Assembly (NCBI RefSeq): GCF_021869535.1
Contig: NW_026262668.1
Coordinates: 55,366,001 to 55,430,000 of the forward strand
Direction: 5' to 3'
Origin: Mytilus californianus
Taxonomy: Eukaryota
DNA length: 64,000 nucleotides
Below the pieces are notes generated by a model. It ran no database searches, was not told where the DNA came from, and worked only from the letters and a program-made list of their open reading frames with translations. Position numbers and translations under genes: made by a program. Positions 1 to 64,000 of the stretch are shown here, piece after piece. Numbering within the stretch: the first letter of the stretch is position 1; each line of letters starts with the position of its first letter.

Positions 1-99
1 TGGCTGATTGCAGGATAAATGTTTTTATTGTCATGTGAACTACTCACTTATCATGAGTTATAGGATAACTATATTTTGTATATTGGATCCTATAATCTA

Positions 100-800
100 C
101 ATGTCCGTCAGACAGGATTCACCTGACCTCGACTGTGGTCATTCATGGATGAAGGTTTAGTTTTGTGGTCATGTTCGTATCGCGGATTCGTTAAGCTATA
201 GGGTAACTGTATGTTGTTATGATTGTAAGGTGTACATTTTCGACTTGCAAGGTTTCAACTAACCTTGACTTCATTATCATGCATCACTGGGCAATGTTTA
301 TTTTTTGTGGTTTGGTCTTTTGCTTATATACCTGTATGCTATAGGGCCACTGTATTTGGTGTATGGTGTACATTTCTGTCTGCATGTTTCATACATGACG
401 TTGACCTCATTTTCATGGTTCATTGGTCTTTGTTAGTTTTCATGGTTTTGTCACTTTATCAGATATTAAAAACAATAGTTCAATTGTATTTGATATAATG
501 AATGATAGTAAGATGTCTATGTCTGGCTGTCGGTCAGGGTTCATATACTTTCGACCTTATGTTCCGAATTAATTGGCCATACATAACTTTTAGATATGTC
601 AGTTTCTAAGGTACTTTAAGCATCAGAACCACTATATTTGGTGTACGGGATGTTTGTACCGGTCTGTATGGCATGGTTCATCTGACCTCGACCTCTTTTT
701 TATGAATCATTGATAATCTTTAGCGTATATGACACTTCTAGTAAAAATTACAGACCTTCAACATATATACTATCATAAGTAAAGCAGACGAGACATTTCA
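100..800. repeat. Degenerate ~140-bp-period tandem repeat (TGACCT(C/T)GACCT motif family)
   Basis: The motif recurs at ~125, ~255, ~400, ~540 and ~685. A related array lies at 53215-53640. Confidence 0.55.
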
Positions 801-3409
801 GCATTTGCGCTATGGTATTCTTTAGTTTGTAATATATAGATATCTCATTGGCAATCATTCCACATCTGCTACGTTGTATATAAAGATACATAGAACTTAA
901 GAAAGTACTGTTACACAAAAGGTCGGTTATCGTTCAATCTCAAATTGTTAATGAAAGATGCTGTTTTCGCTATTAGATATAGTAGATGGTTAACTTTTTG
1001 GTTTAAGCGTTGCATACCCATATTATTGGCTAAATAGTGGCGGTAAGTAAATAGGTCTGCCTGAATTGTACTAGACCGATTCTCAGAGCTGAATTTTTCA
1101 CACGCGAACTGAAAAAGGTATGATATCGCTAGACATGCTAATGCAGATTCAGTAAAAGTTGTAACAATTGAGAATAGAACTTAATCGGTTAAATTACAGT
1201 TCAAGGTTGGCATCCCAGTCGAACAACGTTGAATGATAAGTTGGGTACACTGACGTATAGCTATTGTGAAAAGACTGAACAAACAATTAATTAGAAATAA
1301 TTTATTTTTGTACCTTTTTAGTTTGTGTCAGCGCAGCCACGAAATAACAATAGATTTGTCAATACTATGTATGCACGAACGACACTCCACATAACTGAAA
1401 GTAACAACCCTTACAAAAAAATGCGTACACATGCATATATAGATACATATATACCTTTACTTTTCGACAATGTACGCTCCTGGAGGACTTCAATTTTGGA
1501 ATCAACTGGTCTAGACACGTTTTTAGTTATTTTGTTAACCTTCGAGGTAAAGGGTTGAATTTAAAAAAAAAATGAAAGTTTTAATGTTCAAATTAGTTAC
1601 ACGCTTCAACCAGTTGTAAGTATATCAAATGGTAAAAGAAATATTGATTTCTGATTACTAAGTCTGGTCACGCATTGTCTTTCACGATCAAAATAATGCG
1701 TTGCCTGATCTTTCACGATCGAGTTAACTTTGATGAAAAATCAACAAACTCAAGGTTTTCATAAACAAATGAACGGTTTCAAGGGAAGATCATACTTTTA
1801 TTTTACTCTACTATCGGACACACCAAAGATTAAGTTTCAAATTTATCATGATATATTGGAATATGAATCTTATAGACATGTATTGCGCCTTTTGTGTTTT
1901 CTCATAAAGTAATGCATATTTTCTTTATCTTATTGCACAGTAATGTTGAGAAACTTGAATCATTTTGACAGACATATTTTTTTCGGATTTGTTCCGCGTT
2001 TTGAAAATTTAGCGATTTTTTCACAGATTTTGAAGTCGAATTTACATTTAATTACATTCACGATCCGATACAAGATTTTTCACGATTCAATCGCAATGCT
2101 TGACCACCGTTAGGTATTCTTTCACGATCATTTCTCTCGATAAACCGAATGACACCCGTGATAAGAACTTCGATGGGATGTTAATATTTCTTAAGTCAAA
2201 CAATTTCTCCAATTTTAAAATGTCTGAAAAAAGGAGTTATTTGGCATGCATGTCTATCTGCTTAGTATATCCGTCAGGGTACAATGAAAATCAAAATGTT
2301 TATCTCGTGTAATATTGAACCATTTTTAATCTTTTTTGTAGGAAATGAACAGGTAAAGGGGTAAAAGCGAAATAAGACATCAGGCACTATGAGAAGAGAG
2401 GGATCGGATATACACCGAGGACACATCAATGATCATGTATAACCTTCACTCTGTTCAATCTATCGCCAAATGGTTGGGTCTACGTAAGCATCGTTTTAAT
2501 CAAGAAGTTTTAGTCCTACAATAGACATTTTTGAGAACTGCAGGTTTACTTCATTCTTAGAAAAATATATGTATAAGCGTCACATGTCTATGTTTTGTGT
2601 TGTTTTTGGTAAGAAATCCTTTAGGTACAAATTGTTCATGACATTGTTTATTTCACTAAAAGTCATTTTTCCGAATAATTGAACTATTAGCGCTATTCAT
2701 GTTTAAATAAAACTTCTGCCCTCTCTTAAAAACACGAATTTCTGAATTGTGGAGCAATGGTATATACGTTTCTTTTACTGCTATTAATCCCTCAATCATT
2801 TTAATCTTTTAACTGCGTGATAAAACTTATTCTAAATACATGTGCAACTTTCTTCTCATCCTGAAAAAAAAATATTATGTCATACTTTATATATATGTAA
2901 GTATATATTTCTATCATTGTCAATGCTATATATATATGCTTGTGATATTTCAACAACATGACCTATGTCATGAAGAATCTTTAGATTTTCTGGAGTTATA
3001 CATTTTTTACGTCTTCAAAAGATTACTAAAGGTAACAAAATATGATGTTTTCGTGATATTTGAACATTATGTTTCATTAAAATGTATATCTAATAATGTT
3101 TTTATTCTTTTTGGATGTAATGATGCTTTGCAATTTAATTGTTATCGATTTTACTCTTTTAATCCAAGATATTTGGAGGTCAAAAATGGGTATCGATGCG
3201 TTGAAAGGGCTTATGGGAACCGATTATTTAAAAGGACTAATGGGACCGACAGTTTTTTTTTAATTTAAGGTCGGATTTAAATGCAGTTTATCCCATTTTA
3301 TCTCACGATGTACCATGTCTGTAGTTGTCATTGGCAACCAGTATAAGCAAGTCATAATTTGAGAAAGGCATAACCGTAAGTCAAACAGGGAGGACAAATT
3401 AAATGTCAA

Positions 3410-4378
3410 ACAAAGAAATAAAATTGAGAATGGAAATGGGAAATGTGTCAAAGAGACAACAACCCGTATCGAAGAGCAGAAAACAGCCGAAGGCCACCAA
3501 TGGGTCTTCAACACAGCGAGAAAATCCCGTTCCCGGAGAATGGCTTCAGCTGGCCCCTAAACAAAAATGTATACTAGTTCAGTGAACATGGACGTCATAC
3601 TATACTCCAAAACATATAAAAAAACTAAAATTAAAAAAACATACAAGACTAACAAAGGCCAGAGGCTCCTGACTTGGGACAGGCGCAAAAATGCGGCGGG
3701 GTTAAACATGTTTTGTGAGATCTAAACCCTCCCCCTTTTACCTCCAGCCAATGTAGAATAAATAAACAATTACGCAGCAATACGCATAGTAAAACTCAGT
3801 TTTAAAGAAGTCCGCGTCCGATGTCAGAATAGGTAACAAAAGAAACTAAGCAAAATGACAATGATACATAAATTAACAAAGGACTAGCAGTGTCTGACAT
3901 GCCAGCTCCAGACCTCAATTAAACTGATTGAAAGATTATGTCTTATCATATGAAAAGCAAGCACAATCCTTCTCGTTAGGGGTTTAGTATCATACCATCA
4001 TAAAATATATGAGAAGAACATAACCCGTATCATGCCAACAACTGGTTTTAGAATAAATGTGTTTATTTTCGATGCAAAGACCCTATGAGTGAATCAATAT
4101 TAATACCAAAATATGCCATCTTTAATGACCTGACAGCAGTATCGTAATTATATCCCTTCTGAATAAGTCTGTTTAAAGGTTTGGTAAGCTTTTGAGGTGA
4201 ATGGCGACATTTTTGTGCTTTGTATAGAATATTACCATAAAAGATTGCATGTGAAATACCTGCACGTATAAGATGTCTGCATGTTGATTTATATTTACGA
4301 ATGATAGATATAAGAAGATGTGGTATGAGTGCCAATGAGACAACTCTCTATCCAAGTCACAATTTATAAAAAAATAAA
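3410..4378. mobile_element. Composite bivalve dispersed repeat with a Penelope-like C-terminal ORF relic
   Basis: Starts with the AATAAAATTGAGAATGGAAATGGG head. Minus ORF 4063-4335 (GISHAIFYGNILYKAQKC) resembles the C-terminus of bivalve PLE-type RT elements (from recall). Ends in a truncated GATGTGGTATGAGTGCCAATGAGACAACTC repeat. Confidence 0.55.
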
Positions 4379-4379
4379 C

Positions 4380-4630
4380 ACTGCAAGGTGTGCGGTGCCA
4401 AGAAGTCTCAGTTTGTTGCTACAACCGGTGTAGGGTTCATGAACAAACTAATCAACCAATTATCCATGGAAATGCATCTGCCCAGCACAAGGATACAACC
4501 GCACGCAACTCCATCTGTGATAAAGCTATATTAGCCTCGCTCAACACCATTCCCAACCCTATCACACGCGAACGCATGGCCCGCAGCATCGTCGGACCCA
4601 TCATCGGTACCAAAGCTCGATTTGGTCCAA
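4380..4630 (+). pseudogene. Polinton small-ORF remnants: CxxC-KS-F (DUF5679-like) fused to a deleted PLA2X-like ORF
   Basis: HCKVCGAKKSQFV; GFMNKLINQLSMEMHLP joined out of frame to AQHKDTTARNSICDKA...IVGPIIGTKARFG. The central catalytic segment expected in this family is absent. Confidence 0.55.
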
Positions 4631-5580
4631 TTTGGTCTAAAAAAAAAAGTTCGCTGGACCGATGATTTAGCTGAGGAGTTGCACAAACCTGTTCGACGCA
4701 AGTTTCAGAAACGCCGTGTGGTAGTGAGTGGTGTGGATGAGACCTGGGCGGCCGACCTTGTTGATATGAGTGCCTTTTCCAGGGACAACAAGGGAAATAA
4801 GTTCATCCTGAGCATCATCGATGTCTTCTCCAAATATGGCTGGTTGATACCACTCAAAAACAAGAAGGGGGTGACGGTGCGGGATGCCTTTCAAGTGGTG
4901 TTCAAGGAGCGTGTTCCCAAGAAGCTTTGGACATACAAAGGCACTGAGTTTTACAACAAGGATGTAAAGCAGCTGCTCCAAAAGCATGATATTGAGCTCT
5001 ACTCCACCGAGAATGAGGAGAAGTCGAGTATTGATGAGCGCTGGAATCGCACCATGAAAGAGAAGATGTTCAAACATTTCTCAGCCAACTCTACACGCAC
5101 CTACTTCAATGTTTTGGATGATCTTGTTCGCCAGTACAACACCACCAAACATAGATCCATTTAAATGACTCCTGTGATTGCAAGCCTCAAGAAACATGAA
5201 AACAAGGTGTATTGGAATTTGTATGGAAACCTCCCTCCCATACAGCAGGCACGGTTTCGTATAGGTGATAAGGTTCGAATTACCAAGAAGAAAGGCACAT
5301 TTGAGAAGGGTTACACACCGCGCTGGACCGAGGAAGTTTTCGAGGTGTCTTTCCACCCAGCCGACCACTTATCATCTCAAGGATTTAAATGAGGAAGAAA
5401 TTCAGGGATCCTTCTATGAGCCCGAACTTCAGAAGACTGATCAGGACGTCTACCGCATAGAAAAGATCCTCCGCAGGCAAACCAAGAACAGGATTAATGA
5501 GGTTTGTGTGGAAGGGTTATCCTGCAGAGTTTAACTCTTGGATCAAAGAGTCAGATGTACAACAGTATCAAGTTTCAAAC
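4622..5580 (+). pseudogene. INT: Polinton retroviral-like integrase with C-terminal chromodomain
   Basis: LAEELHKPVRRKF, WAADLVDM, LWTYKGTEFYN (second catalytic D changed to Y), ERWNRTMK. Premature TAA at 5162-5164 (expected RSIKMTP). Frameshifts lead into VYRIEKILRR and VWKGYPAEFNSWI. Confidence 0.93.
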
Positions 5581-5620
5581 TTTCCCATCCTTTCAATCAG
5601 GACGGGAAAGGTTGTTGAGG

Positions 5621-6144
5621 TTACCCCAAGAGTTCCTTAATCCTATCAATGTGTTTATCCTCTTCAGACGCAGTATCAAGCTCGCGCCGTGACCTTCCTC
5701 TCTTAATCTTCTTTTCGAGATCGTTTATCTTACCGGTGAGGCTCATGACAAGTTCCTGCCAGTTCTTTGCGTACCAGCCTTTAGTCACAGGTTCATTGGC
5801 CGATTTTGGAGTTGGGAGATTGGTGATTGGGTATCCCAGCATATCTATTTCACCATTTACCCCTCCCCAGTCGAAGGCAAGCACTTCGCCACATCTTTCT
5901 CGATGCCGTTTAAACATTTCTTTTCCACCTGAAGCTCTTTCGAGATTGCTTCGAGCGCAGCCTCCAGATCATTGATGTCTTTTATACCATCTTTCAACTG
6001 TTAGGTCACCCACCGTTTTGTCACAGCATCCGAGCTGTTCTTGGGATATCCTAGGCTAATAATGCGATTATCGTTCATATCTAAATCCTGCAGCATTCGC
6101 AAAAGGGTTGCGCGCTTTCTTGCACGAGATCCAAACTTATCAAT
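5621..6144 (-). pseudogene. Polinton ORF with fibre/adhesin-like repeats
   Basis: ATT-GAT-AAG-TTT-GGA (MDKFG-like start, ATG lost). Two DM-x3-I-x2-L-x2-P-x4-(D/E)-x-VTK repeats. In-frame TAA at 6001-6003 and one frameshift. Confidence 0.55.
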
Positions 6145-6549
6145 TTATTTATAGAGTGAGAAGATTGTATCTTCCGGCGATTTTCCAGTCGCCAACACTT
6201 TCAACACGAATAGGCAAAAGTGACCACACACCACCGAGCCTCGCTGTTGTAATTCATCGGTGCTATATCGAATTTCAGGCTGTAAATAGTTCACCATTTC
6301 TGCAGGCGGTGGCAATCCATAAGAGTCGAAGTAATAATTTTTCGGCCCGCGCTTACACCAACAAGTCCAATGTGTTCCAGGACCCTCCCAGCTATCATGA
6401 TTCAAGATTCCACATTCGATGCGGCGCGGGCTGGCTGGTAGGGTATCTCGCATAAACACCCCTCTAAAACTTGGGATTCCTAGGGCTGTGACGGCTCTCT
6501 CCAATTCCTTATTCGACAGAGGCTTGTGGGGGAGAACTAAATTGTGCAC
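6145..6549 (-). CDS. PRO: Adenain-like (adenoviral-type) cysteine maturation protease
   Basis: GTHW, YFDSYG and QQRGSVVCGHFC catalytic motifs are intact. The ORF starts at GTG, so the true ATG may be lost. Confidence 0.88.
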   Translation of the reverse strand: MHNLVLPHKPLSNKELERAVTALGIPSFRGVFMRDTLPASPRRIECGILNHDSWEGPGTHWTCWCKRGPKNYYFDSYGLPPPAEMVNYLQPEIRYSTDELQQRGSVVCGHFCLFVLKVLATGKSPEDTIFSLYK

Positions 6550-6600
6550 CTCGAGCTATTTCTTTTTTTTTTCTGAGTTTTACCCATACTGCAGGCGATG

Positions 6601-9600
6601 TTACTCCTCAATTTTATAATGTCCGTGAGCAAAGGTGTTAATTCCATCGGGGAGAATGTGTTGCTTGGTATCTTTGGCCGAGAGAGCGACTTTGTTAATT
6701 TCCTGGGTGTAGATCTGATGGCGGTAACTTCGGAAAATATTCATCGGTCGGTATATTTCCTGCTGGGTGTCAAGATATCTCTTATAGTTGTCAAAGGTAA
6801 TATGCTGCTTGATTACAGCCTTTGTAACTCCCTTTGCTTTAGTGGTAGTGTCTCCCATCATCCATTTTGTACGCATATAATTTTGGTCGAAGTCCCACGA
6901 AGCCAGTCATACTCTTACCACCACATTCGTCCTTAAACATTCCAATTATCTTCTTGTTGACGCCGGATGGAATTCCTGAAGGGTGATCGGCTGGATAGTT
7001 CGAGGTATCGAATTTTTCCTGAACGTGGGGGGGTAATATCTTTGTAAAAATCCTCGGTCTGAATTTCAAAGGCTATCTGTATCGGTAAACAACAGCCGGG
7101 CGTTATCACCATACATCTCCTGTATGAAACCGTAATGGAATTTATACATCAGGAGCTTTGAGATGTCTAGGATACATGCTCCCAAGTAGACTGGCTTGTC
7201 AAATTTCAGCTTGGTTCTTTTCATGTGAACGGCTGCCAGATTTTCATTGAATATGACCCGGCGATCAACATTGGGCTTGAACACTAGTTTTAGGGCTTGT
7301 TTTTCACTGTTCACCAGTCGAACATCAACCCTCTTTCGAATATTCTACATCGTTTTTCCAAACACTGACTTATTCATGAGTTTGTAAAAATCCTTCTCAG
7401 CATCGCTTGTAGCCTGAGCTCTGAGTTCGGTATTTAGGTCAATATACGGTTTGAGCCATGGGGATTGTTCAAATCTGATGATCCGATGAACCTTTTTCAA
7501 GATCATTTCCTGGGAGATATAGTATTGTAGGTTCTGAAGATGAAGGATATACTTTTCACGTTTGTCCAGATGAGGTACCAATTTACGAACTCCGTCGATT
7601 TCCATGGCTTCCGGCGTGAGAGGGTAGTCGTTATGGCTATCGTGAAGGCGTTGAGGATATTCCATATCACTTTCTAATAGCGCCGAATATTTATGATCTG
7701 CTGAATATTCCATATCACTTTCTAATACCGCCGAATATTTATGATCTGCTGGATATTTTAACATCTCATCAATCTCTTCTGGATCTGCCCATTCAAACCC
7801 TCCTGTGGGAAGGGGTTGTGCTATAGCTCACCCATATAAATTGTTTTCATCTAGGTAGGTCATAAACTTGGTTGGCTGCGATGGATCGTAATTGCTCATA
7901 TATGGATTATTAGCCTTTCCGAGTCGGTGAGATATCATGGCCGCACCTCCCCCAGTCGCATTTTCGAACATCAACAGCATATCTGGATCGGCCAGAAGTT
8001 CCAGTCGGAACCTGGTGTATTTTTGCATCGCTTCGTAAGATAGCCATGGGGATGTGAAATAGTGTGCGGGATCGAGCTTGTGCGTTTTCATACAGTTATC
8101 CCTGAAATTCTCGAAAATATCTTCTAGTAAGGCTACATCACTTTCCAAGTAAAGATTGTGATAATCTCGCATCGACCTGCAACTAAATTCCTTGAACACC
8201 AGCTGGGGTTGGGCGTAATCTTCATTGGAAATATGTTCACCGCTGAGTTTATTGAAAAACGCCTCCTTAGGTGGTAGCTCTGTTTCCTCCAGCTTGGTGG
8301 GGCTATCTACATAATCGTATGGATATACTCCCTTCCTAATCATCAGTTCGGTGTGATCACCAAAACACTTTTGCGTTGCCTTGAATTTATCCTTGGTCAG
8401 ATTCTTTGCCAAGTCTTCGATGGAGGAGAGTAGGAATCGCATGGAGTCAATAAACCTCATCTCGATATCTCCAACCTTCTTGGAGAAGCTGATATATTTT
8501 TCATTGGTGTTGGGGATACAGTTAATCTTTACTTCCCCGAATCCTAATTCCCTCACGAATAAATGGGCATCATACCCACTCAAATTATGAAATACGATGG
8601 GGACAAATTTGGGTAGCTGAAACGCTAAATTACACTCATTGTGTGCTGCACCTTGATATTTACCAGTAAGATGATTGTGATCCCGAACCTTATCCCCACC
8701 ATGCAAAGTGTTACCACAAATGTGACAGAGTGTGATCGCCGCAAAATTCTCATTATCTTCATCCGTCATTACCATCGCAATTTTGGTTTCATAGGTTTTG
8801 GCAATTTCTCCGATTTCCTTTTTCATACACTCCACGAATTTCTTGGCTGCATCTTCTCCACAGTAAACGACTGAATCTTTGTCACCGTGGACATATTTTA
8901 TGCGGTGGCAGAATCCAGATGGCTGGTGCAGCTGATATGCCTTGGTGTAGGCTCGCGATGGATCTGACTGGCAGGTGTCCATCTTTTCCGTAAAGCACTC
9001 AAAATCTGCATAGATTATGAATGGAACCCTCATCTGGCGTTGGTGGTTTTGGAAACTGATGAAGGTTCCTTCTTCCGGCATCTCGATTCTGACCGGCTTT
9101 TTCTGGCTACAATATTCCATATGCTCGTCTAGGATGTCCTGTCTGGTGAAGTGACACAGACACTTGCGGCAGAAGAATGCTTCTCCATTATGACTTGTCA
9201 CCTGAGACGACAAAAGGCTTAATAAGCTCTTGATCCAGCAGTAATGTTGTTTGTTATCTCTGGTCAAAAACAGGAGATCTACGTGTTGTGTGCCAGTATT
9301 CTTGGAAATTCTCAAAGGGTATAGTTTGATATCTTCTTCCTCATCTTCTCCTTTCTTCACACCATCAAAGCCAAAAACGTTGATATTTAAGTCTGAATTT
9401 TGCCGCTCAAATTTATCAATGGCCTTAAGCGATACCGCGAAATCAATCCCATCAAAATTAAGATCATTTTCCCACTTCTTATATTGGTTCAGTCGGTAGG
9501 CGTGATTTTTATCCACCTCATTTTCATGTAGGGCTGACAGCAACGCCTACTGGAAGCAACGATTATCTTCATTCCTAACATTTACGATTGCCTTCTTTTT

Positions 9601-10303
9601 TGCCAGTTCTGATGGGGTTGGTATGAATGAGCTGCCGGCGAATGGTTTGAATTTGTTCAAGTGAATTTCTAACTGATCGATCTTTCCAAATGTCCATCCA
9701 CTACCTTCTCGCATGTATTTTGCCAAATTTTCCTTAACCTTCTCTGCGGGAAATCTCGAAATCAAGGTCTGATGATTGGGTGATTGTAACCTGATATGAT
9801 TTGAAGATGGGATATACGTAGATATTCTCTCCGGTTGCAGGGTTTGATTTCACTAACTCTACTGTTAATGCTATTTGCACCTTCAATGCTTTCTTTTGGG
9901 TGACGGTACTTTTGATTTCATTGGAAATGGTTCCTCGGCTGATCTGGAAAAACGTTTCCAAATCATGCTGCTTGAGTGGTTCAATGGTGACTGTACCAAA
10001 TACACCTTTCAATGCATTGCGTCGGTTGACAATTTTGATTTCCTCTTCGACGGGTGCATTTTCGATATCACGTTTCACCAGCTCAGTCAGAGCAGCCCTC
10101 GCAAGTCGGAAATAGTTGGTGATTCCCCGTCTTTTGGCAATGGTCTTCAGTTCCTTTTTGGTGAAAACCTCTTCACGGGTAAACTTGTGGGCGGTTTTGT
10201 CCTCGATTAACTTTACCAATTCCCCCTTGGGTTTCCTACTGTATCCTTTAAGTCCCTCCTTCTTCGCGATTTCTCGGAGTTCTTTCATGGTGGCTTTCAC
10301 CAT
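6601..10303 (-). pseudogene. pPolB: Protein-primed family B DNA polymerase, fragmented into at least 7 ORFs
   Basis: YLDENNLYG (motif A), KLMNKSVFGKT (B), FTDTDSL (C); exonuclease IYADFE, FHNLSGYDAH, FIDSMRF; EndoVII-like CHIC...VRDHNHLTG...HNECN; C2H2 finger; N-terminal GSGW...KKAIVNVRNEDNRCF; two Rho-N-like motifs at the N-terminus. Confidence 0.93.
7657..7752. repeat. 48-bp in-frame tandem duplication inside pPolB
   Basis: The ATATTCCATATCACTTTCTAATA...GATCTGCTG unit starts at 7657 and 7705; translates as YPADHKYSAVLESDME / YSADHKYSALLESDME. Confidence 0.9.
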
Positions 10304-10327
10304 GATGTTCCCTCCGACTGGGGTATC

Positions 10328-10591
10328 CTATTCCTCCTCCTGCTGGCGTGGTTCTTTACTGTGTCTCCAACAAAACCCATCTTTTCCTGGTTTACTCTTG
10401 CAGAACTGTCCCTTTTTCCTTTTCAGTGGAGCGCCACAAGTTTTGGGTTCTTCATTCTCAAAAATGAAATCTTTGATCTGATCCATATCAACACTATTGG
10501 ATGCCATCTCTTTATTTATATCAATTGGAGGGGTGCTTCCTTCTAAGGTGTTTGGGGCTGGGGTATCTCTGACGTTTTGTACGAAAGCCAT
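10328..10591 (-). CDS. Small Polinton ORF with a putative C-x11-C-x9-C-x2-H zinc finger
   Basis: CGAPLKRKKGQFCKSKPGKDGFCWRH. ATG start, co-oriented directly upstream of pPolB. Confidence 0.55.
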   Translation of the reverse strand: MAFVQNVRDTPAPNTLEGSTPPIDINKEMASNSVDMDQIKDFIFENEEPKTCGAPLKRKKGQFCKSKPGKDGFCWRHSKEPRQQEEE

Positions 10592-11338
10592 ATTTTGTAT
10601 CTACCCTAGGATTACATCCCCTTTAAGGCGTCTCTATAATTGTTTATAAAAAGCCATATTTTTGTTTTTACCCTTAGACTAGTTGAAACACAATGAATTT
10701 ACACTTTATGTTTGAGGTTGGGGTCCCTATGCAGGATTTGTGCTTAAAATTGGGGGGTGGTGTAGAACTCTCATTTTTACACTACTTTGAGAGAAATGAC
10801 AAAAGAGTACCCCTTGGTGTTTGTCATATCAAATCTGCTTTATTTACATTTTGGCGCAAAAAACGCAATTCATAACTTCCCCAATACTTTTTTTTTATCT
10901 TCTTTATTCAATTAAGGACAGAAATTCAAGTAACTGTGATATATAGTATCGCCTATTCTAGACGATCCCATTCTTATTGTTAGTCGTTTTTAAAGACTTT
11001 ATATTGTATAAATATATACAAGTTTTAACTTTCTAAAAAGCTTTGGAGTGTCATACTCAGTTTAGTTGAGATGTGGTTTATGTGGTTGTTTAAGTATAGA
11101 AAGGTGTTTTCTATCTTCATGTGTATATAAGCGTACGTGCGATATTAAACATCCGTCTTCGATGGGACGTATTATGGTATATCGTAGTCCGCCCGTCCGC
11201 ATTTGTACACAATCTCTTTTGTTTTTTTTTTCCAATTCTTAAAAACATTTTACGCAACATTAGGAATGAGCGAAAATTATCCTATCGATTTAAGAATTCG
11301 TATGTGATTTCATTCCAGAGTAAGATTTTGGAATGACA

Positions 11339-14300
11339 CCACCACCAGAAAGACTTCATGACAAAAACAGTCACAACAAAATGCAAAAGAAACAAAATAC
11401 AGGGAAAACTTGAACATCTAATACGAATATAATAAATGAAAACAATCATCTCAATGTAAATAATTTTATCTTATCAAAAATATAAAAATTTAAAAAATAT
11501 GGAAAATATAAAGCTCAAACTGAAAGAGTTAACATATGTACAACGTTTTTCAAAATTGACATACGTGTATGTATATACACGATTTTGGAAACAATGTATT
11601 TTTTTGCTGTATGTTATATTATGTGCAAGTTGTTGTAATGAAGTAATACGAAGTGTAGTAACACGTAGTTATGTGATGATATTAATATATGTAGACAGAA
11701 AAAGTGTGAACTCAATGTATAAACAGCTGGTTTATGTTTACATATTATATAGGTTTTTCCCTGTACTATTTATAACAACGAAATGCCTAATTCAAACATT
11801 TAAAGTTCATAATGTTATTGCCAAACCGGTATTTACTCCAAACAGTGAAATAGTTTACACACACATACTAGATATAGTTTTTAAAAATACTTTTCCGTGT
11901 TTAATATTGATAATAAAAGAGATAGATTACTTACCTGTTCAACAGTTGTGCAAAAACATCCATTCAACAAAAGTAATTTCCATGATTTCCGTGTAAATTT
12001 ATACACACATATTGTATACCAGTTTCACAAATTCAAGGTGTGTAAATGAAATTTATATATCCAATCCAACAATGTATGTTACAAGAGAATATTATGAATA
12101 TCTTTGTTGTAGAAACATAGAATACAGTTACACAAAAAATGTTCAGAATAATAATAATCCATGTATATCAATCAGCATGTATGTACAATTAAAAAAAATG
12201 AGTATGCGATCCCGCATTATGATGTTTATAATTATTGCTATTTCTTTACAACATGTGTGTATAACAAATTGATATATGTGTATGGAGAAAATGCATGATT
12301 TATTTTGTGGATAGAATTGAAAACTTTTTAATATGTTATTTGTTAACACAGTAAAATTGTGCAGCCTTAATGTAAATGGCATGCACGCAAGAGAAAAACG
12401 TAACAGGGTTTTGACATGGTTAAAATCTCAAAAAATATCAATAGCCTTAATACAAGAAACTCATATAGACTTAGATATTGAAAATGAAATCAAAAATCAA
12501 ACTAACTTTGATGTTTTTTGCAGTAATGGTACATCAGCAAGCAGGGGGGTCTCGATATTTATAAACAATGTATTAAAGTATGAGATTATAAATCATTTTA
12601 CAGATAAAGATGGAAGGATTGTTTTATTAAATATCCAAATTAATGACACAATTTTCTCAATAGTTTGTTTATATGGACCAAACAACACAACTGCAAGAAA
12701 GTCATTTTTTAAAAAGGTGGATCTCTTTGTGAAAGAAAATGGAATTGGAATCCCAATAATTGGGGGAGATTTTAATGAAACATTTAAAAATATTGACAGA
12801 ATAAGTGCAATTAACAATCACAAAAACAGTAAACCAGTATCAAGCTTGAAATCGTTATTAAAAGAAAATAATCTTATTGATATTTGGCGAGTTATGAATG
12901 AAAATGTACAACAGTTTACTTGGAGGAGAAAAGATAAATCTCAGGCAAGTAGAATAGATCTAATATTGATTGGTAGCAATTTAAGACCTCAGATAGATAC
13001 ATGTAAAATTAAACCGGCAACGATTCAGTATACTGATCATCTGAGTGTTTGTTTAACATTTAAAACGGGGGCGTCAGAAAAAGGACGTGGATTTTGGAAA
13101 ATAAATAGTTCTGTCTTAGAAAATAAAGATTATCAAAGTTTAATTAACAATGTGATTACTAACTTTTTAAATCAATACCAAAATAAAGATACAGACTGTC
13201 GGATTTTTTGGGATATATTAAAACTTGAAATTAAAGAAGCTACTTTAATATATTGTAAATCAAAAGCTAAAACCAAAAGAGAAGTCACACGCACCTTAGA
13301 AAAAGAATTACAAGAAAAGATGGTTGAAAGAGACCAATTAAATTTGTGTTACTCTAATTTAGATGATCATATCAAAAATTTAGAATCAGAACTGAATAAT
13401 ATTTATGATGAGAAAGCCATTGGTGCACAAATCAGAGCCAGAGAAAAATGGGTTGAATTTGGAGAAAAAAATAATGCATATTTTTTGGGACTTGAAAAAC
13501 AAAGGCAAATTAAGAAATCGATAAATAAGTTATTAGATGAAAAAAACAATGTTTTAAAGGATCAAAGTAAGATTTTACTTGAAATTAAAAACTATTATGA
13601 AAAATTGTTTTCATCACAAAATCCGAATGATACATTATCTCAAGAATACATTAAAAATACAAAATTAGAAAAAAAATTAAATGATGAAGATAAGCTATTG
13701 TGTGATGGTTCAGTTACGCTTGAGGAGTGTTCTGAAGCAATACAAAATATGAAATTGAACAAGTCTCCTGGACTTGACGGTCTAACCGTAGAATTTTACA
13801 AAACATTTTGGGAGAAGCTTAAATATTTACTTGTTAAAGTATATAATAAGGGTCATGAAGATAATTTATTGACTTACTCGCAGCGGTCTAGTGTTTTGTC
13901 GTTAATATTTAAAAAGGGGGACCCATTAAAATTAGAAAATTATAGACCAATTTCATTATTAAATGTCGATCTTAAAATATTGTCCCATGTACTAGCTCAA
14001 CGACTGAAAAAAGTTTTACCAAAACTCATAAACACAGATCAGTCTGGATACATAAAAAATAGATTCATTGGATTTAATTTAAGGCAAATACAAGATATTA
14101 TAGATTATGCAGATATATATAATATAGAAGGGGCTATTGTTTTTGTCGATTTTAAAAAAGCTTTTGACACTCTTGAATGGAAATTTATGCTAGATACTTT
14201 ATATCACTTTGGATTCAATGAATCATTTATAAATTGGATTAAAACTTTGTATACTGATATTCAAACATGTATTATTAATAATGGGTGGATTTCAGAAATG

Positions 14301-16273
14301 TTTAAGAATTCAAGAGGGATTAGACAAGGGTGTCCTTTATCTGCTCTACTTTTTGTAATATCCGTTGAAATATTGGCACTGAGACTTCGAAATAACGAAG
14401 ATATAAAAGGATTTCAGATAAAATTTGATAGAAAAACACATTGTATTAAAATAAGCCAATTAGCTGATGACACAACTTTATTTTTTAATGATAAAAATGA
14501 CATCGAACTAGCATTGAATGAAATTGAAATCTTTGGATCTTATTCGGGATTAATTATAAATAAAAATAAAACAGAAGGGATATGGATAGGAAAACTCAAA
14601 AATAGTAAAGACAAAATTGCAAATATTAGCTGGACAGATAAACCTGTAAAAGCCTTAGGGATTTATTTTGGACATGATAATGAAGAATGTGAGAAATTAA
14701 ATTTTGAAAATAAAATAGATAAAATGGATAAATTACTTACTCTTTGGAAAAAGCGAAATCTCACTATATTAGGGAAAATTTTGATAATAAAGTCTTTGAT
14801 TATACCACTCTTCACCTTTTTAGCTAGCTCATGTGTATTTCCAGAAAAATATAAAAAAGACATAGAAAGAAAATGTTTTAAATTTATCTGGAATGACAAA
14901 CCAGATAAAGTTAAAAGAAATACGATGATTGGTAGTTATGAAAACGGGGGTTTGAATATGATTGACATTGAAAGTCACTTTGAATCACTAAAAGCATCAT
15001 GGATAGGTAGAATCTTAAATAAAGATATTGCCAGATGGCAACTTATACCTTTAAAATATTTACAAGGCTCAGGAAAAAAATGCCTAGCAGTTTATATGAA
15101 TATGGATTATAATAATGTTGATCAATATCTACATAATTTACCAAAATTTTATAAAAATGTATTAAAATGCTGGATGAAAGTAGGAGGAGGACAGACAGAT
15201 ATACCAAAAACCTTTTACGAAATTAGAAAACAAATTATTTGGGGGAATAAATACATTAAATTTAATAACAAAAGTCTTTTTTTCAAAAATTGGATAAAAG
15301 GTAATTTGATTTATATAAATGATATTTTAGATGAAAATGGGGAAATTTCACAAGAGGTAATTTTGCAAAAAATTGAAAATAAATCCAACTGGATAGCTGA
15401 GTTGACATCCATAAAAAAAGCAATTCCAAAAGATTGGTTACAATGTCTTAGATCAGAGAATTCCACGAGAAGTATAGTCAATGTAAACAGACAATGTTTG
15501 TCAATAAGTGGTAATTATATTGACATTTCTTTTTTGTCAAATAAGTTATTATATAACAGATTAGTAAAGAAAAAAGTTGTGAAACCGATTGGTATGAATG
15601 TATGGTTAAATGTACTACCATTACAGACAGAATTTCATTTGAAACCATTGTACAACTTTATTTTTCACTATTTAGAAGAAAATAAATTGAAGATGTATCG
15701 ATGGAAACTTTTACAAGGTATATTACCTACTAAAAAGTTATTGTTTAGATGGAAGGTAACAGACAATGATTTATGTAACAAATGTTTTACTGAAGAAGAT
15801 TATCAACATTATTTTATGTCATGTTCTTTTTTAAACGATTTTTGGAGAAAAATTCATAATTTATTGCAAAAAGTAAATATAGAAAAAGCTATCACATTGA
15901 AAGATATTGTTTTTGGCTATAAAATATCTGATAAATATTATTTTGGCTTTAACTATCTTATTACTATAATTGGGTTTTCAATTTATAAATCCTACTATGT
16001 ATCTGATCAGAAAATGAAAAGACTTGATGTTTTTTGTCTATTCATTAGAGAATTTACAAAACGAATGTATTATTCAAAAAAGTTAGAAGAAGTTAAATTT
16101 TTAGTTAATGTTAAGAAACATTTATTAGATTGATGTTTTATTTATTAATATAATAGAATTAAAAATTATATTTATTCTTCACAAGAAGCTTGGACTTGTT
16201 GAAGACAATGTAACAAGCAACTGATGGAAATAAAGAAATTTAAAAAAGAAAAAAATGAAATAAAAAAAAAAAA
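11339..16273 (+). mobile_element. 5'-truncated L1/Tx1-clade LINE with poly-A tail and TSD
   Basis: TSD AAGATTTTGGAATGACA at 11322-11338 and 16272-16288; A-rich tail at ~16230-16273; intact ORF2. Confidence 0.93.
12333..16133 (+). CDS. LINE ORF2: APE endonuclease, reverse transcriptase and CCHC zinc knuckle (1266 aa, uninterrupted)
   Basis: SLNVNG, IQETH, GGDFN, SRIDLIL, TDH; KSPGLDG, YRPISLLNVDLK, DFKKAFD, QGCPLS, QLADDT; CNKC-x7-H-x4-C. Confidence 0.97.
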   Translation: MLFVNTVKLCSLNVNGMHAREKRNRVLTWLKSQKISIALIQETHIDLDIENEIKNQTNFDVFCSNGTSASRGVSIFINNVLKYEIINHFTDKDGRIVLLNIQINDTIFSIVCLYGPNNTTARKSFFKKVDLFVKENGIGIPIIGGDFNETFKNIDRISAINNHKNSKPVSSLKSLLKENNLIDIWRVMNENVQQFTWRRKDKSQASRIDLILIGSNLRPQIDTCKIKPATIQYTDHLSVCLTFKTGASEKGRGFWKINSSVLENKDYQSLINNVITNFLNQYQNKDTDCRIFWDILKLEIKEATLIYCKSKAKTKREVTRTLEKELQEKMVERDQLNLCYSNLDDHIKNLESELNNIYDEKAIGAQIRAREKWVEFGEKNNAYFLGLEKQRQIKKSINKLLDEKNNVLKDQSKILLEIKNYYEKLFSSQNPNDTLSQEYIKNTKLEKKLNDEDKLLCDGSVTLEECSEAIQNMKLNKSPGLDGLTVEFYKTFWEKLKYLLVKVYNKGHEDNLLTYSQRSSVLSLIFKKGDPLKLENYRPISLLNVDLKILSHVLAQRLKKVLPKLINTDQSGYIKNRFIGFNLRQIQDIIDYADIYNIEGAIVFVDFKKAFDTLEWKFMLDTLYHFGFNESFINWIKTLYTDIQTCIINNGWISEMFKNSRGIRQGCPLSALLFVISVEILALRLRNNEDIKGFQIKFDRKTHCIKISQLADDTTLFFNDKNDIELALNEIEIFGSYSGLIINKNKTEGIWIGKLKNSKDKIANISWTDKPVKALGIYFGHDNEECEKLNFENKIDKMDKLLTLWKKRNLTILGKILIIKSLIIPLFTFLASSCVFPEKYKKDIERKCFKFIWNDKPDKVKRNTMIGSYENGGLNMIDIESHFESLKASWIGRILNKDIARWQLIPLKYLQGSGKKCLAVYMNMDYNNVDQYLHNLPKFYKNVLKCWMKVGGGQTDIPKTFYEIRKQIIWGNKYIKFNNKSLFFKNWIKGNLIYINDILDENGEISQEVILQKIENKSNWIAELTSIKKAIPKDWLQCLRSENSTRSIVNVNRQCLSISGNYIDISFLSNKLLYNRLVKKKVVKPIGMNVWLNVLPLQTEFHLKPLYNFIFHYLEENKLKMYRWKLLQGILPTKKLLFRWKVTDNDLCNKCFTEEDYQHYFMSCSFLNDFWRKIHNLLQKVNIEKAITLKDIVFGYKISDKYYFGFNYLITIIGFSIYKSYYVSDQKMKRLDVFCLFIREFTKRMYYSKKLEEVKFLVNVKKHLLD

Positions 16274-16777
16274 GATTTTGGAATGACATCACCAAAGAAT
16301 TTTGATGTTCTGTCAATCCTGATGTTACTGTATGCACTAGTTCTAGTATGATGCGACATTTGAGAATTAATACTATATGCAAGAATAATAGTCCCAATCG
16401 ACATATAACAATGTTAACTAGAGAAAGCATAATTATCAATTGAACAAGTACTATATATCCCGTGGAATACCCCTAGTTACACCTAAATGTATGCAGCATT
16501 CACCGTGATTCAAGGGTTACAAATGTACACACAAACATAGATGACGTTATTTACTTTTTTTTTGTATAATATGATAGTTAAATAATAAAAAATAAATATC
16601 TTATAATCATTTATGAATCAGAACTTACTAAACGAATCAGTGATTAAAGCTATTTATCCTTTCGTATATAATTAGTATGACTGGCGATATATAATAAAGT
16701 GTCGTACATAGGAAAACGAATCCTGTATAATGCAGATTAATTAAGAAAAGGGAACGAGTATCAATGGGAGATGTAGG

Positions 16778-16930
16778 TTTGGGCTAATTGATGTAACATT
16801 TGGGCTACAAATATGTTATGTTTGGGTCAGAGGCAAGTCTTCATTTGAGCTAGATAATAAGGTTGACATTTGGACTAAAGTAAAGTCGACATTTGGGCTA
16901 AATCATAAAGTCGACATTTGGGGTAATCAT
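16778..16930. repeat. Short degenerate tandem repeat (GACATTTGGGCTAAA-like)
   Basis: The motif is repeated about six times with ~23-bp spacing near the end. Confidence 0.5.
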
Positions 16931-18262
16931 CCTTTTTAAAGGTAAATTACATGTAAAATATCTATATTTTAATCATATAAAAATATTCAATATGTAAAAA
17001 AAGCCATTCTATTTATTACATATATGTTTCTGTTTAATGTACCGATTGCCAGACAGTGATTGATTCCTGGTAAACAGGATGTTGTGGATGTCGGATTTTG
17101 AGCAAGTCAAGTCATTATAGCACTAAGTAGTGTTTAGACTATGTCAATATGAAGGTATAATTTTCATGTTGGATGTTTATTCTTTTTTTTAATTTAATAT
17201 CTTATTCTTATATATTTCATATCAAATATCGATACTGATAAATATTACCTGAACAGGCAAAAACTGATTATCCAAAATGTAATTTTTTTCAGTGCACATC
17301 CAACACTATGTATCAAAATATGATCATGAATTAATAATTGTTGATCGGGTCTTGAATACCCATACTTTAACTTCATCATTATCACGTAAAATGGAGTCTA
17401 ATTAATCAATGCTGTTTTTCATAAAAATCTTGAGCGTAATACACATTAAAAACTGAGCAGCGTTTGTCGAATTCAAAATATGGAAATTTACGTAAATTAA
17501 GTAATTACGATAGACGAAACTGCGTATGTTTACATCCCAAATGAAAACAAAAAACAGCCAACCGCTGTGATAAGCACTGCACGATTAGAATTATACCGAT
17601 TGGTGCCAGTGGTTTTAATTTTCGTATCCAATATATTTCTACCGAATTTTTTATCTCAAAACCAACTACCCGAATCAAAACGAAGAAGCTGATGAGTATC
17701 GATAAAATTGTTTAGGGCGGAAATAATAACTGTGAATTCATTTGTGAAGTCAGTTCAAAGTCTAGTGGCCATTTTCGACATGCCGTTATACTGTTAAATT
17801 TGAAAATTTGAAAACAAAAATACATCCGCCAACAGTTCGACATTGTAATATTTTCACAAACATTATAGAAAAGGTATATCGACTCAACATAAAAATGTGA
17901 TTTTTATATAGTTTACAAACATAAATCTTAATCATGTCATGTTCAGTTTAATTTTTTCATCATTTTCCGTGTCTTCCTTAATGGTTACCAAAGAGCTATT
18001 GCATTCAAGTTTTTTCAGTACCATGATAATTTAGGATAGTTCAAATCTTACTAGTTAATAGTGCAACATTGTGACATATAGTACAGAATGTCCGTCAAAA
18101 TGAATAAATTGCCATTGCTAAACTGAACATCGTGCGTCACGTCATTAGAGTGTTTAACAATTAAGGATTGGATTTCATATATCAAGTTGTGTTATACCTG
18201 TGTATTTTGGCAAAATTCAATATCATTGATTAACAAAACTGATTAAAACATATCAAGTATAC

Positions 18263-18550
18263 CTGCAACAACCAAGTCGACACTTTTATTCATCCAAACG
18301 ATTCCTTCCAAAGTAGATAGTCTAATTTTGCATGTATAGTTTCCCATGTCTTCAATCGTGCAATAATTCAGATTGATGGTCGATGTGTTGTCAGTGAAAA
18401 TCCCATCAAGATAACGAATGATTCTTCCTTGAAATGTATGGGTCCATCTGTCAAAGCTGTGCTCTAACCTCCCGACAAAAGAGCATATCAAGGTTATGTT
18501 TGATGATTCATTGCACACCTCTTCATCCTTTAATTCCATTACAGGTTGTT
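18263..18550 (-). CDS. Immunoglobulin-domain exon (phase 1-1, 288 nt)
   Basis: TTTTAG acceptor and G|GTATAC donor; ITLIC...W...DMGNYTC Ig signature. Confidence 0.85.
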
Positions 18551-18589
18551 CTAAAAGATATGTCTTTGTTAAAAAAAATAATATAAGTT

Positions 18590-18665
18590 TATGTTTGATG
18601 ATTCATTGCACACCTCTATATCCTTAGTTCAACGACAGGTTTAGATATGTCTTTGTTAAAAAATT
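18590..18665 (-). pseudogene. Partial tandem duplicate of the 5' end of the Ig exon
   Basis: Near-copy of 18496-18575 (GTTTGATGATTCATTGCACACCTCT...GATATGTCTTTGTTAAAAAA); contains a TAG and lacks the AG acceptor. Confidence 0.75.
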
Positions 18666-18753
18666 TCAAAAATATGTTTGCATTCGAAAGATACCTAATT
18701 CGATACGATAACGTAAAGTCATAGACGTTAGTTCAAACAAATAATTATCATTC

Positions 18754-18934
18754 TAGATTTTACATATAGAGTAACCATACATTGTCTCGAAATATGAATT
18801 TTATTTGTACAAGGCTTAGAAACAGACAGAAAGAGAGGCTTTGCCGAGCATTTCCATCCTGTTTTCAGCCGAGTACAAATAAAATTTATATTTCGAGACA
18901 ATGTACGGTTATTCTTTATATACTGCAAATCCTA
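18754..18934. repeat. Inverted repeat, ~73-bp arms with a ~33-bp spacer (MITE-like hairpin)
   Basis: CATTGTCTCGAAATATGAATTTTATTTGTAC versus GTACAAATAAAATTTATATTTCGAGACAATG. Confidence 0.8.
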
Positions 18935-19767
18935 CAACTGTTCCATATGAAATATTTAGGGTAAAAACCATCATTTTTTAATTTTGAGCGAACGTCGTAA
19001 AAATTCCGCGAACCTGTACCTTTTAATGACGTCATAAATAAAACTCTACGGAAACTCATTGTCAACGTCATACACAAGGCGATATACGATCAGTGACTGT
19101 ATATCACAAATGATTATACGGCCAATGCAATTTGACTGCTCAAATAGTACAGCTGCAGTATATACATCATTATGAATGCAACGTTATATTGTATGGAATC
19201 AGCTCAACAAATTTGACAAATATATAATTCAACCACTTGTTTGAAAAGTCACAATCTGTAAGTTTTTAGGGTTTTAATTATTTCCCTGAAAAAACGAATA
19301 TGAGTGTTTTTGATAACAATAATCATCCTTTTCAACACAGGTGCAAGAGGTATGAATATCAACGTTACAATTACCTCCCCTCTTTTTGAATTTACATTGG
19401 TTTCATTTATTTCACATATTTCTATGTATGATCTACAGTTAAAGAAAGGGTATAATGGTTTACTTTTATAAATTGTAACTTGGATGGAGAGTTGTCTCAT
19501 TGGCACTCATACCACATCTTCCTATATCTATTAAGTGCTGTCTTTTTGTGTTTGCTGGTCAATGGGTTTTCATCCACAGTGGTAAATAATTTTTCAACAT
19601 CGCGAAAAATAACGAATTACTGATATATCAATGCTTGCAAAATGACATGTTTGTTCTGATAAACTTGCAAAAATCCAGGCTTTTCATATTTTTCAATCAA
19701 ATGTATCTCAGTGCTCAGCTCTTCATAAAATTGCATATCACGGCTTTGTGACGTCAAATGCGTTAAC

Positions 19768-21239
19768 CCGGTGTCCTATAGCCATTTTCCCCCATGCTAA
19801 TATTTTCCTTAGGTAAGAACTAGATCGATCCAGTCCCCCCTGAAAAATTGGCATGATCCATCTTTTCCCCCGCAGCGTGATGGGGGAAACCAGGATCAAG
19901 CCTATTCTTCCCCCTTTTAACACGAAAAGCTCATTTTTCCCTTGTAGTAACGTCGGCGACGTCAGTAAGGAATTAATCATACATTAAAGGATAGCAACCT
20001 TCTTTTAAGTAGTTTAGCGTTACCAAACCATCATCGTGGACACATAAACAGACCAGTGAACATATTGAGAGACTGGTGGACCCATAGACAGACTAGTGGG
20101 CACACACACGGACTGGTGGGTGTGTAGTAAGGCTGCATTGGGACATGTTAACAGACTGGTGGATCCATAGACAGACTTGTAGACATGTCGACATACAAGT
20201 GGTAACATAGCTAGACCGGTGGGTGAACATGTTGACTGACTGGTGGACACATAGACGGACTGGTGAACATGTACAGAGACACACAGATGGTGGACATGTA
20301 TACAGACTTGTAGACATGTCGTCAGAATAGTGGACACATCGCTTGAACTGTGGGTGAACATGTTGACTGACTGGTGGACACGTAGACAGATTGGTGAACA
20401 TATAGAGAGACTTGCGGAGACACACAGTCTGGTGGACATATACACAGATTGGTGGACATGTTAACAGACTACTGGACATGGAGACGTACTAATGGACATT
20501 TAGACAGACGAGTGGCCATGCAGAAATGGACTCAGATTTATGGATATGTGATGAAATCACCATACTATCTAGCATTCACACGCTAGCGGACATAGACGAC
20601 TGCACAAAACAAACATAAAGTTCAATGTTTAATGTTAATGTAGGGTAACTCCTTTAATAAGTTCTATACCGATGTCCATAAGTTCTATACCGTTTGTCAT
20701 GATGTTAAATATATGAATGGATGGCAATTTTATTTAACAATATATCAATGGCTCATAATATCTTAATGAATATTAGATAAATTTATTCCTGCGGTGAAAG
20801 TGATAGTTTTCAGGTAAGCCATACGAATAAATCGAATTTTTGGACAGTCATATATGAATCGGGAAATTTTTCGAATGCAAACAGAACCCTAGTAACAAGA
20901 TATAGGTGCCCCACCCCATTCCCCGACCCCAGACCTTTCTAGTGACATGCGTGTCAACAAAACGAACATAATTTGTACCTAACATTTCTTCTATGCAATC
21001 TAAGCCGAAAAACAGATTATTTTAGCATTACAGGAATCAATCATTTCTTAAGAAAATACGAAAAATATATGCAACAAATGGCCATAATTTGATGTATATA
21101 TATAGTGAAATCTATATTGTGGGGGAAATATGAGCATAGGGGAAAAGTGGCTATATGTATACGTATTGTCAACTTTCCGCGGGGAAAGAATGGCAATGAT
21201 CCAAATTTCCCCGGAAGGAAAATGGCTATATAACACCGG
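19768..21239. mobile_element. Non-autonomous TIR element containing a minisatellite
   Basis: TIR CCGGTGT..TATAGCCATTTTCC at both ends; no TSD identified. Confidence 0.6.
20035..20520. repeat. Degenerate ~20-bp minisatellite (GACTGGTGGACACATAGACA-like)
   Basis: Tandem units are visible and explain the spurious ORFs 20020-20445 and 20093-20479. Confidence 0.8.
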
Positions 21240-21381
21240 CCTTAATAAATAACTTTGACGTCATAATGAACTAACTGACTTTGATAAGTTTGACCACAAC
21301 TTATCAATTCATCTTCCGGTTTGCTTGTGAAACAAAGAAAAACACTTATTTTCTATCATGCAAAATACACAAATACAATCT

Positions 21382-23012
21382 CACAGTGTAGATACTATTC
21401 TGTACGCTATCCGGAAGTCGCGATTTTTGAAGCGAGAACTTTTTGGATCACATTTTAAATTTGATGGATATACTGAATTAAACGGTAAGTTGATCATCTG
21501 TACATTACTTAATGATTAATTCAGCTGACATCGATATTCTCAAATGGTTTAGAATTAAATTCAGCACATTCATTATTCGTATCTTTGCCTTAATCAAGAG
21601 ATTTTCAAGTGCATCACTAAGATAAATCAGTCGGTGAACCTAAAAACAATCTTTTTACCCTCTTAGTGTACAAATTAACGTAAAAACCAGACGTAATCAA
21701 CTAAATGAAGTATATTTCAAGTGGTGGTAAAAGTTTCAACCAGATCTTTGAAGCCAGAAATAAGAAAATTACACTTGTTTGAATTTCTCACTGTACGATC
21801 AGTCTCGTTTGTATATTTTGAAACTGTATGATCAGTCTTTATTTCACTGTATTCTAGTGGTGATTTCAAAGTTATTTACGATACATTAGAAGGTGGCATT
21901 TTTCTAAATAACACAAATATATTTCAATAAATTCACATCCTGAAAACTTATGAAACATGTTTTAGCTTGATGGGGTGTACTCGACTTACTACATTAAGTA
22001 TAAGGATGTTTAAATGTTGCTAAAATGAGAGGAAGGTTTGTTGTATATATAAGTTTCAGAAATGTCCTCCGTTATACTTAAAATTGTACAAACACACAGA
22101 TTTAATTGTTATATAAAAAAGCATGTATTTACACACATTCGAGGCCGTACTGTAGCCTATAATTGATCACAGTTCATTCACTTTGTTTTGGATGTAGAGC
22201 TGTCTCTTTGACACTCAATTGTACATCACTTTGTAAAGCGGGGGTTTATAGTGATAATGAAGTCCGTCTTTCCGTTGGACCGGTACAATATGTTTCGTCG
22301 GTTTTGTAAGTGCATCTCCTCATAAACCACTTAATATACATTGTGGGTTCCAGCCATTTTTAAATGGTGAGGGGGTTCAATCCAGGAGAAAAAAATCATC
22401 AGAAATATATTTGTATTGTCTGATGAAAGAAATTACATGTTATAGTTCCCTGGACAGTTCATAATATCACATAGACACGTATATACCTTCAAATTGCCGT
22501 TGTTTCTTTTTCAAAATCACGACTGGTCATACAGTCAAAAAATCTGAAATCGCTTCTAGAATACAGTCAGTTCTAGACTGATCGTACAGTAATTTATTTT
22601 GGGATCCTCAAGGAAAACATATTTTTTTATGGGAAATACGAATATTCTACTTAAATACGAAAAGAATATTGAAACAGTATATATTTAACTGTAAACTGAT
22701 GCAAATATTTGCATTAAAAGATTATTTGCTTTGTACTACGAGAGCAAAATTGTCCATCGATTTCACTTTTTTCTATCAAGTTGGTGTGATGCACACGTAT
22801 ATATTATATTCTTATGCATGTTTTTTGTTACAGTTACTCATATTTATGATGCTATACATACCTTAAAGATGTTCAAAGCACTTTATAGATATAGGAGTAA
22901 ACAAATGATGAGAAAAGTCACCGTAGGCAAAACCGTCCTGTTAGCCAGTCGGAAATCATCGCTTCGAAAATCGCGACTTCCAGATAGCGTACAGAATAGT
23001 ATCTACACTGTG
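21382..23012. mobile_element. Non-autonomous Transib/RAG-like DNA transposon (CACAGTG termini, 5-bp TSD)
   Basis: 54-bp TIRs with 2 mismatches (21382-21435 and 22959-23012); AATCT at 21377-21381 and 23013-23017; no transposase ORF inside. Confidence 0.7.
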
Positions 23013-23251
23013 AATCTCAGACTCATAAATCGATTATCAGATTTTTATCATATTTATATTGTAAAATACCAATATGCAGACATCTTGATAATCGGTACTT
23101 ATTTCATGTATCTTTCTTATCTTTCTTATCATTTTTAATTGATATCACTATCTTCAGTAGAAAGTAATTTCCTGCAATAATTTCATGCAAGCTTATTATT
23201 TTTTGTTGCTTAATTAATAGCAGCAGCCTTGAAGAAATCTATGCACAAAAA

Positions 23252-23818
23252 TCACTTTCTAACAAACATTTGGCGGGCCCAAGTTTCTAGACTGGGAAGT
23301 AAAACTACTGCAAGCAACGTTCTTACTAATGTGCCGGATGTTATACATATACATTCTAGTCTTAAATCGGAATGGCAGTTAAAAATGATGCCCTGTGAAG
23401 GAATATTACAATGCTCTGTATATGTGAGAGATCCATTGAAGCAAGTCTTCGAGGGATCTGTAGATGACTTGTTGCTGTATGCGACTATCCTACATAGCCT
23501 TTTTTCAGTGGTAGTCCAAATTTTCCACCCTTCATCCAGATCAAGCAACGTTCCAGAATCCATCCATTGACTTTTTGTTTATTTGTTATCATCCGAATAT
23601 GCATGAAATATTTGATAATATAATTCCTATTTTGTCCCATCCATCAAATCTTCGAGAAGGGGAGGTAAATGTTCCCTTGTAAGGAAGCTTTTACATAATT
23701 TTCCGTCCGTATTATCAATGAGTGAGCATTTCATTGTTTCTGTATATGGTGTGGGAAACCACGTTAAGTGACTCGTTCTAATAAATGAAGTGATTTCAAA
23801 ACGTTTTCAAACAATTTT
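23252..23818 (-). pseudogene. Pseudogenised Cys-rich exon downstream of an Ig-like exon
   Basis: CACAG acceptor; one +1 frameshift (ACG-TTTT-GAA) and two in-frame stops in an otherwise continuous ~185-codon frame ending GTLVRTLLAVVLLPSLETWARQMFVRK*. Confidence 0.5.
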
Positions 23819-24119
23819 CTGTGACGTTATGGGTACCTTAATATGTCATGACTTTTTTTAGTTGCATTGTTTGAAATCTTACATCGGCCAATTGGTTCAT
23901 CTCTATATAAGAAAGAAATAAGTTTTGTATAGTACAACAACAAAAAAATGCATACCATGACGAAATTGTCCTTATTTCCAAATTACCACAAGTCTTTTCC
24001 ACCAATTATGTGAATCATGGCTGGATAAAACTGACAATAATGAACTATTGTGGAAGGTTGTGGCTAGGAAAATAACATGTTTTAATGACAGCGATGTGTG
24101 AAATTTTCATGCAACATAC

Positions 24120-24470
24120 CTTCGTATGTAGTTGTTTCTACATAGACAGTAGTTGTCTCTACATAGACACTGGCGTTTTCGTTATTAGTTCCATGAAGAC
24201 AGGTCCAATTTCCACTCGTATAGTTCGAAATATTCATTCGTATTGCAAGTAAAGTTTCATTTCTCGATAGTGTTTGATTAATCGTTAAATTTTCTTGCAA
24301 AGGCAAACAGTAAGATGACGGGATTGGTGGTAAACAAAAAGCCTTTTCTTTATGTGATGGATTATAAAATGAAATTCTGTAGTATAATTTCTCAACAGTA
24401 CAATTCAGCAGAATGAAGTCATCTTGAACCTTAGTCGTTAAAAAAACACGACCAGAACATTCCAGGAAAT
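24120..24470 (-). CDS. Ig-like domain exon (phase 1-1, 351 nt)
   Basis: TTTTTCAG acceptor and G|GTATGT donor; LLNCTV...FCLPPIPSSYC...GNWTCLHGTN, with several N-glycosylation sequons. Confidence 0.75.
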
Positions 24471-25149
24471 CTGAAAAATGGAAATAAACCGTCAGTACGA
24501 TACACGAAGACACATAAATTAAACAGTAATAATAATTTGATATTTGCTCAAATATGACTACTTGCTTTAATTTTCCATCACAATTCGTGTTGGTTGACAC
24601 GTGTTCGATATTTCAAGAACCGAAACTGCACGGTTTTGATGTAATCAGTCGCAAGGTATCATTTGTTCGTTGATTGCTATTTAGTTTTATATTCTTAATT
24701 CTTATCCGAATTTTTCAAAGAAGATATCACCTGCTAAGAGGGTACAGGTTTGAATTGTAACGTAAACACTTGCTCGCTCATAGGCGATATTCCTATTTAT
24801 GCGAAAATTACGCACGTTTATTTGTACACCATTATTTGTATCGTAAAATTGCCCAATGTATGATAAATGATTAGAAAACTACTAAAGGGACCTCCTGTAC
24901 AGCTTTTTACACAATGTTTTCTACCATACCTTTTTTTTCTGGGTGTTTACATTGAAAACAATACTTACAAAACATTGAATAAAGCAGGAAAACTAGTAAT
25001 TCCATATTAATTATACAAATTAATCACATTTATTCTAAAATGTGGTTATTGATATTATCGAGCTAATAATGGATTTAAATAGTTATAGGAAATGGAAATG
25101 ATTATGGGTATTCCGCAGGAAGACAAAATAAGTAGTGGAGCGAGATTCA

Positions 25150-25930
25150 TGTTGAACTGCAAGCTGTACATTCTGTTCAATATTTGTTCAATAATGTTAA
25201 AATAATTTAGTAGATGTTGTGAAAAGCTTAAATTTTGGCATTCCAGTTTAAGAAGAGAAAATAGATATTTTGCTATATGCTGATGGTATAGTTTTACTTG
25301 CTGAAAATGAAACAGACTCTCTTAGATGCTTTACGTTTATGGTGAAATAGATATGATATATTAGTATTAATTTGAATAAATCTAAGATTATTCATTTTAG
25401 AACACCTTCATATCAAAGATTTATTAATAAATGTATGCTTGGAAATGGTAACATTGAAATTGCTTCACAGTATACTTACATTGGTTTACATCTTACAGAG
25501 TTTCTAAATTATGATTTAATGGCAAAAACTATTGCCAAGTCTGCAAGTAGAGCTCTTGTGTTATTGATGTTAATCAAATAGTGATTTTTGTTATTCAACT
25601 TATATTAAGCTTTTTGATACACTGGTATGATCAGTCATAGATAATGCTCCTTCAATATGGGCAGAAAAGGAATTCTCTCGCATAAATGCAGTTAAAAATA
25701 TAGCAATATATATTTTATGGGTGTAGGGAAATATACACCAAATTTATCTATGTACGGTAATGTGGGCTGGATCCAATGCAATGTAAAGTATTGGACAGCT
25801 GTTTTTATATTATGGTCCATATTTTGTAAAATTGACAATGAAAGATTGAACAAACGAGTATGTATGTGGTTGTATAAAATGAAAAGAAACCAGTTAAAAA
25901 TCGGTGCTTCATAGTAATAGCTAAGTTTAA
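25150..25930 (+). mobile_element. Decayed LINE RT fragment (CR1/L2/RTE-like)
   Basis: ILLYADGIVLLAENE, NKSKIIHFR, YTYIGL, MGVGKYTPN...MYGNVGW, with stops and frameshifts. Confidence 0.8.
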
Positions 25931-28089
25931 AGAATAAAACCTTAAACCATAAGGTGATTGTGATTGTGATCGGGTAACCCGTGGTTATACAAGACTAACA
26001 CCATAATATATATATATATATATATATACGACTCCAATTTAGCCCAAAAATGTTATATATACAAATAGAGAAAGCTTAGCGATATATAAAATATAGTTCC
26101 CATACCTCTATTTAGAATGGCTCTTCGAAATGAAAGCAAATGACAATCCCATTTTACTTAAGCTTCTTGCTAAAACATGTGATGGTCACTTGCTTTCATT
26201 GTTTGTATAAATTTTAAAAACATTTAAATCTTATACTTACAGATTTTTCCAAATAAAAATATATTTTAATAGTAAAACTTTAAACGCAAAACTTCAGCAG
26301 AAATTGTCTAGTGAGATGAAGGCAGTATCATACCATGTGAAATCAATCATAACAAGTCAAAGCTGAAATATGCATTTGAACATGTCGATTTCAAAGTAGA
26401 TAGTTCGTAAAATATTTAGCAAATGTCAATCATTATTGTACATATATATATCATAGATTAATAATTTATTGTTATATTTAAATGTATATCAATAATCCAT
26501 TTTTCAGGATATATTACCAACTGCTTTTTTTTAAAAGAATAAAATTTGTGATGTCTTCGAGGTATAATCCTTATGCACGTAGTATACGAACAATGCGAAA
26601 AATGGTGTTGATTAATAAGATAAGCGGAGCTAACAATTCTATAATCTTGGGTTGCTTTCATATATTTTGGGTAATGTAATGTTCTCTACTATATTACTAA
26701 TGATGTAAACACAGCTCTGCCTTTCAGTATTGTAAATGTACCCTGTATCAGCAAATATTATAATGACAAGTTGTTTTATAGTGTGTTCGGGGTTTTTTGG
26801 GGTGTTTTTACAGTATAAATAGCAGTACATGTACCATTGTCAATAAATAGACAATAGAGAAATGTAGTAAAGTCAAGTTAAAGATTGAATAAATAAACCT
26901 CGGGAGGAGGTTACACAAGTTTATATCCCGTGTGTGTTCATTTAAAGAACAAAGAAGCTGCAATCAACTCAAAAAGTATGCATTCAACTTTGGCCCGTTG
27001 AACTAACTTTCAAAATAGATATATATTTGTACAGAAAGCACATAAAATCAACCCTATAATTATTTTAAAATAATCAAATGGGAATGTATGTATCTACAAT
27101 TTGTCAATTTTAAAGGAAAATCTATGCATTAGTAATACAGATCAAATGATTTTAATATAAATCAAAACAACGATTTTCGCCAAATTTTATGTGCTTTACA
27201 TACAAATGTTCACCTATTTCGAAAGAGTTCATTCTGTAATACTAGTTTCAGAAAATAGAATAGATAAATGCATTGTTTGTTAAACTTAAAGTTAAAGTTT
27301 AACATACTGTAGCAGCAGTTGTATGCAAAATTTGACACAAATCTGTGACATGATCCATTTACTCTAACTTGACCTTGGTGTAAGGCATTATAGTTAATAC
27401 TTTATATACTTTTTTTTGTTGTTGAAAACATTTTAGTAAGACTAAGAACAACTATAAATCGCAGTCTTGTTGGCTTTGCATCATGATGTAAAGCTATTAG
27501 TTTCAGTCGATATGCACGCTATCTTGTAATTATTGCCAATCAACAGTTAGCTCTTATTGATCGCTTGTTAATGTGGCTAAGATTCTAATGTCTTGAACGA
27601 ATTATAAAATTGGGAGCACGTCATTAAGGAAAAAAAACAAAATATATACGGATGGTCTGACAGTATGGACATTCGGGACCTGATCGATGAAAATGTTGCT
27701 AAAGGATCAGTTATTGTTGGATTAGCGCTGATAGTGACAATCTATAAATTTATTATTACATATTTTCTTTGTTTTAATCTGTCTAACTCACATTATTTTC
27801 TGGTTAGGGAACATCGTGTCAGTTTAATCACGGTGATCCGAAAATAACCTCCTTCGTCTTATGAATAATTTCTTGTTGAACTATGCTACGTTTTGCTTTC
27901 ACAGTTTCAAATGTCGCATTTTGTATTATATAACTACTAAATATGAAACTGAAACTCTAATAAAAGTATTCGAAAATAACAACTACTTCTGAAAATGTTT
28001 TTTTTAAACTGTCGTTTTCTATTAAAAAAAACACACGCCTAAAACGATTGCAAAAGCATATGATACTGCGAAGCAATCCGTACATTTTT

Positions 28090-28380
28090 GGAAAGGTTAA
28101 ACGATTTATCAATTTCCCATTTCTCAGCAGTAACATACCCGCTGCCCCTTCGTATGTTGTTTACATATCTCAGTTGATACGTTATGCTCGTGCATGTTCA
28201 CACTATACGGACTTCATATACAAGAGTGTGCTCCTAACGCAGAAACTGCTCCAACAAAATTATGAGGAGGACAGGTTAAAAATGACACTCCGTAAATTTT
28301 ATGGACACCATCACGAATTGGTTGATTCATACGATGTGTCTTTGTCCAAACTAACAAAGGACATTTTTACCACGTGTTAG
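28090..28380 (+). mobile_element. Penelope-like RT C-terminal fragment
   Basis: NFPFLSSNIPAAPSYVVYISQLIRYARAC...LRKFYGHHHEL. Confidence 0.75.
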
Positions 28381-28415
28381 ATTGTGGTTTGCCATTACGT
28401 CGTCTGATCTTTTAA

Positions 28416-28794
28416 GGATGTTCGCTACTCTGTTTCAAAATAACAAGCTTTTTAAAAGACTGTTATAAATTGATAGTATATAAATAAAGGAACTAAAAAT
28501 GCAAAAAAAAATGAAGGGTCCGTGTGCTGGTTTTCGAGATATTAGCCATTGAAAATTTGGCGGGAAACAATTTTCTCTAGATTTTTCATATATTTAACAT
28601 TGGCAATCTTTTTCTTTTAAAAAATACGAAAAAATAACAAGGATTTTATAGGATTTTCAAATATGGCTTTTTAAACTATATGTAATAAAATTATGAAAAG
28701 AAAAGTAGGGGTTAGCGGGGAACATTTCCTAATGGCACTACATGGATAAAACCAAAGGATTCCGAAATTTCAAAAACAAGGGGAGCGAACATCC
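28416..28794. mobile_element. MITE with TTAA TSD (Kolobok/piggyBac-type target)
   Basis: TTAA|GGATGTTCGCT ... AGCGAACATCC|TTAA; 379 bp. Confidence 0.8.
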
Positions 28795-29339
28795 TTAAGT
28801 ACCGAACGTGACTTATTCCCGATTGTGACTGTTTTGCTGAGTGTGAATTCGCATTGCTATAAGACGTGTCACGGTATTTTCTATCCAAAATCCATGTATT
28901 TAGTTTTGATGTTATATTTGTTATTCTCATCGGATTTTGTCAAATGTCTTATCGTTTGTAGATGTAAATCTTATTTTTTTCTGTTCTATTCGTGTGTTAC
29001 GGTAAAGATAATTTTAAAATCACCGAGTTCATTTATAAGATATTAGTTTGGGTCAACTAAATTTATATGATGTATTTGGTTACTACCACAATTTTATATT
29101 AATAAGTATTGCAATTTTCATTGTTATTAATACATGTTATATCAGTATTACAAACCTAATCTTGAACTCTATCCTATTTTTTGGAAATTTATAGAAATTT
29201 AAATGTGACGTCACATTGTGCGTCGATTTCTTCGGCTAACATATAATACGTTGTTCGGCTGTGCCTTTTTATGTACTGATTTAGGTTGTTTTATGTATTC
29301 GTTTTTATTCTGTAGTTAGTCACCACATCGGTGTTAACA

Positions 29340-29960
29340 TGTATATCTATTATATAGTCATTTTTATAAATTTACTGTTTGCAAAAGTATGAATTATTCT
29401 AAATACTAAGGATTTTCTTATCCCAGGCAAATAACCTTAGCCGTATTTGTCACAACTTTTTGGAACTTTTGGTCCTCAATGCTCTTCAATTTTGTACTTG
29501 TTTTGGCTTTCTAATTTTTTTGATCTGAGCGTCACTGATGGGTCTTATGTAGACGAAACGCGCGTCTGGCGTAATAAATCATAAGCCTGGTACTTTTTGA
29601 TAGCTATTATTTGTGTGTATGTCTGTCCTGTATGTTCTCCCATTTATTTGTATTGTAGTCCTGTCATGTAATCTTGTCATTTTAATGTTATATTTAACAT
29701 TGCCATAAAAGCGGGAGGTTTGGCTAGCCACAAAACCAGGTTCAACCCACCATTTTTTTCTTAAAATGTCCTGTACCAAGTCAGGAAAACGGCCATTGTT
29801 ATATTATAGTTCGTTTCTGTGTGTGTTGCATTTTAGTGTTGAGTTTCTGTTGTGTTGTTCTTCTCCTCTTATATTTGATGTGTTTCCCTCAGTTTTAGTT
29901 TGTAACCCGGATTTGTTTTTTTCTCAATCGATTTATGAATTTCGAATAGCGGTATACTAC
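29340..29960. repeat. Bivalve dispersed repeats (GACGAAACGCGCGTCTGG family plus adjacent repeat)
   Basis: The core motif at 29552-29570 has a reverse-orientation copy at ~33170-33215. Confidence 0.6.
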
Positions 29961-31488
29961 TGTTGCCTGTATTTGCGATATTTCTATATTTGCAGATGCG
30001 AGTACTTTGCCTTTAATTTTATTTGGAAGATTACAATGCGATTATAAATCATTCATATGTAGCATTCCTAAAATAACAACCGTGCAATTGCACTGCGTTC
30101 TATATTTATCTAGACGAACAAGACCTTGGTAGTCGCTAAAATAGGTTCTTATTATTTAACCTGACTTTCTTGTGATTTTAAATGAAATATGTCGAAATGT
30201 TTCACCAGGTATGTACACTATTAGAAAAGTACATATGTTGCTCTATTGTATATCTAATGAAGATTGTGCTTTTAAAATGCTTCAAAACGAAGAAAATCGC
30301 TTAATTGAATTTATCTGTTAGCAAAAAGTTTATAAAGAGATCATTTAGTAATTTTGTAGAGACAAGTTTTGTAGAAGCTTACTTTATGTCCTTTGTTATA
30401 CCAATTATGACGATGAAATCTATTGAAAACATAGTTTTCAAAATAATATTGTGTGTAAAATTGCACAATTTCATGGTTAATAGATAGATATATGCTGCTT
30501 TTGTTTGGTCATGTGTTATGCAATATTGTTAGATATAAAAAAGAGAGACGAAAGATACCACAGGAATTATGAAACTCATAAGTCGAAATCATACTGACAA
30601 TGCCATGGCAAAAAAATGAAACACGATCAAAAGACAAACAATATACAACACACAACATAGAAAACTAAAGACTGACAAATAAAGTGATTTTTGGAGTTTT
30701 GATTTTAATTGTGTACCGGCAAGATCGGGAAATTAAGGAATTCTCACAAACCCAATTATTCATTACCACAACGGAAATATCGTCATTAATATTGTAAATA
30801 TCTACTGCGAGTTGTGATATGAATCTTCTTCGACGAGTGAGCTAAGGGAACGAGCTCAAAAAGCATTATACTGATTATGTCGACAAGCTGGTATTTTAAA
30901 TAAATTTTTAGGAAAATTTATGATCGCGATTTAACAGATTGTGTTGTTGTGTTTTTTAAGTTCGAAACAAGTGTCTTTTCAAGTCTTACAAACTGGTTCA
31001 GACTTAAATACGTTGGTTCAAAAATAATGTCATCAGTGATTAAGTCCGTATCAAGTGTTTAAGGCCAGATCAAACGCATCTGACGTCACATAATCGTGAT
31101 ATATGGGATTTTACGATAACCGAACAGTGTTTACACAGGGAAAACCGATAAGTGGTTATTGCTGTCTGTGTAGTGTTTATCACAGATCTTCGGTTTTCAA
31201 CGTTAAATTCTTAAGAATTCTTAAGAAACTTACCAAGACCAGAGACGATCTTGGTTAGGGTTTTCCCATCGTATGGTTAGCTGTAGATGTTCATTATTGG
31301 TGATCTGTCATTCCTGGTTGCTGGTTTATGACTGTACCATCGTATTTCCTTTTATTAGCGTTATTGTTATATAACAAGCAAATATCAGAGTTTTTAAATA
31401 AATTAGATACTGATGAATCAATATTAAATAAACTAAACCCTGAACGATACTAGTTTATTTAGGAACGAAATGATGAAAATGCGTGTAC

Positions 31489-31765
31489 CTTTCCAAAGAC
31501 TGCAATTGTTTTTAATTCATTTGTATATGAAACAGTTGGAATGCTATTTGTCCAGTAGTATATATTGGAACTTTTTTTATCAAGCATCCTAAAATAATCA
31601 GAGTTGGAACCAGTTAAACTTTTTTCAGGATAAGGGTGATCGACTAGGGTATATAAGTATTGTCTTCTTGGTAAAATTGAGGTATTCGGTACAGTAAATT
31701 GATCAGGCCATGAAGAAGAAACAGTATGATGAGAGCAAAATTCTTCTGTCCTTTCATAAATATGT
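31489..31765 (-). CDS. Putative orphan internal exon, unknown protein
   Basis: Open frame ...FCSHHTVSSSWPDQF...NIYYWTN...IAVFGK ending at an AAG|GTACAC donor. The 5' side is replaced by a repeat. Confidence 0.35.
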
Positions 31766-32417
31766 GATTTTGCCATTTGATCAGGGATTTTCCGTTTTGA
31801 ATTTTCCTTGGAGTTTGGTCTTTTTGTTATTTTACTTTTTAGTTCTTTGATAAAGGAATAAGATAATCTAATTTGGACCTTTCAGTTTCAAAATACCAGC
31901 TGTGATGCTTCTATGACGTCATAAACCTTTTGAAATTTAAAGGATTAACAAAAAATGACTTTTTTACAAACAGTTTTTGGTAAAATTACTTATGAGCCAA
32001 GGTCTTACCGCAAAAGATACTTTGCCCGCATTAACATCTTGAATAAAACATATTGAAACACAATATCTTTTCGGGTAAAGCGATGGATAATCTTAATAGT
32101 AATGACGAGATCTCAAAATGAAGCATTTTTTACAGATATCTGACATACTGATGTCTTTTGAACATCGGAGGGATATTATTTGGAAGATTTAAAATAATGA
32201 TTTTCGGAATTACAGGGTAAAAAAGAAGCCTCGTCATACCTTCTTCATTGTATTTTATCTACACACCTTTGTTAATGTGATTTACCATGGACAATTTATA
32301 AACTCTGCTTTCAAACTTCCATGATTGTATTTTTTTACCAGAGTTGTTATCATGGTAGCACTATATCTCTAATCATTGCTCTGTTCTAGTCGGTAGGAAA
32401 TGTGCAGTAATGTAACT

Positions 32418-32578
32418 TTTATGGGTTATTTTGGGGCCCTTTATAGCTTGCTGTTCGGTGTGAGCCAAGGCTCCGTGTTGAAGGCCGTACTTTGACCTAT
32501 AATTGTTAACTTTTTATATATTGTGACTTGGATGGAGAGTTGTCTCGTTGGCATTCATACCACATCTTATTTATATCG
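32418..32578 (-). repeat. Dispersed SINE-like repeat (GATGTGGTATGA(G/T)TGCCAATGAGACAACTC family)
   Basis: Other copies at ~4315, 19451-19525, 33415, 40330-40660, 45445-45640, 46185-46700, 47715-48065 and 57100-57445. Confidence 0.8.
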
Positions 32579-33980
32579 AATCACTATGCAAATGCATAAA
32601 GCATACAGTAAATGCTACATTATTTATTTTAAATACTACATTTTAATGCAAATGCTGCTAACGATACAGTGAATACATGTGAGCTTTTAATCACGTTCCA
32701 TTGGTGAAAATTTACACTTGCATGTAAATATGCACATATGTAAATTTGGCTATGTATGTAAATGCAAATATAAAGTTCGTTCATATGGTGCTTTTACTGT
32801 GGGTGTATTTGCAAAATATACACAATGTACTCATTTGACATATAAAGAATAAGTTTTATTTTTTTCAAATTGAACTTGATAGTCGAGTCATGTGATATTT
32901 GATATTCAAAAGGACAGATAGTTCGATACCAAAGAAGATAAAAAGATGCAAGTTACCCTGTTATAAAGATACAGTCATAGCTATAGGTAATATATTGCAG
33001 AATAGATTAATGAACGATGGAATGATCTTCAAAAGTTTTATGGATGAGTGGGCGCTCTTTAATTTGTCGGATTCGCAAAGTTTTGGAATACAGATATCTG
33101 GAATGTTATTTCATTAAATCACAATTGATATTAATAAACTCATCATAGATACCAGGATTAAAATTGTGTACTCCAGACGCGCGTTTCGTCTAGAAAAGAC
33201 TCATCAGTGACGCTCGCATTAAAATGTTTTTGATATCATTTTCAGGAAATTCAAAATTATACTGATCTTATTTACTTGCCATTGTTTTTTATTTACTACC
33301 AGTTTATGTAAAGAATGGTCCAAAAACATATCATAGAATATGATACATACTATGTTTTCAGTATGTTCAGTAGACAAGTGTCTAAGCCAGATATGACAAT
33401 ATAAAAATAAGAAGATGTGGTATGATTGCCAATGAGAAAACTCTCCTCAAGAGACCAATGACACAGAAATTACAACTAGCCTTATATTGCCTCTTTGTAG
33501 ACATATTTTGTCTTATTTCATCTGAGACCAACAAACATTTTCCGTCAAAACCTAATTCTAAATAGAGATAAACAATAAGATAAATAAAATTTTCAAAAAA
33601 AGAGATGTGATAAAGATTGTTTGTCGTGTTCAGTTTAAGATTATTTCATGCAAAAACTCGTGAGTACGCAAATCGAACTTAATTGTAAAATATTTGTTGA
33701 GGGGTTGGGAGATTTTTTTTTATATTAGTATGTGTAGTGTGTTTTGGGTTTGTTCTTTCTTTTTGTAAAAACGGAAGTAAATATTTTACTTAGGAAAAAA
33801 AACAGTAGAATCACATTTTGTATTTTTATTAAAATAATATAATATAAACCATAGAAAATTGTCAACCGTTTGCTCTTCTCTCTCATTAAGATAAAAGATA
33901 CAATCTTACAATTTTAAAATGGAATTTTTGTACCACTACATCCTTTTTACAAAATATACTTGAGAAACCCTGCATTTAAA

Positions 33981-34048
33981 TAAGTGAATATCGACATCAA
34001 AAGTCATCTTCAAAGTTTAAGAATGACCTTTTCATTACTATTCACTTA
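33981..34048 (-). promoter_or_regulatory. SECIS element of deiodinase copy 1
   Basis: Minus strand reads TAAGTGAATA-gta-ATGA-AAAGGTCATTCTT-AAA-CTTTG-AAGATGACTTT-TGAT-gtcga-TATTCACTTA: 10-bp helix I, GA quartet, helix II, apical AAA. Confidence 0.88.
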
Positions 34049-34694
34049 GGTGTAACTTTTCCTTCTCTTTGCTCTCGTTTATCACTTTTCTAATTAGTGT
34101 GACGTGATACACATGTTAATTAAACAATTCATATATTAGTAGAACATGTTATACTTTAAACAAACACTATTCTAAATGATTTCTTTTTCAGTAAAGAGTG
34201 TATATAAAAATTATGGAAATATGAAAATAGGTCAATTTGATTACTTTTGAGATACTGAAGAAACTTAACTTCTAGATGGGAAAATGGTGTCTCTTGGTCA
34301 TTTTTGTGTAATACAACGGAAGAAATAAATGATAAAATATACCAAAAATGTACTTAAAATAACAAAAATTAGAAAAAAAGTGTATTTCAAACGTATGCTT
34401 TTAATAAATAGTTATATATGAAGGTGTTCAAGTAAAACTTCCCAACGCATTGTTTAAAGTAAAACATAAAGTTTTCAAAATAATAATGAAAAATTGAAAA
34501 TATGAGCATCGACTGTCCTTTGTTTGTTGGGCACACATCATTGATTTCTTTGAATAAAATTTAAGATAATTAGCAGTTTTATAATCTTTATGATTTCAAT
34601 TTCAGTATACTAAATAGTTATTACCGTAAAAGTCTAAAACTAGCTAGTAGGATTAAACGTCAACATATCAAATTTAATTTTCACACGTCGATAA

Positions 34695-35494
34695 CTACAA
34701 TGTTTTCCTGTGCATCTGTAACCACACAATGACGCTTTCTGGGTCGTAATTGTGAGAACCGAACTTGTTCGCATAGCTAACTTTCCCATCTTGAATAATG
34801 TAGTAACGTTCTGGAAAGGCACTGTATGCTATATATAAATGCATGTTTTATCGTCCATTGTATCGACTAGCAATGGACAGTGTATGTCTTCCTTTCGAAG
34901 CAATGACGCTGCAGCAATTCGGTCATCTAAAGATCTGTGTTGTGGTATATGATCGTACGTTGTGCCTTGTATGCTCCAATCGTCTGCTGCATGTGATTCG
35001 GATACATAAACAATGACAAAATCAGCTATGCCGGCAAAATCACGCATCATTTCCTTAAAAAGATGCAACTTTGCCATAAACGGTGGTCAAGAGCAGCTTC
35101 CAAAACTAATAACCAAAGGACGATCATTTATTTGGAAGTCTAATAATTTCCGGAATGTCTTAGTATCAACATCATATACTGTTGAATTTTTGGCTTCTTT
35201 TCCGAGCTCCGATTCTTTATGCATAACATCACAATAAAACCACGAACACTGTTTTACAGCTGACAGATTAACATTTGAAATAATTTCGCGACCGATATGT
35301 TTTTTTGCTGCTCTGGCCTGTAAGTATTCCATTAATTTGCATACAAACGGTATTTTTTGTAATATCATAATTACCGTTAAAAATATCGCAAACATGATTC
35401 CTTGAAGTAGAATTAAACATTTTTGAAGAAATTGCAGTATTTGTAGTGTCATATTTATTGGAACTGTCACACTTGTCTGCAAAAAATTAAACAT
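34695..35494 (-). pseudogene. DIO: Iodothyronine deiodinase-like selenoprotein, copy 1 (frameshifted)
   Basis: FGSCS-TGA(35087-35089)-PPF in frame; YVSESHAADDW; DTMDDKTC. An 8-nt TATATATA insertion at ~34830-34838 shifts the frame before AYSAFPERYYII...WLQMHRKTL*. Confidence 0.88.
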
Positions 35495-38400
35495 ATCTTT
35501 TATCAATGAAGTTTCCTTTGGATCAAATTAAAACAGTTTTTCGTAAATAAAAAAAAAGTTCTCATGGTTGAGAAATTATTTTTCCTTACATGCAGACTCA
35601 CCAACTATTTTGATTATTTCCTGGAAAGTAGAAGGTATAATGTAACTTTTTGAGCTGCTAAGTTCAAATAAGCATAAAGTTTCATAAATATATCAAAATG
35701 CCATATCATATTAAATCATAGCATACCTCCTTATTTCAATAATAGCTATAAACCAACATATGTTCTGAAATAAACCAACATATTTACTAAAATAATGTTT
35801 CTGGTTTTGCCTATTCCAATCGACATCGCGGTAAATTTCTAACTTTGTTGATGTATTCATAATAGAAAATATCCTTTTGACAAATTTGCGACGATTTCTA
35901 TTTGCGTTATTATAATATAATTAAAATATCATTTTGAGATCGCCTCGTAATTTTAATTGTCTATTCAGAGTCCGACACTTATTGAAAATCTATAGTGTTA
36001 ATGATCAACTGTTCTAGATAAAACCGTTAACGATTATTACAACTTTAAGAATTACTGTTTTTATGGTTTTTGTCCTGGGATGTCACAATTTCTATATGTC
36101 AATGAATATTTTAACCTTGGGTGTGCATGATCAATGTAACAATAAACAATGTAAACTTATATTAATAGACTTCCGTCTTTGTTTAGTATCTTTCAATGTG
36201 CGATGATAGGGGACAAGCTTCCTCATGTAAATTATCTTATCCTCATATACTTGAAGTCTAATAAAACTAACCATAAATCTATTGATTCTTCACTGTATCT
36301 ATGTTTTCTGTAAATTTGACGAGTCATCATTGAAGTGGGGATCTCAAACGTTATAATTAATTTGACATTTTCAAAAGCTTATAATATTATTTAAGTTTGT
36401 GAATTTAAGAGAGAGGCGAAGATACCAAAGGGACATTTAAGTTTGTGAGTATTTATACTGTTGTATATCTTTTTAGAATGTACGGATTTTACATAAAAAA
36501 TATTGTTAAAAACTTTTTTCTATAATTCAAAAAACAGTACATTTCATTTTCGCATGCTTTTTACGCATAATAGAATATAGTAACATTTCCTCTTTACATA
36601 CCCATTTGAGTACATCTAACACTTACCTGATAGAAATATTTAAAATGCACAATATACTAACTTAAAATTCAGAAGACCATGACTAAAATCTAGGCTTGCA
36701 TTTATCAAATAAAATGTCCAATAAATTAAATCTTTAAAAAAAGTCTTGACTCATCAGATCGATACGAAGCACAAAAAACATAATAGGCAAAAGACACAAA
36801 GCACCGCTCGAAAAGTCCTCGAAGTAACTGAAAGCTTGTTTAAATCCAATAACAAGTAATAAATAAATCATGTATACATTGTTTAAATGTTTATTTGTTT
36901 CAATTTGGCATGTTTTTGAACTGAAATGTACTTGCAGTAGGGCATTGATACTGGTTCCAATACCATTATAAAAACAACATAACCATATAACACGGCTTAA
37001 GAAACTACAAAAAAAACCGGCTTTAATATCATTTAGCCTTTTGGAGAAAGAACATTAGTTTCAGTGCCATAGATGAAAGGGTTATTTCCAAAGAATTGGT
37101 TTCATACCTGGAACGCTTTCATAAAAATATTTCAAATCTGCTGAAATGTTCAGTATCACAGCTTAACATTTTTTATATCATTTTGAAGTATTTCTGGCAA
37201 AATTTTAATAGATTTATATTAATCTAAACAACTATATATTAAGGCGACAGTAGTTAACCGATGTTCAAATCTCGTAAATCGACAAATCAAGGGGAGCAAA
37301 TAGAAAATGGGTGAATCGTCTTAACTCCGAAAAGTCGCTGCTCCTTTTTCCTCATATGAATGCATCATCCGCCGTGCGAATAAAAATGTCACAATCAGGA
37401 ATAGGACACAATCGATAAAATTGCAAATCAGACGACTTTACTCAGTGGGAAATCTAGTGACAAAATATTACCTCTCCTGTAAACAATGAAAACTTGATCT
37501 TTTCATGTTTGTTCCGTTTTAGCAAGGACGCTATTAATTATAAATTAACTAGAAAACGCTCTGGTAAATAGTAACAATAAAAATGAATAGAAATGAAAAT
37601 AAAATTTCCATATAATGTTATCAATTCCCTCCTAAATGGTAAACGACGAGTACAGCAGTCTATCGGATCTTTGTGTAAAATTTGTTTAAGATGATTCAAT
37701 GCAAATTAATTCCTTGAGTACCAAGTTCAATTTATTAACCTACTGGCTGTATACCTCTCTGGAACATGCCAATTATCCGTTTATTTATACAGCTAGATCA
37801 GAGAAGTTCAGGGAAAAAATTTCAATGGAATCGATTGATATACAGCAAAGATAAGCACTTTTGAAATTAAGTTACTAAGCGAATTCAAACGGACCTTATC
37901 CCGATGTAAACATAGAAGTGAATAGATCGAGAAGACCGCAAATACATGCACATAAATTGAGATGACCTTTTCTTAAAATTGTATAAAACATTAGTAAAAT
38001 CTTTTAACGTATAACCTACTTTATGAAAATATTCATCGTTAATTTTTAAACCTGCACATACACGACTTTGAAATTGTCACATTCACGAAAAGACAATATT
38101 TTAATTTTGAAAGTTCACGTGACAAGAGCTCAAAAATTTAAGATGTGAAAAAATGTATATTTTGGGTAATTGTAACATGCTAAGGACTATGTGAAACACT
38201 CCGAAAATTGGTGACCTGACAGATCTTTTTATGTTCATGATTTTTCCATTGTTTTTACTGATGCAATCATAGGACGCTTAGCTATGGTAACGGCATGCAT
38301 GATGTTACAAATCTTTACTCTGATTAGACGAAATTGCGGAATTGAACAAAATCCAACAAAAAAAGATATATGCTACAATATAAAAATATTGGTGTTAAAC

Positions 38401-41400
38401 TTTACGGACTTAAAATCAAACTTAAAAATAAAATTATCCAGATAAATAAAATAAATTCAGGTAAAAAAGGTGTCATTATCACCACTGTCATTTTTTTTTT
38501 CATTTTGTAGGTTTACCCTTTAATACATGAGCAGGTAAATATCACTGACAGGTTCATTAGATCTATAATTGAAGCTAATGTTGGTCAATTGGGCTATTAA
38601 TAGCTCGAGTGCTGTAAATAAATCTTATCGACTTTGTGTACTTGCAACTGCAGTCTAAAACTTCCAGGGCGAAATAATAATCTCAAAGAGTACAAAATAT
38701 TATACTTGAAATAAAGAATGTCAAAATACATACATTGTATGTCGCAAATTTAATTACTTGTCAAAATCTGTTTTATATAGATCACCTCCCTTTGGCGTTC
38801 GTCCGTCATCGATATACACGCCGAAATAGGTTTTATCGCTGACTGTTTACACACATCATTATAACAGTGGTTGCAAAGCTACTTGTCAATTTCAACTTTA
38901 TTTTGAATTAGGATTACACAATCGCTATTATGTAGTAACCCCTTTTGTTGTTTACACAACATTGTCATTCATTTATGACAATGTCATTCGATGTGTTTGA
39001 GCATCACCGCTCTTCAACACTTTGTACAGTGGACCATTCATTGGATACCAATGACCGTTTGTCCCGCCTTCTTTGATTGATTGACAACCGTATTTTGAAC
39101 TTCATCTCGGGACAACTTAAAATGAAAATATTTTTAAAATAAGTTTATCAAATTGAAAATAATTTTCATTAGAAATAAACTACTTTTTCCATTCCATTTC
39201 AAAACAAGCAATGAATTTGTGAAGACATTTAGTCTAACATTTTGTTTTTTAAAAAATGCATCCCTTTTCGAAAAAAGGACATAAAAATAGGTGCATAAGA
39301 AAGAAAATTCCAGTAAAAGTACCGATGTTTCAAATACTAATCAACTGTGAAAGATATTAGGAGTCGTAAAATTTATGAGATCCATTGATTTCATTTAAAC
39401 ATCAAAACAGAGGAGTGATCAGGAGTTGTATGAATGTAAGATTACATTGTACTTGCTTGAAAATATTGTGTATAAACGGAAAGTTTTCTTTTGCATAAAC
39501 GTCAGTAAAAACGTGCCTCTCTTTGTCGATTGAAACTAATACATTTTCGCTACGTGCGTGAATATACATTTATAAAAGAGGCAATGCATTTCACACACTA
39601 GTCTTAAATGTCAATCTTTACTAAAAACTAACAATGTCTTTTATGAACAAAAATGTGATAGATAAAACAAATATTATTTTCGCCGGATATTCTTCGATGC
39701 AAAAAAATGCGGAAAATTTCTCCTGTATTTTTTTTAACTTGCAAGATAAATATCTAAAAGTTGCAAAATCCTACTGGAAAGTGATTATCAAACAGTCTTT
39801 ATCATTTTCTTAAATATTGTTTCCCAATCTAAATTATTATCTGTCGCTGATAAAGGCATATTTTGTTACAAAACTGCGAATTTTACATGTTTTTGTAAAA
39901 TTTTGCTTCGCTTACCAAATTTAATTGATTTGAATCCAAAAGACATTATACATTATAAACCTTCTTTTTCATGGTGAATTGGTAATAATTATGTACTTTT
40001 GAACTTATTCTTTGAATAAAGAAAGTCTGTGGTGTAATTTATAACGCACAGAAATATGTGACTCGCAGGTCAAACAGATGTTGGGATGTAGGAATTAAGT
40101 TTTTTTTCGCAAAAATTGTTTGATTTAAAAAAAATATTGGAAGAGAGAAATACATTAACATTAAATTGCAAGACATTTTTTTTACAATCCCTAGAGGGAA
40201 ATGTTTCGATTTCAAATAATTAGCTGCACATGGTATAAGAATTTTATGTAACTGTTTGCTGTATAAAGTTTAAAGCTTTTCAGAAAGCTTATGGAATTTT
40301 AATCAATCATTTTATGATTTGGTATAAGTACAATATAAACTAAGGAGAGGTGGTATGATTGCCAATGAGACAACTTCCCACCAGGGACCAAACGACGTAG
40401 ATGTTATAGCAACTATGTAGGTCATCGTACGGCCTTCACCAATAAGCAAAACCCATACCGCATAGCAAGCCATAAAAGGCCCAGACATAACAAAATGTAA
40501 AGCATTCCAAACGAGAAAACAAAAGCCTGAATGTATAAAACAACAAACGAATAACAAATATGATACACTGCAACGAACAACCACTAAATTACAATCTCCT
40601 GACTTGGGACAGGCACATGAATAATGAGGCGGGGCTAACATGTTAGCGGGCGCCCAAATGTAGAATGATGAGGTCACATGTTGAAGAAATTAGAATTAAC
40701 CTTTGAGAACAACAAAAAAACAGATAAAAGAAACAGTGCAAACCAAATATGAAATATTGACAATGACAAATATAACAAGGAAAGTTAACAATCAATCAAA
40801 ATTAGGATGAATATTTTCATTTGCCTATGCATGATAAAGAGGTGTATACCTTCATAGTGATGATATATTTCCAGTTCAGCATCTTAGTATCAAGTAGACT
40901 TTTGAAGATTCCGACTTTCCAAAACTAGTTTTTGTATGGTAAAACAATTTGCAATACAAATCAATTTTTTAAACAGAATAATTACATTAGCCAATTCTTT
41001 CATTTGTGTATTTTCTACATAAATTTATTATTGATATCACAAAAAAACATATATTGAAATTGCTCTTAAAGAAAATACAAAATCTAAAATTGTATTTCAA
41101 GTTATCCCCAATGCCTCCTGATCTCTGACCACCAAAAAAAAATTGTCTTTTATCAATAAAAGTTCTAAAACATCACTATTTGCTATGCACAATTCTGATT
41201 GCACAATTTTCTATTTTCTATTTTCGTAATAAAATTATTTTGATGTACACATGTATTTCACGGGCTTTAACAATTATCACTTTTTCAGTAAATATTTTAA
41301 GCTCCTTTTCTGTTCCAAATTACAGAGTATGCTTCCTCTATGTGCAATAATTTTGCTGACAATAGTTGTATGGCAAGCAACTGAACTGTAAATTACTGCA

Positions 41401-42886
41401 AGGTTGAATTATCGGAAAACAGCGAATTATGATTTTTCACAAAAGATGAAATTATTTTCACAACCACTGCCGAAATTACTCTTGCAAGTGTTGGACATGT
41501 CGATTCATAAACATTGACTCTTTTCCAACAGTAACTAACAGGTCAATCTCTCCAGTCCAGTGGTGGTTTGTGCAATAAAGGAAAAACAATATCTTCTTCA
41601 CCCTAAAAAAAATAATTTTAATTTCTCACAAAATGTATCATTAAAATCTCTAAAACAAAGAAAATTCTAAATAATGCGAAATGTTTTGAATATGGAACGG
41701 AACCAAATATTGTATCTATCAATTTGCATATTTTATTCAATTTGGTGGAGGTTTTCTGCACTCGGTAGATGGACATTTTATTGTCTATTTTATTTCGGTG
41801 CTGTTCCAAATCATTAAAATATGACGACCCCGGGATGAAAATTATCACCCAATAAAAGAACAGAACACTGCAAAGTATATGTTTTTTTACAATTAGTTTG
41901 CCACGTTTTTACGATACTTTTATTGATTCTAAATTTCTTGAAAAAGAATAATTATTTTCAGGGTGGGGGAAAGGGGGTTTGGGGTTGGGGTAGTGAAATT
42001 TGTTTTTATAAAACAATAAGTATACATAATTGAGTTTGAATCAAGTTGAAATGACAGCAATAATTCTACATAGATAATATTTTTATTCAAATGATACATA
42101 CCTCGAACCCTTAAATCGTCATTTTTCTGTAGACCCTACATTGCTTTAAGTCAGTGCGACTTTATCCGCCAACAACACATGTCCACAAACAAAACTTCGG
42201 GTACATGAGGAGACCTTCTTGCTTTAAGACGGTTCACATTTTCTTTATTATGAGCTAGAGCTAGTTTCGACCTTGACGTCTTATTTTTAAAAATACTTCA
42301 TTGATGATCTTATCACTACAACGTACTTGCAAAAACTTCGTTCCCGTGAAAATTAAGAGTTGTTTCAATTTCAAATTTCATCAAGATCTCTACTGTGGCT
42401 ATAAGCAAACTGTCTGTCGACAAGATAAGAGGTCAATGTATCCAAGTGAATTTATTCTAATGTACAATGGGTAAATGTCTGGTTAAAACTAATCTTATCT
42501 TTGATGTGTCGCATAAGCATCCCTATAAAGTAAGACAGTCCGTGCGTGACCCATGGCATAAAATATTATATGCATTTCATTGGCTATTTTCTATCAAAAT
42601 CCAGACCAGTTAGTAACCTATATCAATTTACGTATCTGAAGACGAATTTGTGTAAAATATTTTGTTTGATTTTAATTTCTGAAAATCTAAATAAACATAA
42701 CTCTAGAACAGATCTTTTTGGGACGTCGGGTTGTGCCTTTATTTTTGCGGGAATTCGGGATTTACACTTATTGGGACTCGGGAATCAATGATTAATTTTT
42801 CGGGATTCGGGAAAAAATGTTTTATTTTTCGGGGTTTCGGTATTCAGCTTTTATTTTTTTCAGAAAATTCGGGATGACACCCCTCC

Positions 42887-42890
<4 letters not shown>

Positions 42891-42941
<51 letters not shown>
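42891..42941. repeat. (CT)n microsatellite
   Basis: Pure dinucleotide run of about 25 units. Confidence 0.97.
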
Positions 42942-42943
<2 letters not shown>

Positions 42944-44067
42944 AGCAGGCAATATTGAGAAAAAAAGAAAAAAAATCATTCTGTATGAATATTTATATTT
43001 GTTAAATACTTGCAATTCTTCTGAAACCACAAAACCTGCAGATTTTTTGTATTTCTTTATGTGGAATGACTAAAAAAAGGGGGTGTACACGACTTTCCAA
43101 ACTTAATCTTCAACGTTACTCAACACTTTTAATACTGAAACAATTAGAGATATCAATATTTTTTTTCAAATATCGAATACTAGTTCCCAACTAAATGTCT
43201 AAATATATCCGTTTGGAATATGATCCCCCATATTGACAGCTATCATAGGACATCAGTTTAATATAGGCATGGCAATCCATTACATTTACATGATCCAATC
43301 AACTGTCCTTTATGATATAGATTGGCGTGCGATTGTAGTTGAAACAATGTAATTTATATAATGACATTGTATTAGTTTTGGGACACAGTTACATCAACAT
43401 CAAAAGGTAATGTACTTTATTATGGAAGCTGTGGATTACTGGTTCAAAATAAAATTGGTTTTGACAAGTTGCTTTGTAACCACTGTCATGATGTTGGGTG
43501 TAAGTTGTGTTTGACATATAGTAACTGTTATAATTGACATTTTTTCGTGTTTCTTAACTGTTTCAAGTGTGTTATGCATTACAGAGTGTAACTTATAATA
43601 TCTTTTTCTATCATAATCATGCTTTTAGAATTTTGTTTATCTGTGAGTATTTTATGTGTCTGTTAATTTGACTTATTCATAATGTACCTATTTAAAATTC
43701 TCCGCTGATCAATGAAGGAATTATTCAGAAACTAAGTTTCCAACTCCCTCAGTTAAAGTTAACCTGAGATGGACTTAACTATTCTTTTTATGTCTCTTTT
43801 GATCATATAGCTCCTCAAGTATCAAGTATGTATACATCATTGGCTTTCAAATTTTTGGGCTTGAGGGTTTCTGATGTAGGTTAACCCAGAAAAGTGCATC
43901 GGACGCACGAAATTTTACAAATTGTTATTTTCATTTACATTCATTTAATTTATTTGTTATCTTGTTCTTTGTTACATTATTGTCATTATAAATAAACTAA
44001 AGCACGTGATATATTCAAATATTTAATACACACTGATAGAATTGTACTACATTTATTTCATCTTTAA

Positions 44068-44130
44068 ACATCATATTTCATCCAAAGTCAAATCTTATGC
44101 TTTGAATATGACTTCTTCATTGTGTGATGT
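44068..44130 (-). promoter_or_regulatory. SECIS element of deiodinase copy 2
   Basis: ACATCA-caca-ATGA-AGAAGTCATATTC-AAA-GCATAAGATTTGACTTT-GGAT-gaaata-TGATGT; AATAAA at 44052-44057. Confidence 0.88.
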
Positions 44131-44526
44131 AATTCTTTAAAATAAAACGTACAAAAAGCCTAAAAATAAATATAAATAATTATTTGTTATAAAAATATGT
44201 TCATTAGAATATAACCATAAATTATGAATTAGATTCAATGTTTATTCGTATATGTTACCTCAAAAATTAACAATGATTCCTTCATTTACTTATATTCTGA
44301 TCGACATAGTTATGAACGATTTGATATTACTTACATATCAATAATGACAAAATCGTGGTAAAACACCAATCGCGTTAATATACAAAAAAGCTTGCAAAAA
44401 GCTGACATGTCGTTCACGAAATACCATACGGATCTATCAAATTACATTTAAGATCGACCTGTTCTTCAGAAGATATGATTAGGCTTATGCCGAAACTTAA
44501 AGCTCAAGACGTGTTTCGTTTATATT

Positions 44527-45267
44527 TTACATTGTTTTCTGATATACTTCTAGCCAACCCTTTACGTCTTGTGGACTATAACATTGTGGACCGAGTCCGT
44601 TTGCTAAGACTATCTTTCCGTTATGGATGATGTAATATCGTTCGGGAAACGCACCATATGCAAGACATGTTTTATCATCCATGGTATCTACCAGTATCGG
44701 ACAGTCAATACCTTCTTGTCTAAGAAGTTTAGCAGCTTCAATTCTTTCCTCTAATGATTTATGCTGTAACATATCTTCATATTTAGGACCACGGATATTC
44801 CATCCATCTAAAGGGTGTGCTTCTCTTACATAAATTAATACAAAGTCAGCAACAGAAGCAAACTCACGGATCATTTCCTTGAAACGTTCCAGGTCTGCCA
44901 TAAAAGGAGGTCAGGTGCAGCTTCCAAAATTAATAATTAGTGGGCGATGGGATTTTTCAAAGTCTAATAATTTACTAAATGATTTAGATTCTATATTATA
45001 TACTGTCGTGTTAACTGCTGATTTTCCAATTTCTGCTTCTTTATATATAATTTCCCATAAATGTTTCTGCAAAACTTGTTTCAAAGTTTTTATGTTGATG
45101 ATTGGATTTAATTCCGGTCCGTTAGTTTGTTTTGATTTCCACGCCATTCGTCGTTTCACAAGGATTCCAATGCCAGGCAGACTCCGAAGAGTCGTTACAA
45201 ATGTTATAAAAAAGACAGCCTTGAAACATTTGACAAGAACAGTCAGGTTATAAATATACCGAGACAT
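44527..45267 (-). CDS. DIO: Iodothyronine deiodinase-like selenoprotein, copy 2 (246 aa, Sec at TGA 44911-44913)
   Basis: Hydrophobic N-terminus; FGSCT-U-PPF, YVREAHPLDGW, VDTMDD, AYGAFPERYYII; single coding exon of 741 nt. An alternative in-frame ATG lies at 45300. Confidence 0.95.
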
Positions 45268-47518
45268 CATAGTTTGTTTTCTCAAAGAACTGTAATTCAT
45301 CAATGTATCTACAATTTAAATCAAAGACATCTTATAGCGGGAAATGGAAACTTCCAAGAAAAAAACATAATACGTTTCTACTTGAGCCCAATGGTTGCTT
45401 AAATTAATATAAACGGAGATATAAAAAATACTGATTAACACTAGGTTTGTTGTCATTTTCTTTTTTTTTAATTGTTTCACATTTTGTTATGTCGGGGCCT
45501 TTTATAGCTTCCTGTGTGATATGGGTTTTCCTCATTGTTGATGGCCATACAGTGACCTGTAGTTTTTACATCTTTGTCATTTGGACTCTGGTTGATAGTT
45601 GTCTAATTGACAATCATATCAAATCTCCTTATTGTATATTGCTCGGTTTAAAACAAAAGATATTCTAACTGCACTCTAAAATACAAGCACAACTTGGTTA
45701 ATATAGGAATGACACCTTTTCTGAAATAGGTAATGGACGTCTACAATAGTCACCAATTTTGTTCAGGAAAAAAATACCAGGGTAGATATTGTCTGTATTT
45801 TACCTCATATTTTAAGTTTAACAGTTTTAGTATATCAATTTTTAAGATATTTTAGAAACGTCTCTTAAAAGATATCGTAAAATATAGAATATCAAATATT
45901 AAGAGACACAAGATGTTAGACTATGGCTATTCTTTTGGTAACTCCCTATATGTATTGACACATTTTTTTTCGGTTGTTGGCGTTCTTGGCAAATGTTTCA
46001 TCCAAAAATGCACTTCAAACGCAGGAAATTCGGAATGTTATGTAAATGATATAGCTAGCAATTCATATTTCATTAGATATTGACAATCAATTTTTCAAAC
46101 TAGAAAACTTCTAGATTTTCATTCTAAAAGTGCTACTGGTTTATTAAATCAAATATAGGTTACATCAATTATTCATTGTTAATAGATATAAGAAGATGTG
46201 GTGTGAGTGCCAATGAGACAACTCTCCATCCAAGACACAATTTGTAAAAATAAACCATTATAGGTCAAAGTACGGTCTTCAACACGGAGCCTTGGCTCAC
46301 ACCGAACAGCAAGCTATAAAGGGCTCCAAAATGACTAGTGTAAAACCATTCAAACGGGAAAACCAACGGTCTAATCTATATAAAAAACGAGAAACGAGAA
46401 ACACTTATGAACCACATCAACAAACGACAACTACTGAACATCAGATTCCTGACTTAGGACAGGTGCATACAATTGCAGCGGGTTTAAACGTTTTAATAGG
46501 TACCAACCTTCACCCTTATCTGAAACAATAGTGTAACATCACAACATAGAAAGACACACTATAAAATATCAATTGAAATGGCTTAACTCAATCAAAAGAC
46601 ATAGTAACACAAGTGAACATACACTGAACGAATAAATTTGATCTATGATACAATGTAAATACAAAATCAATAAAATAAGGGGTGAATAAATAAAGGCAAC
46701 AGTAGTATACCGCTGTGAGATGTTAAACAATTTCAAAAAAACAACAACAACCTTGACCAAAAAGCCGCCAAATGCAATAATATACTCCGGTAAATGAAAA
46801 TAATTTTGTTGTAAGGTATACAGTTTAAATGGAGAACGGAAATATTTTTTACAAAATAAAATAATTTTGTTGTTCATAGTACGAAGAAGTGAAAAAATAT
46901 AGTCATACCAAACACTTATCAAAGCTGGTATATAGACGAGATATAACCCTGAATAAGTAAACATTAAATAACAAAAAAGCATTACAAATAGTATCAAATT
47001 AACAAGAAAGTATGATTTGAGAGTACTCGCAGTTACTGACAGCTAGTTAAAAGCCAAAATCAATTAATAATAAAAAATCATGCATCAGAGACTAAGTCTT
47101 TCTTTTTGTACCAATTAAATCGACCGAAATAATAGAAAAACGTACAAGAAAAAATAGCAGGTTCGATCCCTTTTCATATATAGGTAAAAATCAAAAGAAC
47201 TAACACGGTTATTATGTAAAAAAGTTATTACTTGGCAGTATATCACTTTATTAACAAAAATTAAACGGATAATAGGTTAGTTGTTTTATAATTTAAAAAA
47301 AGTTAGCATGTATTAGATACATCCATGAGAATGTTACCCGATTGGATTCATCTTATTTAAACCAAGATAGTATGACTATTGCAGAATGATATATTTCAAG
47401 AATTAAGGAGGAAAAGGGGGTCTTTCAGCAATTTGACCCTACGTATTGTAAAGCATGGTAAATCAGGATATCCAATTACATTTAAGGACATATTGGTGTA
47501 AATATAAAAACAACTTAC

Positions 47519-47600
47519 CACTACTTAATCGGCAATTTTCTGTCAAATCAACGTTTGTTTAATCAACAAACCGGTGAAAAGGTAGAACGTATATTAAGCA
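47519..47600 (-). promoter_or_regulatory. Putative non-coding first exon of deiodinase copy 2
   Basis: Homologous to 58001-58130 and ends at GTAGTG|GTAAGT. A conserved TTGTAG|ATACATTG acceptor lies at 45308, just before the CDS. The 5' boundary is approximate. Confidence 0.6.
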
Positions 47601-48216
47601 TTTTATTGTTGTTAAGTGACATATTTAGGACGGCTGAGATTAAACAATATGAAGTTTAATATCCAGGACAGAAAGTTGAATTCAAAAATCATATATAAAA
47701 ATAAGTAGCTGTGATACCATTGCCAATAAGACAACTATCCACTAGAGTTCAAATGACGTGGATATAAGCAATTCAAGGTCACCGTATGGCCTTCAACCAT
47801 GAGAAAAACTATACCGTATAATTAGCTATAAAAGTCCCCGACATGAAAAATGTGAAACAGTTCAAGCGAGAAACGGCCTAATTTATAACAATACAAAACA
47901 ATTTACTAAAAACAAATATGACCGACAATAACCAACAATAACCTCTGAATACTAGGCTCCTGACTTAAGACAGGCACATAGAGAATGCAGCGGGGTTAAA
48001 CATGTTTATGAGCACACAACACTTCGCTTACCAGGGACAGTGGGTGTAACATCACAATATAAAGACAAAGTATAAAGATATACTACATATTAAAGATTTT
48101 CAGGCCAGAGAGAACAAAAATGAAAATAGCACTTTATACTCTTTTTGCGTCCGATGTGTTTTTAAGAATATACCTTCATCAAGAACACTCAAAACCAAAT
48201 ATTGCAAGGATGTATA

Positions 48217-48657
48217 CAGCTACTTTTGCATAGGTACTATTTCTGTACTAAAAATCTGTAGTACTGGAAATTTACTTTTAATATTTAGTACTATTTCTTT
48301 ACTTTATTATCATTGTAATATTTAGGTACCTGTATTTTACAGTACTTGATTTGTACTAAAAAATTTGGTACAGAAATAATACTAACAGTGATCGCAATAT
48401 TTCATGTTTGAAAATCATAACTTTAAGAGATTTGAAATAGACAAACTTTCAAAATGCTGAAAATGTAACGGTGTAACCAAAAATCTGTAGTACTTAAATT
48501 TCAAGTACAAATCAAGTACTGTAAAATACAGGTACCTAAATATTACAATAATTTTAAAGTAACAAAATAGTACTGAATATTAAAAGTAGATTTCCAGTAC
48601 TACAGATTTTTGGTAAAAAAATAGTACCTATGCAAAAGGGTTGCGCAAAAGTAGCTG
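48217..48657. mobile_element. Tc1/mariner-type MITE with long internal inverted arms
   Basis: TA|CAGCTACTTTTGC ... GCAAAAGTAGCTG; inner arms of ~120 bp are AGTAC-rich. Confidence 0.7.
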
Positions 48658-49199
48658 TGTATAAGAACCGAAACAGGTGAAGAGCTATATGACCTAAAAC
48701 TAACAGCCAAATCCATCTACAGTCAACTTTGCCGGAGGGAGTTGGAACCATAGTTTCTTAATAATTTCTAAATTTGTAAAGGACAATTTAAGAAAAGTAT
48801 GTTATAAATCATGTCAGTACTGACCACTCAACTGATTATACTCTCTGGGACTAATAGTCCAAGAGCAGCGGTATCGACTCAGTGCTATAAAAAAAAATAA
48901 CAATCTATAAAGGAGTAAGTTCACGATGGTCAATATTGGCCCTATGATTCTGCGAAATTTAAATTCAGTAATAATAGTAAACATCTGATGACGCAATATG
49001 TAAAAAATATCTGACATATACAAAATCAACAAGTGTTAGACGCATTAGAACACTTATGATGTTATTATGACGTCATAATTGTGCATTCGTATGAAGAAAA
49101 TCATATTTTTATCACTACATTTTTTGCTAAATTTAATAGTTTTTGCTTAAGCGATGTTGGCCACATACAAGGACCACTATGATTTTTTTGTTAGGATGT

Positions 49200-49900
49200 A
49201 TATTTGATTCATATACATCTTTGTAAACTTGTCCCCTATACTCTTTGTCTTATACTTAGACGACCTAGAACACTTTTGTGGGGGAAAAGGCCTACGAAGG
49301 CTTCAAAGTATTTCTAAAAAAATTTACTTCAAGCTTCAAATTTATCTAAAACTGAATATAATCCTTTATGCAGACGACACATCCCTATTGGGAGAAAGTG
49401 TTGATGATTTACAGAAGCAGTTGGATTCTTTCAATGAAAACTGTTATGTTTTGAAGTTTTAAGTTAATGATATGAAAACTAAAGTCATGATTGTCTCTAG
49501 AGGCAGAATGTCGTCAAATTTACATTTTAATATAGATGACACTGATATTGGAAATGTAACAGAATTTAGCTATTTGCGCATATTCTTATCTAGAACTGGT
49601 AATCCTAAAATAGCACAGAAGCAACTCGCAGAAAAGGCTACACAAGCTATGTGTAATCTGTTGAAATCGGGCCGCATGCATAATCTTTCCATTTAGTGTA
49701 ATTTCGATCTTTTCGACTAAAAAAAGTTGTTAAACTCATACTACTGTATGAATGTGAAATAATGGGCATGGTAATGTTGATTTTGTAGAAAGAATCCATC
49801 TGTAATTTTGTATACTTCTTTTGCCTTGGAAACTGAAAAAAATCATATCTAGCTATATGAGATATGAGGAACTTAGTAGATATCCTTTTCACGGGACATT
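49200..49900 (+). mobile_element. Decayed LINE RT fragment (CR1/L2/RTE-like)
   Basis: SPILFVLYLDDL, ILYADDT, KTKVMIVSRG, EFSYL. Confidence 0.82.
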
Positions 49901-49943
49901 GACATTAAAATTAAATATAGCATCTTATTGGTGTATATTATAA

Positions 49944-50150
49944 TGGCACCTACCAGTATCGGAGTCAATATATTCTTGTCTAATGTAAAGAAGTTGCAAA
50001 TGTTCAAGATGATAGGAAAACACCAACTTGCCACAACATTATCAGTGATTCAGTGAACTTAATGTCAAAAAATCAACGTATGTTTAATCTGTATAAATAT
50101 AACCACTAACAGGTAACAAGGTGGGATGTCTCAAAAGTACTTAAATGGCG
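49944..50150 (-). pseudogene. Deleted relic of a fourth deiodinase copy
   Basis: 49944-49983 aligns to the copy-2 CDS (CTACCAGTATCGGA..GTCAATA..TTCTTGTCTAA). 50025-50150 aligns to the exon-1 block, with the donor changed to GCAAGT. Confidence 0.6.
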
Positions 50151-51009
50151 TTATGTGTGTTTGATATTTGAACATATGAGGTTCAATATTCAGTACAACA
50201 AAGTTCAATTTTCGGGGCTAAAATTTTGTTCGGGTTTCAACATAGCCAAATACTTTAATTGAATTCTTTTTTATTTTTACTCATTTTTTACTTTAATTAA
50301 TAATATTCTTAATCGTGACCAATTCATCGATCATAGGCTTCGAGTTTGTCTTGTGTGAATACTTGATAGACTCGCATATTTTCCTTGACACGCAAATTTT
50401 AGCTTTTTGATACTTATTTACATAAAATTTTACCGATAACATTAAGTCAAAAAAGAAATCAAAGATAAAGATACGAAAGGAAAACAAAAACATTTAAGGT
50501 AAACGGAGTAATGACCATGTATCCATTTGAAGATATTTCTGTAGTAATAATTTATTTATAATTACTTCTTTCATGTTCCCTTTGCATCGAACTTGTTCCA
50601 AATTAAATGTTTATCAAACTCATTTGGATCCTGTTTGCTATTTTACATACTGTATTTAACAGCTATGTCTTGTTTTAAGATGATACTGGCTATGATAGCT
50701 TCCTCGGTAGCCTATGCATATCTTTAATTCCCTGCATATGTGTTCCATGTAGTTTGTACATATTCAGATGACACCAATAGTAGTTAGATAAGAGACTAAA
50801 ATTATGCCAATTACATTATCAGTACCAATTTTACTGTATGAAATCCGCATTACGACCATCGATGTCTTTTCGGAGATGTTCAAGGCCAAAATGTGTTGAA
50901 AGTCCAAACCTTTATACAAACGTTGAAGTTGGGGTGTAACTGTTGGCGTTAGTTTCCATTGTCGTACAGACACAGGTATGAGGGAGTGGACAGGGGGGGT
51001 ACCCTTCTC

Positions 51010-51062
51010 CCACCTCCCGCCCCCTATCTCCCACCTCCCGCCCCCTATCTCCCACCTCCCAC
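51010..51062. repeat. 21-bp tandem repeat (CTCCCACCTCCCGCCCCCTAT), ~2.5 copies
   Basis: Directly visible; explains ORF 50764-51105. Confidence 0.85.
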
Positions 51063-51424
51063 TTTTAGAATCTTTTTTTCTCTCCCACCTATTTTTTGTC
51101 AGCAATGAAAGCCAGGGTTTCAGAGTTACTGTAAAATTATCTACTTAAAAGGGGTGCAAATTATATTTGGATACATAAAAAATATCTGTTAAGAATATCT
51201 AAGTCTTTTTCCTTATGCAAAAGTATAAACAGCATTTGACTTCCTACCCTTTACACTAGTATTCGAAAGAATAGTTCAATAACAGTTCGAAAGAATTAGA
51301 CCTACCCTGTTTCATAAAAAGAGTGGACACTGTTGATTTAAATACTAGTATCTTGTTTTAGAAAGGGACGAATCATACTTTGAAAAAAAAATTTTTTTTA
51401 AATTCTTTGATACTAACATCATCA

Positions 51425-52230
51425 GAATGCTTGACTTGTTTATTTACAAAATAGTTGTTCCGTTCAACAAACAATCGGCATTCCTATGGAAACCAACTGT
51501 GCTCGTCTTCTTGTCGACTTGTTCTTTAATTCATATGAGGCAGACTTCATACAAGAGCTTCTCAGAAAGAATGAGAAGAAGCTAATTACATTACCATGTA
51601 ACTTAACTTTCCGCTATGTAATTGATGTCCTCTCACTAAATAATTCAAAGTTTGGTGACTGTTGAGCGCATCTATTCCAACAAGGTTGAAATAAAGGATA
51701 CAACAGATACAGTTAAGGTTGCCTCATATCTTGACTTACATCTAGACATTGACAATGAGGGTCGGTTGAGAACAAAAGCTTACGACAAAAGAGATGAATT
51801 AAGCTTTTCAATTGTGAATTTACCATGTCTATGTAGCAACATTCCTGTAGCACCTGCATAGGGAGTATATCTCCCAGTTGATGCTTTATTCCAGGGCATG
51901 ATTTTGCTATTATGATTTCGTTAATAGAGTGTTGCTGCTTACAAGGACGCTATTAAACCAATGGTTCTAATTGGTAGAGTTAAGGTAATCCCTTTCAAAG
52001 TTTTACGTACGCCATGAGTTGGTTGACAGTTATTGAATATGTGTCACAGATGACCACAGATATGTTCAAATTGTCGTAGCAACAATACTGTCCTATTTTC
52101 CTCGATTTTGTTATCGGCTTTTTACCGAATGCGTACTTACCATAAGCAACATGACGGGTGCCACATGTGCAGCAGGATCTGATTCCCATTCTGGAGATCA
52201 CATTTAGTTTTATGACGGGGTTCGTGTTCC
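51425..52230 (+). mobile_element. Decayed Penelope-like RT fragment
   Basis: QQTIGIPMETNCA, FRYVIDVLSLNN, ASYLDLHL, YDKRD, SNIPVAPA. Confidence 0.8.
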
Positions 52231-53214
52231 TCAAACTTTAGTTATGACGTAGACGATTATCTTTCTATCGTCTGTTCGTTATTGTAATATTGTTGTCGGT
52301 TTCTCTTCAACTTATTAGTTTTCATTGTCCCTGTGATATCTTCCGTCTCATTTTTGTCTATTTCAATTCCTATCATTTTATATATAATTGTTTTCTTGTT
52401 ATCATTAAAAAAAATAGAACTGTCCGCATAACGGGACTAATTCACATTATATCTACATTTTAGTTGTTGCACAATAGCAGATTGAAACTCGGTATCAAGA
52501 CAATGTTATTTCGAGATTTTTGTTTTTCAGCATGCTCATTTTATACATGCATTACGTTTGTGTGAGATTGACACATGGTATATAACTTGTAAGTCATCTG
52601 ATACAATTATACTATCAGACTCAGGAACAAAGTCTGAGGTTTGTATAATGTAAATTCAGAAATTAAGGCTTGTTTTATTATTGCAAATCTCTGACGACTG
52701 TCCAAAATGTGAGTTTTGATTAATGCGATTCAAGTCAATTAAAAAAAAAGAAAAAGAAAAAATTCAAAATGTGAGTTTTTCGAAATCAGACATAATAAAA
52801 AGTAACGATGTTTGGTGTTGACACCTTTTGACCCACTATATCTAGGAAAGGGTGTCAAATCCTTTACATAATTCTGAAAGCACGTGCAAAGCCAAATCCA
52901 ATGAAAAAAATCCCATCAAAATAAGATGAAAAATAAAAAAATCTATATGTTCTGGAAAAGTACGGTTTTTTGGCCCCTCTTTCTACAAAAGCTGAATTCT
53001 ATTGTCATGTCCTTTTTGTACACATCAAAACAACTATATTAATGAAAAGGTTTGTCGAAATCGAACTTACAATAAAGAAGTAACAGTGTTGGGTGTTGGT
53101 CCCGTTTGACCCCTTATATCTCGGAACCTGTAAAAGCTACATCAAATCCACATACCAAGTTTATTCGAAATAAGTTTTATCGTACCATTATGGCATAGTT
53201 ACGTCCCTGACACC

Positions 53215-53640
53215 AATCAGACAATGTTTCCTGTCACAGTGGGACAAAGGTCAAAGTAGCGGTCACAGTGACCTGACTTTGGTGTTGTACACACCCACTT
53301 CCCATGATGCATCCATATACCAAGTCTAGTCAACCTAAGATCTAAAACAGTTAAGCCCCGGACACGGTTTACAATCATAGGGGTCAAAGTCCAGGTCACA
53401 ATGACCTGGACTTTTGGTATGTGGCACACTTCCATCCCATGATGCATCTTCATACCACGTTTGGTAAACCTAGAAGTTCTACGGTACAAGTTATGCCCCG
53501 GACACGGTTTTACTAAAATAGGGGTCAAAGGTCAAGTTCAGAGTGACCTGACTTTGGTATATGACACACACCCAGTCCATCATTTATCTACATTCCAAGT
53601 TTTGTCAACCTAAGATTTACGATACAAAAGTTATGCGCCT
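53215..53640. repeat. ~140-bp-period degenerate tandem repeat (GTGACCTGACTTTGG)
   Basis: Motif at ~53268, ~53401 and ~53543. Confidence 0.65.
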
Positions 53641-53723
53641 GACACGAACTTTTAACAAACCAAATCGATGCAATTAGCTATTTAATACACTTTGAATCTT
53701 GATATGTAAAATTTTATTCAGAA

Positions 53724-53790
53724 ACATCTTATTTCATCCAAAGTCATTTCTTCTCCTTTCCTTTGAATATGACTCCTTCATTTACGATGT
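53724..53790 (-). promoter_or_regulatory. SECIS element of deiodinase copy 3
   Basis: ACATC-gtaa-ATGA-AGGAGTCATATTC-AAA-GGAAAGGAGAAGAAATGACTTT-GGAT-gaaataa-GATGT; AATAAA at 53713-53718. Confidence 0.85.
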
Positions 53791-54033
53791 CATTCTTTAA
53801 AATAAAACGTACAAAAAAGACACACATAAACAACTATGTGTTTTAAGAAAAAAATTCACAAATAAACGTTACCTTATTTAAATTATCTCGTATACTTATT
53901 TTCTTATTATTCTAAGACCAAAATGTTCTTCAGAAAATAATATCTAACAATCATTTTTTTGTTAATTTGCTAATATGCTAATGTTGAATGTTGGCCTCAA
54001 ACCTGAAGCTCAAGACTTTTAATTTTTTACATT

Positions 54034-54774
54034 TTACATTGTTTTCTGGTATACTTCTAACCAACCCTTTACGTCTTGAGGACTATAACATTGTGGACCG
54101 AGTCCGTTTGCTAAGACTACCTTTCTGTTATGGATGATGTAATATCGTTCGGGGAACGCACCATATGCCAAACATGTTTTATTATCCATGGTATCTACCA
54201 GTATCGGGCAGTCAATGCCTTCTTTACTGAGAAGTTTTGCCGCTTCAATTCTTTCCTCTAATGATTTATGCTGTAACATGTCTTCATATTTAGGACCACG
54301 GACGTTCCAGCCATCTAAAGGGTGTGCTTCTCTTACATAAATTAATACAAAGTCAGCAACAGAAGCAAACTCACGGATCATTTCCTTGAAACGTTCCAGG
54401 TCTGCTATAAAAGGAGGTCAGGTGCAGCTTCCGAAATTAATAATTAGCGGGCGTTGGGATTTTTCAAAGTCTAGAAGTTTGCTAAATGTCTTCGATTCTA
54501 CATTACATACTGTTGTATTAATTGCTGCTTTTCCAACTTCTGCTTCTTTGTATATAATTTCCCACAAATGTTTCTGGACTACTGTTTGAAAAGTTTTTAT
54601 GTTTGTGATTATTTGTAACTCTTGTCCGTACAATTGCTTTGATTGCACTGCCATTCGTCGATTCACAATTGTTCCTATACCAGGCAGCCATCGAAGAATC
54701 ATTACAAGTGTCCAAAAACTTACAATCTTGACAAAACTGACCAGAACAGTTAATTTATAAATGCACCCAGACAT
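54034..54774 (-). CDS. DIO: Iodothyronine deiodinase-like selenoprotein, copy 3 (246 aa, Sec at TGA 54418-54420)
   Basis: FGSCT-U-PPF, YVREAHPLDGW, VDTMDN, AYGAFPERYYII; colinear with copy 2, 741 nt. Confidence 0.95.
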
Positions 54775-55845
54775 TTTAGCTTATACTGGAATTCACCAAT
54801 GTATCTACAAATAAAATGATATGTTAAACTCAGCGCGAAATGAAATTCGAAGAAACAAAATAATTATATTTTAACTCGAGTCCAAAGACTTTTGGAATAG
54901 ATATTTATTTAGATGGAAAATTAGAACACAAAGAGATTAATGGCATTTTTGTTTTTTATACTGACTTTTTCAGCAAGAATATAAAGCAAGTCCGCTATCT
55001 TCTGCAGACTTGAAAAGAAAAGAAATGCAAATCAAAATCTAGCCGAGTTATTTAAAATTTTCTGAAACATTAAATGTTTATAATTATATTTTTTATAAAT
55101 CTAGGTCCAGCGATGTCGGCTTAAAACTTGTCTAGATGCATCGGTTTGTCTGTTCTCAAAGTATATAGTGTGGTGTAAACACAGCCATACTTTGTCAATT
55201 CCTTTTGATGAATCTAATCCATAATTTTACTTCAAATGCAGGAAACTCTGAATGTTCAAGTCTATATAAGATGTATCCAGCAAAGTATATATTAATAGAT
55301 ACTGGCGATCATACAGGTATACAGAACTTATTGATTTTGCTATTGCTCTGTGTCTTTTTTCGGGAATTTTTATAGACTGAAGTATACAAATAACTAAGTG
55401 TATGCAAAAAAATATCTATCTGACTCCAATTTCTTTTATAATTAAGAGGGGGGCAAGGGGGGTTCCAATAACAGCAAAACAGTTAATTGATTTGGCTTAA
55501 AACAGATTACAAGGAATTGAAAAGGGACAAAAACAGATAACAGTTAATGAAATATTAAAATCAGTCCGGTCCAGGACCAATCCAATAGATCTTATTATAT
55601 AACTGGTTGTATGGACCTATACCTATGCCTTAACAGAGACATATACATACATTTTAATTATGATCCTCATCATGTATCCTGGCCATATGTTTTTCTTTTT
55701 GTTATACATGTATTAATAATTGAATAGATTTGAATTTAATATGTACACATGCGGATACAAGGAACATTATCCCCATATATATGTAAAATTCAAATTCGAA
55801 CAATTCTTAATATCAAGAAAAAAGGAAAACATATGACTAGGGATA

Positions 55846-56324
55846 CAGTGGAGATCACTTCTAACCTCTCATTAGAACTGTCAGAATAATCTGTCATAGA
55901 ACTGTTCTAAACTGTTCTAGAACAGTTCTACCTATAACAGTTCTACCCTAGAACTATTCTAAGTAGAACTGTCAGGATCAGTTCTAGGGTAGAACTGTCT
56001 AAAACTGTTCTAGGTAGAACTGCCCAAATCAGTTCTAGTCGTAGAACTGACCAAAGATTTGGTCAGTTCTAGGTAAAACTGTCTAAAACTGTTCTAGGGT
56101 AGAACTGTCTAAAACTGTTCTAGGGTAGAACTGTCAGGATCAGTTCTAGGTAGAACTGTCTAAATCAGTTCTAGGTAGAACTGACCAAATCAGTTCTAGG
56201 TTAGAATTGTTCTAGCTAGAACTGTCTAAAAGGTGTCAGGATGACAGTTCTACATACTGTCCTAGAACAGTTCTCCTGGCAGATTCTGACAGATTTGATG
56301 AGACGTTAGAGGTGATCTCCACTA
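55846..56324. mobile_element. Tc1/mariner-type MITE filled with AGAACTG/CAGTTCT repeats
   Basis: TA|CAGTGGAGATCACTTCTAAC ... GTTAGAGGTGATCTCCACTA|TA. Confidence 0.82.
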
Positions 56325-56389
56325 TACCTGAAGAGGATAGGCCTAGGTCCATACGACCTTAACTGAAACATCTTTTATACATGTTGTGT

Positions 56390-57650
56390 ACAAGTCATCA
56401 TTTTGTACAAATTATGATTTGTACAAATTATAATTTGTATTTTGACTTTGTACGAATTGTAATTTGTACAAAAAGTGCATGTACAAATTACAATTTGTAC
56501 AAATTTCGACTTAAATTCCCTTAAAACTTGTACAATAATTTATAGTATGGATGTTGAATTTTTCTGAACAAAATTACTAGCTTCTGTTTTTGTTAAAGTA
56601 ATATTTTAAAATCAAGGGCATTTGATAGATCAATTTTTGTGGTTTGGTTTTTTTTCTTTCTTAATTTTCCGAGAAAATGAAGCCAGTGACGCCTTATATT
56701 AATTTTGATTTTTAGAACGTTTTTTTTTTCTTCTGATAAGCAATTTATAGTATGGATTTTGTTAAAAACATTGATGACCACATAATAAACTTTAGTTATA
56801 AAATACAAAAATACCCAGATGGAGACAGGAAATGTAATTGATACATGCATGCCAGCTACATGTACACTTAATTCTGATAATATAACAGAAATTGGCCCGA
56901 GTGATAATCTGGATGACACCAAGTAAAACAATATTGCATCTTATGTGAAATTATTGACTATGGAGAATTTGGGTACCGCATCGGAACAGCTGTTGAATTT
57001 ATAAAAGGACATTTTTCGAGAAATTAAATTGAAGCTGTTAGAGACACATCTTTATTTGCAACAACGATTTCTGAGCTTCAACTTGCGCTATGTGAAGCAG
57101 TCAAAAAGCCAATGAGACAACACTCCAAAAGAGACCAAATGACAAAGAAATTAACACCTATAGGCCAACATACAGCCTTCAACAATGAGCAAACCCAAAC
57201 GGCATAGTCAGCTATAAAGGCCCTGGAATGACAAATGTAAAACAATTCAAACGAGAAAACTAACGGCCTAATTTATCTACAAAATTAATGAACTAAAAAA
57301 AATATGTAACACAGCAACAAACGACAACCACTGAATTACAGGCTCCTGACTTGGGAAAGGTACATACAGAGTGTGGTGAGGTTAAACATGTTAATTGGCG
57401 CCCAACCCTCCCCTTTCCTGAAGGGACAGTGGTTTAACTGTACAACACAAGGTTTATTATTTGGTCATTGAATGAAAATTTTATAGTTTGTACCAATGCT
57501 TTTTTATAACAAAAGCAATGCTATAAGTTATTGTACAAGTTATAAGTGAATTTTAGTCACTTTTTGTACAAATTACAACTTGTACAAAAAATGTGTACAA
57601 AGTCAAAATACAAATTATAATTTGTACACATTTTTTTTGTGCAAAATGTC
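56390..57650. mobile_element. Foldback-like element with TTGTACAA-rich inverted ends and a nested SINE-like repeat
   Basis: AATTATAATTTGTATTTTGACTTTGTAC versus GTACAAAGTCAAAATACAAATTATAATT; nested repeat at 57100-57445. Confidence 0.6.
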
Positions 57651-58000
57651 ATCTAAACACATGTTCACAGACAATGGAATTACAAAGGATAATAATATAT
57701 TATATAAACCCCAATAGATATAAGAAGATGTGGTATGAGTCTCAATGTTCAATTATCTTCAAATTCTACCGAAGATTGGCTTTCAAAATGCTAACATTCC
57801 AATTTTCAATAACAGTTAACAAAGAATTAAATTGCCCCATAACAGCATAACAGTTAAACCCCTTGTCCCCCTCCAATTAACATAAACAAACGAATGCATC
57901 AATGTTTAATTGTAAGTATTCAGCAGTCAAAATAAATTTCAAAATTGTTCTATTATTTTAACAAAAGCAAAATTCAAGGTAATAGATAAAACCAACTTAC

Positions 58001-58130
58001 CACTACATTATCAATGATGTTAATGTCAAATCAGTGAATTTTAAAACTGAACAGTGTTTGTTTTAATCTGTGTATATCAAACAGGTAAAAGGTGGGACGT
58101 CTCTCCAGCATTTACGTGGATTTTGGTGTG
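58001..58130 (-). promoter_or_regulatory. Putative non-coding first exon of deiodinase copy 3
   Basis: Ends at GTAGTG|GTAAGT (GT at 57999-58000); acceptor TTTGTAG|ATACATTG at 54804. A TTTAAATA TATA-like motif lies at ~58152-58159. Confidence 0.6.
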
Positions 58131-59996
58131 ATATTTTAGGACAACAGAGAATTATTTAAAGTAGATACAATGGATAAGCGTTGGTTCGTTAAAATGATAC
58201 CACGTACCCTCAGGGTGAGTTTAGCGATGCAACGCTTATCCATTGTGTCTCTTATCTAAACTATTGTTTAAACGTCTTTTCAAAATTACAGTTCTTTCAT
58301 TAATTATGTCCTATTATCAGTGCGTTCAAATAACCACCTTATTATTTTTGATTGATTTTGTGATAGCGCTAATTTGTGTAAATTGTGCATCTTCATTTGA
58401 AACTATTTTTAAAAAGTATTTTTCTTTAACTTGATATTTTTGGACTTTCACTGACAAACTGCTCGGTCATAAAATGTCATTATATTGTTATACTAATTGT
58501 TATTTTATCGAAATCATTTGATTTGCACTATTTTTGTCCGTTAAGGTAATTTCATTAACATGTAACGATTTTTCTTTATAAAGATTTTTGTGTTATAAGT
58601 AACAATTAAGTGTCAGTATATTTTCACAAAGACGGAAAACTGTTTCAAGATAATACTTTTGATAAATAATAGATAAAGTCACAGCTTCACATAGATCTTA
58701 AGTTTTCTTACTTAAAGAATAATTAATCCTTTAGTCATTTCAATTAGAGCTTATTCAGCCTAAAACTCAAGCGACAGATTTTTGTTATATTCTTTTGTTA
58801 ATCCTTTAAGCTAAATGTATTATTTCAAAGACTCAGTAGGTAAATCTCAAGTCAAAGACCATGCGTTTACACGCAAACAATGTTCCGCAAATGTTAAAAG
58901 GTCAAATATTAGATCATCAACGAGGATGTTCAAAATCTTGGTACATAAAATTGCAGCAGGCCCGTGTTTTTGTGAAAATAGCGCATTTAATTAGTTATTG
59001 TACTGTTTTAAATTGTATGTCAGTTTTATTATCATAAGGCACGATTCCTAGTTTCATGTTAAAGCTAACAAAGCCAGTTCTATAATATTAGTATGCAAAA
59101 TACAGTCAGTCTAAATTTAGCATTGAAACTTACTGTCAAAATTCATATTTGGTAGTACAGGAGCTTAGATATATTGATATCTGTTTTATTAAGTAGAACC
59201 AGAGACATATATTGTATTATATGTCTCTGGTAGAACTAACATATTCAATCATTCTATTATTGTGTTTTGAGCTAATTTCCCCCGGTAATTCAATATTCAG
59301 TTTCCCCATTCTTTTATATATTTCAGTCATTAATAATGTTCAGATCATTATTCAGATTAAATGTGACTCTTGCTTGGCATGATCAAATGTTCAATAAGTT
59401 CATATGCATCGTTATAAAGAATCGTTTTGATTCTTGAAATCATCATATTCATATTTCATTTTATTTTTTATTGTATTCATATTTCATTCTATTGTGTATT
59501 GTATTATATATTATAGTTTTATGCTCTTGCAAAGTGACCGTCAATAACAAAAGTTCATATTCTTATTTGTCTGTATTTTTCCAGTCAACCAGTCAGCGGT
59601 TACCTGTATACCAATACACATCAGTCAGACATCATTGGTCACACTCAACATTATACAAACTTGAGTCGCAAGTCAATCATTCATCATCATTCCCCCAACC
59701 AAGCAACAAGATTACAGATTCACAAGAAACAACCATTAATAAGAAGCATACAGGTAGTGGACTCAATTCATGAAATATCACACTCAACGCCATTTAATTC
59801 ATTTACGGTATTTTTTAGATCAAGTTAAGTTTGAACTAGGAATGTCCAGGCTAAGTTTTCGACCCTGAAAATTCATCTATCCAATTAAGTTCCTGATTAA
59901 CTTTATCAAAGAATATCAAAATAAATTATATCCAGATATTTCTTCACTTTTCATTTTCCAAACTTTAAGGATGACGTAAACAACATGTACGTACTA

Positions 59997-60223
59997 TTTT
60001 ACATTTTTTTATTTGGAGTTTTGACACGATTATACTCTTTGTTTGAGCCACACAGTAAAGTGAAGTATGCATATCAGATCAGTTCTTTCATTACGTATCG
60101 TACGCATCGTATTCACGTAATTAAAGAACTGATCTGGTACGCATACTTCACTTTGTTTTTGATTTACTGTGTGGTTCAAACATAGAGTATTATCGTGTCA
60201 CAACTCCAAATATAAAATGTAAA
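59997..60223. repeat. Palindromic MITE, ~105-bp arms with a short loop
   Basis: TTTTACATTTT..TTTGGAGTT.TGACACGAT...GATCAGTTCTTT mirrored on the other arm. Confidence 0.8.
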
Positions 60224-61000
60224 ACAATATTATCCAAAAGAATGCTAAATTGCTAAAAATGGTATATCTCCATCCGAACGTTTTTAATTATTCCGTTTGA
60301 AAGAAGCGAATTATGTCACATATAACAGCATGATTAAGGGACTTGTTATGTGTAATAGACATTTTCGAAAGTCGTCTAAACTGACACTTACACCGATACC
60401 TACACTGACTACAAAAATAGAGGGACCGATCAAAATGTCGAAACATACTGAATGAATGACCTTGTAAAACTTGGTTGCAGAGGTAGAAAATAACTAGTGT
60501 AATTTTTCTTATACAATTTTTTTATTCGGAATTGAAGCTAGAAAACACTGAATGCTCTAGCTCATTAGTTTTGGATTATTCTAAATAATGAATTTGTGAT
60601 ATTCCATCTGTTTTATTTTTAATTGTCTCCGTTTGCAACTATTTAAACGGAATACAGTGTTGCATGTACGGTAGAATAAACAATTGTCGAATTTAATTGC
60701 TAGAAAGCATTCGGAACACTATGGAGACATCCAATGAACAAAAAATATTCCATTGGTGATATCTGAGCAGGCTTAGTTTATCGTCGACGTCAGCTGTTCT
60801 CCTAAATAAAGTATCTTATTTCTAAATAAGCAAGCTTAAAAAAAAATTTGTTATACCCCCTCCCTCTCCTCCAACAAAAATATATATTTGACGCGCAGCA
60901 ACATCGGTGTTGAAATGTGAAGTGGAAGTTTTATAAGAATTTTTCAATTCTACACCCAGGTACAAAATTCATAAGAAATTGATTCGTTTTCTTGGTGTAA

Positions 61001-61160
61001 TTAAGGAATGACTGTAATATTTTTTCTGTCTGTGAAGAAATAACATCAAAAATGTGGTGCACACTGAATAACCCGCGTAGCGCGTTATTTTACAGTGTGC
61101 ACCACATTTTTTATGTTATTTCGAATAGACAGAAAAAAATATTACAGTCATTTCTTATAA
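61001..61160. repeat. Near-perfect palindromic repeat, ~78-bp arms
   Basis: AATGACTGTAATATTTTTTCTGTC...GTGGTGCACACTG is mirrored; a second palindrome lies at 61972-62046. Confidence 0.8.
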
Positions 61161-62345
61161 TTTAATTCTTAATTCCATTTTAAACCGGAGTAAATGTTCT
61201 ACTCATTTACACACACACCCTTTGTTTTACAACGTACAATATTAAGATCGGTCAATTCTCAGCTACTAAACAGAGCCAATTAAGAAGCAAATCATTCAAA
61301 ACAAATGTAAATTAGAAAAAAATATTACACAAATGCTTGTGGTCGTTGTACACATTGAGATGACCCCTTCTCAAAAAGGTTTCCTGTCGTCATAGGCATA
61401 TGAAAATGTCTAACCGGATCATGCATGCCCATGCCCGATACCAAAATCCTTTAGATGGCAAGAGGGACTCCAAAGGTTAATTGAAACTTATACCACTATT
61501 AACAAATGAGTCATACGATAATATTGCATCACACGACGATTAATTTTGTGTTTCATATCCCCATTTCTTTTCAAAAAGGTTTCGCTTGTTCAGTCTAATT
61601 TCAGGGTTCAAAATATCATCCTCAGTGTTAGTCCAAATAATTATGACGTTTTGAAATGCTATTTCTGTTTTTGCTGTGGCGTCACATCAAAAAATAAAAT
61701 AGCCTTTAAAGATTTCACAATTATTTGGACTATCTCAATGTTCACCTTCAGTATTGAGCACACACTATAAATCAATCAAACCGGGAAAACAATGGTGGAT
61801 AATTTCATCAGAGATTTATTTGCATAGGAATGAAACTTACAAAATCTACTTTGGTTTTTCAATATTTCTCCAATTGAAAAAGTAAACATTTAGTACGTGC
61901 AAGAATAAAATATGCCCATGTCATTGTGTTGTTTAAGAATTGAATGTTTCTTTTTGTAAATTTATTGGGGTGTAAAAGCGTTGACCGAAGTACATTTTGT
62001 ATGAAGCGCTTCATTATAAAAATGTGCGCACGGTCAACGCTTTTACTAACTTATAAGATGACTAAAAGAAGCATTCAATACTTATAATTACATTTTTTTG
62101 CTAGGATCATGAAAACACGATTTCTATCAAGTTTTTCTTTAATTTACATGTGCACTTTATTGTGGAAGCTCGTGTCATCATGAATGTTACATTTCATTTT
62201 GAAATGAAGGTTAATTTCAGAATAATGCGAGATTGCTGTTACCCAATCAAAATAACGTATTATAATGAAACAGACGTGTAATGTAATTATTAGTTTTTAT
62301 TTAACAATATACGTCTTTAGATTATGTGGCAATGTACGATCTTTA

Positions 62346-63863
62346 TAGTGGAGTAAAGACGACAGGTATCAATAGTGGAGTAAAGACGACAGGTATCAAT
62401 TGTGGAGTAAAGGCGACAGGTATCAATTGTGGAGTAAAGACGACAGGTATCAACAGTGGAGTAAAGACGACAGGTATTAATTGTGGAGTAAAGACGACAG
62501 GTATAAATAGAAGAGAAAAGACGACGGGTATCAATTGTGGAGTAAAGGCGACAGGTATCAATCGTGGAGTAAGACGACAGGTATCAATAGAAGAGTAAAG
62601 ACGACGGGTATCAATTGTGGAGTAAAGGCGACAGGTATCAATAGAAGAGTAAAGACGACGGGTATTAATTGTGGAGTAAAGACGACAGGTGTCAATAGTA
62701 GAGTAAAGACCACAGGTATCAATTGTGGAGTAAAGACGACAGGTATCATTCGTGGAGTAAAGATGACAGGTATCATTCGTGGAGTAGAGACGACAGATAT
62801 CAATAGTAGAGTAAAGACCACAGGTATCAATTGTGGAGTGAAAACCACAGGTATCAATCGTGGAGTAAAGACGACAGGTATCATTCGTGGAATAAAGATG
62901 ACAGGTATCAATAGTAGAGAAAAGACGACAGGTATCAATCGTGGAGAAAAGACGACAGGTATCAATAGTGGAGTAAAGACGATAGGTATCAATAGTGGAG
63001 TAATGACGACAGGTGTCAATAGTAGAGTAAAGACGACAAGTATCAATCGTGGAGTAAAGACGACAGGCATCAATTGTGGAGTAAAGGCGACAGGTATCAA
63101 TCGTTGAGTAAAGACGACGGGTGTCAGTTGTGGAGTAAAGGCGACAGGTATCAAAAGAAGAGTAAAGACGACGGGTATCAATTGTGGAGTAAAGGCGACA
63201 GGTATCAAAAGAAGAGTAAAGACGACGGGTATCAATTCTGGAGTAAAGGCGACAGGTTTCAATCGTGGAATAAGACGACAGGTATCAATTGTGGAGTAAA
63301 GACGACAGGTATCAATAGTGGAGTAAAGGCGACAGGTATCAATCGTGGAGTAAAGACGACAGGTATCAATTGTGGAGTAAAGACGACAGGTGTCAATAGT
63401 AGAGTAAAGACCACAGGTATCAATTGGGAGTAAAGACGACAGGTATCATTCGTGGAGTAAAGACGACAGGTGTCAATAGTAGAGTAAAGACGACAGGTAT
63501 CAATTGTGGAGTAAAGACGACAGGTATCATTCGTGGAATAAAGATGACAGGTATCAATAGTAGAGTAAAGACGACAGTTATCAATCGTGGAGTAAAGACG
63601 ACAGGTATCAATAGTGGAGTAAAGACGACAGGTATAAATCGTGGAGTAAAGACGTATCAATTGTGGAGTAAAGACGACACTGGGGTATCAATCAGGGATT
63701 AAAGACGACAGGTATCAATCGTGGAGTAAAGACGACAGGTATCAATCGTGGAGTAAAGACGACACTGGGGTATCAATCAGGGATTAAAGACGACAGGTAT
63801 CAATCGTGGAGTAAAGACGACAGGTATCAATCGTGGAGTAAAGACGACAGGTATCAATTGTGG
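62346..63863. repeat. 27-bp minisatellite (GGAGTAAAGACGACAGGTATCAATNGT), about 55 units
   Basis: Directly visible; it produces the spurious VKTTGINSG and IPVVFTPQL ORFs. Confidence 0.97.
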
Positions 63864-64000
63864 TTTTACTCCATATGGTAACGACGTTTACTCCATATGG
63901 AAACGACAGCTCCAGAATGTCGGTCTGTTTATTCATACTGTTTCAATGCAATACGTGAGAACTTTTTAAAGATTTATATTCAAGTAATCCACCTTTACTT

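Follow-up and report, generated by a model that had tools for sequence, protein, structure and literature searches.

The window analysed here, a 64,000-nt stretch of the Mytilus californianus genome, contains a genuine, young, gene-less non-autonomous cut-and-paste transposon of Mytilus. As an explanation of the whole, we put at about 80% the probability that this element is a deletion derivative of a large Mytilus two-gene transposon with a P-like transposase. The RSS-like ends and 5-bp footprint of the element are a look-alike and do not tie it to how V(D)J recombination arose, because its full-length parent encodes an enzyme whose predicted shape is that of the P element transposase.

The window element and its short family

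The element covers 1631 bp on the plus strand (21382–23012) and differs from its family consensus by about 1.0% (K2P). Its left terminal inverted repeat (TIR; 54 nt, 21382–21435, plus strand) begins CACAGTG, and the right TIR (54 nt, 22959–23012, minus strand) terminates in CACTGTG. The two copies of a 5-bp target site duplication (TSD), AATCT, directly flank the TIRs at 21377–21381 and 23013–23017. The initial annotation had described 54-bp TIRs with two mismatches, both starting CACAGTG, an AATCT duplication and a length of 1631 bp, and remapping of the arms confirmed this description. The inverted arms 21381–21435 and 22959–23013 are 96% complementary over 55 nt, made up of the 54-nt repeats with their two mismatches and one further pair matched by chance in the flanks. 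In the window, the 26-nt end occurs at two sites only, which are the two ends of the element (0 expected in shuffles). No transposase had been seen in the element and none is encoded there: of the ORFs that overlap the window copy, the longest one inside it has 65 aa and the longest one exiting the right end has 135 aa, and in a near-consensus short copy the longest have 86–87 aa.

Across the genome, the 26-nt end gave 94 matches at ≤3 mismatches, compared to 0 for the reversed pattern, suggesting about 47 copies. A search with the whole element found at least 30 full-length, collinear relatives in the 1.65-Gb assembly. The canonical length of this short family is 1671 bp; the window copy is without about 40 bp (family positions 622–662) that other short copies keep. 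Divergence of the short copies from the consensus is low (median K2P 1.06%), indicating a recent burst. The family was also detected at about 25–150 times single-copy depth in Logan contigs of three differently labelled organisms, suggesting that it is common to related mussels. No match to the end was found in the viral contigs scanned.

Tabulating TSDs after the genome-wide TIR search showed that the 5-bp length is a property of the family. A perfect 5-bp TSD was present in 35 of the 37 copies examined, comprising 30 of 32 short copies, all four copies with nested insertions and one 19.2-kb copy described below. The duplicated sequences of the short copies differ from locus to locus (GATAT, for example, flanks the 1778-bp copy L033 at C88:132646140), and their GC content is 0.19 compared to 0.36 in the adjacent flanks, indicating AT-rich targets. 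All copies of 2.2–8.5 kb consist of the short backbone plus unrelated insertions. One insertion nested in a short-family copy holds a tyrosine-recombinase ORF.

The proposal of a non-autonomous cut-and-paste transposon is well founded. The family had also been called unrecognised, and none like it is described in the searchable open literature.

The long parent element and its transposase

A pair of the same ends lies 19,240 bp apart on contig C110 of the assembly. These ends are complementary at 54 of 54 positions and are flanked by TGAAT on both sides; the left TIR of the window element has one mismatch to them and is otherwise identical. The short family consists of positions 21–1060 and 18632–19260 of the long element (1040 + 629 bp), joined with 1 nt of microhomology. 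In the window copy, the arm from the zinc-finger-gene end of the long element (21382–22392, plus strand) matches long-element positions 21–1027 with 95.9% identity over 1019 columns, and the arm from the transposase-gene end (22391–23012, plus strand) matches positions 18640–19260 with 97.6% identity over 622 columns. The deletion junction is at 22391–22392, with 1-nt microhomology and neither a TIR nor a TSD. Likewise, where the interior of the long element meets the arms shared with the short family, there is no TIR and no TSD of its own. Since the short family is made of the ends of the long element with a TIR- and TSD-free junction, it is, as judged by sequence comparison, an internal-deletion derivative of the long element.

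We also considered that the 19.2-kb pair might be a nested insertion in a short copy, a reading given up in view of a marine-metagenome contig with a different flank, which runs from the end of the element to 108 bp beyond the junction, into the long-element interior. In addition, a collinear copy of 13,958 bp, sharing these ends and flanked by the TSD ATACA/ATACA, is present in Mytilus edulis (GCA_905397895.1). Together, the metagenome contig and the M. edulis copy show that the long form has transposed as a unit in its own right. The M. californianus assembly contains a single long copy with these ends. When partners were sought across the genome using the first 26, 20, 15 and 14 nt of the end, all other matches were short copies, copies with nested insertions, or unpaired matches no more numerous than in the reversed-pattern control.

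The interior of the long element contains a C2H2 zinc-finger ORF and, on the opposite strand, a run of open exons. These Mytilus transposase exons, which were searched individually, are collinear with P0041, a 1583-aa protein of Batillaria attramentaria, over its full length. This exact transposase is single-copy in the assembly, which also has about 60 exon-level matches to relatives (30–56% identity). The wider transposase family comprises at least 1199 representative proteins at E ≤ 0.001 and is unannotated. Pfam finds a YqaJ nuclease domain in the family, as well as TNP-like_RNaseH_N (PF21787) in 10 of 62 members, where it scores just above the cut-off. No THAP domain was found by Pfam in seven full-length members; a C2H2-like finger can be seen by eye in the first transposase exon. 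Searching the PDB with the transposase exons by sequence or profile gave no match.

The structure of the catalytic region was examined using an AlphaFold (AF2) model of P0041:760–1500 (62 sequences, mean pLDDT 81.8) and a structural search against all 48,161 PDB representatives. The Drosophila P element transposase (6p5a) matches the model with a Z score of 23.7 (rmsd 3.6 Å over 292 residues, chain positions 241–569), compared to 7.8 for RAG1, 7.6 for BbRAGL, 7.2 for hAT Hermes and 6.9 for HzTransib. Foldseek also matched the P element transposase (E 1.3e-4), and re-alignment of the Foldseek matches agrees with the full PDB search. The aligned part of 6p5a includes the strands of the RNase H fold, the insertion domain and the helix with the catalytic E. 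Conserved residues in P0041 are D863 (in FDGQW), D1269-x-x-H1272 and E1439. D-x-x-H is part of the P-superfamily signature (PMC8230255). It should also be noted that the spacing from D863 to D-x-x-H is far longer than in P; the model begins after strand β1, with the first carboxylate upstream, for which D306 and E732 of P0041 are candidates. As modelled, the catalytic region has a P-like fold and not a RAG1/Transib-like one, and the predicted enzyme resembles RAG1 and Transib only in features common to all RNase H transposases that have an insertion domain.

The same gene pair is found in other families. The Batillaria element is 11,225 bp long, with ends that start CACAGTGGCGATACTA and the TSD TTGTT; its inverted ends are about 780 bp and 99% complementary over 595 nt, with the transposase and the C2H2 gene directly inside. 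Two further elements, from ENA assemblies, have the same two genes: L052 (11,548 bp, ends CACTGGG, TSD GATGT) and L054 (13,238 bp, ends CACGGTT, TSD ATTCA). Thus CAC ends, 5-bp TSDs and the same gene pair are present in all five elements of four families, and the two genes are convergent in three of the four families. This co-location suggests that the transposase goes with these ends.

One alternative is that the gene pair consists of passengers: an unrelated P-like element would have nested in a short ancestor and been carried along, the actual transposase being encoded elsewhere or having been lost. Long Mytilus copies do contain several nested repeats, other short copies took up insertions at many sites (including the tyrosine-recombinase element), and an inverted repeat motif of roughly 70 nt flanks the transposase gene in the 19.2-kb copy. 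However, this motif occurs at no fewer than four sites within the element and also in other parts of the genome, suggesting that it is a common small repeat, and the interior of the long element has neither a TSD nor a TIR where the short-family arms join. Furthermore, CAC ends with 5-bp TSDs directly enclose the gene pair in the Batillaria, L052 and L054 elements. As five elements of four families are alike in this respect, the passenger explanation is unlikely.

Under the deletion-derivative reading, the parent is an element of about 14 kb, extended to 19.2 kb where other insertions are nested in it, with two convergent genes encoding a C2H2 zinc-finger protein and a multi-exon transposase. 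The predicted transposase, of roughly 1350–1580 aa, would comprise an N-terminal finger, a conserved region, a YqaJ/lambda-exonuclease-type domain, a DDE domain and a conserved C-terminal part. The DDE domain is predicted to be RNase H-like, to contain an insertion domain and to be of the type found in P element transposase. We infer that the parent transposase binds the common ends and excises short copies in trans, and that these copies were inserted by way of a 5-bp staggered cut with a preference for AT-rich sites. The roughly 47 short copies may stem from a recent amplification of a single master or a small number of them, while the YqaJ domain might process DNA ends or aid repair. The window copy landed in the intron of an Ig-superfamily gene, within an older repeat, with no evident effect on the coding sequence.

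RSS-like ends and the immunoglobulin neighbourhood

The initial annotation had placed the element in a Transib/RAG family, and CAC(AGTG) ends with a strict 5-bp TSD are indeed published as hallmarks of both Transib and RAGL elements (PMC1131882; PMC7204232). Like Transib (e.g., HzTransib), the family has 5-bp TSDs and CAC ends with a CACAGTG/CACAATG-like heptamer, here CACAGTG at both ends. Like the RAGL/ProtoRAG elements of bivalves, nemerteans and deuterostomes (PMC7204232), it has CAC ends, 5-bp TSDs and bivalve hosts, and the convergent arrangement of two genes (here in three of four families) is also similar. Under this alternative, the element would be moved by an overlooked Transib or RAG1L/RAG2L transposase. 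A six-frame genome search for RAG1 gave only one chance match (E 2.7, no gene nearby), although this was a weak first-look step that used Pfam PF12940 only and rang in no control genome. A survey of DDE transposons in bivalves reported one Transib element in all (PMC10294476).

Several lines of evidence make a Transib or RAG-like origin very unlikely. TIR pairs enclosing RAG1L/RAG2L or Transib ORFs had been suggested as a check, and the elements with identical ends instead hold a P-like transposase and a C2H2 gene; nothing else was found between ends that match fully or in part. HzTransib and RAG1 match this enzyme no more closely than hAT Hermes does. The autonomous form of Transib is 3–4 kb long with one gene of roughly 700 aa, whose product is homologous to the RAG1 core, whereas the elements described here are 11–14 kb with two genes. 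The ends also fall outside the protostome RAGL TIR consensus, CACTWMCAAACKTYKBB (PMC7204232), with which they have only CAC in common. The initial annotation had itself cautioned that there was no nonamer, and inspection of the window element ends found no ACAAAAACC-like nonamer 12 or 23 bp from the heptamer. Positions 31–39 of the window element end are CGGAAGTCG, and the sole A/T run of this end, ATTTTTGAA, lies 35 bp in; this run is rich in T when read on the strand of the heptamer, with its A-rich form on the opposite strand. Finally, Transib and RAG favour GC-rich targets (PMC1131882), in contrast to the AT-rich TSDs of this family. Of the outcomes that had been named as evidence against RAG/Transib membership, a different transposase was found, and with it an autonomous-type partner; TSDs of 2–4 bp were not, the length being 5 bp.

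The insertion site itself is repetitive. On its left, the host repeat (21257–21376), which is unrelated to the element, gave 817 first-look candidates, whose matches run from about 21257 to 21381. On its right, the repeat continues from 23018 to 23200, and depth at 23000–23199 is about 100 times single-copy. Contig depth of the host repeat reaches hundreds of times single-copy, and contig joints from about 21380 to about 23025 and from 21376 to 23028 represent paralogous host-repeat copies. No clean orthologous empty site of the window insertion was seen in the reads, the region being too repetitive. An Rfam search of 18000–25000 found nothing.

The element had been described as lying between same-strand Ig-type exons. 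Both exons are indeed on the minus strand, and the downstream exon (18243–18539) is I-set/Ig_3-like: the C..W..Y.C pattern is present, the nearest Atlas clusters are I-set/Ig_3, and Pfam Ig_3 matches with an E value of 4.4e-5, a match that falls short of the curated cut-off. The upstream exon (24121–24471) is only weakly V/Ig-like, of a mollusc-specific type. Its CD47 V-set match has an E value of 0.025, its nearest Atlas clusters are unnamed mollusc proteins and V-set families score 0.90. A single-sequence fold of this exon was uninformative (pLDDT 34.5), and a word search with it gave no match. Both exon types recur in the genome, with 70 or more paralogues each. A same-strand pair, with the upstream-type exon 2.4–14 kb ahead of the downstream-type one, is present at 13 other loci, where chance would produce far fewer than one such pair. 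These 13 paralogous loci with the same exon pair suggest that the two exons, which the initial annotation thought might belong to different genes, very probably form part of one gene in an expanded Ig-superfamily family, with the element in an intron.

The association with this gene is most plausibly incidental. The element sits in an intron and inside a repeat of more than 800 copies, and no exon is split, so the event does not echo the proposed splitting of antigen-receptor genes. Enrichment near Ig genes had been suggested as a check, and no association with Ig exons was seen around other copies: the strict C..W..Y.C pattern occurs once in the 64-kb window and 0 times in 298 kb of fetched loci, roughly a third of which flank other copies. 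Given at least 70 paralogues of each exon type, a chance landing is unremarkable. No reads covered either exon in the RNA run. Therefore, although the exons on either side of the element very probably belong to one expanded Ig-superfamily gene family, it is most improbable that the transposon family targets or persists in such genes and offers a model for the antigen-receptor split.

Relation to known transposons and significance

The Mytilus-type enzyme resembles the P superfamily (Drosophila P element transposase, THAP9 and Pdre2) in its modelled catalytic fold and in having D-x-x-H and a conserved E in the expected order, but its sequence identity to the P element transposase is only 13%. 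TSDs in the P superfamily are 7–8 bp (8 bp for P elements), and P elements carry an N-terminal THAP domain. In contrast, all families examined here have 5-bp TSDs and CAC ends, with no THAP domain detected. They further differ from the P superfamily in the fused YqaJ nuclease, the second (C2H2 zinc-finger) gene and the element length of 11–14 kb.

A YqaJ-type nuclease is also a feature of ISL2EU/Spy (PHIS) elements, the only eukaryotic DNA transposons for which one is reported in the searchable literature. In those elements the nuclease has its own ORF, next to a PIF/Harbinger-type transposase, and TSDs are 0–2 bp, whereas here YqaJ lies inside the P-like transposase and TSDs are 5 bp. No paper in the searchable literature combines YqaJ and P element transposase. 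The relationship between the long and short forms has a parallel within Transib, in the Nozomi/Kodama pair of Drosophila, where one master accompanies many copies of a single, precise internal-deletion derivative with breakpoint microhomology (bioRxiv 10.64898/2026.08.26.747230). As in the Mytilus family, one master is found beside many copies of one internal-deletion derivative.

These features raise the possibility, to which we would give slightly less than even odds, of an undescribed deep lineage of eukaryotic cut-and-paste transposons that combines a P-type DDE domain fused to YqaJ with RSS-like CAC(AGTG) ends and 5-bp TSDs. The transposase lineage has been seen so far in bivalves, a gastropod and marine assemblies. 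If such a lineage exists, CAC ends with a 5-bp TSD, the hallmarks tying transposons to RAG and V(D)J recombination, would not be exclusive to Transib/RAG; they would either have arisen twice or point to an older tie between P-like and RAG-like enzymes. The fused YqaJ nuclease would be an addition to a DDE transposase.

For immunology, the result is negative and has no bearing on the splitting of antigen-receptor genes. CAC ends and a 5-bp TSD are nevertheless routinely accepted as proof of Transib/RAG ancestry, also in work on how V(D)J recombination originated. Gene-less copies like the window element would be given the wrong label in this way, and claims of ancestry need the transposase too. 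For Mytilus, a young family (about 1% divergence) with one master-like copy and about 47 derivatives offers a convenient system for studying how a large two-gene transposon may drive a short derivative.

Variation among copies at the deletion junction and in nested insertions

The short family of gene-less copies, in which the two ends of the long element are joined, varies from copy to copy at the deletion junction (family positions 621-662, near window position 22392). At this junction the window copy lacks 40 bp and one other copy carries 1.16 kb of unrelated filler (L047:1064-2226). The full interior is present at the same point in long copies such as the 19.2-kb copy (L044/L045). This variation among copies fits repeated abortive gap repair.

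Family copies also carry nested insertions. In the 19.2-kb copy, a pair of 620-bp inverted repeats built from tandem sub-repeats (long-element positions 3767-4386 and 8269-8869) encloses approximately 3.9 kb that is missing from the Mytilus edulis copy. The repeats and the sequence between them are a nested, long-ended element, which explains most of the difference in length between the two copies. Another family copy contains a 5.3-kb insertion with a 406-aa tyrosine-recombinase ORF (L035:5688-6908, minus strand; Pfam Phage_integrase, E = 4.9e-7), probably representing an element of the Crypton or DIRS type.

Other repeats in and near the window

A repeat core of ~80 bp, containing …GGATGGAGAGTTGTCTCATTGGCACTCATACC…, was observed at window positions 19451-19531. 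Its depth in DNA contigs from three organisms is ~10^5 times that of single-copy sequence; it is also plentiful among RNA reads, and many differing sequences are attached at either side. The likely source is a MITE or satellite-linked repeat that is very abundant in mussels and of which this sequence forms the conserved core.

Approximately 4 kb upstream of window base 1, the same contig carries a decayed relative of the transposase family (G000:C88:55361191-55362036; 33% identity, two stop codons).

The region N-terminal to the YqaJ domain

Ahead of the YqaJ domain, residues 210-330 of the Batillaria attramentaria transposase homologue (P0041), equivalent to the Mytilus exon at L045:6073-7149 (minus strand), contain an invariant D-G-K motif and several invariant glycines. 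The first strand of the RNase H fold, which is missing from the model, could lie here. If this region does supply that strand, the YqaJ domain would be an insertion within the catalytic domain.

What the first reader, a model, noticed from the sequence alone, without database searches (positions are those of the whole stretch)
33981..58130. Tandem cluster of deiodinase-like selenoprotein genes hidden by UGA recoding
Three same-strand genes about 10 kb apart each have an in-frame TGA in SC(T/S)-U-PPF and a single coding exon; standard ORF calling splits every one. Vertebrate DIO1-3 are unlinked single-copy genes, so a local expansion in a mollusc without a thyroid gland suggests a diversified dehalogenation system, for example for dietary or algal iodo/bromo-aromatics or metamorphosis signalling. 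The function is inference.
Basis: partly seen in the sequence, partly recalled or inferred. Interest (0 to 1): 0.8.

Follow-up and report, generated by a model that had tools for sequence, protein, structure and literature searches.

The report
Three tandem mussel deiodinase selenoprotein genes
Three neighbouring mussel genes encode deiodinase-type enzymes that read UGA as selenocysteine; two are intact and one carries an 8-base frameshift, and this is a genuine but ordinary example of a gene cluster already described in other invertebrates.

Summary
Three minus-strand genes lie 9.8 and 9.5 kb apart. Each matches Pfam T4_deiodinase on both sides of an in-frame TGA inside FGSC(S/T)-U-PPF. Each has a canonical SECIS hairpin 250-800 nt after its stop codon.

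- **Copies B and C:** uninterrupted single-exon reading frames of about 246 codons. They are 83.5% identical in DNA (dS 0.32, dN/dS 0.32) and their flanks are unrelated, so they are true paralogues and not haplotype duplicates.
- **Copy A:** older (68% identical to B) and broken here by an 8-nt insertion, giving a frameshift and a premature TAG. Contigs of two other DNA samples carry the same insertion. One low-depth contig from an RNA library lacks it.
- **Phylogeny:** the three copies fall in a bivalve clade beside two scallop deiodinases, apart from the Dio3-like mollusc deiodinases.

What is already known limits the novelty. Sec-containing deiodinase cDNAs with SECIS have been cloned from a mussel (McDx and McDy, PMC8481496). 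Tandem deiodinase clusters were reported in 2012 for Lottia, amphioxus and Trichoplax (PMC3473315).

Verdict: a new member of a known kind, of modest interest.

The parts
34829..35494 (-). Copy A, reading frame from the first ATG (35494; an alternative ATG is at 35452) through the Sec codon TGA (35087-35089) to the premature TAG at 34829-34831
   Evidence: Translation. Pfam PF00837: E 2.9e-11 for the N-terminal piece and 1.2e-22 for the piece after the TGA. Matches PDB 4tr3 Dio3 at E 1.2e-14.
34831..34838 (-). 8-nt insertion in copy A relative to B and C, causing a frameshift
   Evidence: MAFFT alignment of A, B and C. The insertion is present in DNA contigs of runs X3 and X4. It is left out in one RNA-library contig of X19, at depth 2.5 (table 4).
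34695..34829 (-). Copy A, C-terminal 44 codons (AYSAFPERYY...KTL) plus stop, still open in the shifted frame
   Evidence: Three-frame translation. Matches Dio3 chain positions 140-180, directly following the match of the preceding piece.
33981..34048 (-). SECIS element of copy A (ATGA at 34035-34032)
   Evidence: The fold gives helix I, an internal loop, the AUGA/GA core, helix II and AAA in the apical region: -20.7 kcal/mol, z -3.84. Descriptor hit. No Rfam SECIS_1 hit.
44527..45270 (-). Copy B coding sequence. ATG at 45270 or 45267; TGA (Sec) at 44911-44913; stop at 44527-44529
   Evidence: Translation. Pfam: E 2e-12 and 1.6e-37. PDB 4tr3 at E 4.9e-28. The start codon was chosen from the B/C upstream alignment.
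44069..44130 (-). SECIS element of copy B (ATGA at 44120-44117)
   Evidence: It lies in the only block of the 3'UTR that is conserved between B and C. Rfam SECIS_1 gives 16.1 bits, below the gathering score of 35, but at exactly this position.
54034..54774 (-). Copy C coding sequence. ATG at 54774; TGA (Sec) at 54418-54420; stop at 54034-54036
   Evidence: Translation. Pfam: E 5.8e-13 and 2e-36. An independent public contig, L007, is 96.9% identical over 54794-53871 and continuous across the TGA.
53720..53796 (-). SECIS element of copy C (ATGA at 53781-53778)
45271..45391 (-). 5' flank of B that is conserved with the 5' flank of C (54775-54885); probably 5'UTR or core promoter
   Evidence: Self-BLAST homology extends to 45391 and 54885. 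Alignment of the two flanks.

Best explanation
This is a tandem array of three paralogous genes of the iodothyronine-deiodinase family in a mussel genome. Each gene has one coding exon.

**Recoding (inferred from the anatomy and from established SECIS biology).** Each mRNA carries a UGA at the catalytic position and a SECIS hairpin in its 3'UTR. The SECIS recruits SBP2 and eEFSec with Sec-tRNA, so the UGA is read as selenocysteine.

**The enzyme (inferred by homology).** The product is a thioredoxin-fold reductive dehalogenase of about 246 residues, anchored by an N-terminal membrane helix. Its selenolate removes a halogen from an iodothyronine-like substrate. It is regenerated through the conserved cysteines.

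**History of the array.** It arose by local duplication of a bivalve deiodinase type whose nearest named relatives in the tree are two scallop deiodinases. The split of A from B/C is old, and the B/C duplication is younger (dS about 0.32).

**State of the copies.** B and C are intact and under purifying selection, strongest in the catalytic half. Copy A was constrained for most of its history, but in this genome an 8-nt insertion disrupts it. It is therefore a very recent pseudogene or a null allele. An in-frame version exists in at least one other sample.
For: **Motif and family**
- The motif is found three times against 0.02 expected.
- Pfam PF00837 matches both sides of each TGA.
- Sequence matches to the solved Dio3 and Dio2 structures reach E 4.9e-28 and 1.9e-23.
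- Residues aligned with Dio3 Tyr197, Glu200, His202, His219, Cys239 and Glu259, and the Cys in the SC(T/S)U motif, are all present.
- The N-terminal hydrophobic segment scores 1.8-2.75 on Kyte-Doolittle.

**SECIS**
- SECIS-shaped hairpins lie 795 nt (A, counted from its premature stop), 410 nt (B) and 256 nt (C) after the stop codon.
- The only conserved block of the B and C 3'UTRs is the SECIS.
- Another species' ortholog (L001, L002) has a SECIS of the same architecture.
- The core AATGAA..GTC..AAA..GAC.TT.GATG is invariant across all four, and one helix II pair changes A-U to G-C.
- A SECIS descriptor scan gave 7 hits against a mean of 1.9 in shuffles; three of the hits sit at the genes.

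**Selection and duplication**
- dN/dS for B-C is 0.32 overall and 0.145 after the Sec codon. For A-B it is about 0.18.
- DNA identity is 83.5% for B-C and 68% for A-B, and the flanks are unrelated.
- The tree gives a clade of A, B, C, L001, L007 and P0011 with support 98/93.

**Copy A**
- Its insertion is present in two independent DNA samples and absent from one RNA-library contig.
Against: - Rfam SECIS_1 does not reach its gathering score: 16.1 against 35 bits for B, and no hit for A.
- No RNA reads of the one raw RNA run of the same species label lay on copy A.
- Expression of B and C was not tested with reads. L007 may be a DNA contig rather than a transcript.
- No protein evidence for Sec insertion is available.
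- The enzyme activity and the substrate are inferred from homology only.
- The in-frame version of A rests on a single contig at depth 2.5.
Confidence: 0.87

Rival explanations
1. The array is a functionally diversified dehalogenation system. On this view the paralogues act on different halogenated substrates, such as dietary or algal bromo- and iodo-aromatics, rather than on thyroid-hormone-like signals.
For: - There are three paralogues, with faster protein change in the N-terminal half (dN/dS 0.41 for B-C).
- The position of Dio3 Arg275 is Leu in B and C and Phe in A.
- Recalled from the Dio3 structure paper, not checked here: Arg275 forms part of the substrate clamp.
Against: - The same position is also non-basic in the vertebrate DIO1-type sequences and in the sister scallop sequences, so it is not special to this array.
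- The catalytic half of B and C is 94% identical, with dN/dS 0.145. The differences lie in the anchor and linker, not around the active site.
- One copy is broken.
- In a mussel, knock-down of the two cloned deiodinases blocks larval metamorphosis (cited in PMC9957406). That points to signalling.
Confidence: 0.1
2. The UGA codons are ordinary stops. On this view the genes are truncated or dead deiodinase relics, and the SECIS-like hairpins are chance AT-rich folds.
For: - Rfam SECIS_1 stays below its threshold.
- The loose descriptor also hits four other places in the window.
- Copy A is indeed broken.
Against: - 126 codons after the UGA stay open in B and C and evolve at dN/dS 0.145.
- That half carries the conserved EAHxxDGW, QH(K/R)SLE and CP(I/L)LVDTMD blocks.
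- The SECIS is the only conserved island of the 3'UTR and recurs in another species.
- Mussel deiodinase cDNAs with a UGA and a grade-A SECIS are published (PMC8481496).
Confidence: 0.03
3. Copy A is not a pseudogene. On this view the 8-nt insertion is a segregating null allele, or is specific to this species, and an in-frame functional allele is common in the population or in a sibling species.
For: - An X19 RNA-library contig covering 34741-34932 lacks the 8 nt.
- A second X19 contig spans A's TGA.
- After the frameshift the frame is still open for 44 codons to a stop at the position homologous to that of B and C.
- A's SECIS is the best-folding of the three.
- dN/dS for A-B is about 0.18.
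Against: - The assembly and the contigs of two other DNA samples of the same species label all carry the insertion.
- The X19 contig has depth 2.5 and differs from the window by about 3%, so it may come from a sibling species.
- The raw RNA run of the same species label showed no reads on A.
Confidence: 0.4

Closest known systems
Mytilus coruscus deiodinases McDx (258 aa) and McDy (242 aa), cloned cDNAs (PMC8481496)
   Same: Mussel deiodinase selenoproteins with one in-frame TGA in the catalytic centre and a SECIS in the 3'UTR. Their sizes are similar to those here. In that paper McDx groups with a scallop deiodinase outside the three vertebrate types, as this array does with two other scallop sequences.
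   Different: Only two cDNAs were described, with no genomic arrangement given. Here there are three tandem genes, one of them frameshifted. I could not align the published sequences, because they are not in the text, so orthology to McDx is inferred from tree topology alone.
Tandem deiodinase (DI) gene clusters in Lottia gigantea, Branchiostoma floridae and Trichoplax adhaerens (Jiang, Ni and Liu 2012, PMC3473315)
   Same: Local tandem duplication of Sec-deiodinase genes, with three or more genes in some clusters, each with its own SECIS. One of the species is a mollusc. The authors also note that annotation pipelines miss or split such genes.
   Different: Different lineages and independent duplications. 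This array sits in a bivalve-specific clade, all three genes lie on one strand, and one member is freshly disrupted.
Vertebrate DIO3 (solved structures 4TR3 and 4TR4) and DIO2 (9H48)
   Same: The same fold by sequence (E 4.9e-28 and 1.9e-23). The FGSCT-U-PPF motif is identical to that of Dio3. The EAHxxDGW, His219, Cys239 and Glu259 equivalents are conserved. From my own knowledge, DIO3 also has a single coding exon.
   Different: About 45% identity in the catalytic half. The genes here are not orthologous to any one vertebrate type. The Arg275 position is hydrophobic. The vertebrate genes are unlinked single copies (my own knowledge).

Membership tests
Iodothyronine deiodinase family (Pfam PF00837) | Significant match to the family profile over its full length | tested here: met
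   All six pieces score above the 27-bit cut-off. Together they cover profile positions 4-113 and 116-236 of 237.
Iodothyronine deiodinase family (Pfam PF00837) | Catalytic selenocysteine, or cysteine, in the conserved FGS(C/A)T-U-P(P/S)F centre | tested here: met
   FGSCS-TGA-PPF in A and FGSCT-TGA-PPF in B and C. The motif aligns to Dio3 ...NFGSCT up to the Sec position.
Iodothyronine deiodinase family (Pfam PF00837) | Supporting catalytic residues (Dio3 numbering: Tyr197, Glu200, His202, His219, Cys239, Glu259) | tested here: met
   All are present in A, B and C in the alignments to 4tr3 and in the family alignment. Arg275 is not conserved, but it is also absent from the DIO1-type sequences.
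Iodothyronine deiodinase family (Pfam PF00837) | N-terminal membrane anchor | tested here: met
   The best 19-residue Kyte-Doolittle windows score 2.75 (A), 1.78 (B) and 2.16 (C) and lie near the N-terminus. This is hydropathy only, not a topology predictor.
Iodothyronine deiodinase family (Pfam PF00837) | Reductive deiodination of iodothyronines | not testable with these tools
   This needs recombinant enzyme assays.
Eukaryotic selenoprotein gene (UGA recoded through a SECIS) | SECIS in the 3'UTR: AUGA/GA non-Watson-Crick core, helix II, unpaired AA(A), helix I | tested here: met
   All elements are present in A, B and C, with 13 nt between AUGA and AAA in each. The element is conserved in another species' ortholog. 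The descriptor is enriched over shuffles.
Eukaryotic selenoprotein gene (UGA recoded through a SECIS) | Match to the curated Rfam SECIS_1 model at its gathering score | tested here: not met
   16.1 bits against 35 for B, at the right position. No hit for A, and none in the 30-kb scan. The helices here are AT-rich; SECISearch3 was not available.
Eukaryotic selenoprotein gene (UGA recoded through a SECIS) | Coding constraint continues downstream of the UGA | tested here: met
   dN/dS after the Sec codon is 0.145 for B-C and 0.095 for B-L001.
Eukaryotic selenoprotein gene (UGA recoded through a SECIS) | Selenium is actually incorporated | not testable with these tools
   This needs 75Se labelling or mass spectrometry.

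The most novel reading that the evidence does not exclude
The mussel-lineage array may have split its roles: B and C may differ in membrane targeting or timing, and A may be a dispensable third enzyme now being lost. At least one member might then act on a halogenated substrate other than T4 or T3. That would make bivalve deiodinase arrays a diversified dehalogenase toolkit rather than a copy of vertebrate thyroid-hormone control.
Probability: 0.1. Interest if true: 0.6.

Novelty: new member of a known kind. Interest (0 to 1): 0.3.

Why it matters
- **Annotation.** All three genes are split or lost by standard gene calling, and public calls on related contigs show the same split.
- **Gene count in mussels.** The window shows at least three genes of one deiodinase type, not the two cDNAs studied so far. 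This matters for knock-down and expression work on larval metamorphosis, because primers or dsRNA may hit several paralogues at once.
- **Copy A.** The freshly frameshifted copy, with an in-frame version elsewhere, is a small natural experiment on whether a selenoprotein paralogue is dispensable.
- **General principle.** None of this changes the picture: tandem deiodinase clusters in invertebrates and Sec-deiodinases in molluscs are already published.

Tried and rejected
- **Rfam for SECIS.** The 30-kb scan gave nothing. A narrow scan gave 16.1 bits for B and nothing for A. I therefore relied on structure, position and conservation instead.
- **Exact-sequence look-up of B's post-Sec ORF in public assemblies.** Not on record.
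- **Word search with copy A's 84-residue piece.** No candidates, so no ortholog of the A type was recovered. The closest sequences to A in the later profile search are the B/C-type proteins.
- **A second or third copy near the other-species gene.** Only one copy lies within 10 kb either side in L001. Its full contig was not read.
- **Programmed frameshifting or a mini-intron to rescue copy A.** Rejected. Eight nucleotides cannot be an intron, there is no slippery heptamer at the site (read directly from the sequence), and an 8-nt-shorter version exists.
- **Haplotype duplication.** Rejected on divergence and unrelated flanks.
- **Arg275 substitution as a sign of a new substrate.** Rejected as evidence, because DIO1-type and scallop sequences also lack the arginine.
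- **Not run.** The large representative protein search, as the operators advised, because the family assignment was not open. Structure prediction, because the sequence matches to solved structures were already decisive.
Full report
**Observation.** A degenerate DNA pattern for S-C-(S/T)-TGA-P-P-F matches three times in the 64-kb window, all on the minus strand, against 0.02 expected. The TGA codons are at 35087-35089 (copy A), 44911-44913 (B) and 54418-54420 (C), which puts them 9824 and 9507 nt apart. Mechanical ORF listing shows every gene cut in two at the TGA. All six half-ORFs match Pfam PF00837 (T4_deiodinase). The halves before the TGA cover profile positions 4-113 and the halves after it cover 116-236 of 237, so the TGA sits exactly where the profile has the catalytic residue. 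A tblastn of B's two halves against the whole window finds only these three loci.

**Gene structure.** B (45270/45267 to 44527) and C (54774 to 54034) are continuous frames from ATG to stop apart from the TGA. The single coding exon is therefore confirmed for these two. The upstream alignment of B and C shows that the shared start is ATG-TCT. B's further upstream ATG is not conserved in C. About 110 nt of 5' flank are conserved and end in an acceptor-like TTACAG, so an upstream non-coding exon cannot be excluded.

Copy A is different. Relative to B and C it has 8 extra nucleotides around 34831-34838, which shift the frame and create a TAG at 34829-34831. The last 44 codons (AYSAFPERYY...KTL, then stop) remain open in the shifted frame. 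They match Dio3 chain positions 140-180, directly following the match of the preceding piece to positions 59-136.

**SECIS elements.** Each gene has, downstream on the same strand, a hairpin with the full eukaryotic SECIS anatomy: helix I, an internal loop, AUGA, helix II, unpaired AAA 13 nt after AUGA, and a 3' GA. The elements are at 33981-34048 for A, 44069-44130 for B and 53720-53796 for C. In the otherwise unalignable 3'UTRs of B and C, the SECIS is the one conserved block.

A related gene from another species (L001 and L002, 73% DNA identity) has an element of the same architecture 836 nt after its stop. The four-way alignment has an invariant core, AATGAA..GTC..AAA..GAC.TT.GATG, and one helix II pair changes from A-U to G-C. 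My own loose SECIS descriptor gives 7 hits in the window against a mean of 1.9 in dinucleotide shuffles, and three of the hits are these elements.

The curated Rfam SECIS_1 model does not confirm them. It finds nothing in the 30-kb scan, 16.1 bits against a gathering score of 35 for B in a narrow scan (though in exactly the right register), and nothing for A. I treat the SECIS as established by structure, position and conservation, with this caveat stated.

**Real paralogues, not assembly duplicates.** B and C are 83.5% identical over 905 nt. Outside the gene and the SECIS block their flanks share only dispersed repeats. A is 68% identical to B. By Nei-Gojobori, B-C has dS 0.32 and dN/dS 0.32: 0.145 after the Sec codon and 0.41 before it. 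A-B has saturated dS and dN/dS about 0.18 (A was analysed with the 8 nt removed). An independent public contig (L007) is 96.9% identical to C but only 86.4% identical to B, and it runs uninterrupted across the TGA.

**Reads.** Public runs that hold copy A were found and four of them were laid on 33300-36300.
- Contigs of two DNA samples of the same species label (X3, X4) cover the gene at single-copy depth and contain the 8-nt insertion. It is therefore not an assembly error.
- In an RNA library labelled mollusc metagenome (X19), a 184-nt contig covering 34741-34932 leaves the 8 nt out. A second contig spans A's TGA. Both differ from the window by about 3% and have depth near 2.5, so they may come from a sibling species.
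- The raw RNA run of the same species label (X21, 6% sampled) put no reads on A.
- Copy A is thus a very recent pseudogene or a null allele, and an in-frame version exists elsewhere.

**Family placement.** The post-Sec half of B matches the solved Dio3 (4TR3, E 4.9e-28) and Dio2 (9H48, E 1.9e-23) structures. Residues aligned with Dio3 Tyr197, Glu200, His202, His219, Cys239 and Glu259, and the cysteine of the SCT-U motif, are present in all three copies. The Arg275 position is Leu in B and C and Phe in A. It is also Val or Leu in the sister scallop sequences and Thr, Met, Ala or Pro in vertebrate DIO1-type sequences, so nothing follows from it. Each protein has an N-terminal hydrophobic segment.

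A profile search found 1081 relatives. I built a maximum-likelihood tree on the 126 post-Sec columns from 37 chosen rows. The rest of the 120 listed hits were left out, mostly unnamed metagenomic fragments and redundant vertebrate and crustacean rows. The tree puts A, B, C, L001, L007 and one further unnamed sequence in a clade with support 98/93. That clade is sister (98/93) to two scallop 'type I' deiodinases and an unnamed JGI sequence. Other mollusc deiodinases (Pecten, Mizuhopecten_c, Mactra, Littorina, Patella) sit near vertebrate Dio3. B, C and L007 form a clade at 99/92. A's exact position relative to L001 is weakly supported (89/78).

**What is known.** An earlier follow-up note of this scan calls the genome a mussel (I did not test this independently).
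- PMC8481496 cloned two Mytilus coruscus deiodinase cDNAs, McDx (258 aa) and McDy (242 aa). Both have an in-frame TGA and a grade-A SECIS, and McDx groups with a scallop deiodinase outside the vertebrate types.
- Knock-down of both blocks epinephrine-induced metamorphosis (cited in PMC9957406).
- PMC3473315 reported in 2012 that the deiodinase family shows the most gene clusters among invertebrate selenoproteins. It found tandem duplication in amphioxus, Trichoplax and the mollusc Lottia gigantea, with three or more genes in some clusters.
- Reviews list Sec-deiodinases from scallop, oyster, abalone and Aplysia.
- I found no paper describing this particular mussel array.

**Mechanism.**
- *Shown:* the gene anatomy, the family membership by sequence, the conserved catalytic residues, the purifying selection and the SECIS-shaped elements.
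- *Inferred:* UGA is recoded to Sec through the SECIS, SBP2 and eEFSec. The products are membrane-anchored reductive dehalogenases acting on thyroid-hormone-like iodinated compounds. B and C have diverged mostly in the anchor and linker region, which suggests different localisation or regulation rather than different chemistry.
I give it about 0.1.

**Verdict.** It is a new member of a known kind, with one unnoticed twist: a freshly frameshifted copy. Interest 0.3.

Noticed in passing
window 33170-33213 (-), with a related copy of the surrounding repeat at 29518-29592 in the opposite orientation: Type I hammerhead-ribozyme-like motif: Rfam Hammerhead_1 at 28.4 bits, E 0.0036, below the gathering score of 34, with all core boxes present. 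It lies just downstream of copy A's SECIS, inside a short repeat. This fits the hammerhead-bearing Penelope-like elements or retrozymes of bivalves.
   Followed up: no
window 33399-33458, with copies near 40332, 46180 and 47693: A repeat core of about 60 nt with enormous copy number. The summed contig depth is about 1e6 in DNA runs and it is abundant in RNA runs, with many different flanks. It is probably the conserved core of a SINE- or MITE-like family.
   Followed up: partly
window 4000-10300: A GC-richer block (43% against about 31%) holding ORFs for a protein-primed type B DNA polymerase (7828-9543, PF03175), an rve integrase core (4622-5164, just under the cut-off) and a protein with a Rho_N/SAP-like domain (9734-10303). 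This looks like a Polinton/Maverick-type element.
   Followed up: partly
window 12333-16133 (+): An intact 1266-codon LINE ORF with an endonuclease, a reverse transcriptase and a zf-RVT domain.
   Followed up: partly
window 55844-56326: A dense array of units of about 25 nt (GTAGAACTGTC...GTTCTAG) that is its own reverse complement over about 480 nt. It produced spurious microRNA-like Rfam hits.
   Followed up: no
window 62500-63700: A GC-skewed tandem repeat region that gives long repetitive ORFs on both strands.
   Followed up: no
proteins P0036, P0042, P0053, P0095 and others: Many decapod crustacean proteins are annotated as iodothyronine deiodinases and match the profile at E about 1e-37. 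They form a supported clade in the tree. A 2021 review states that none had been reported in arthropods (PMC8143656).
   Followed up: no
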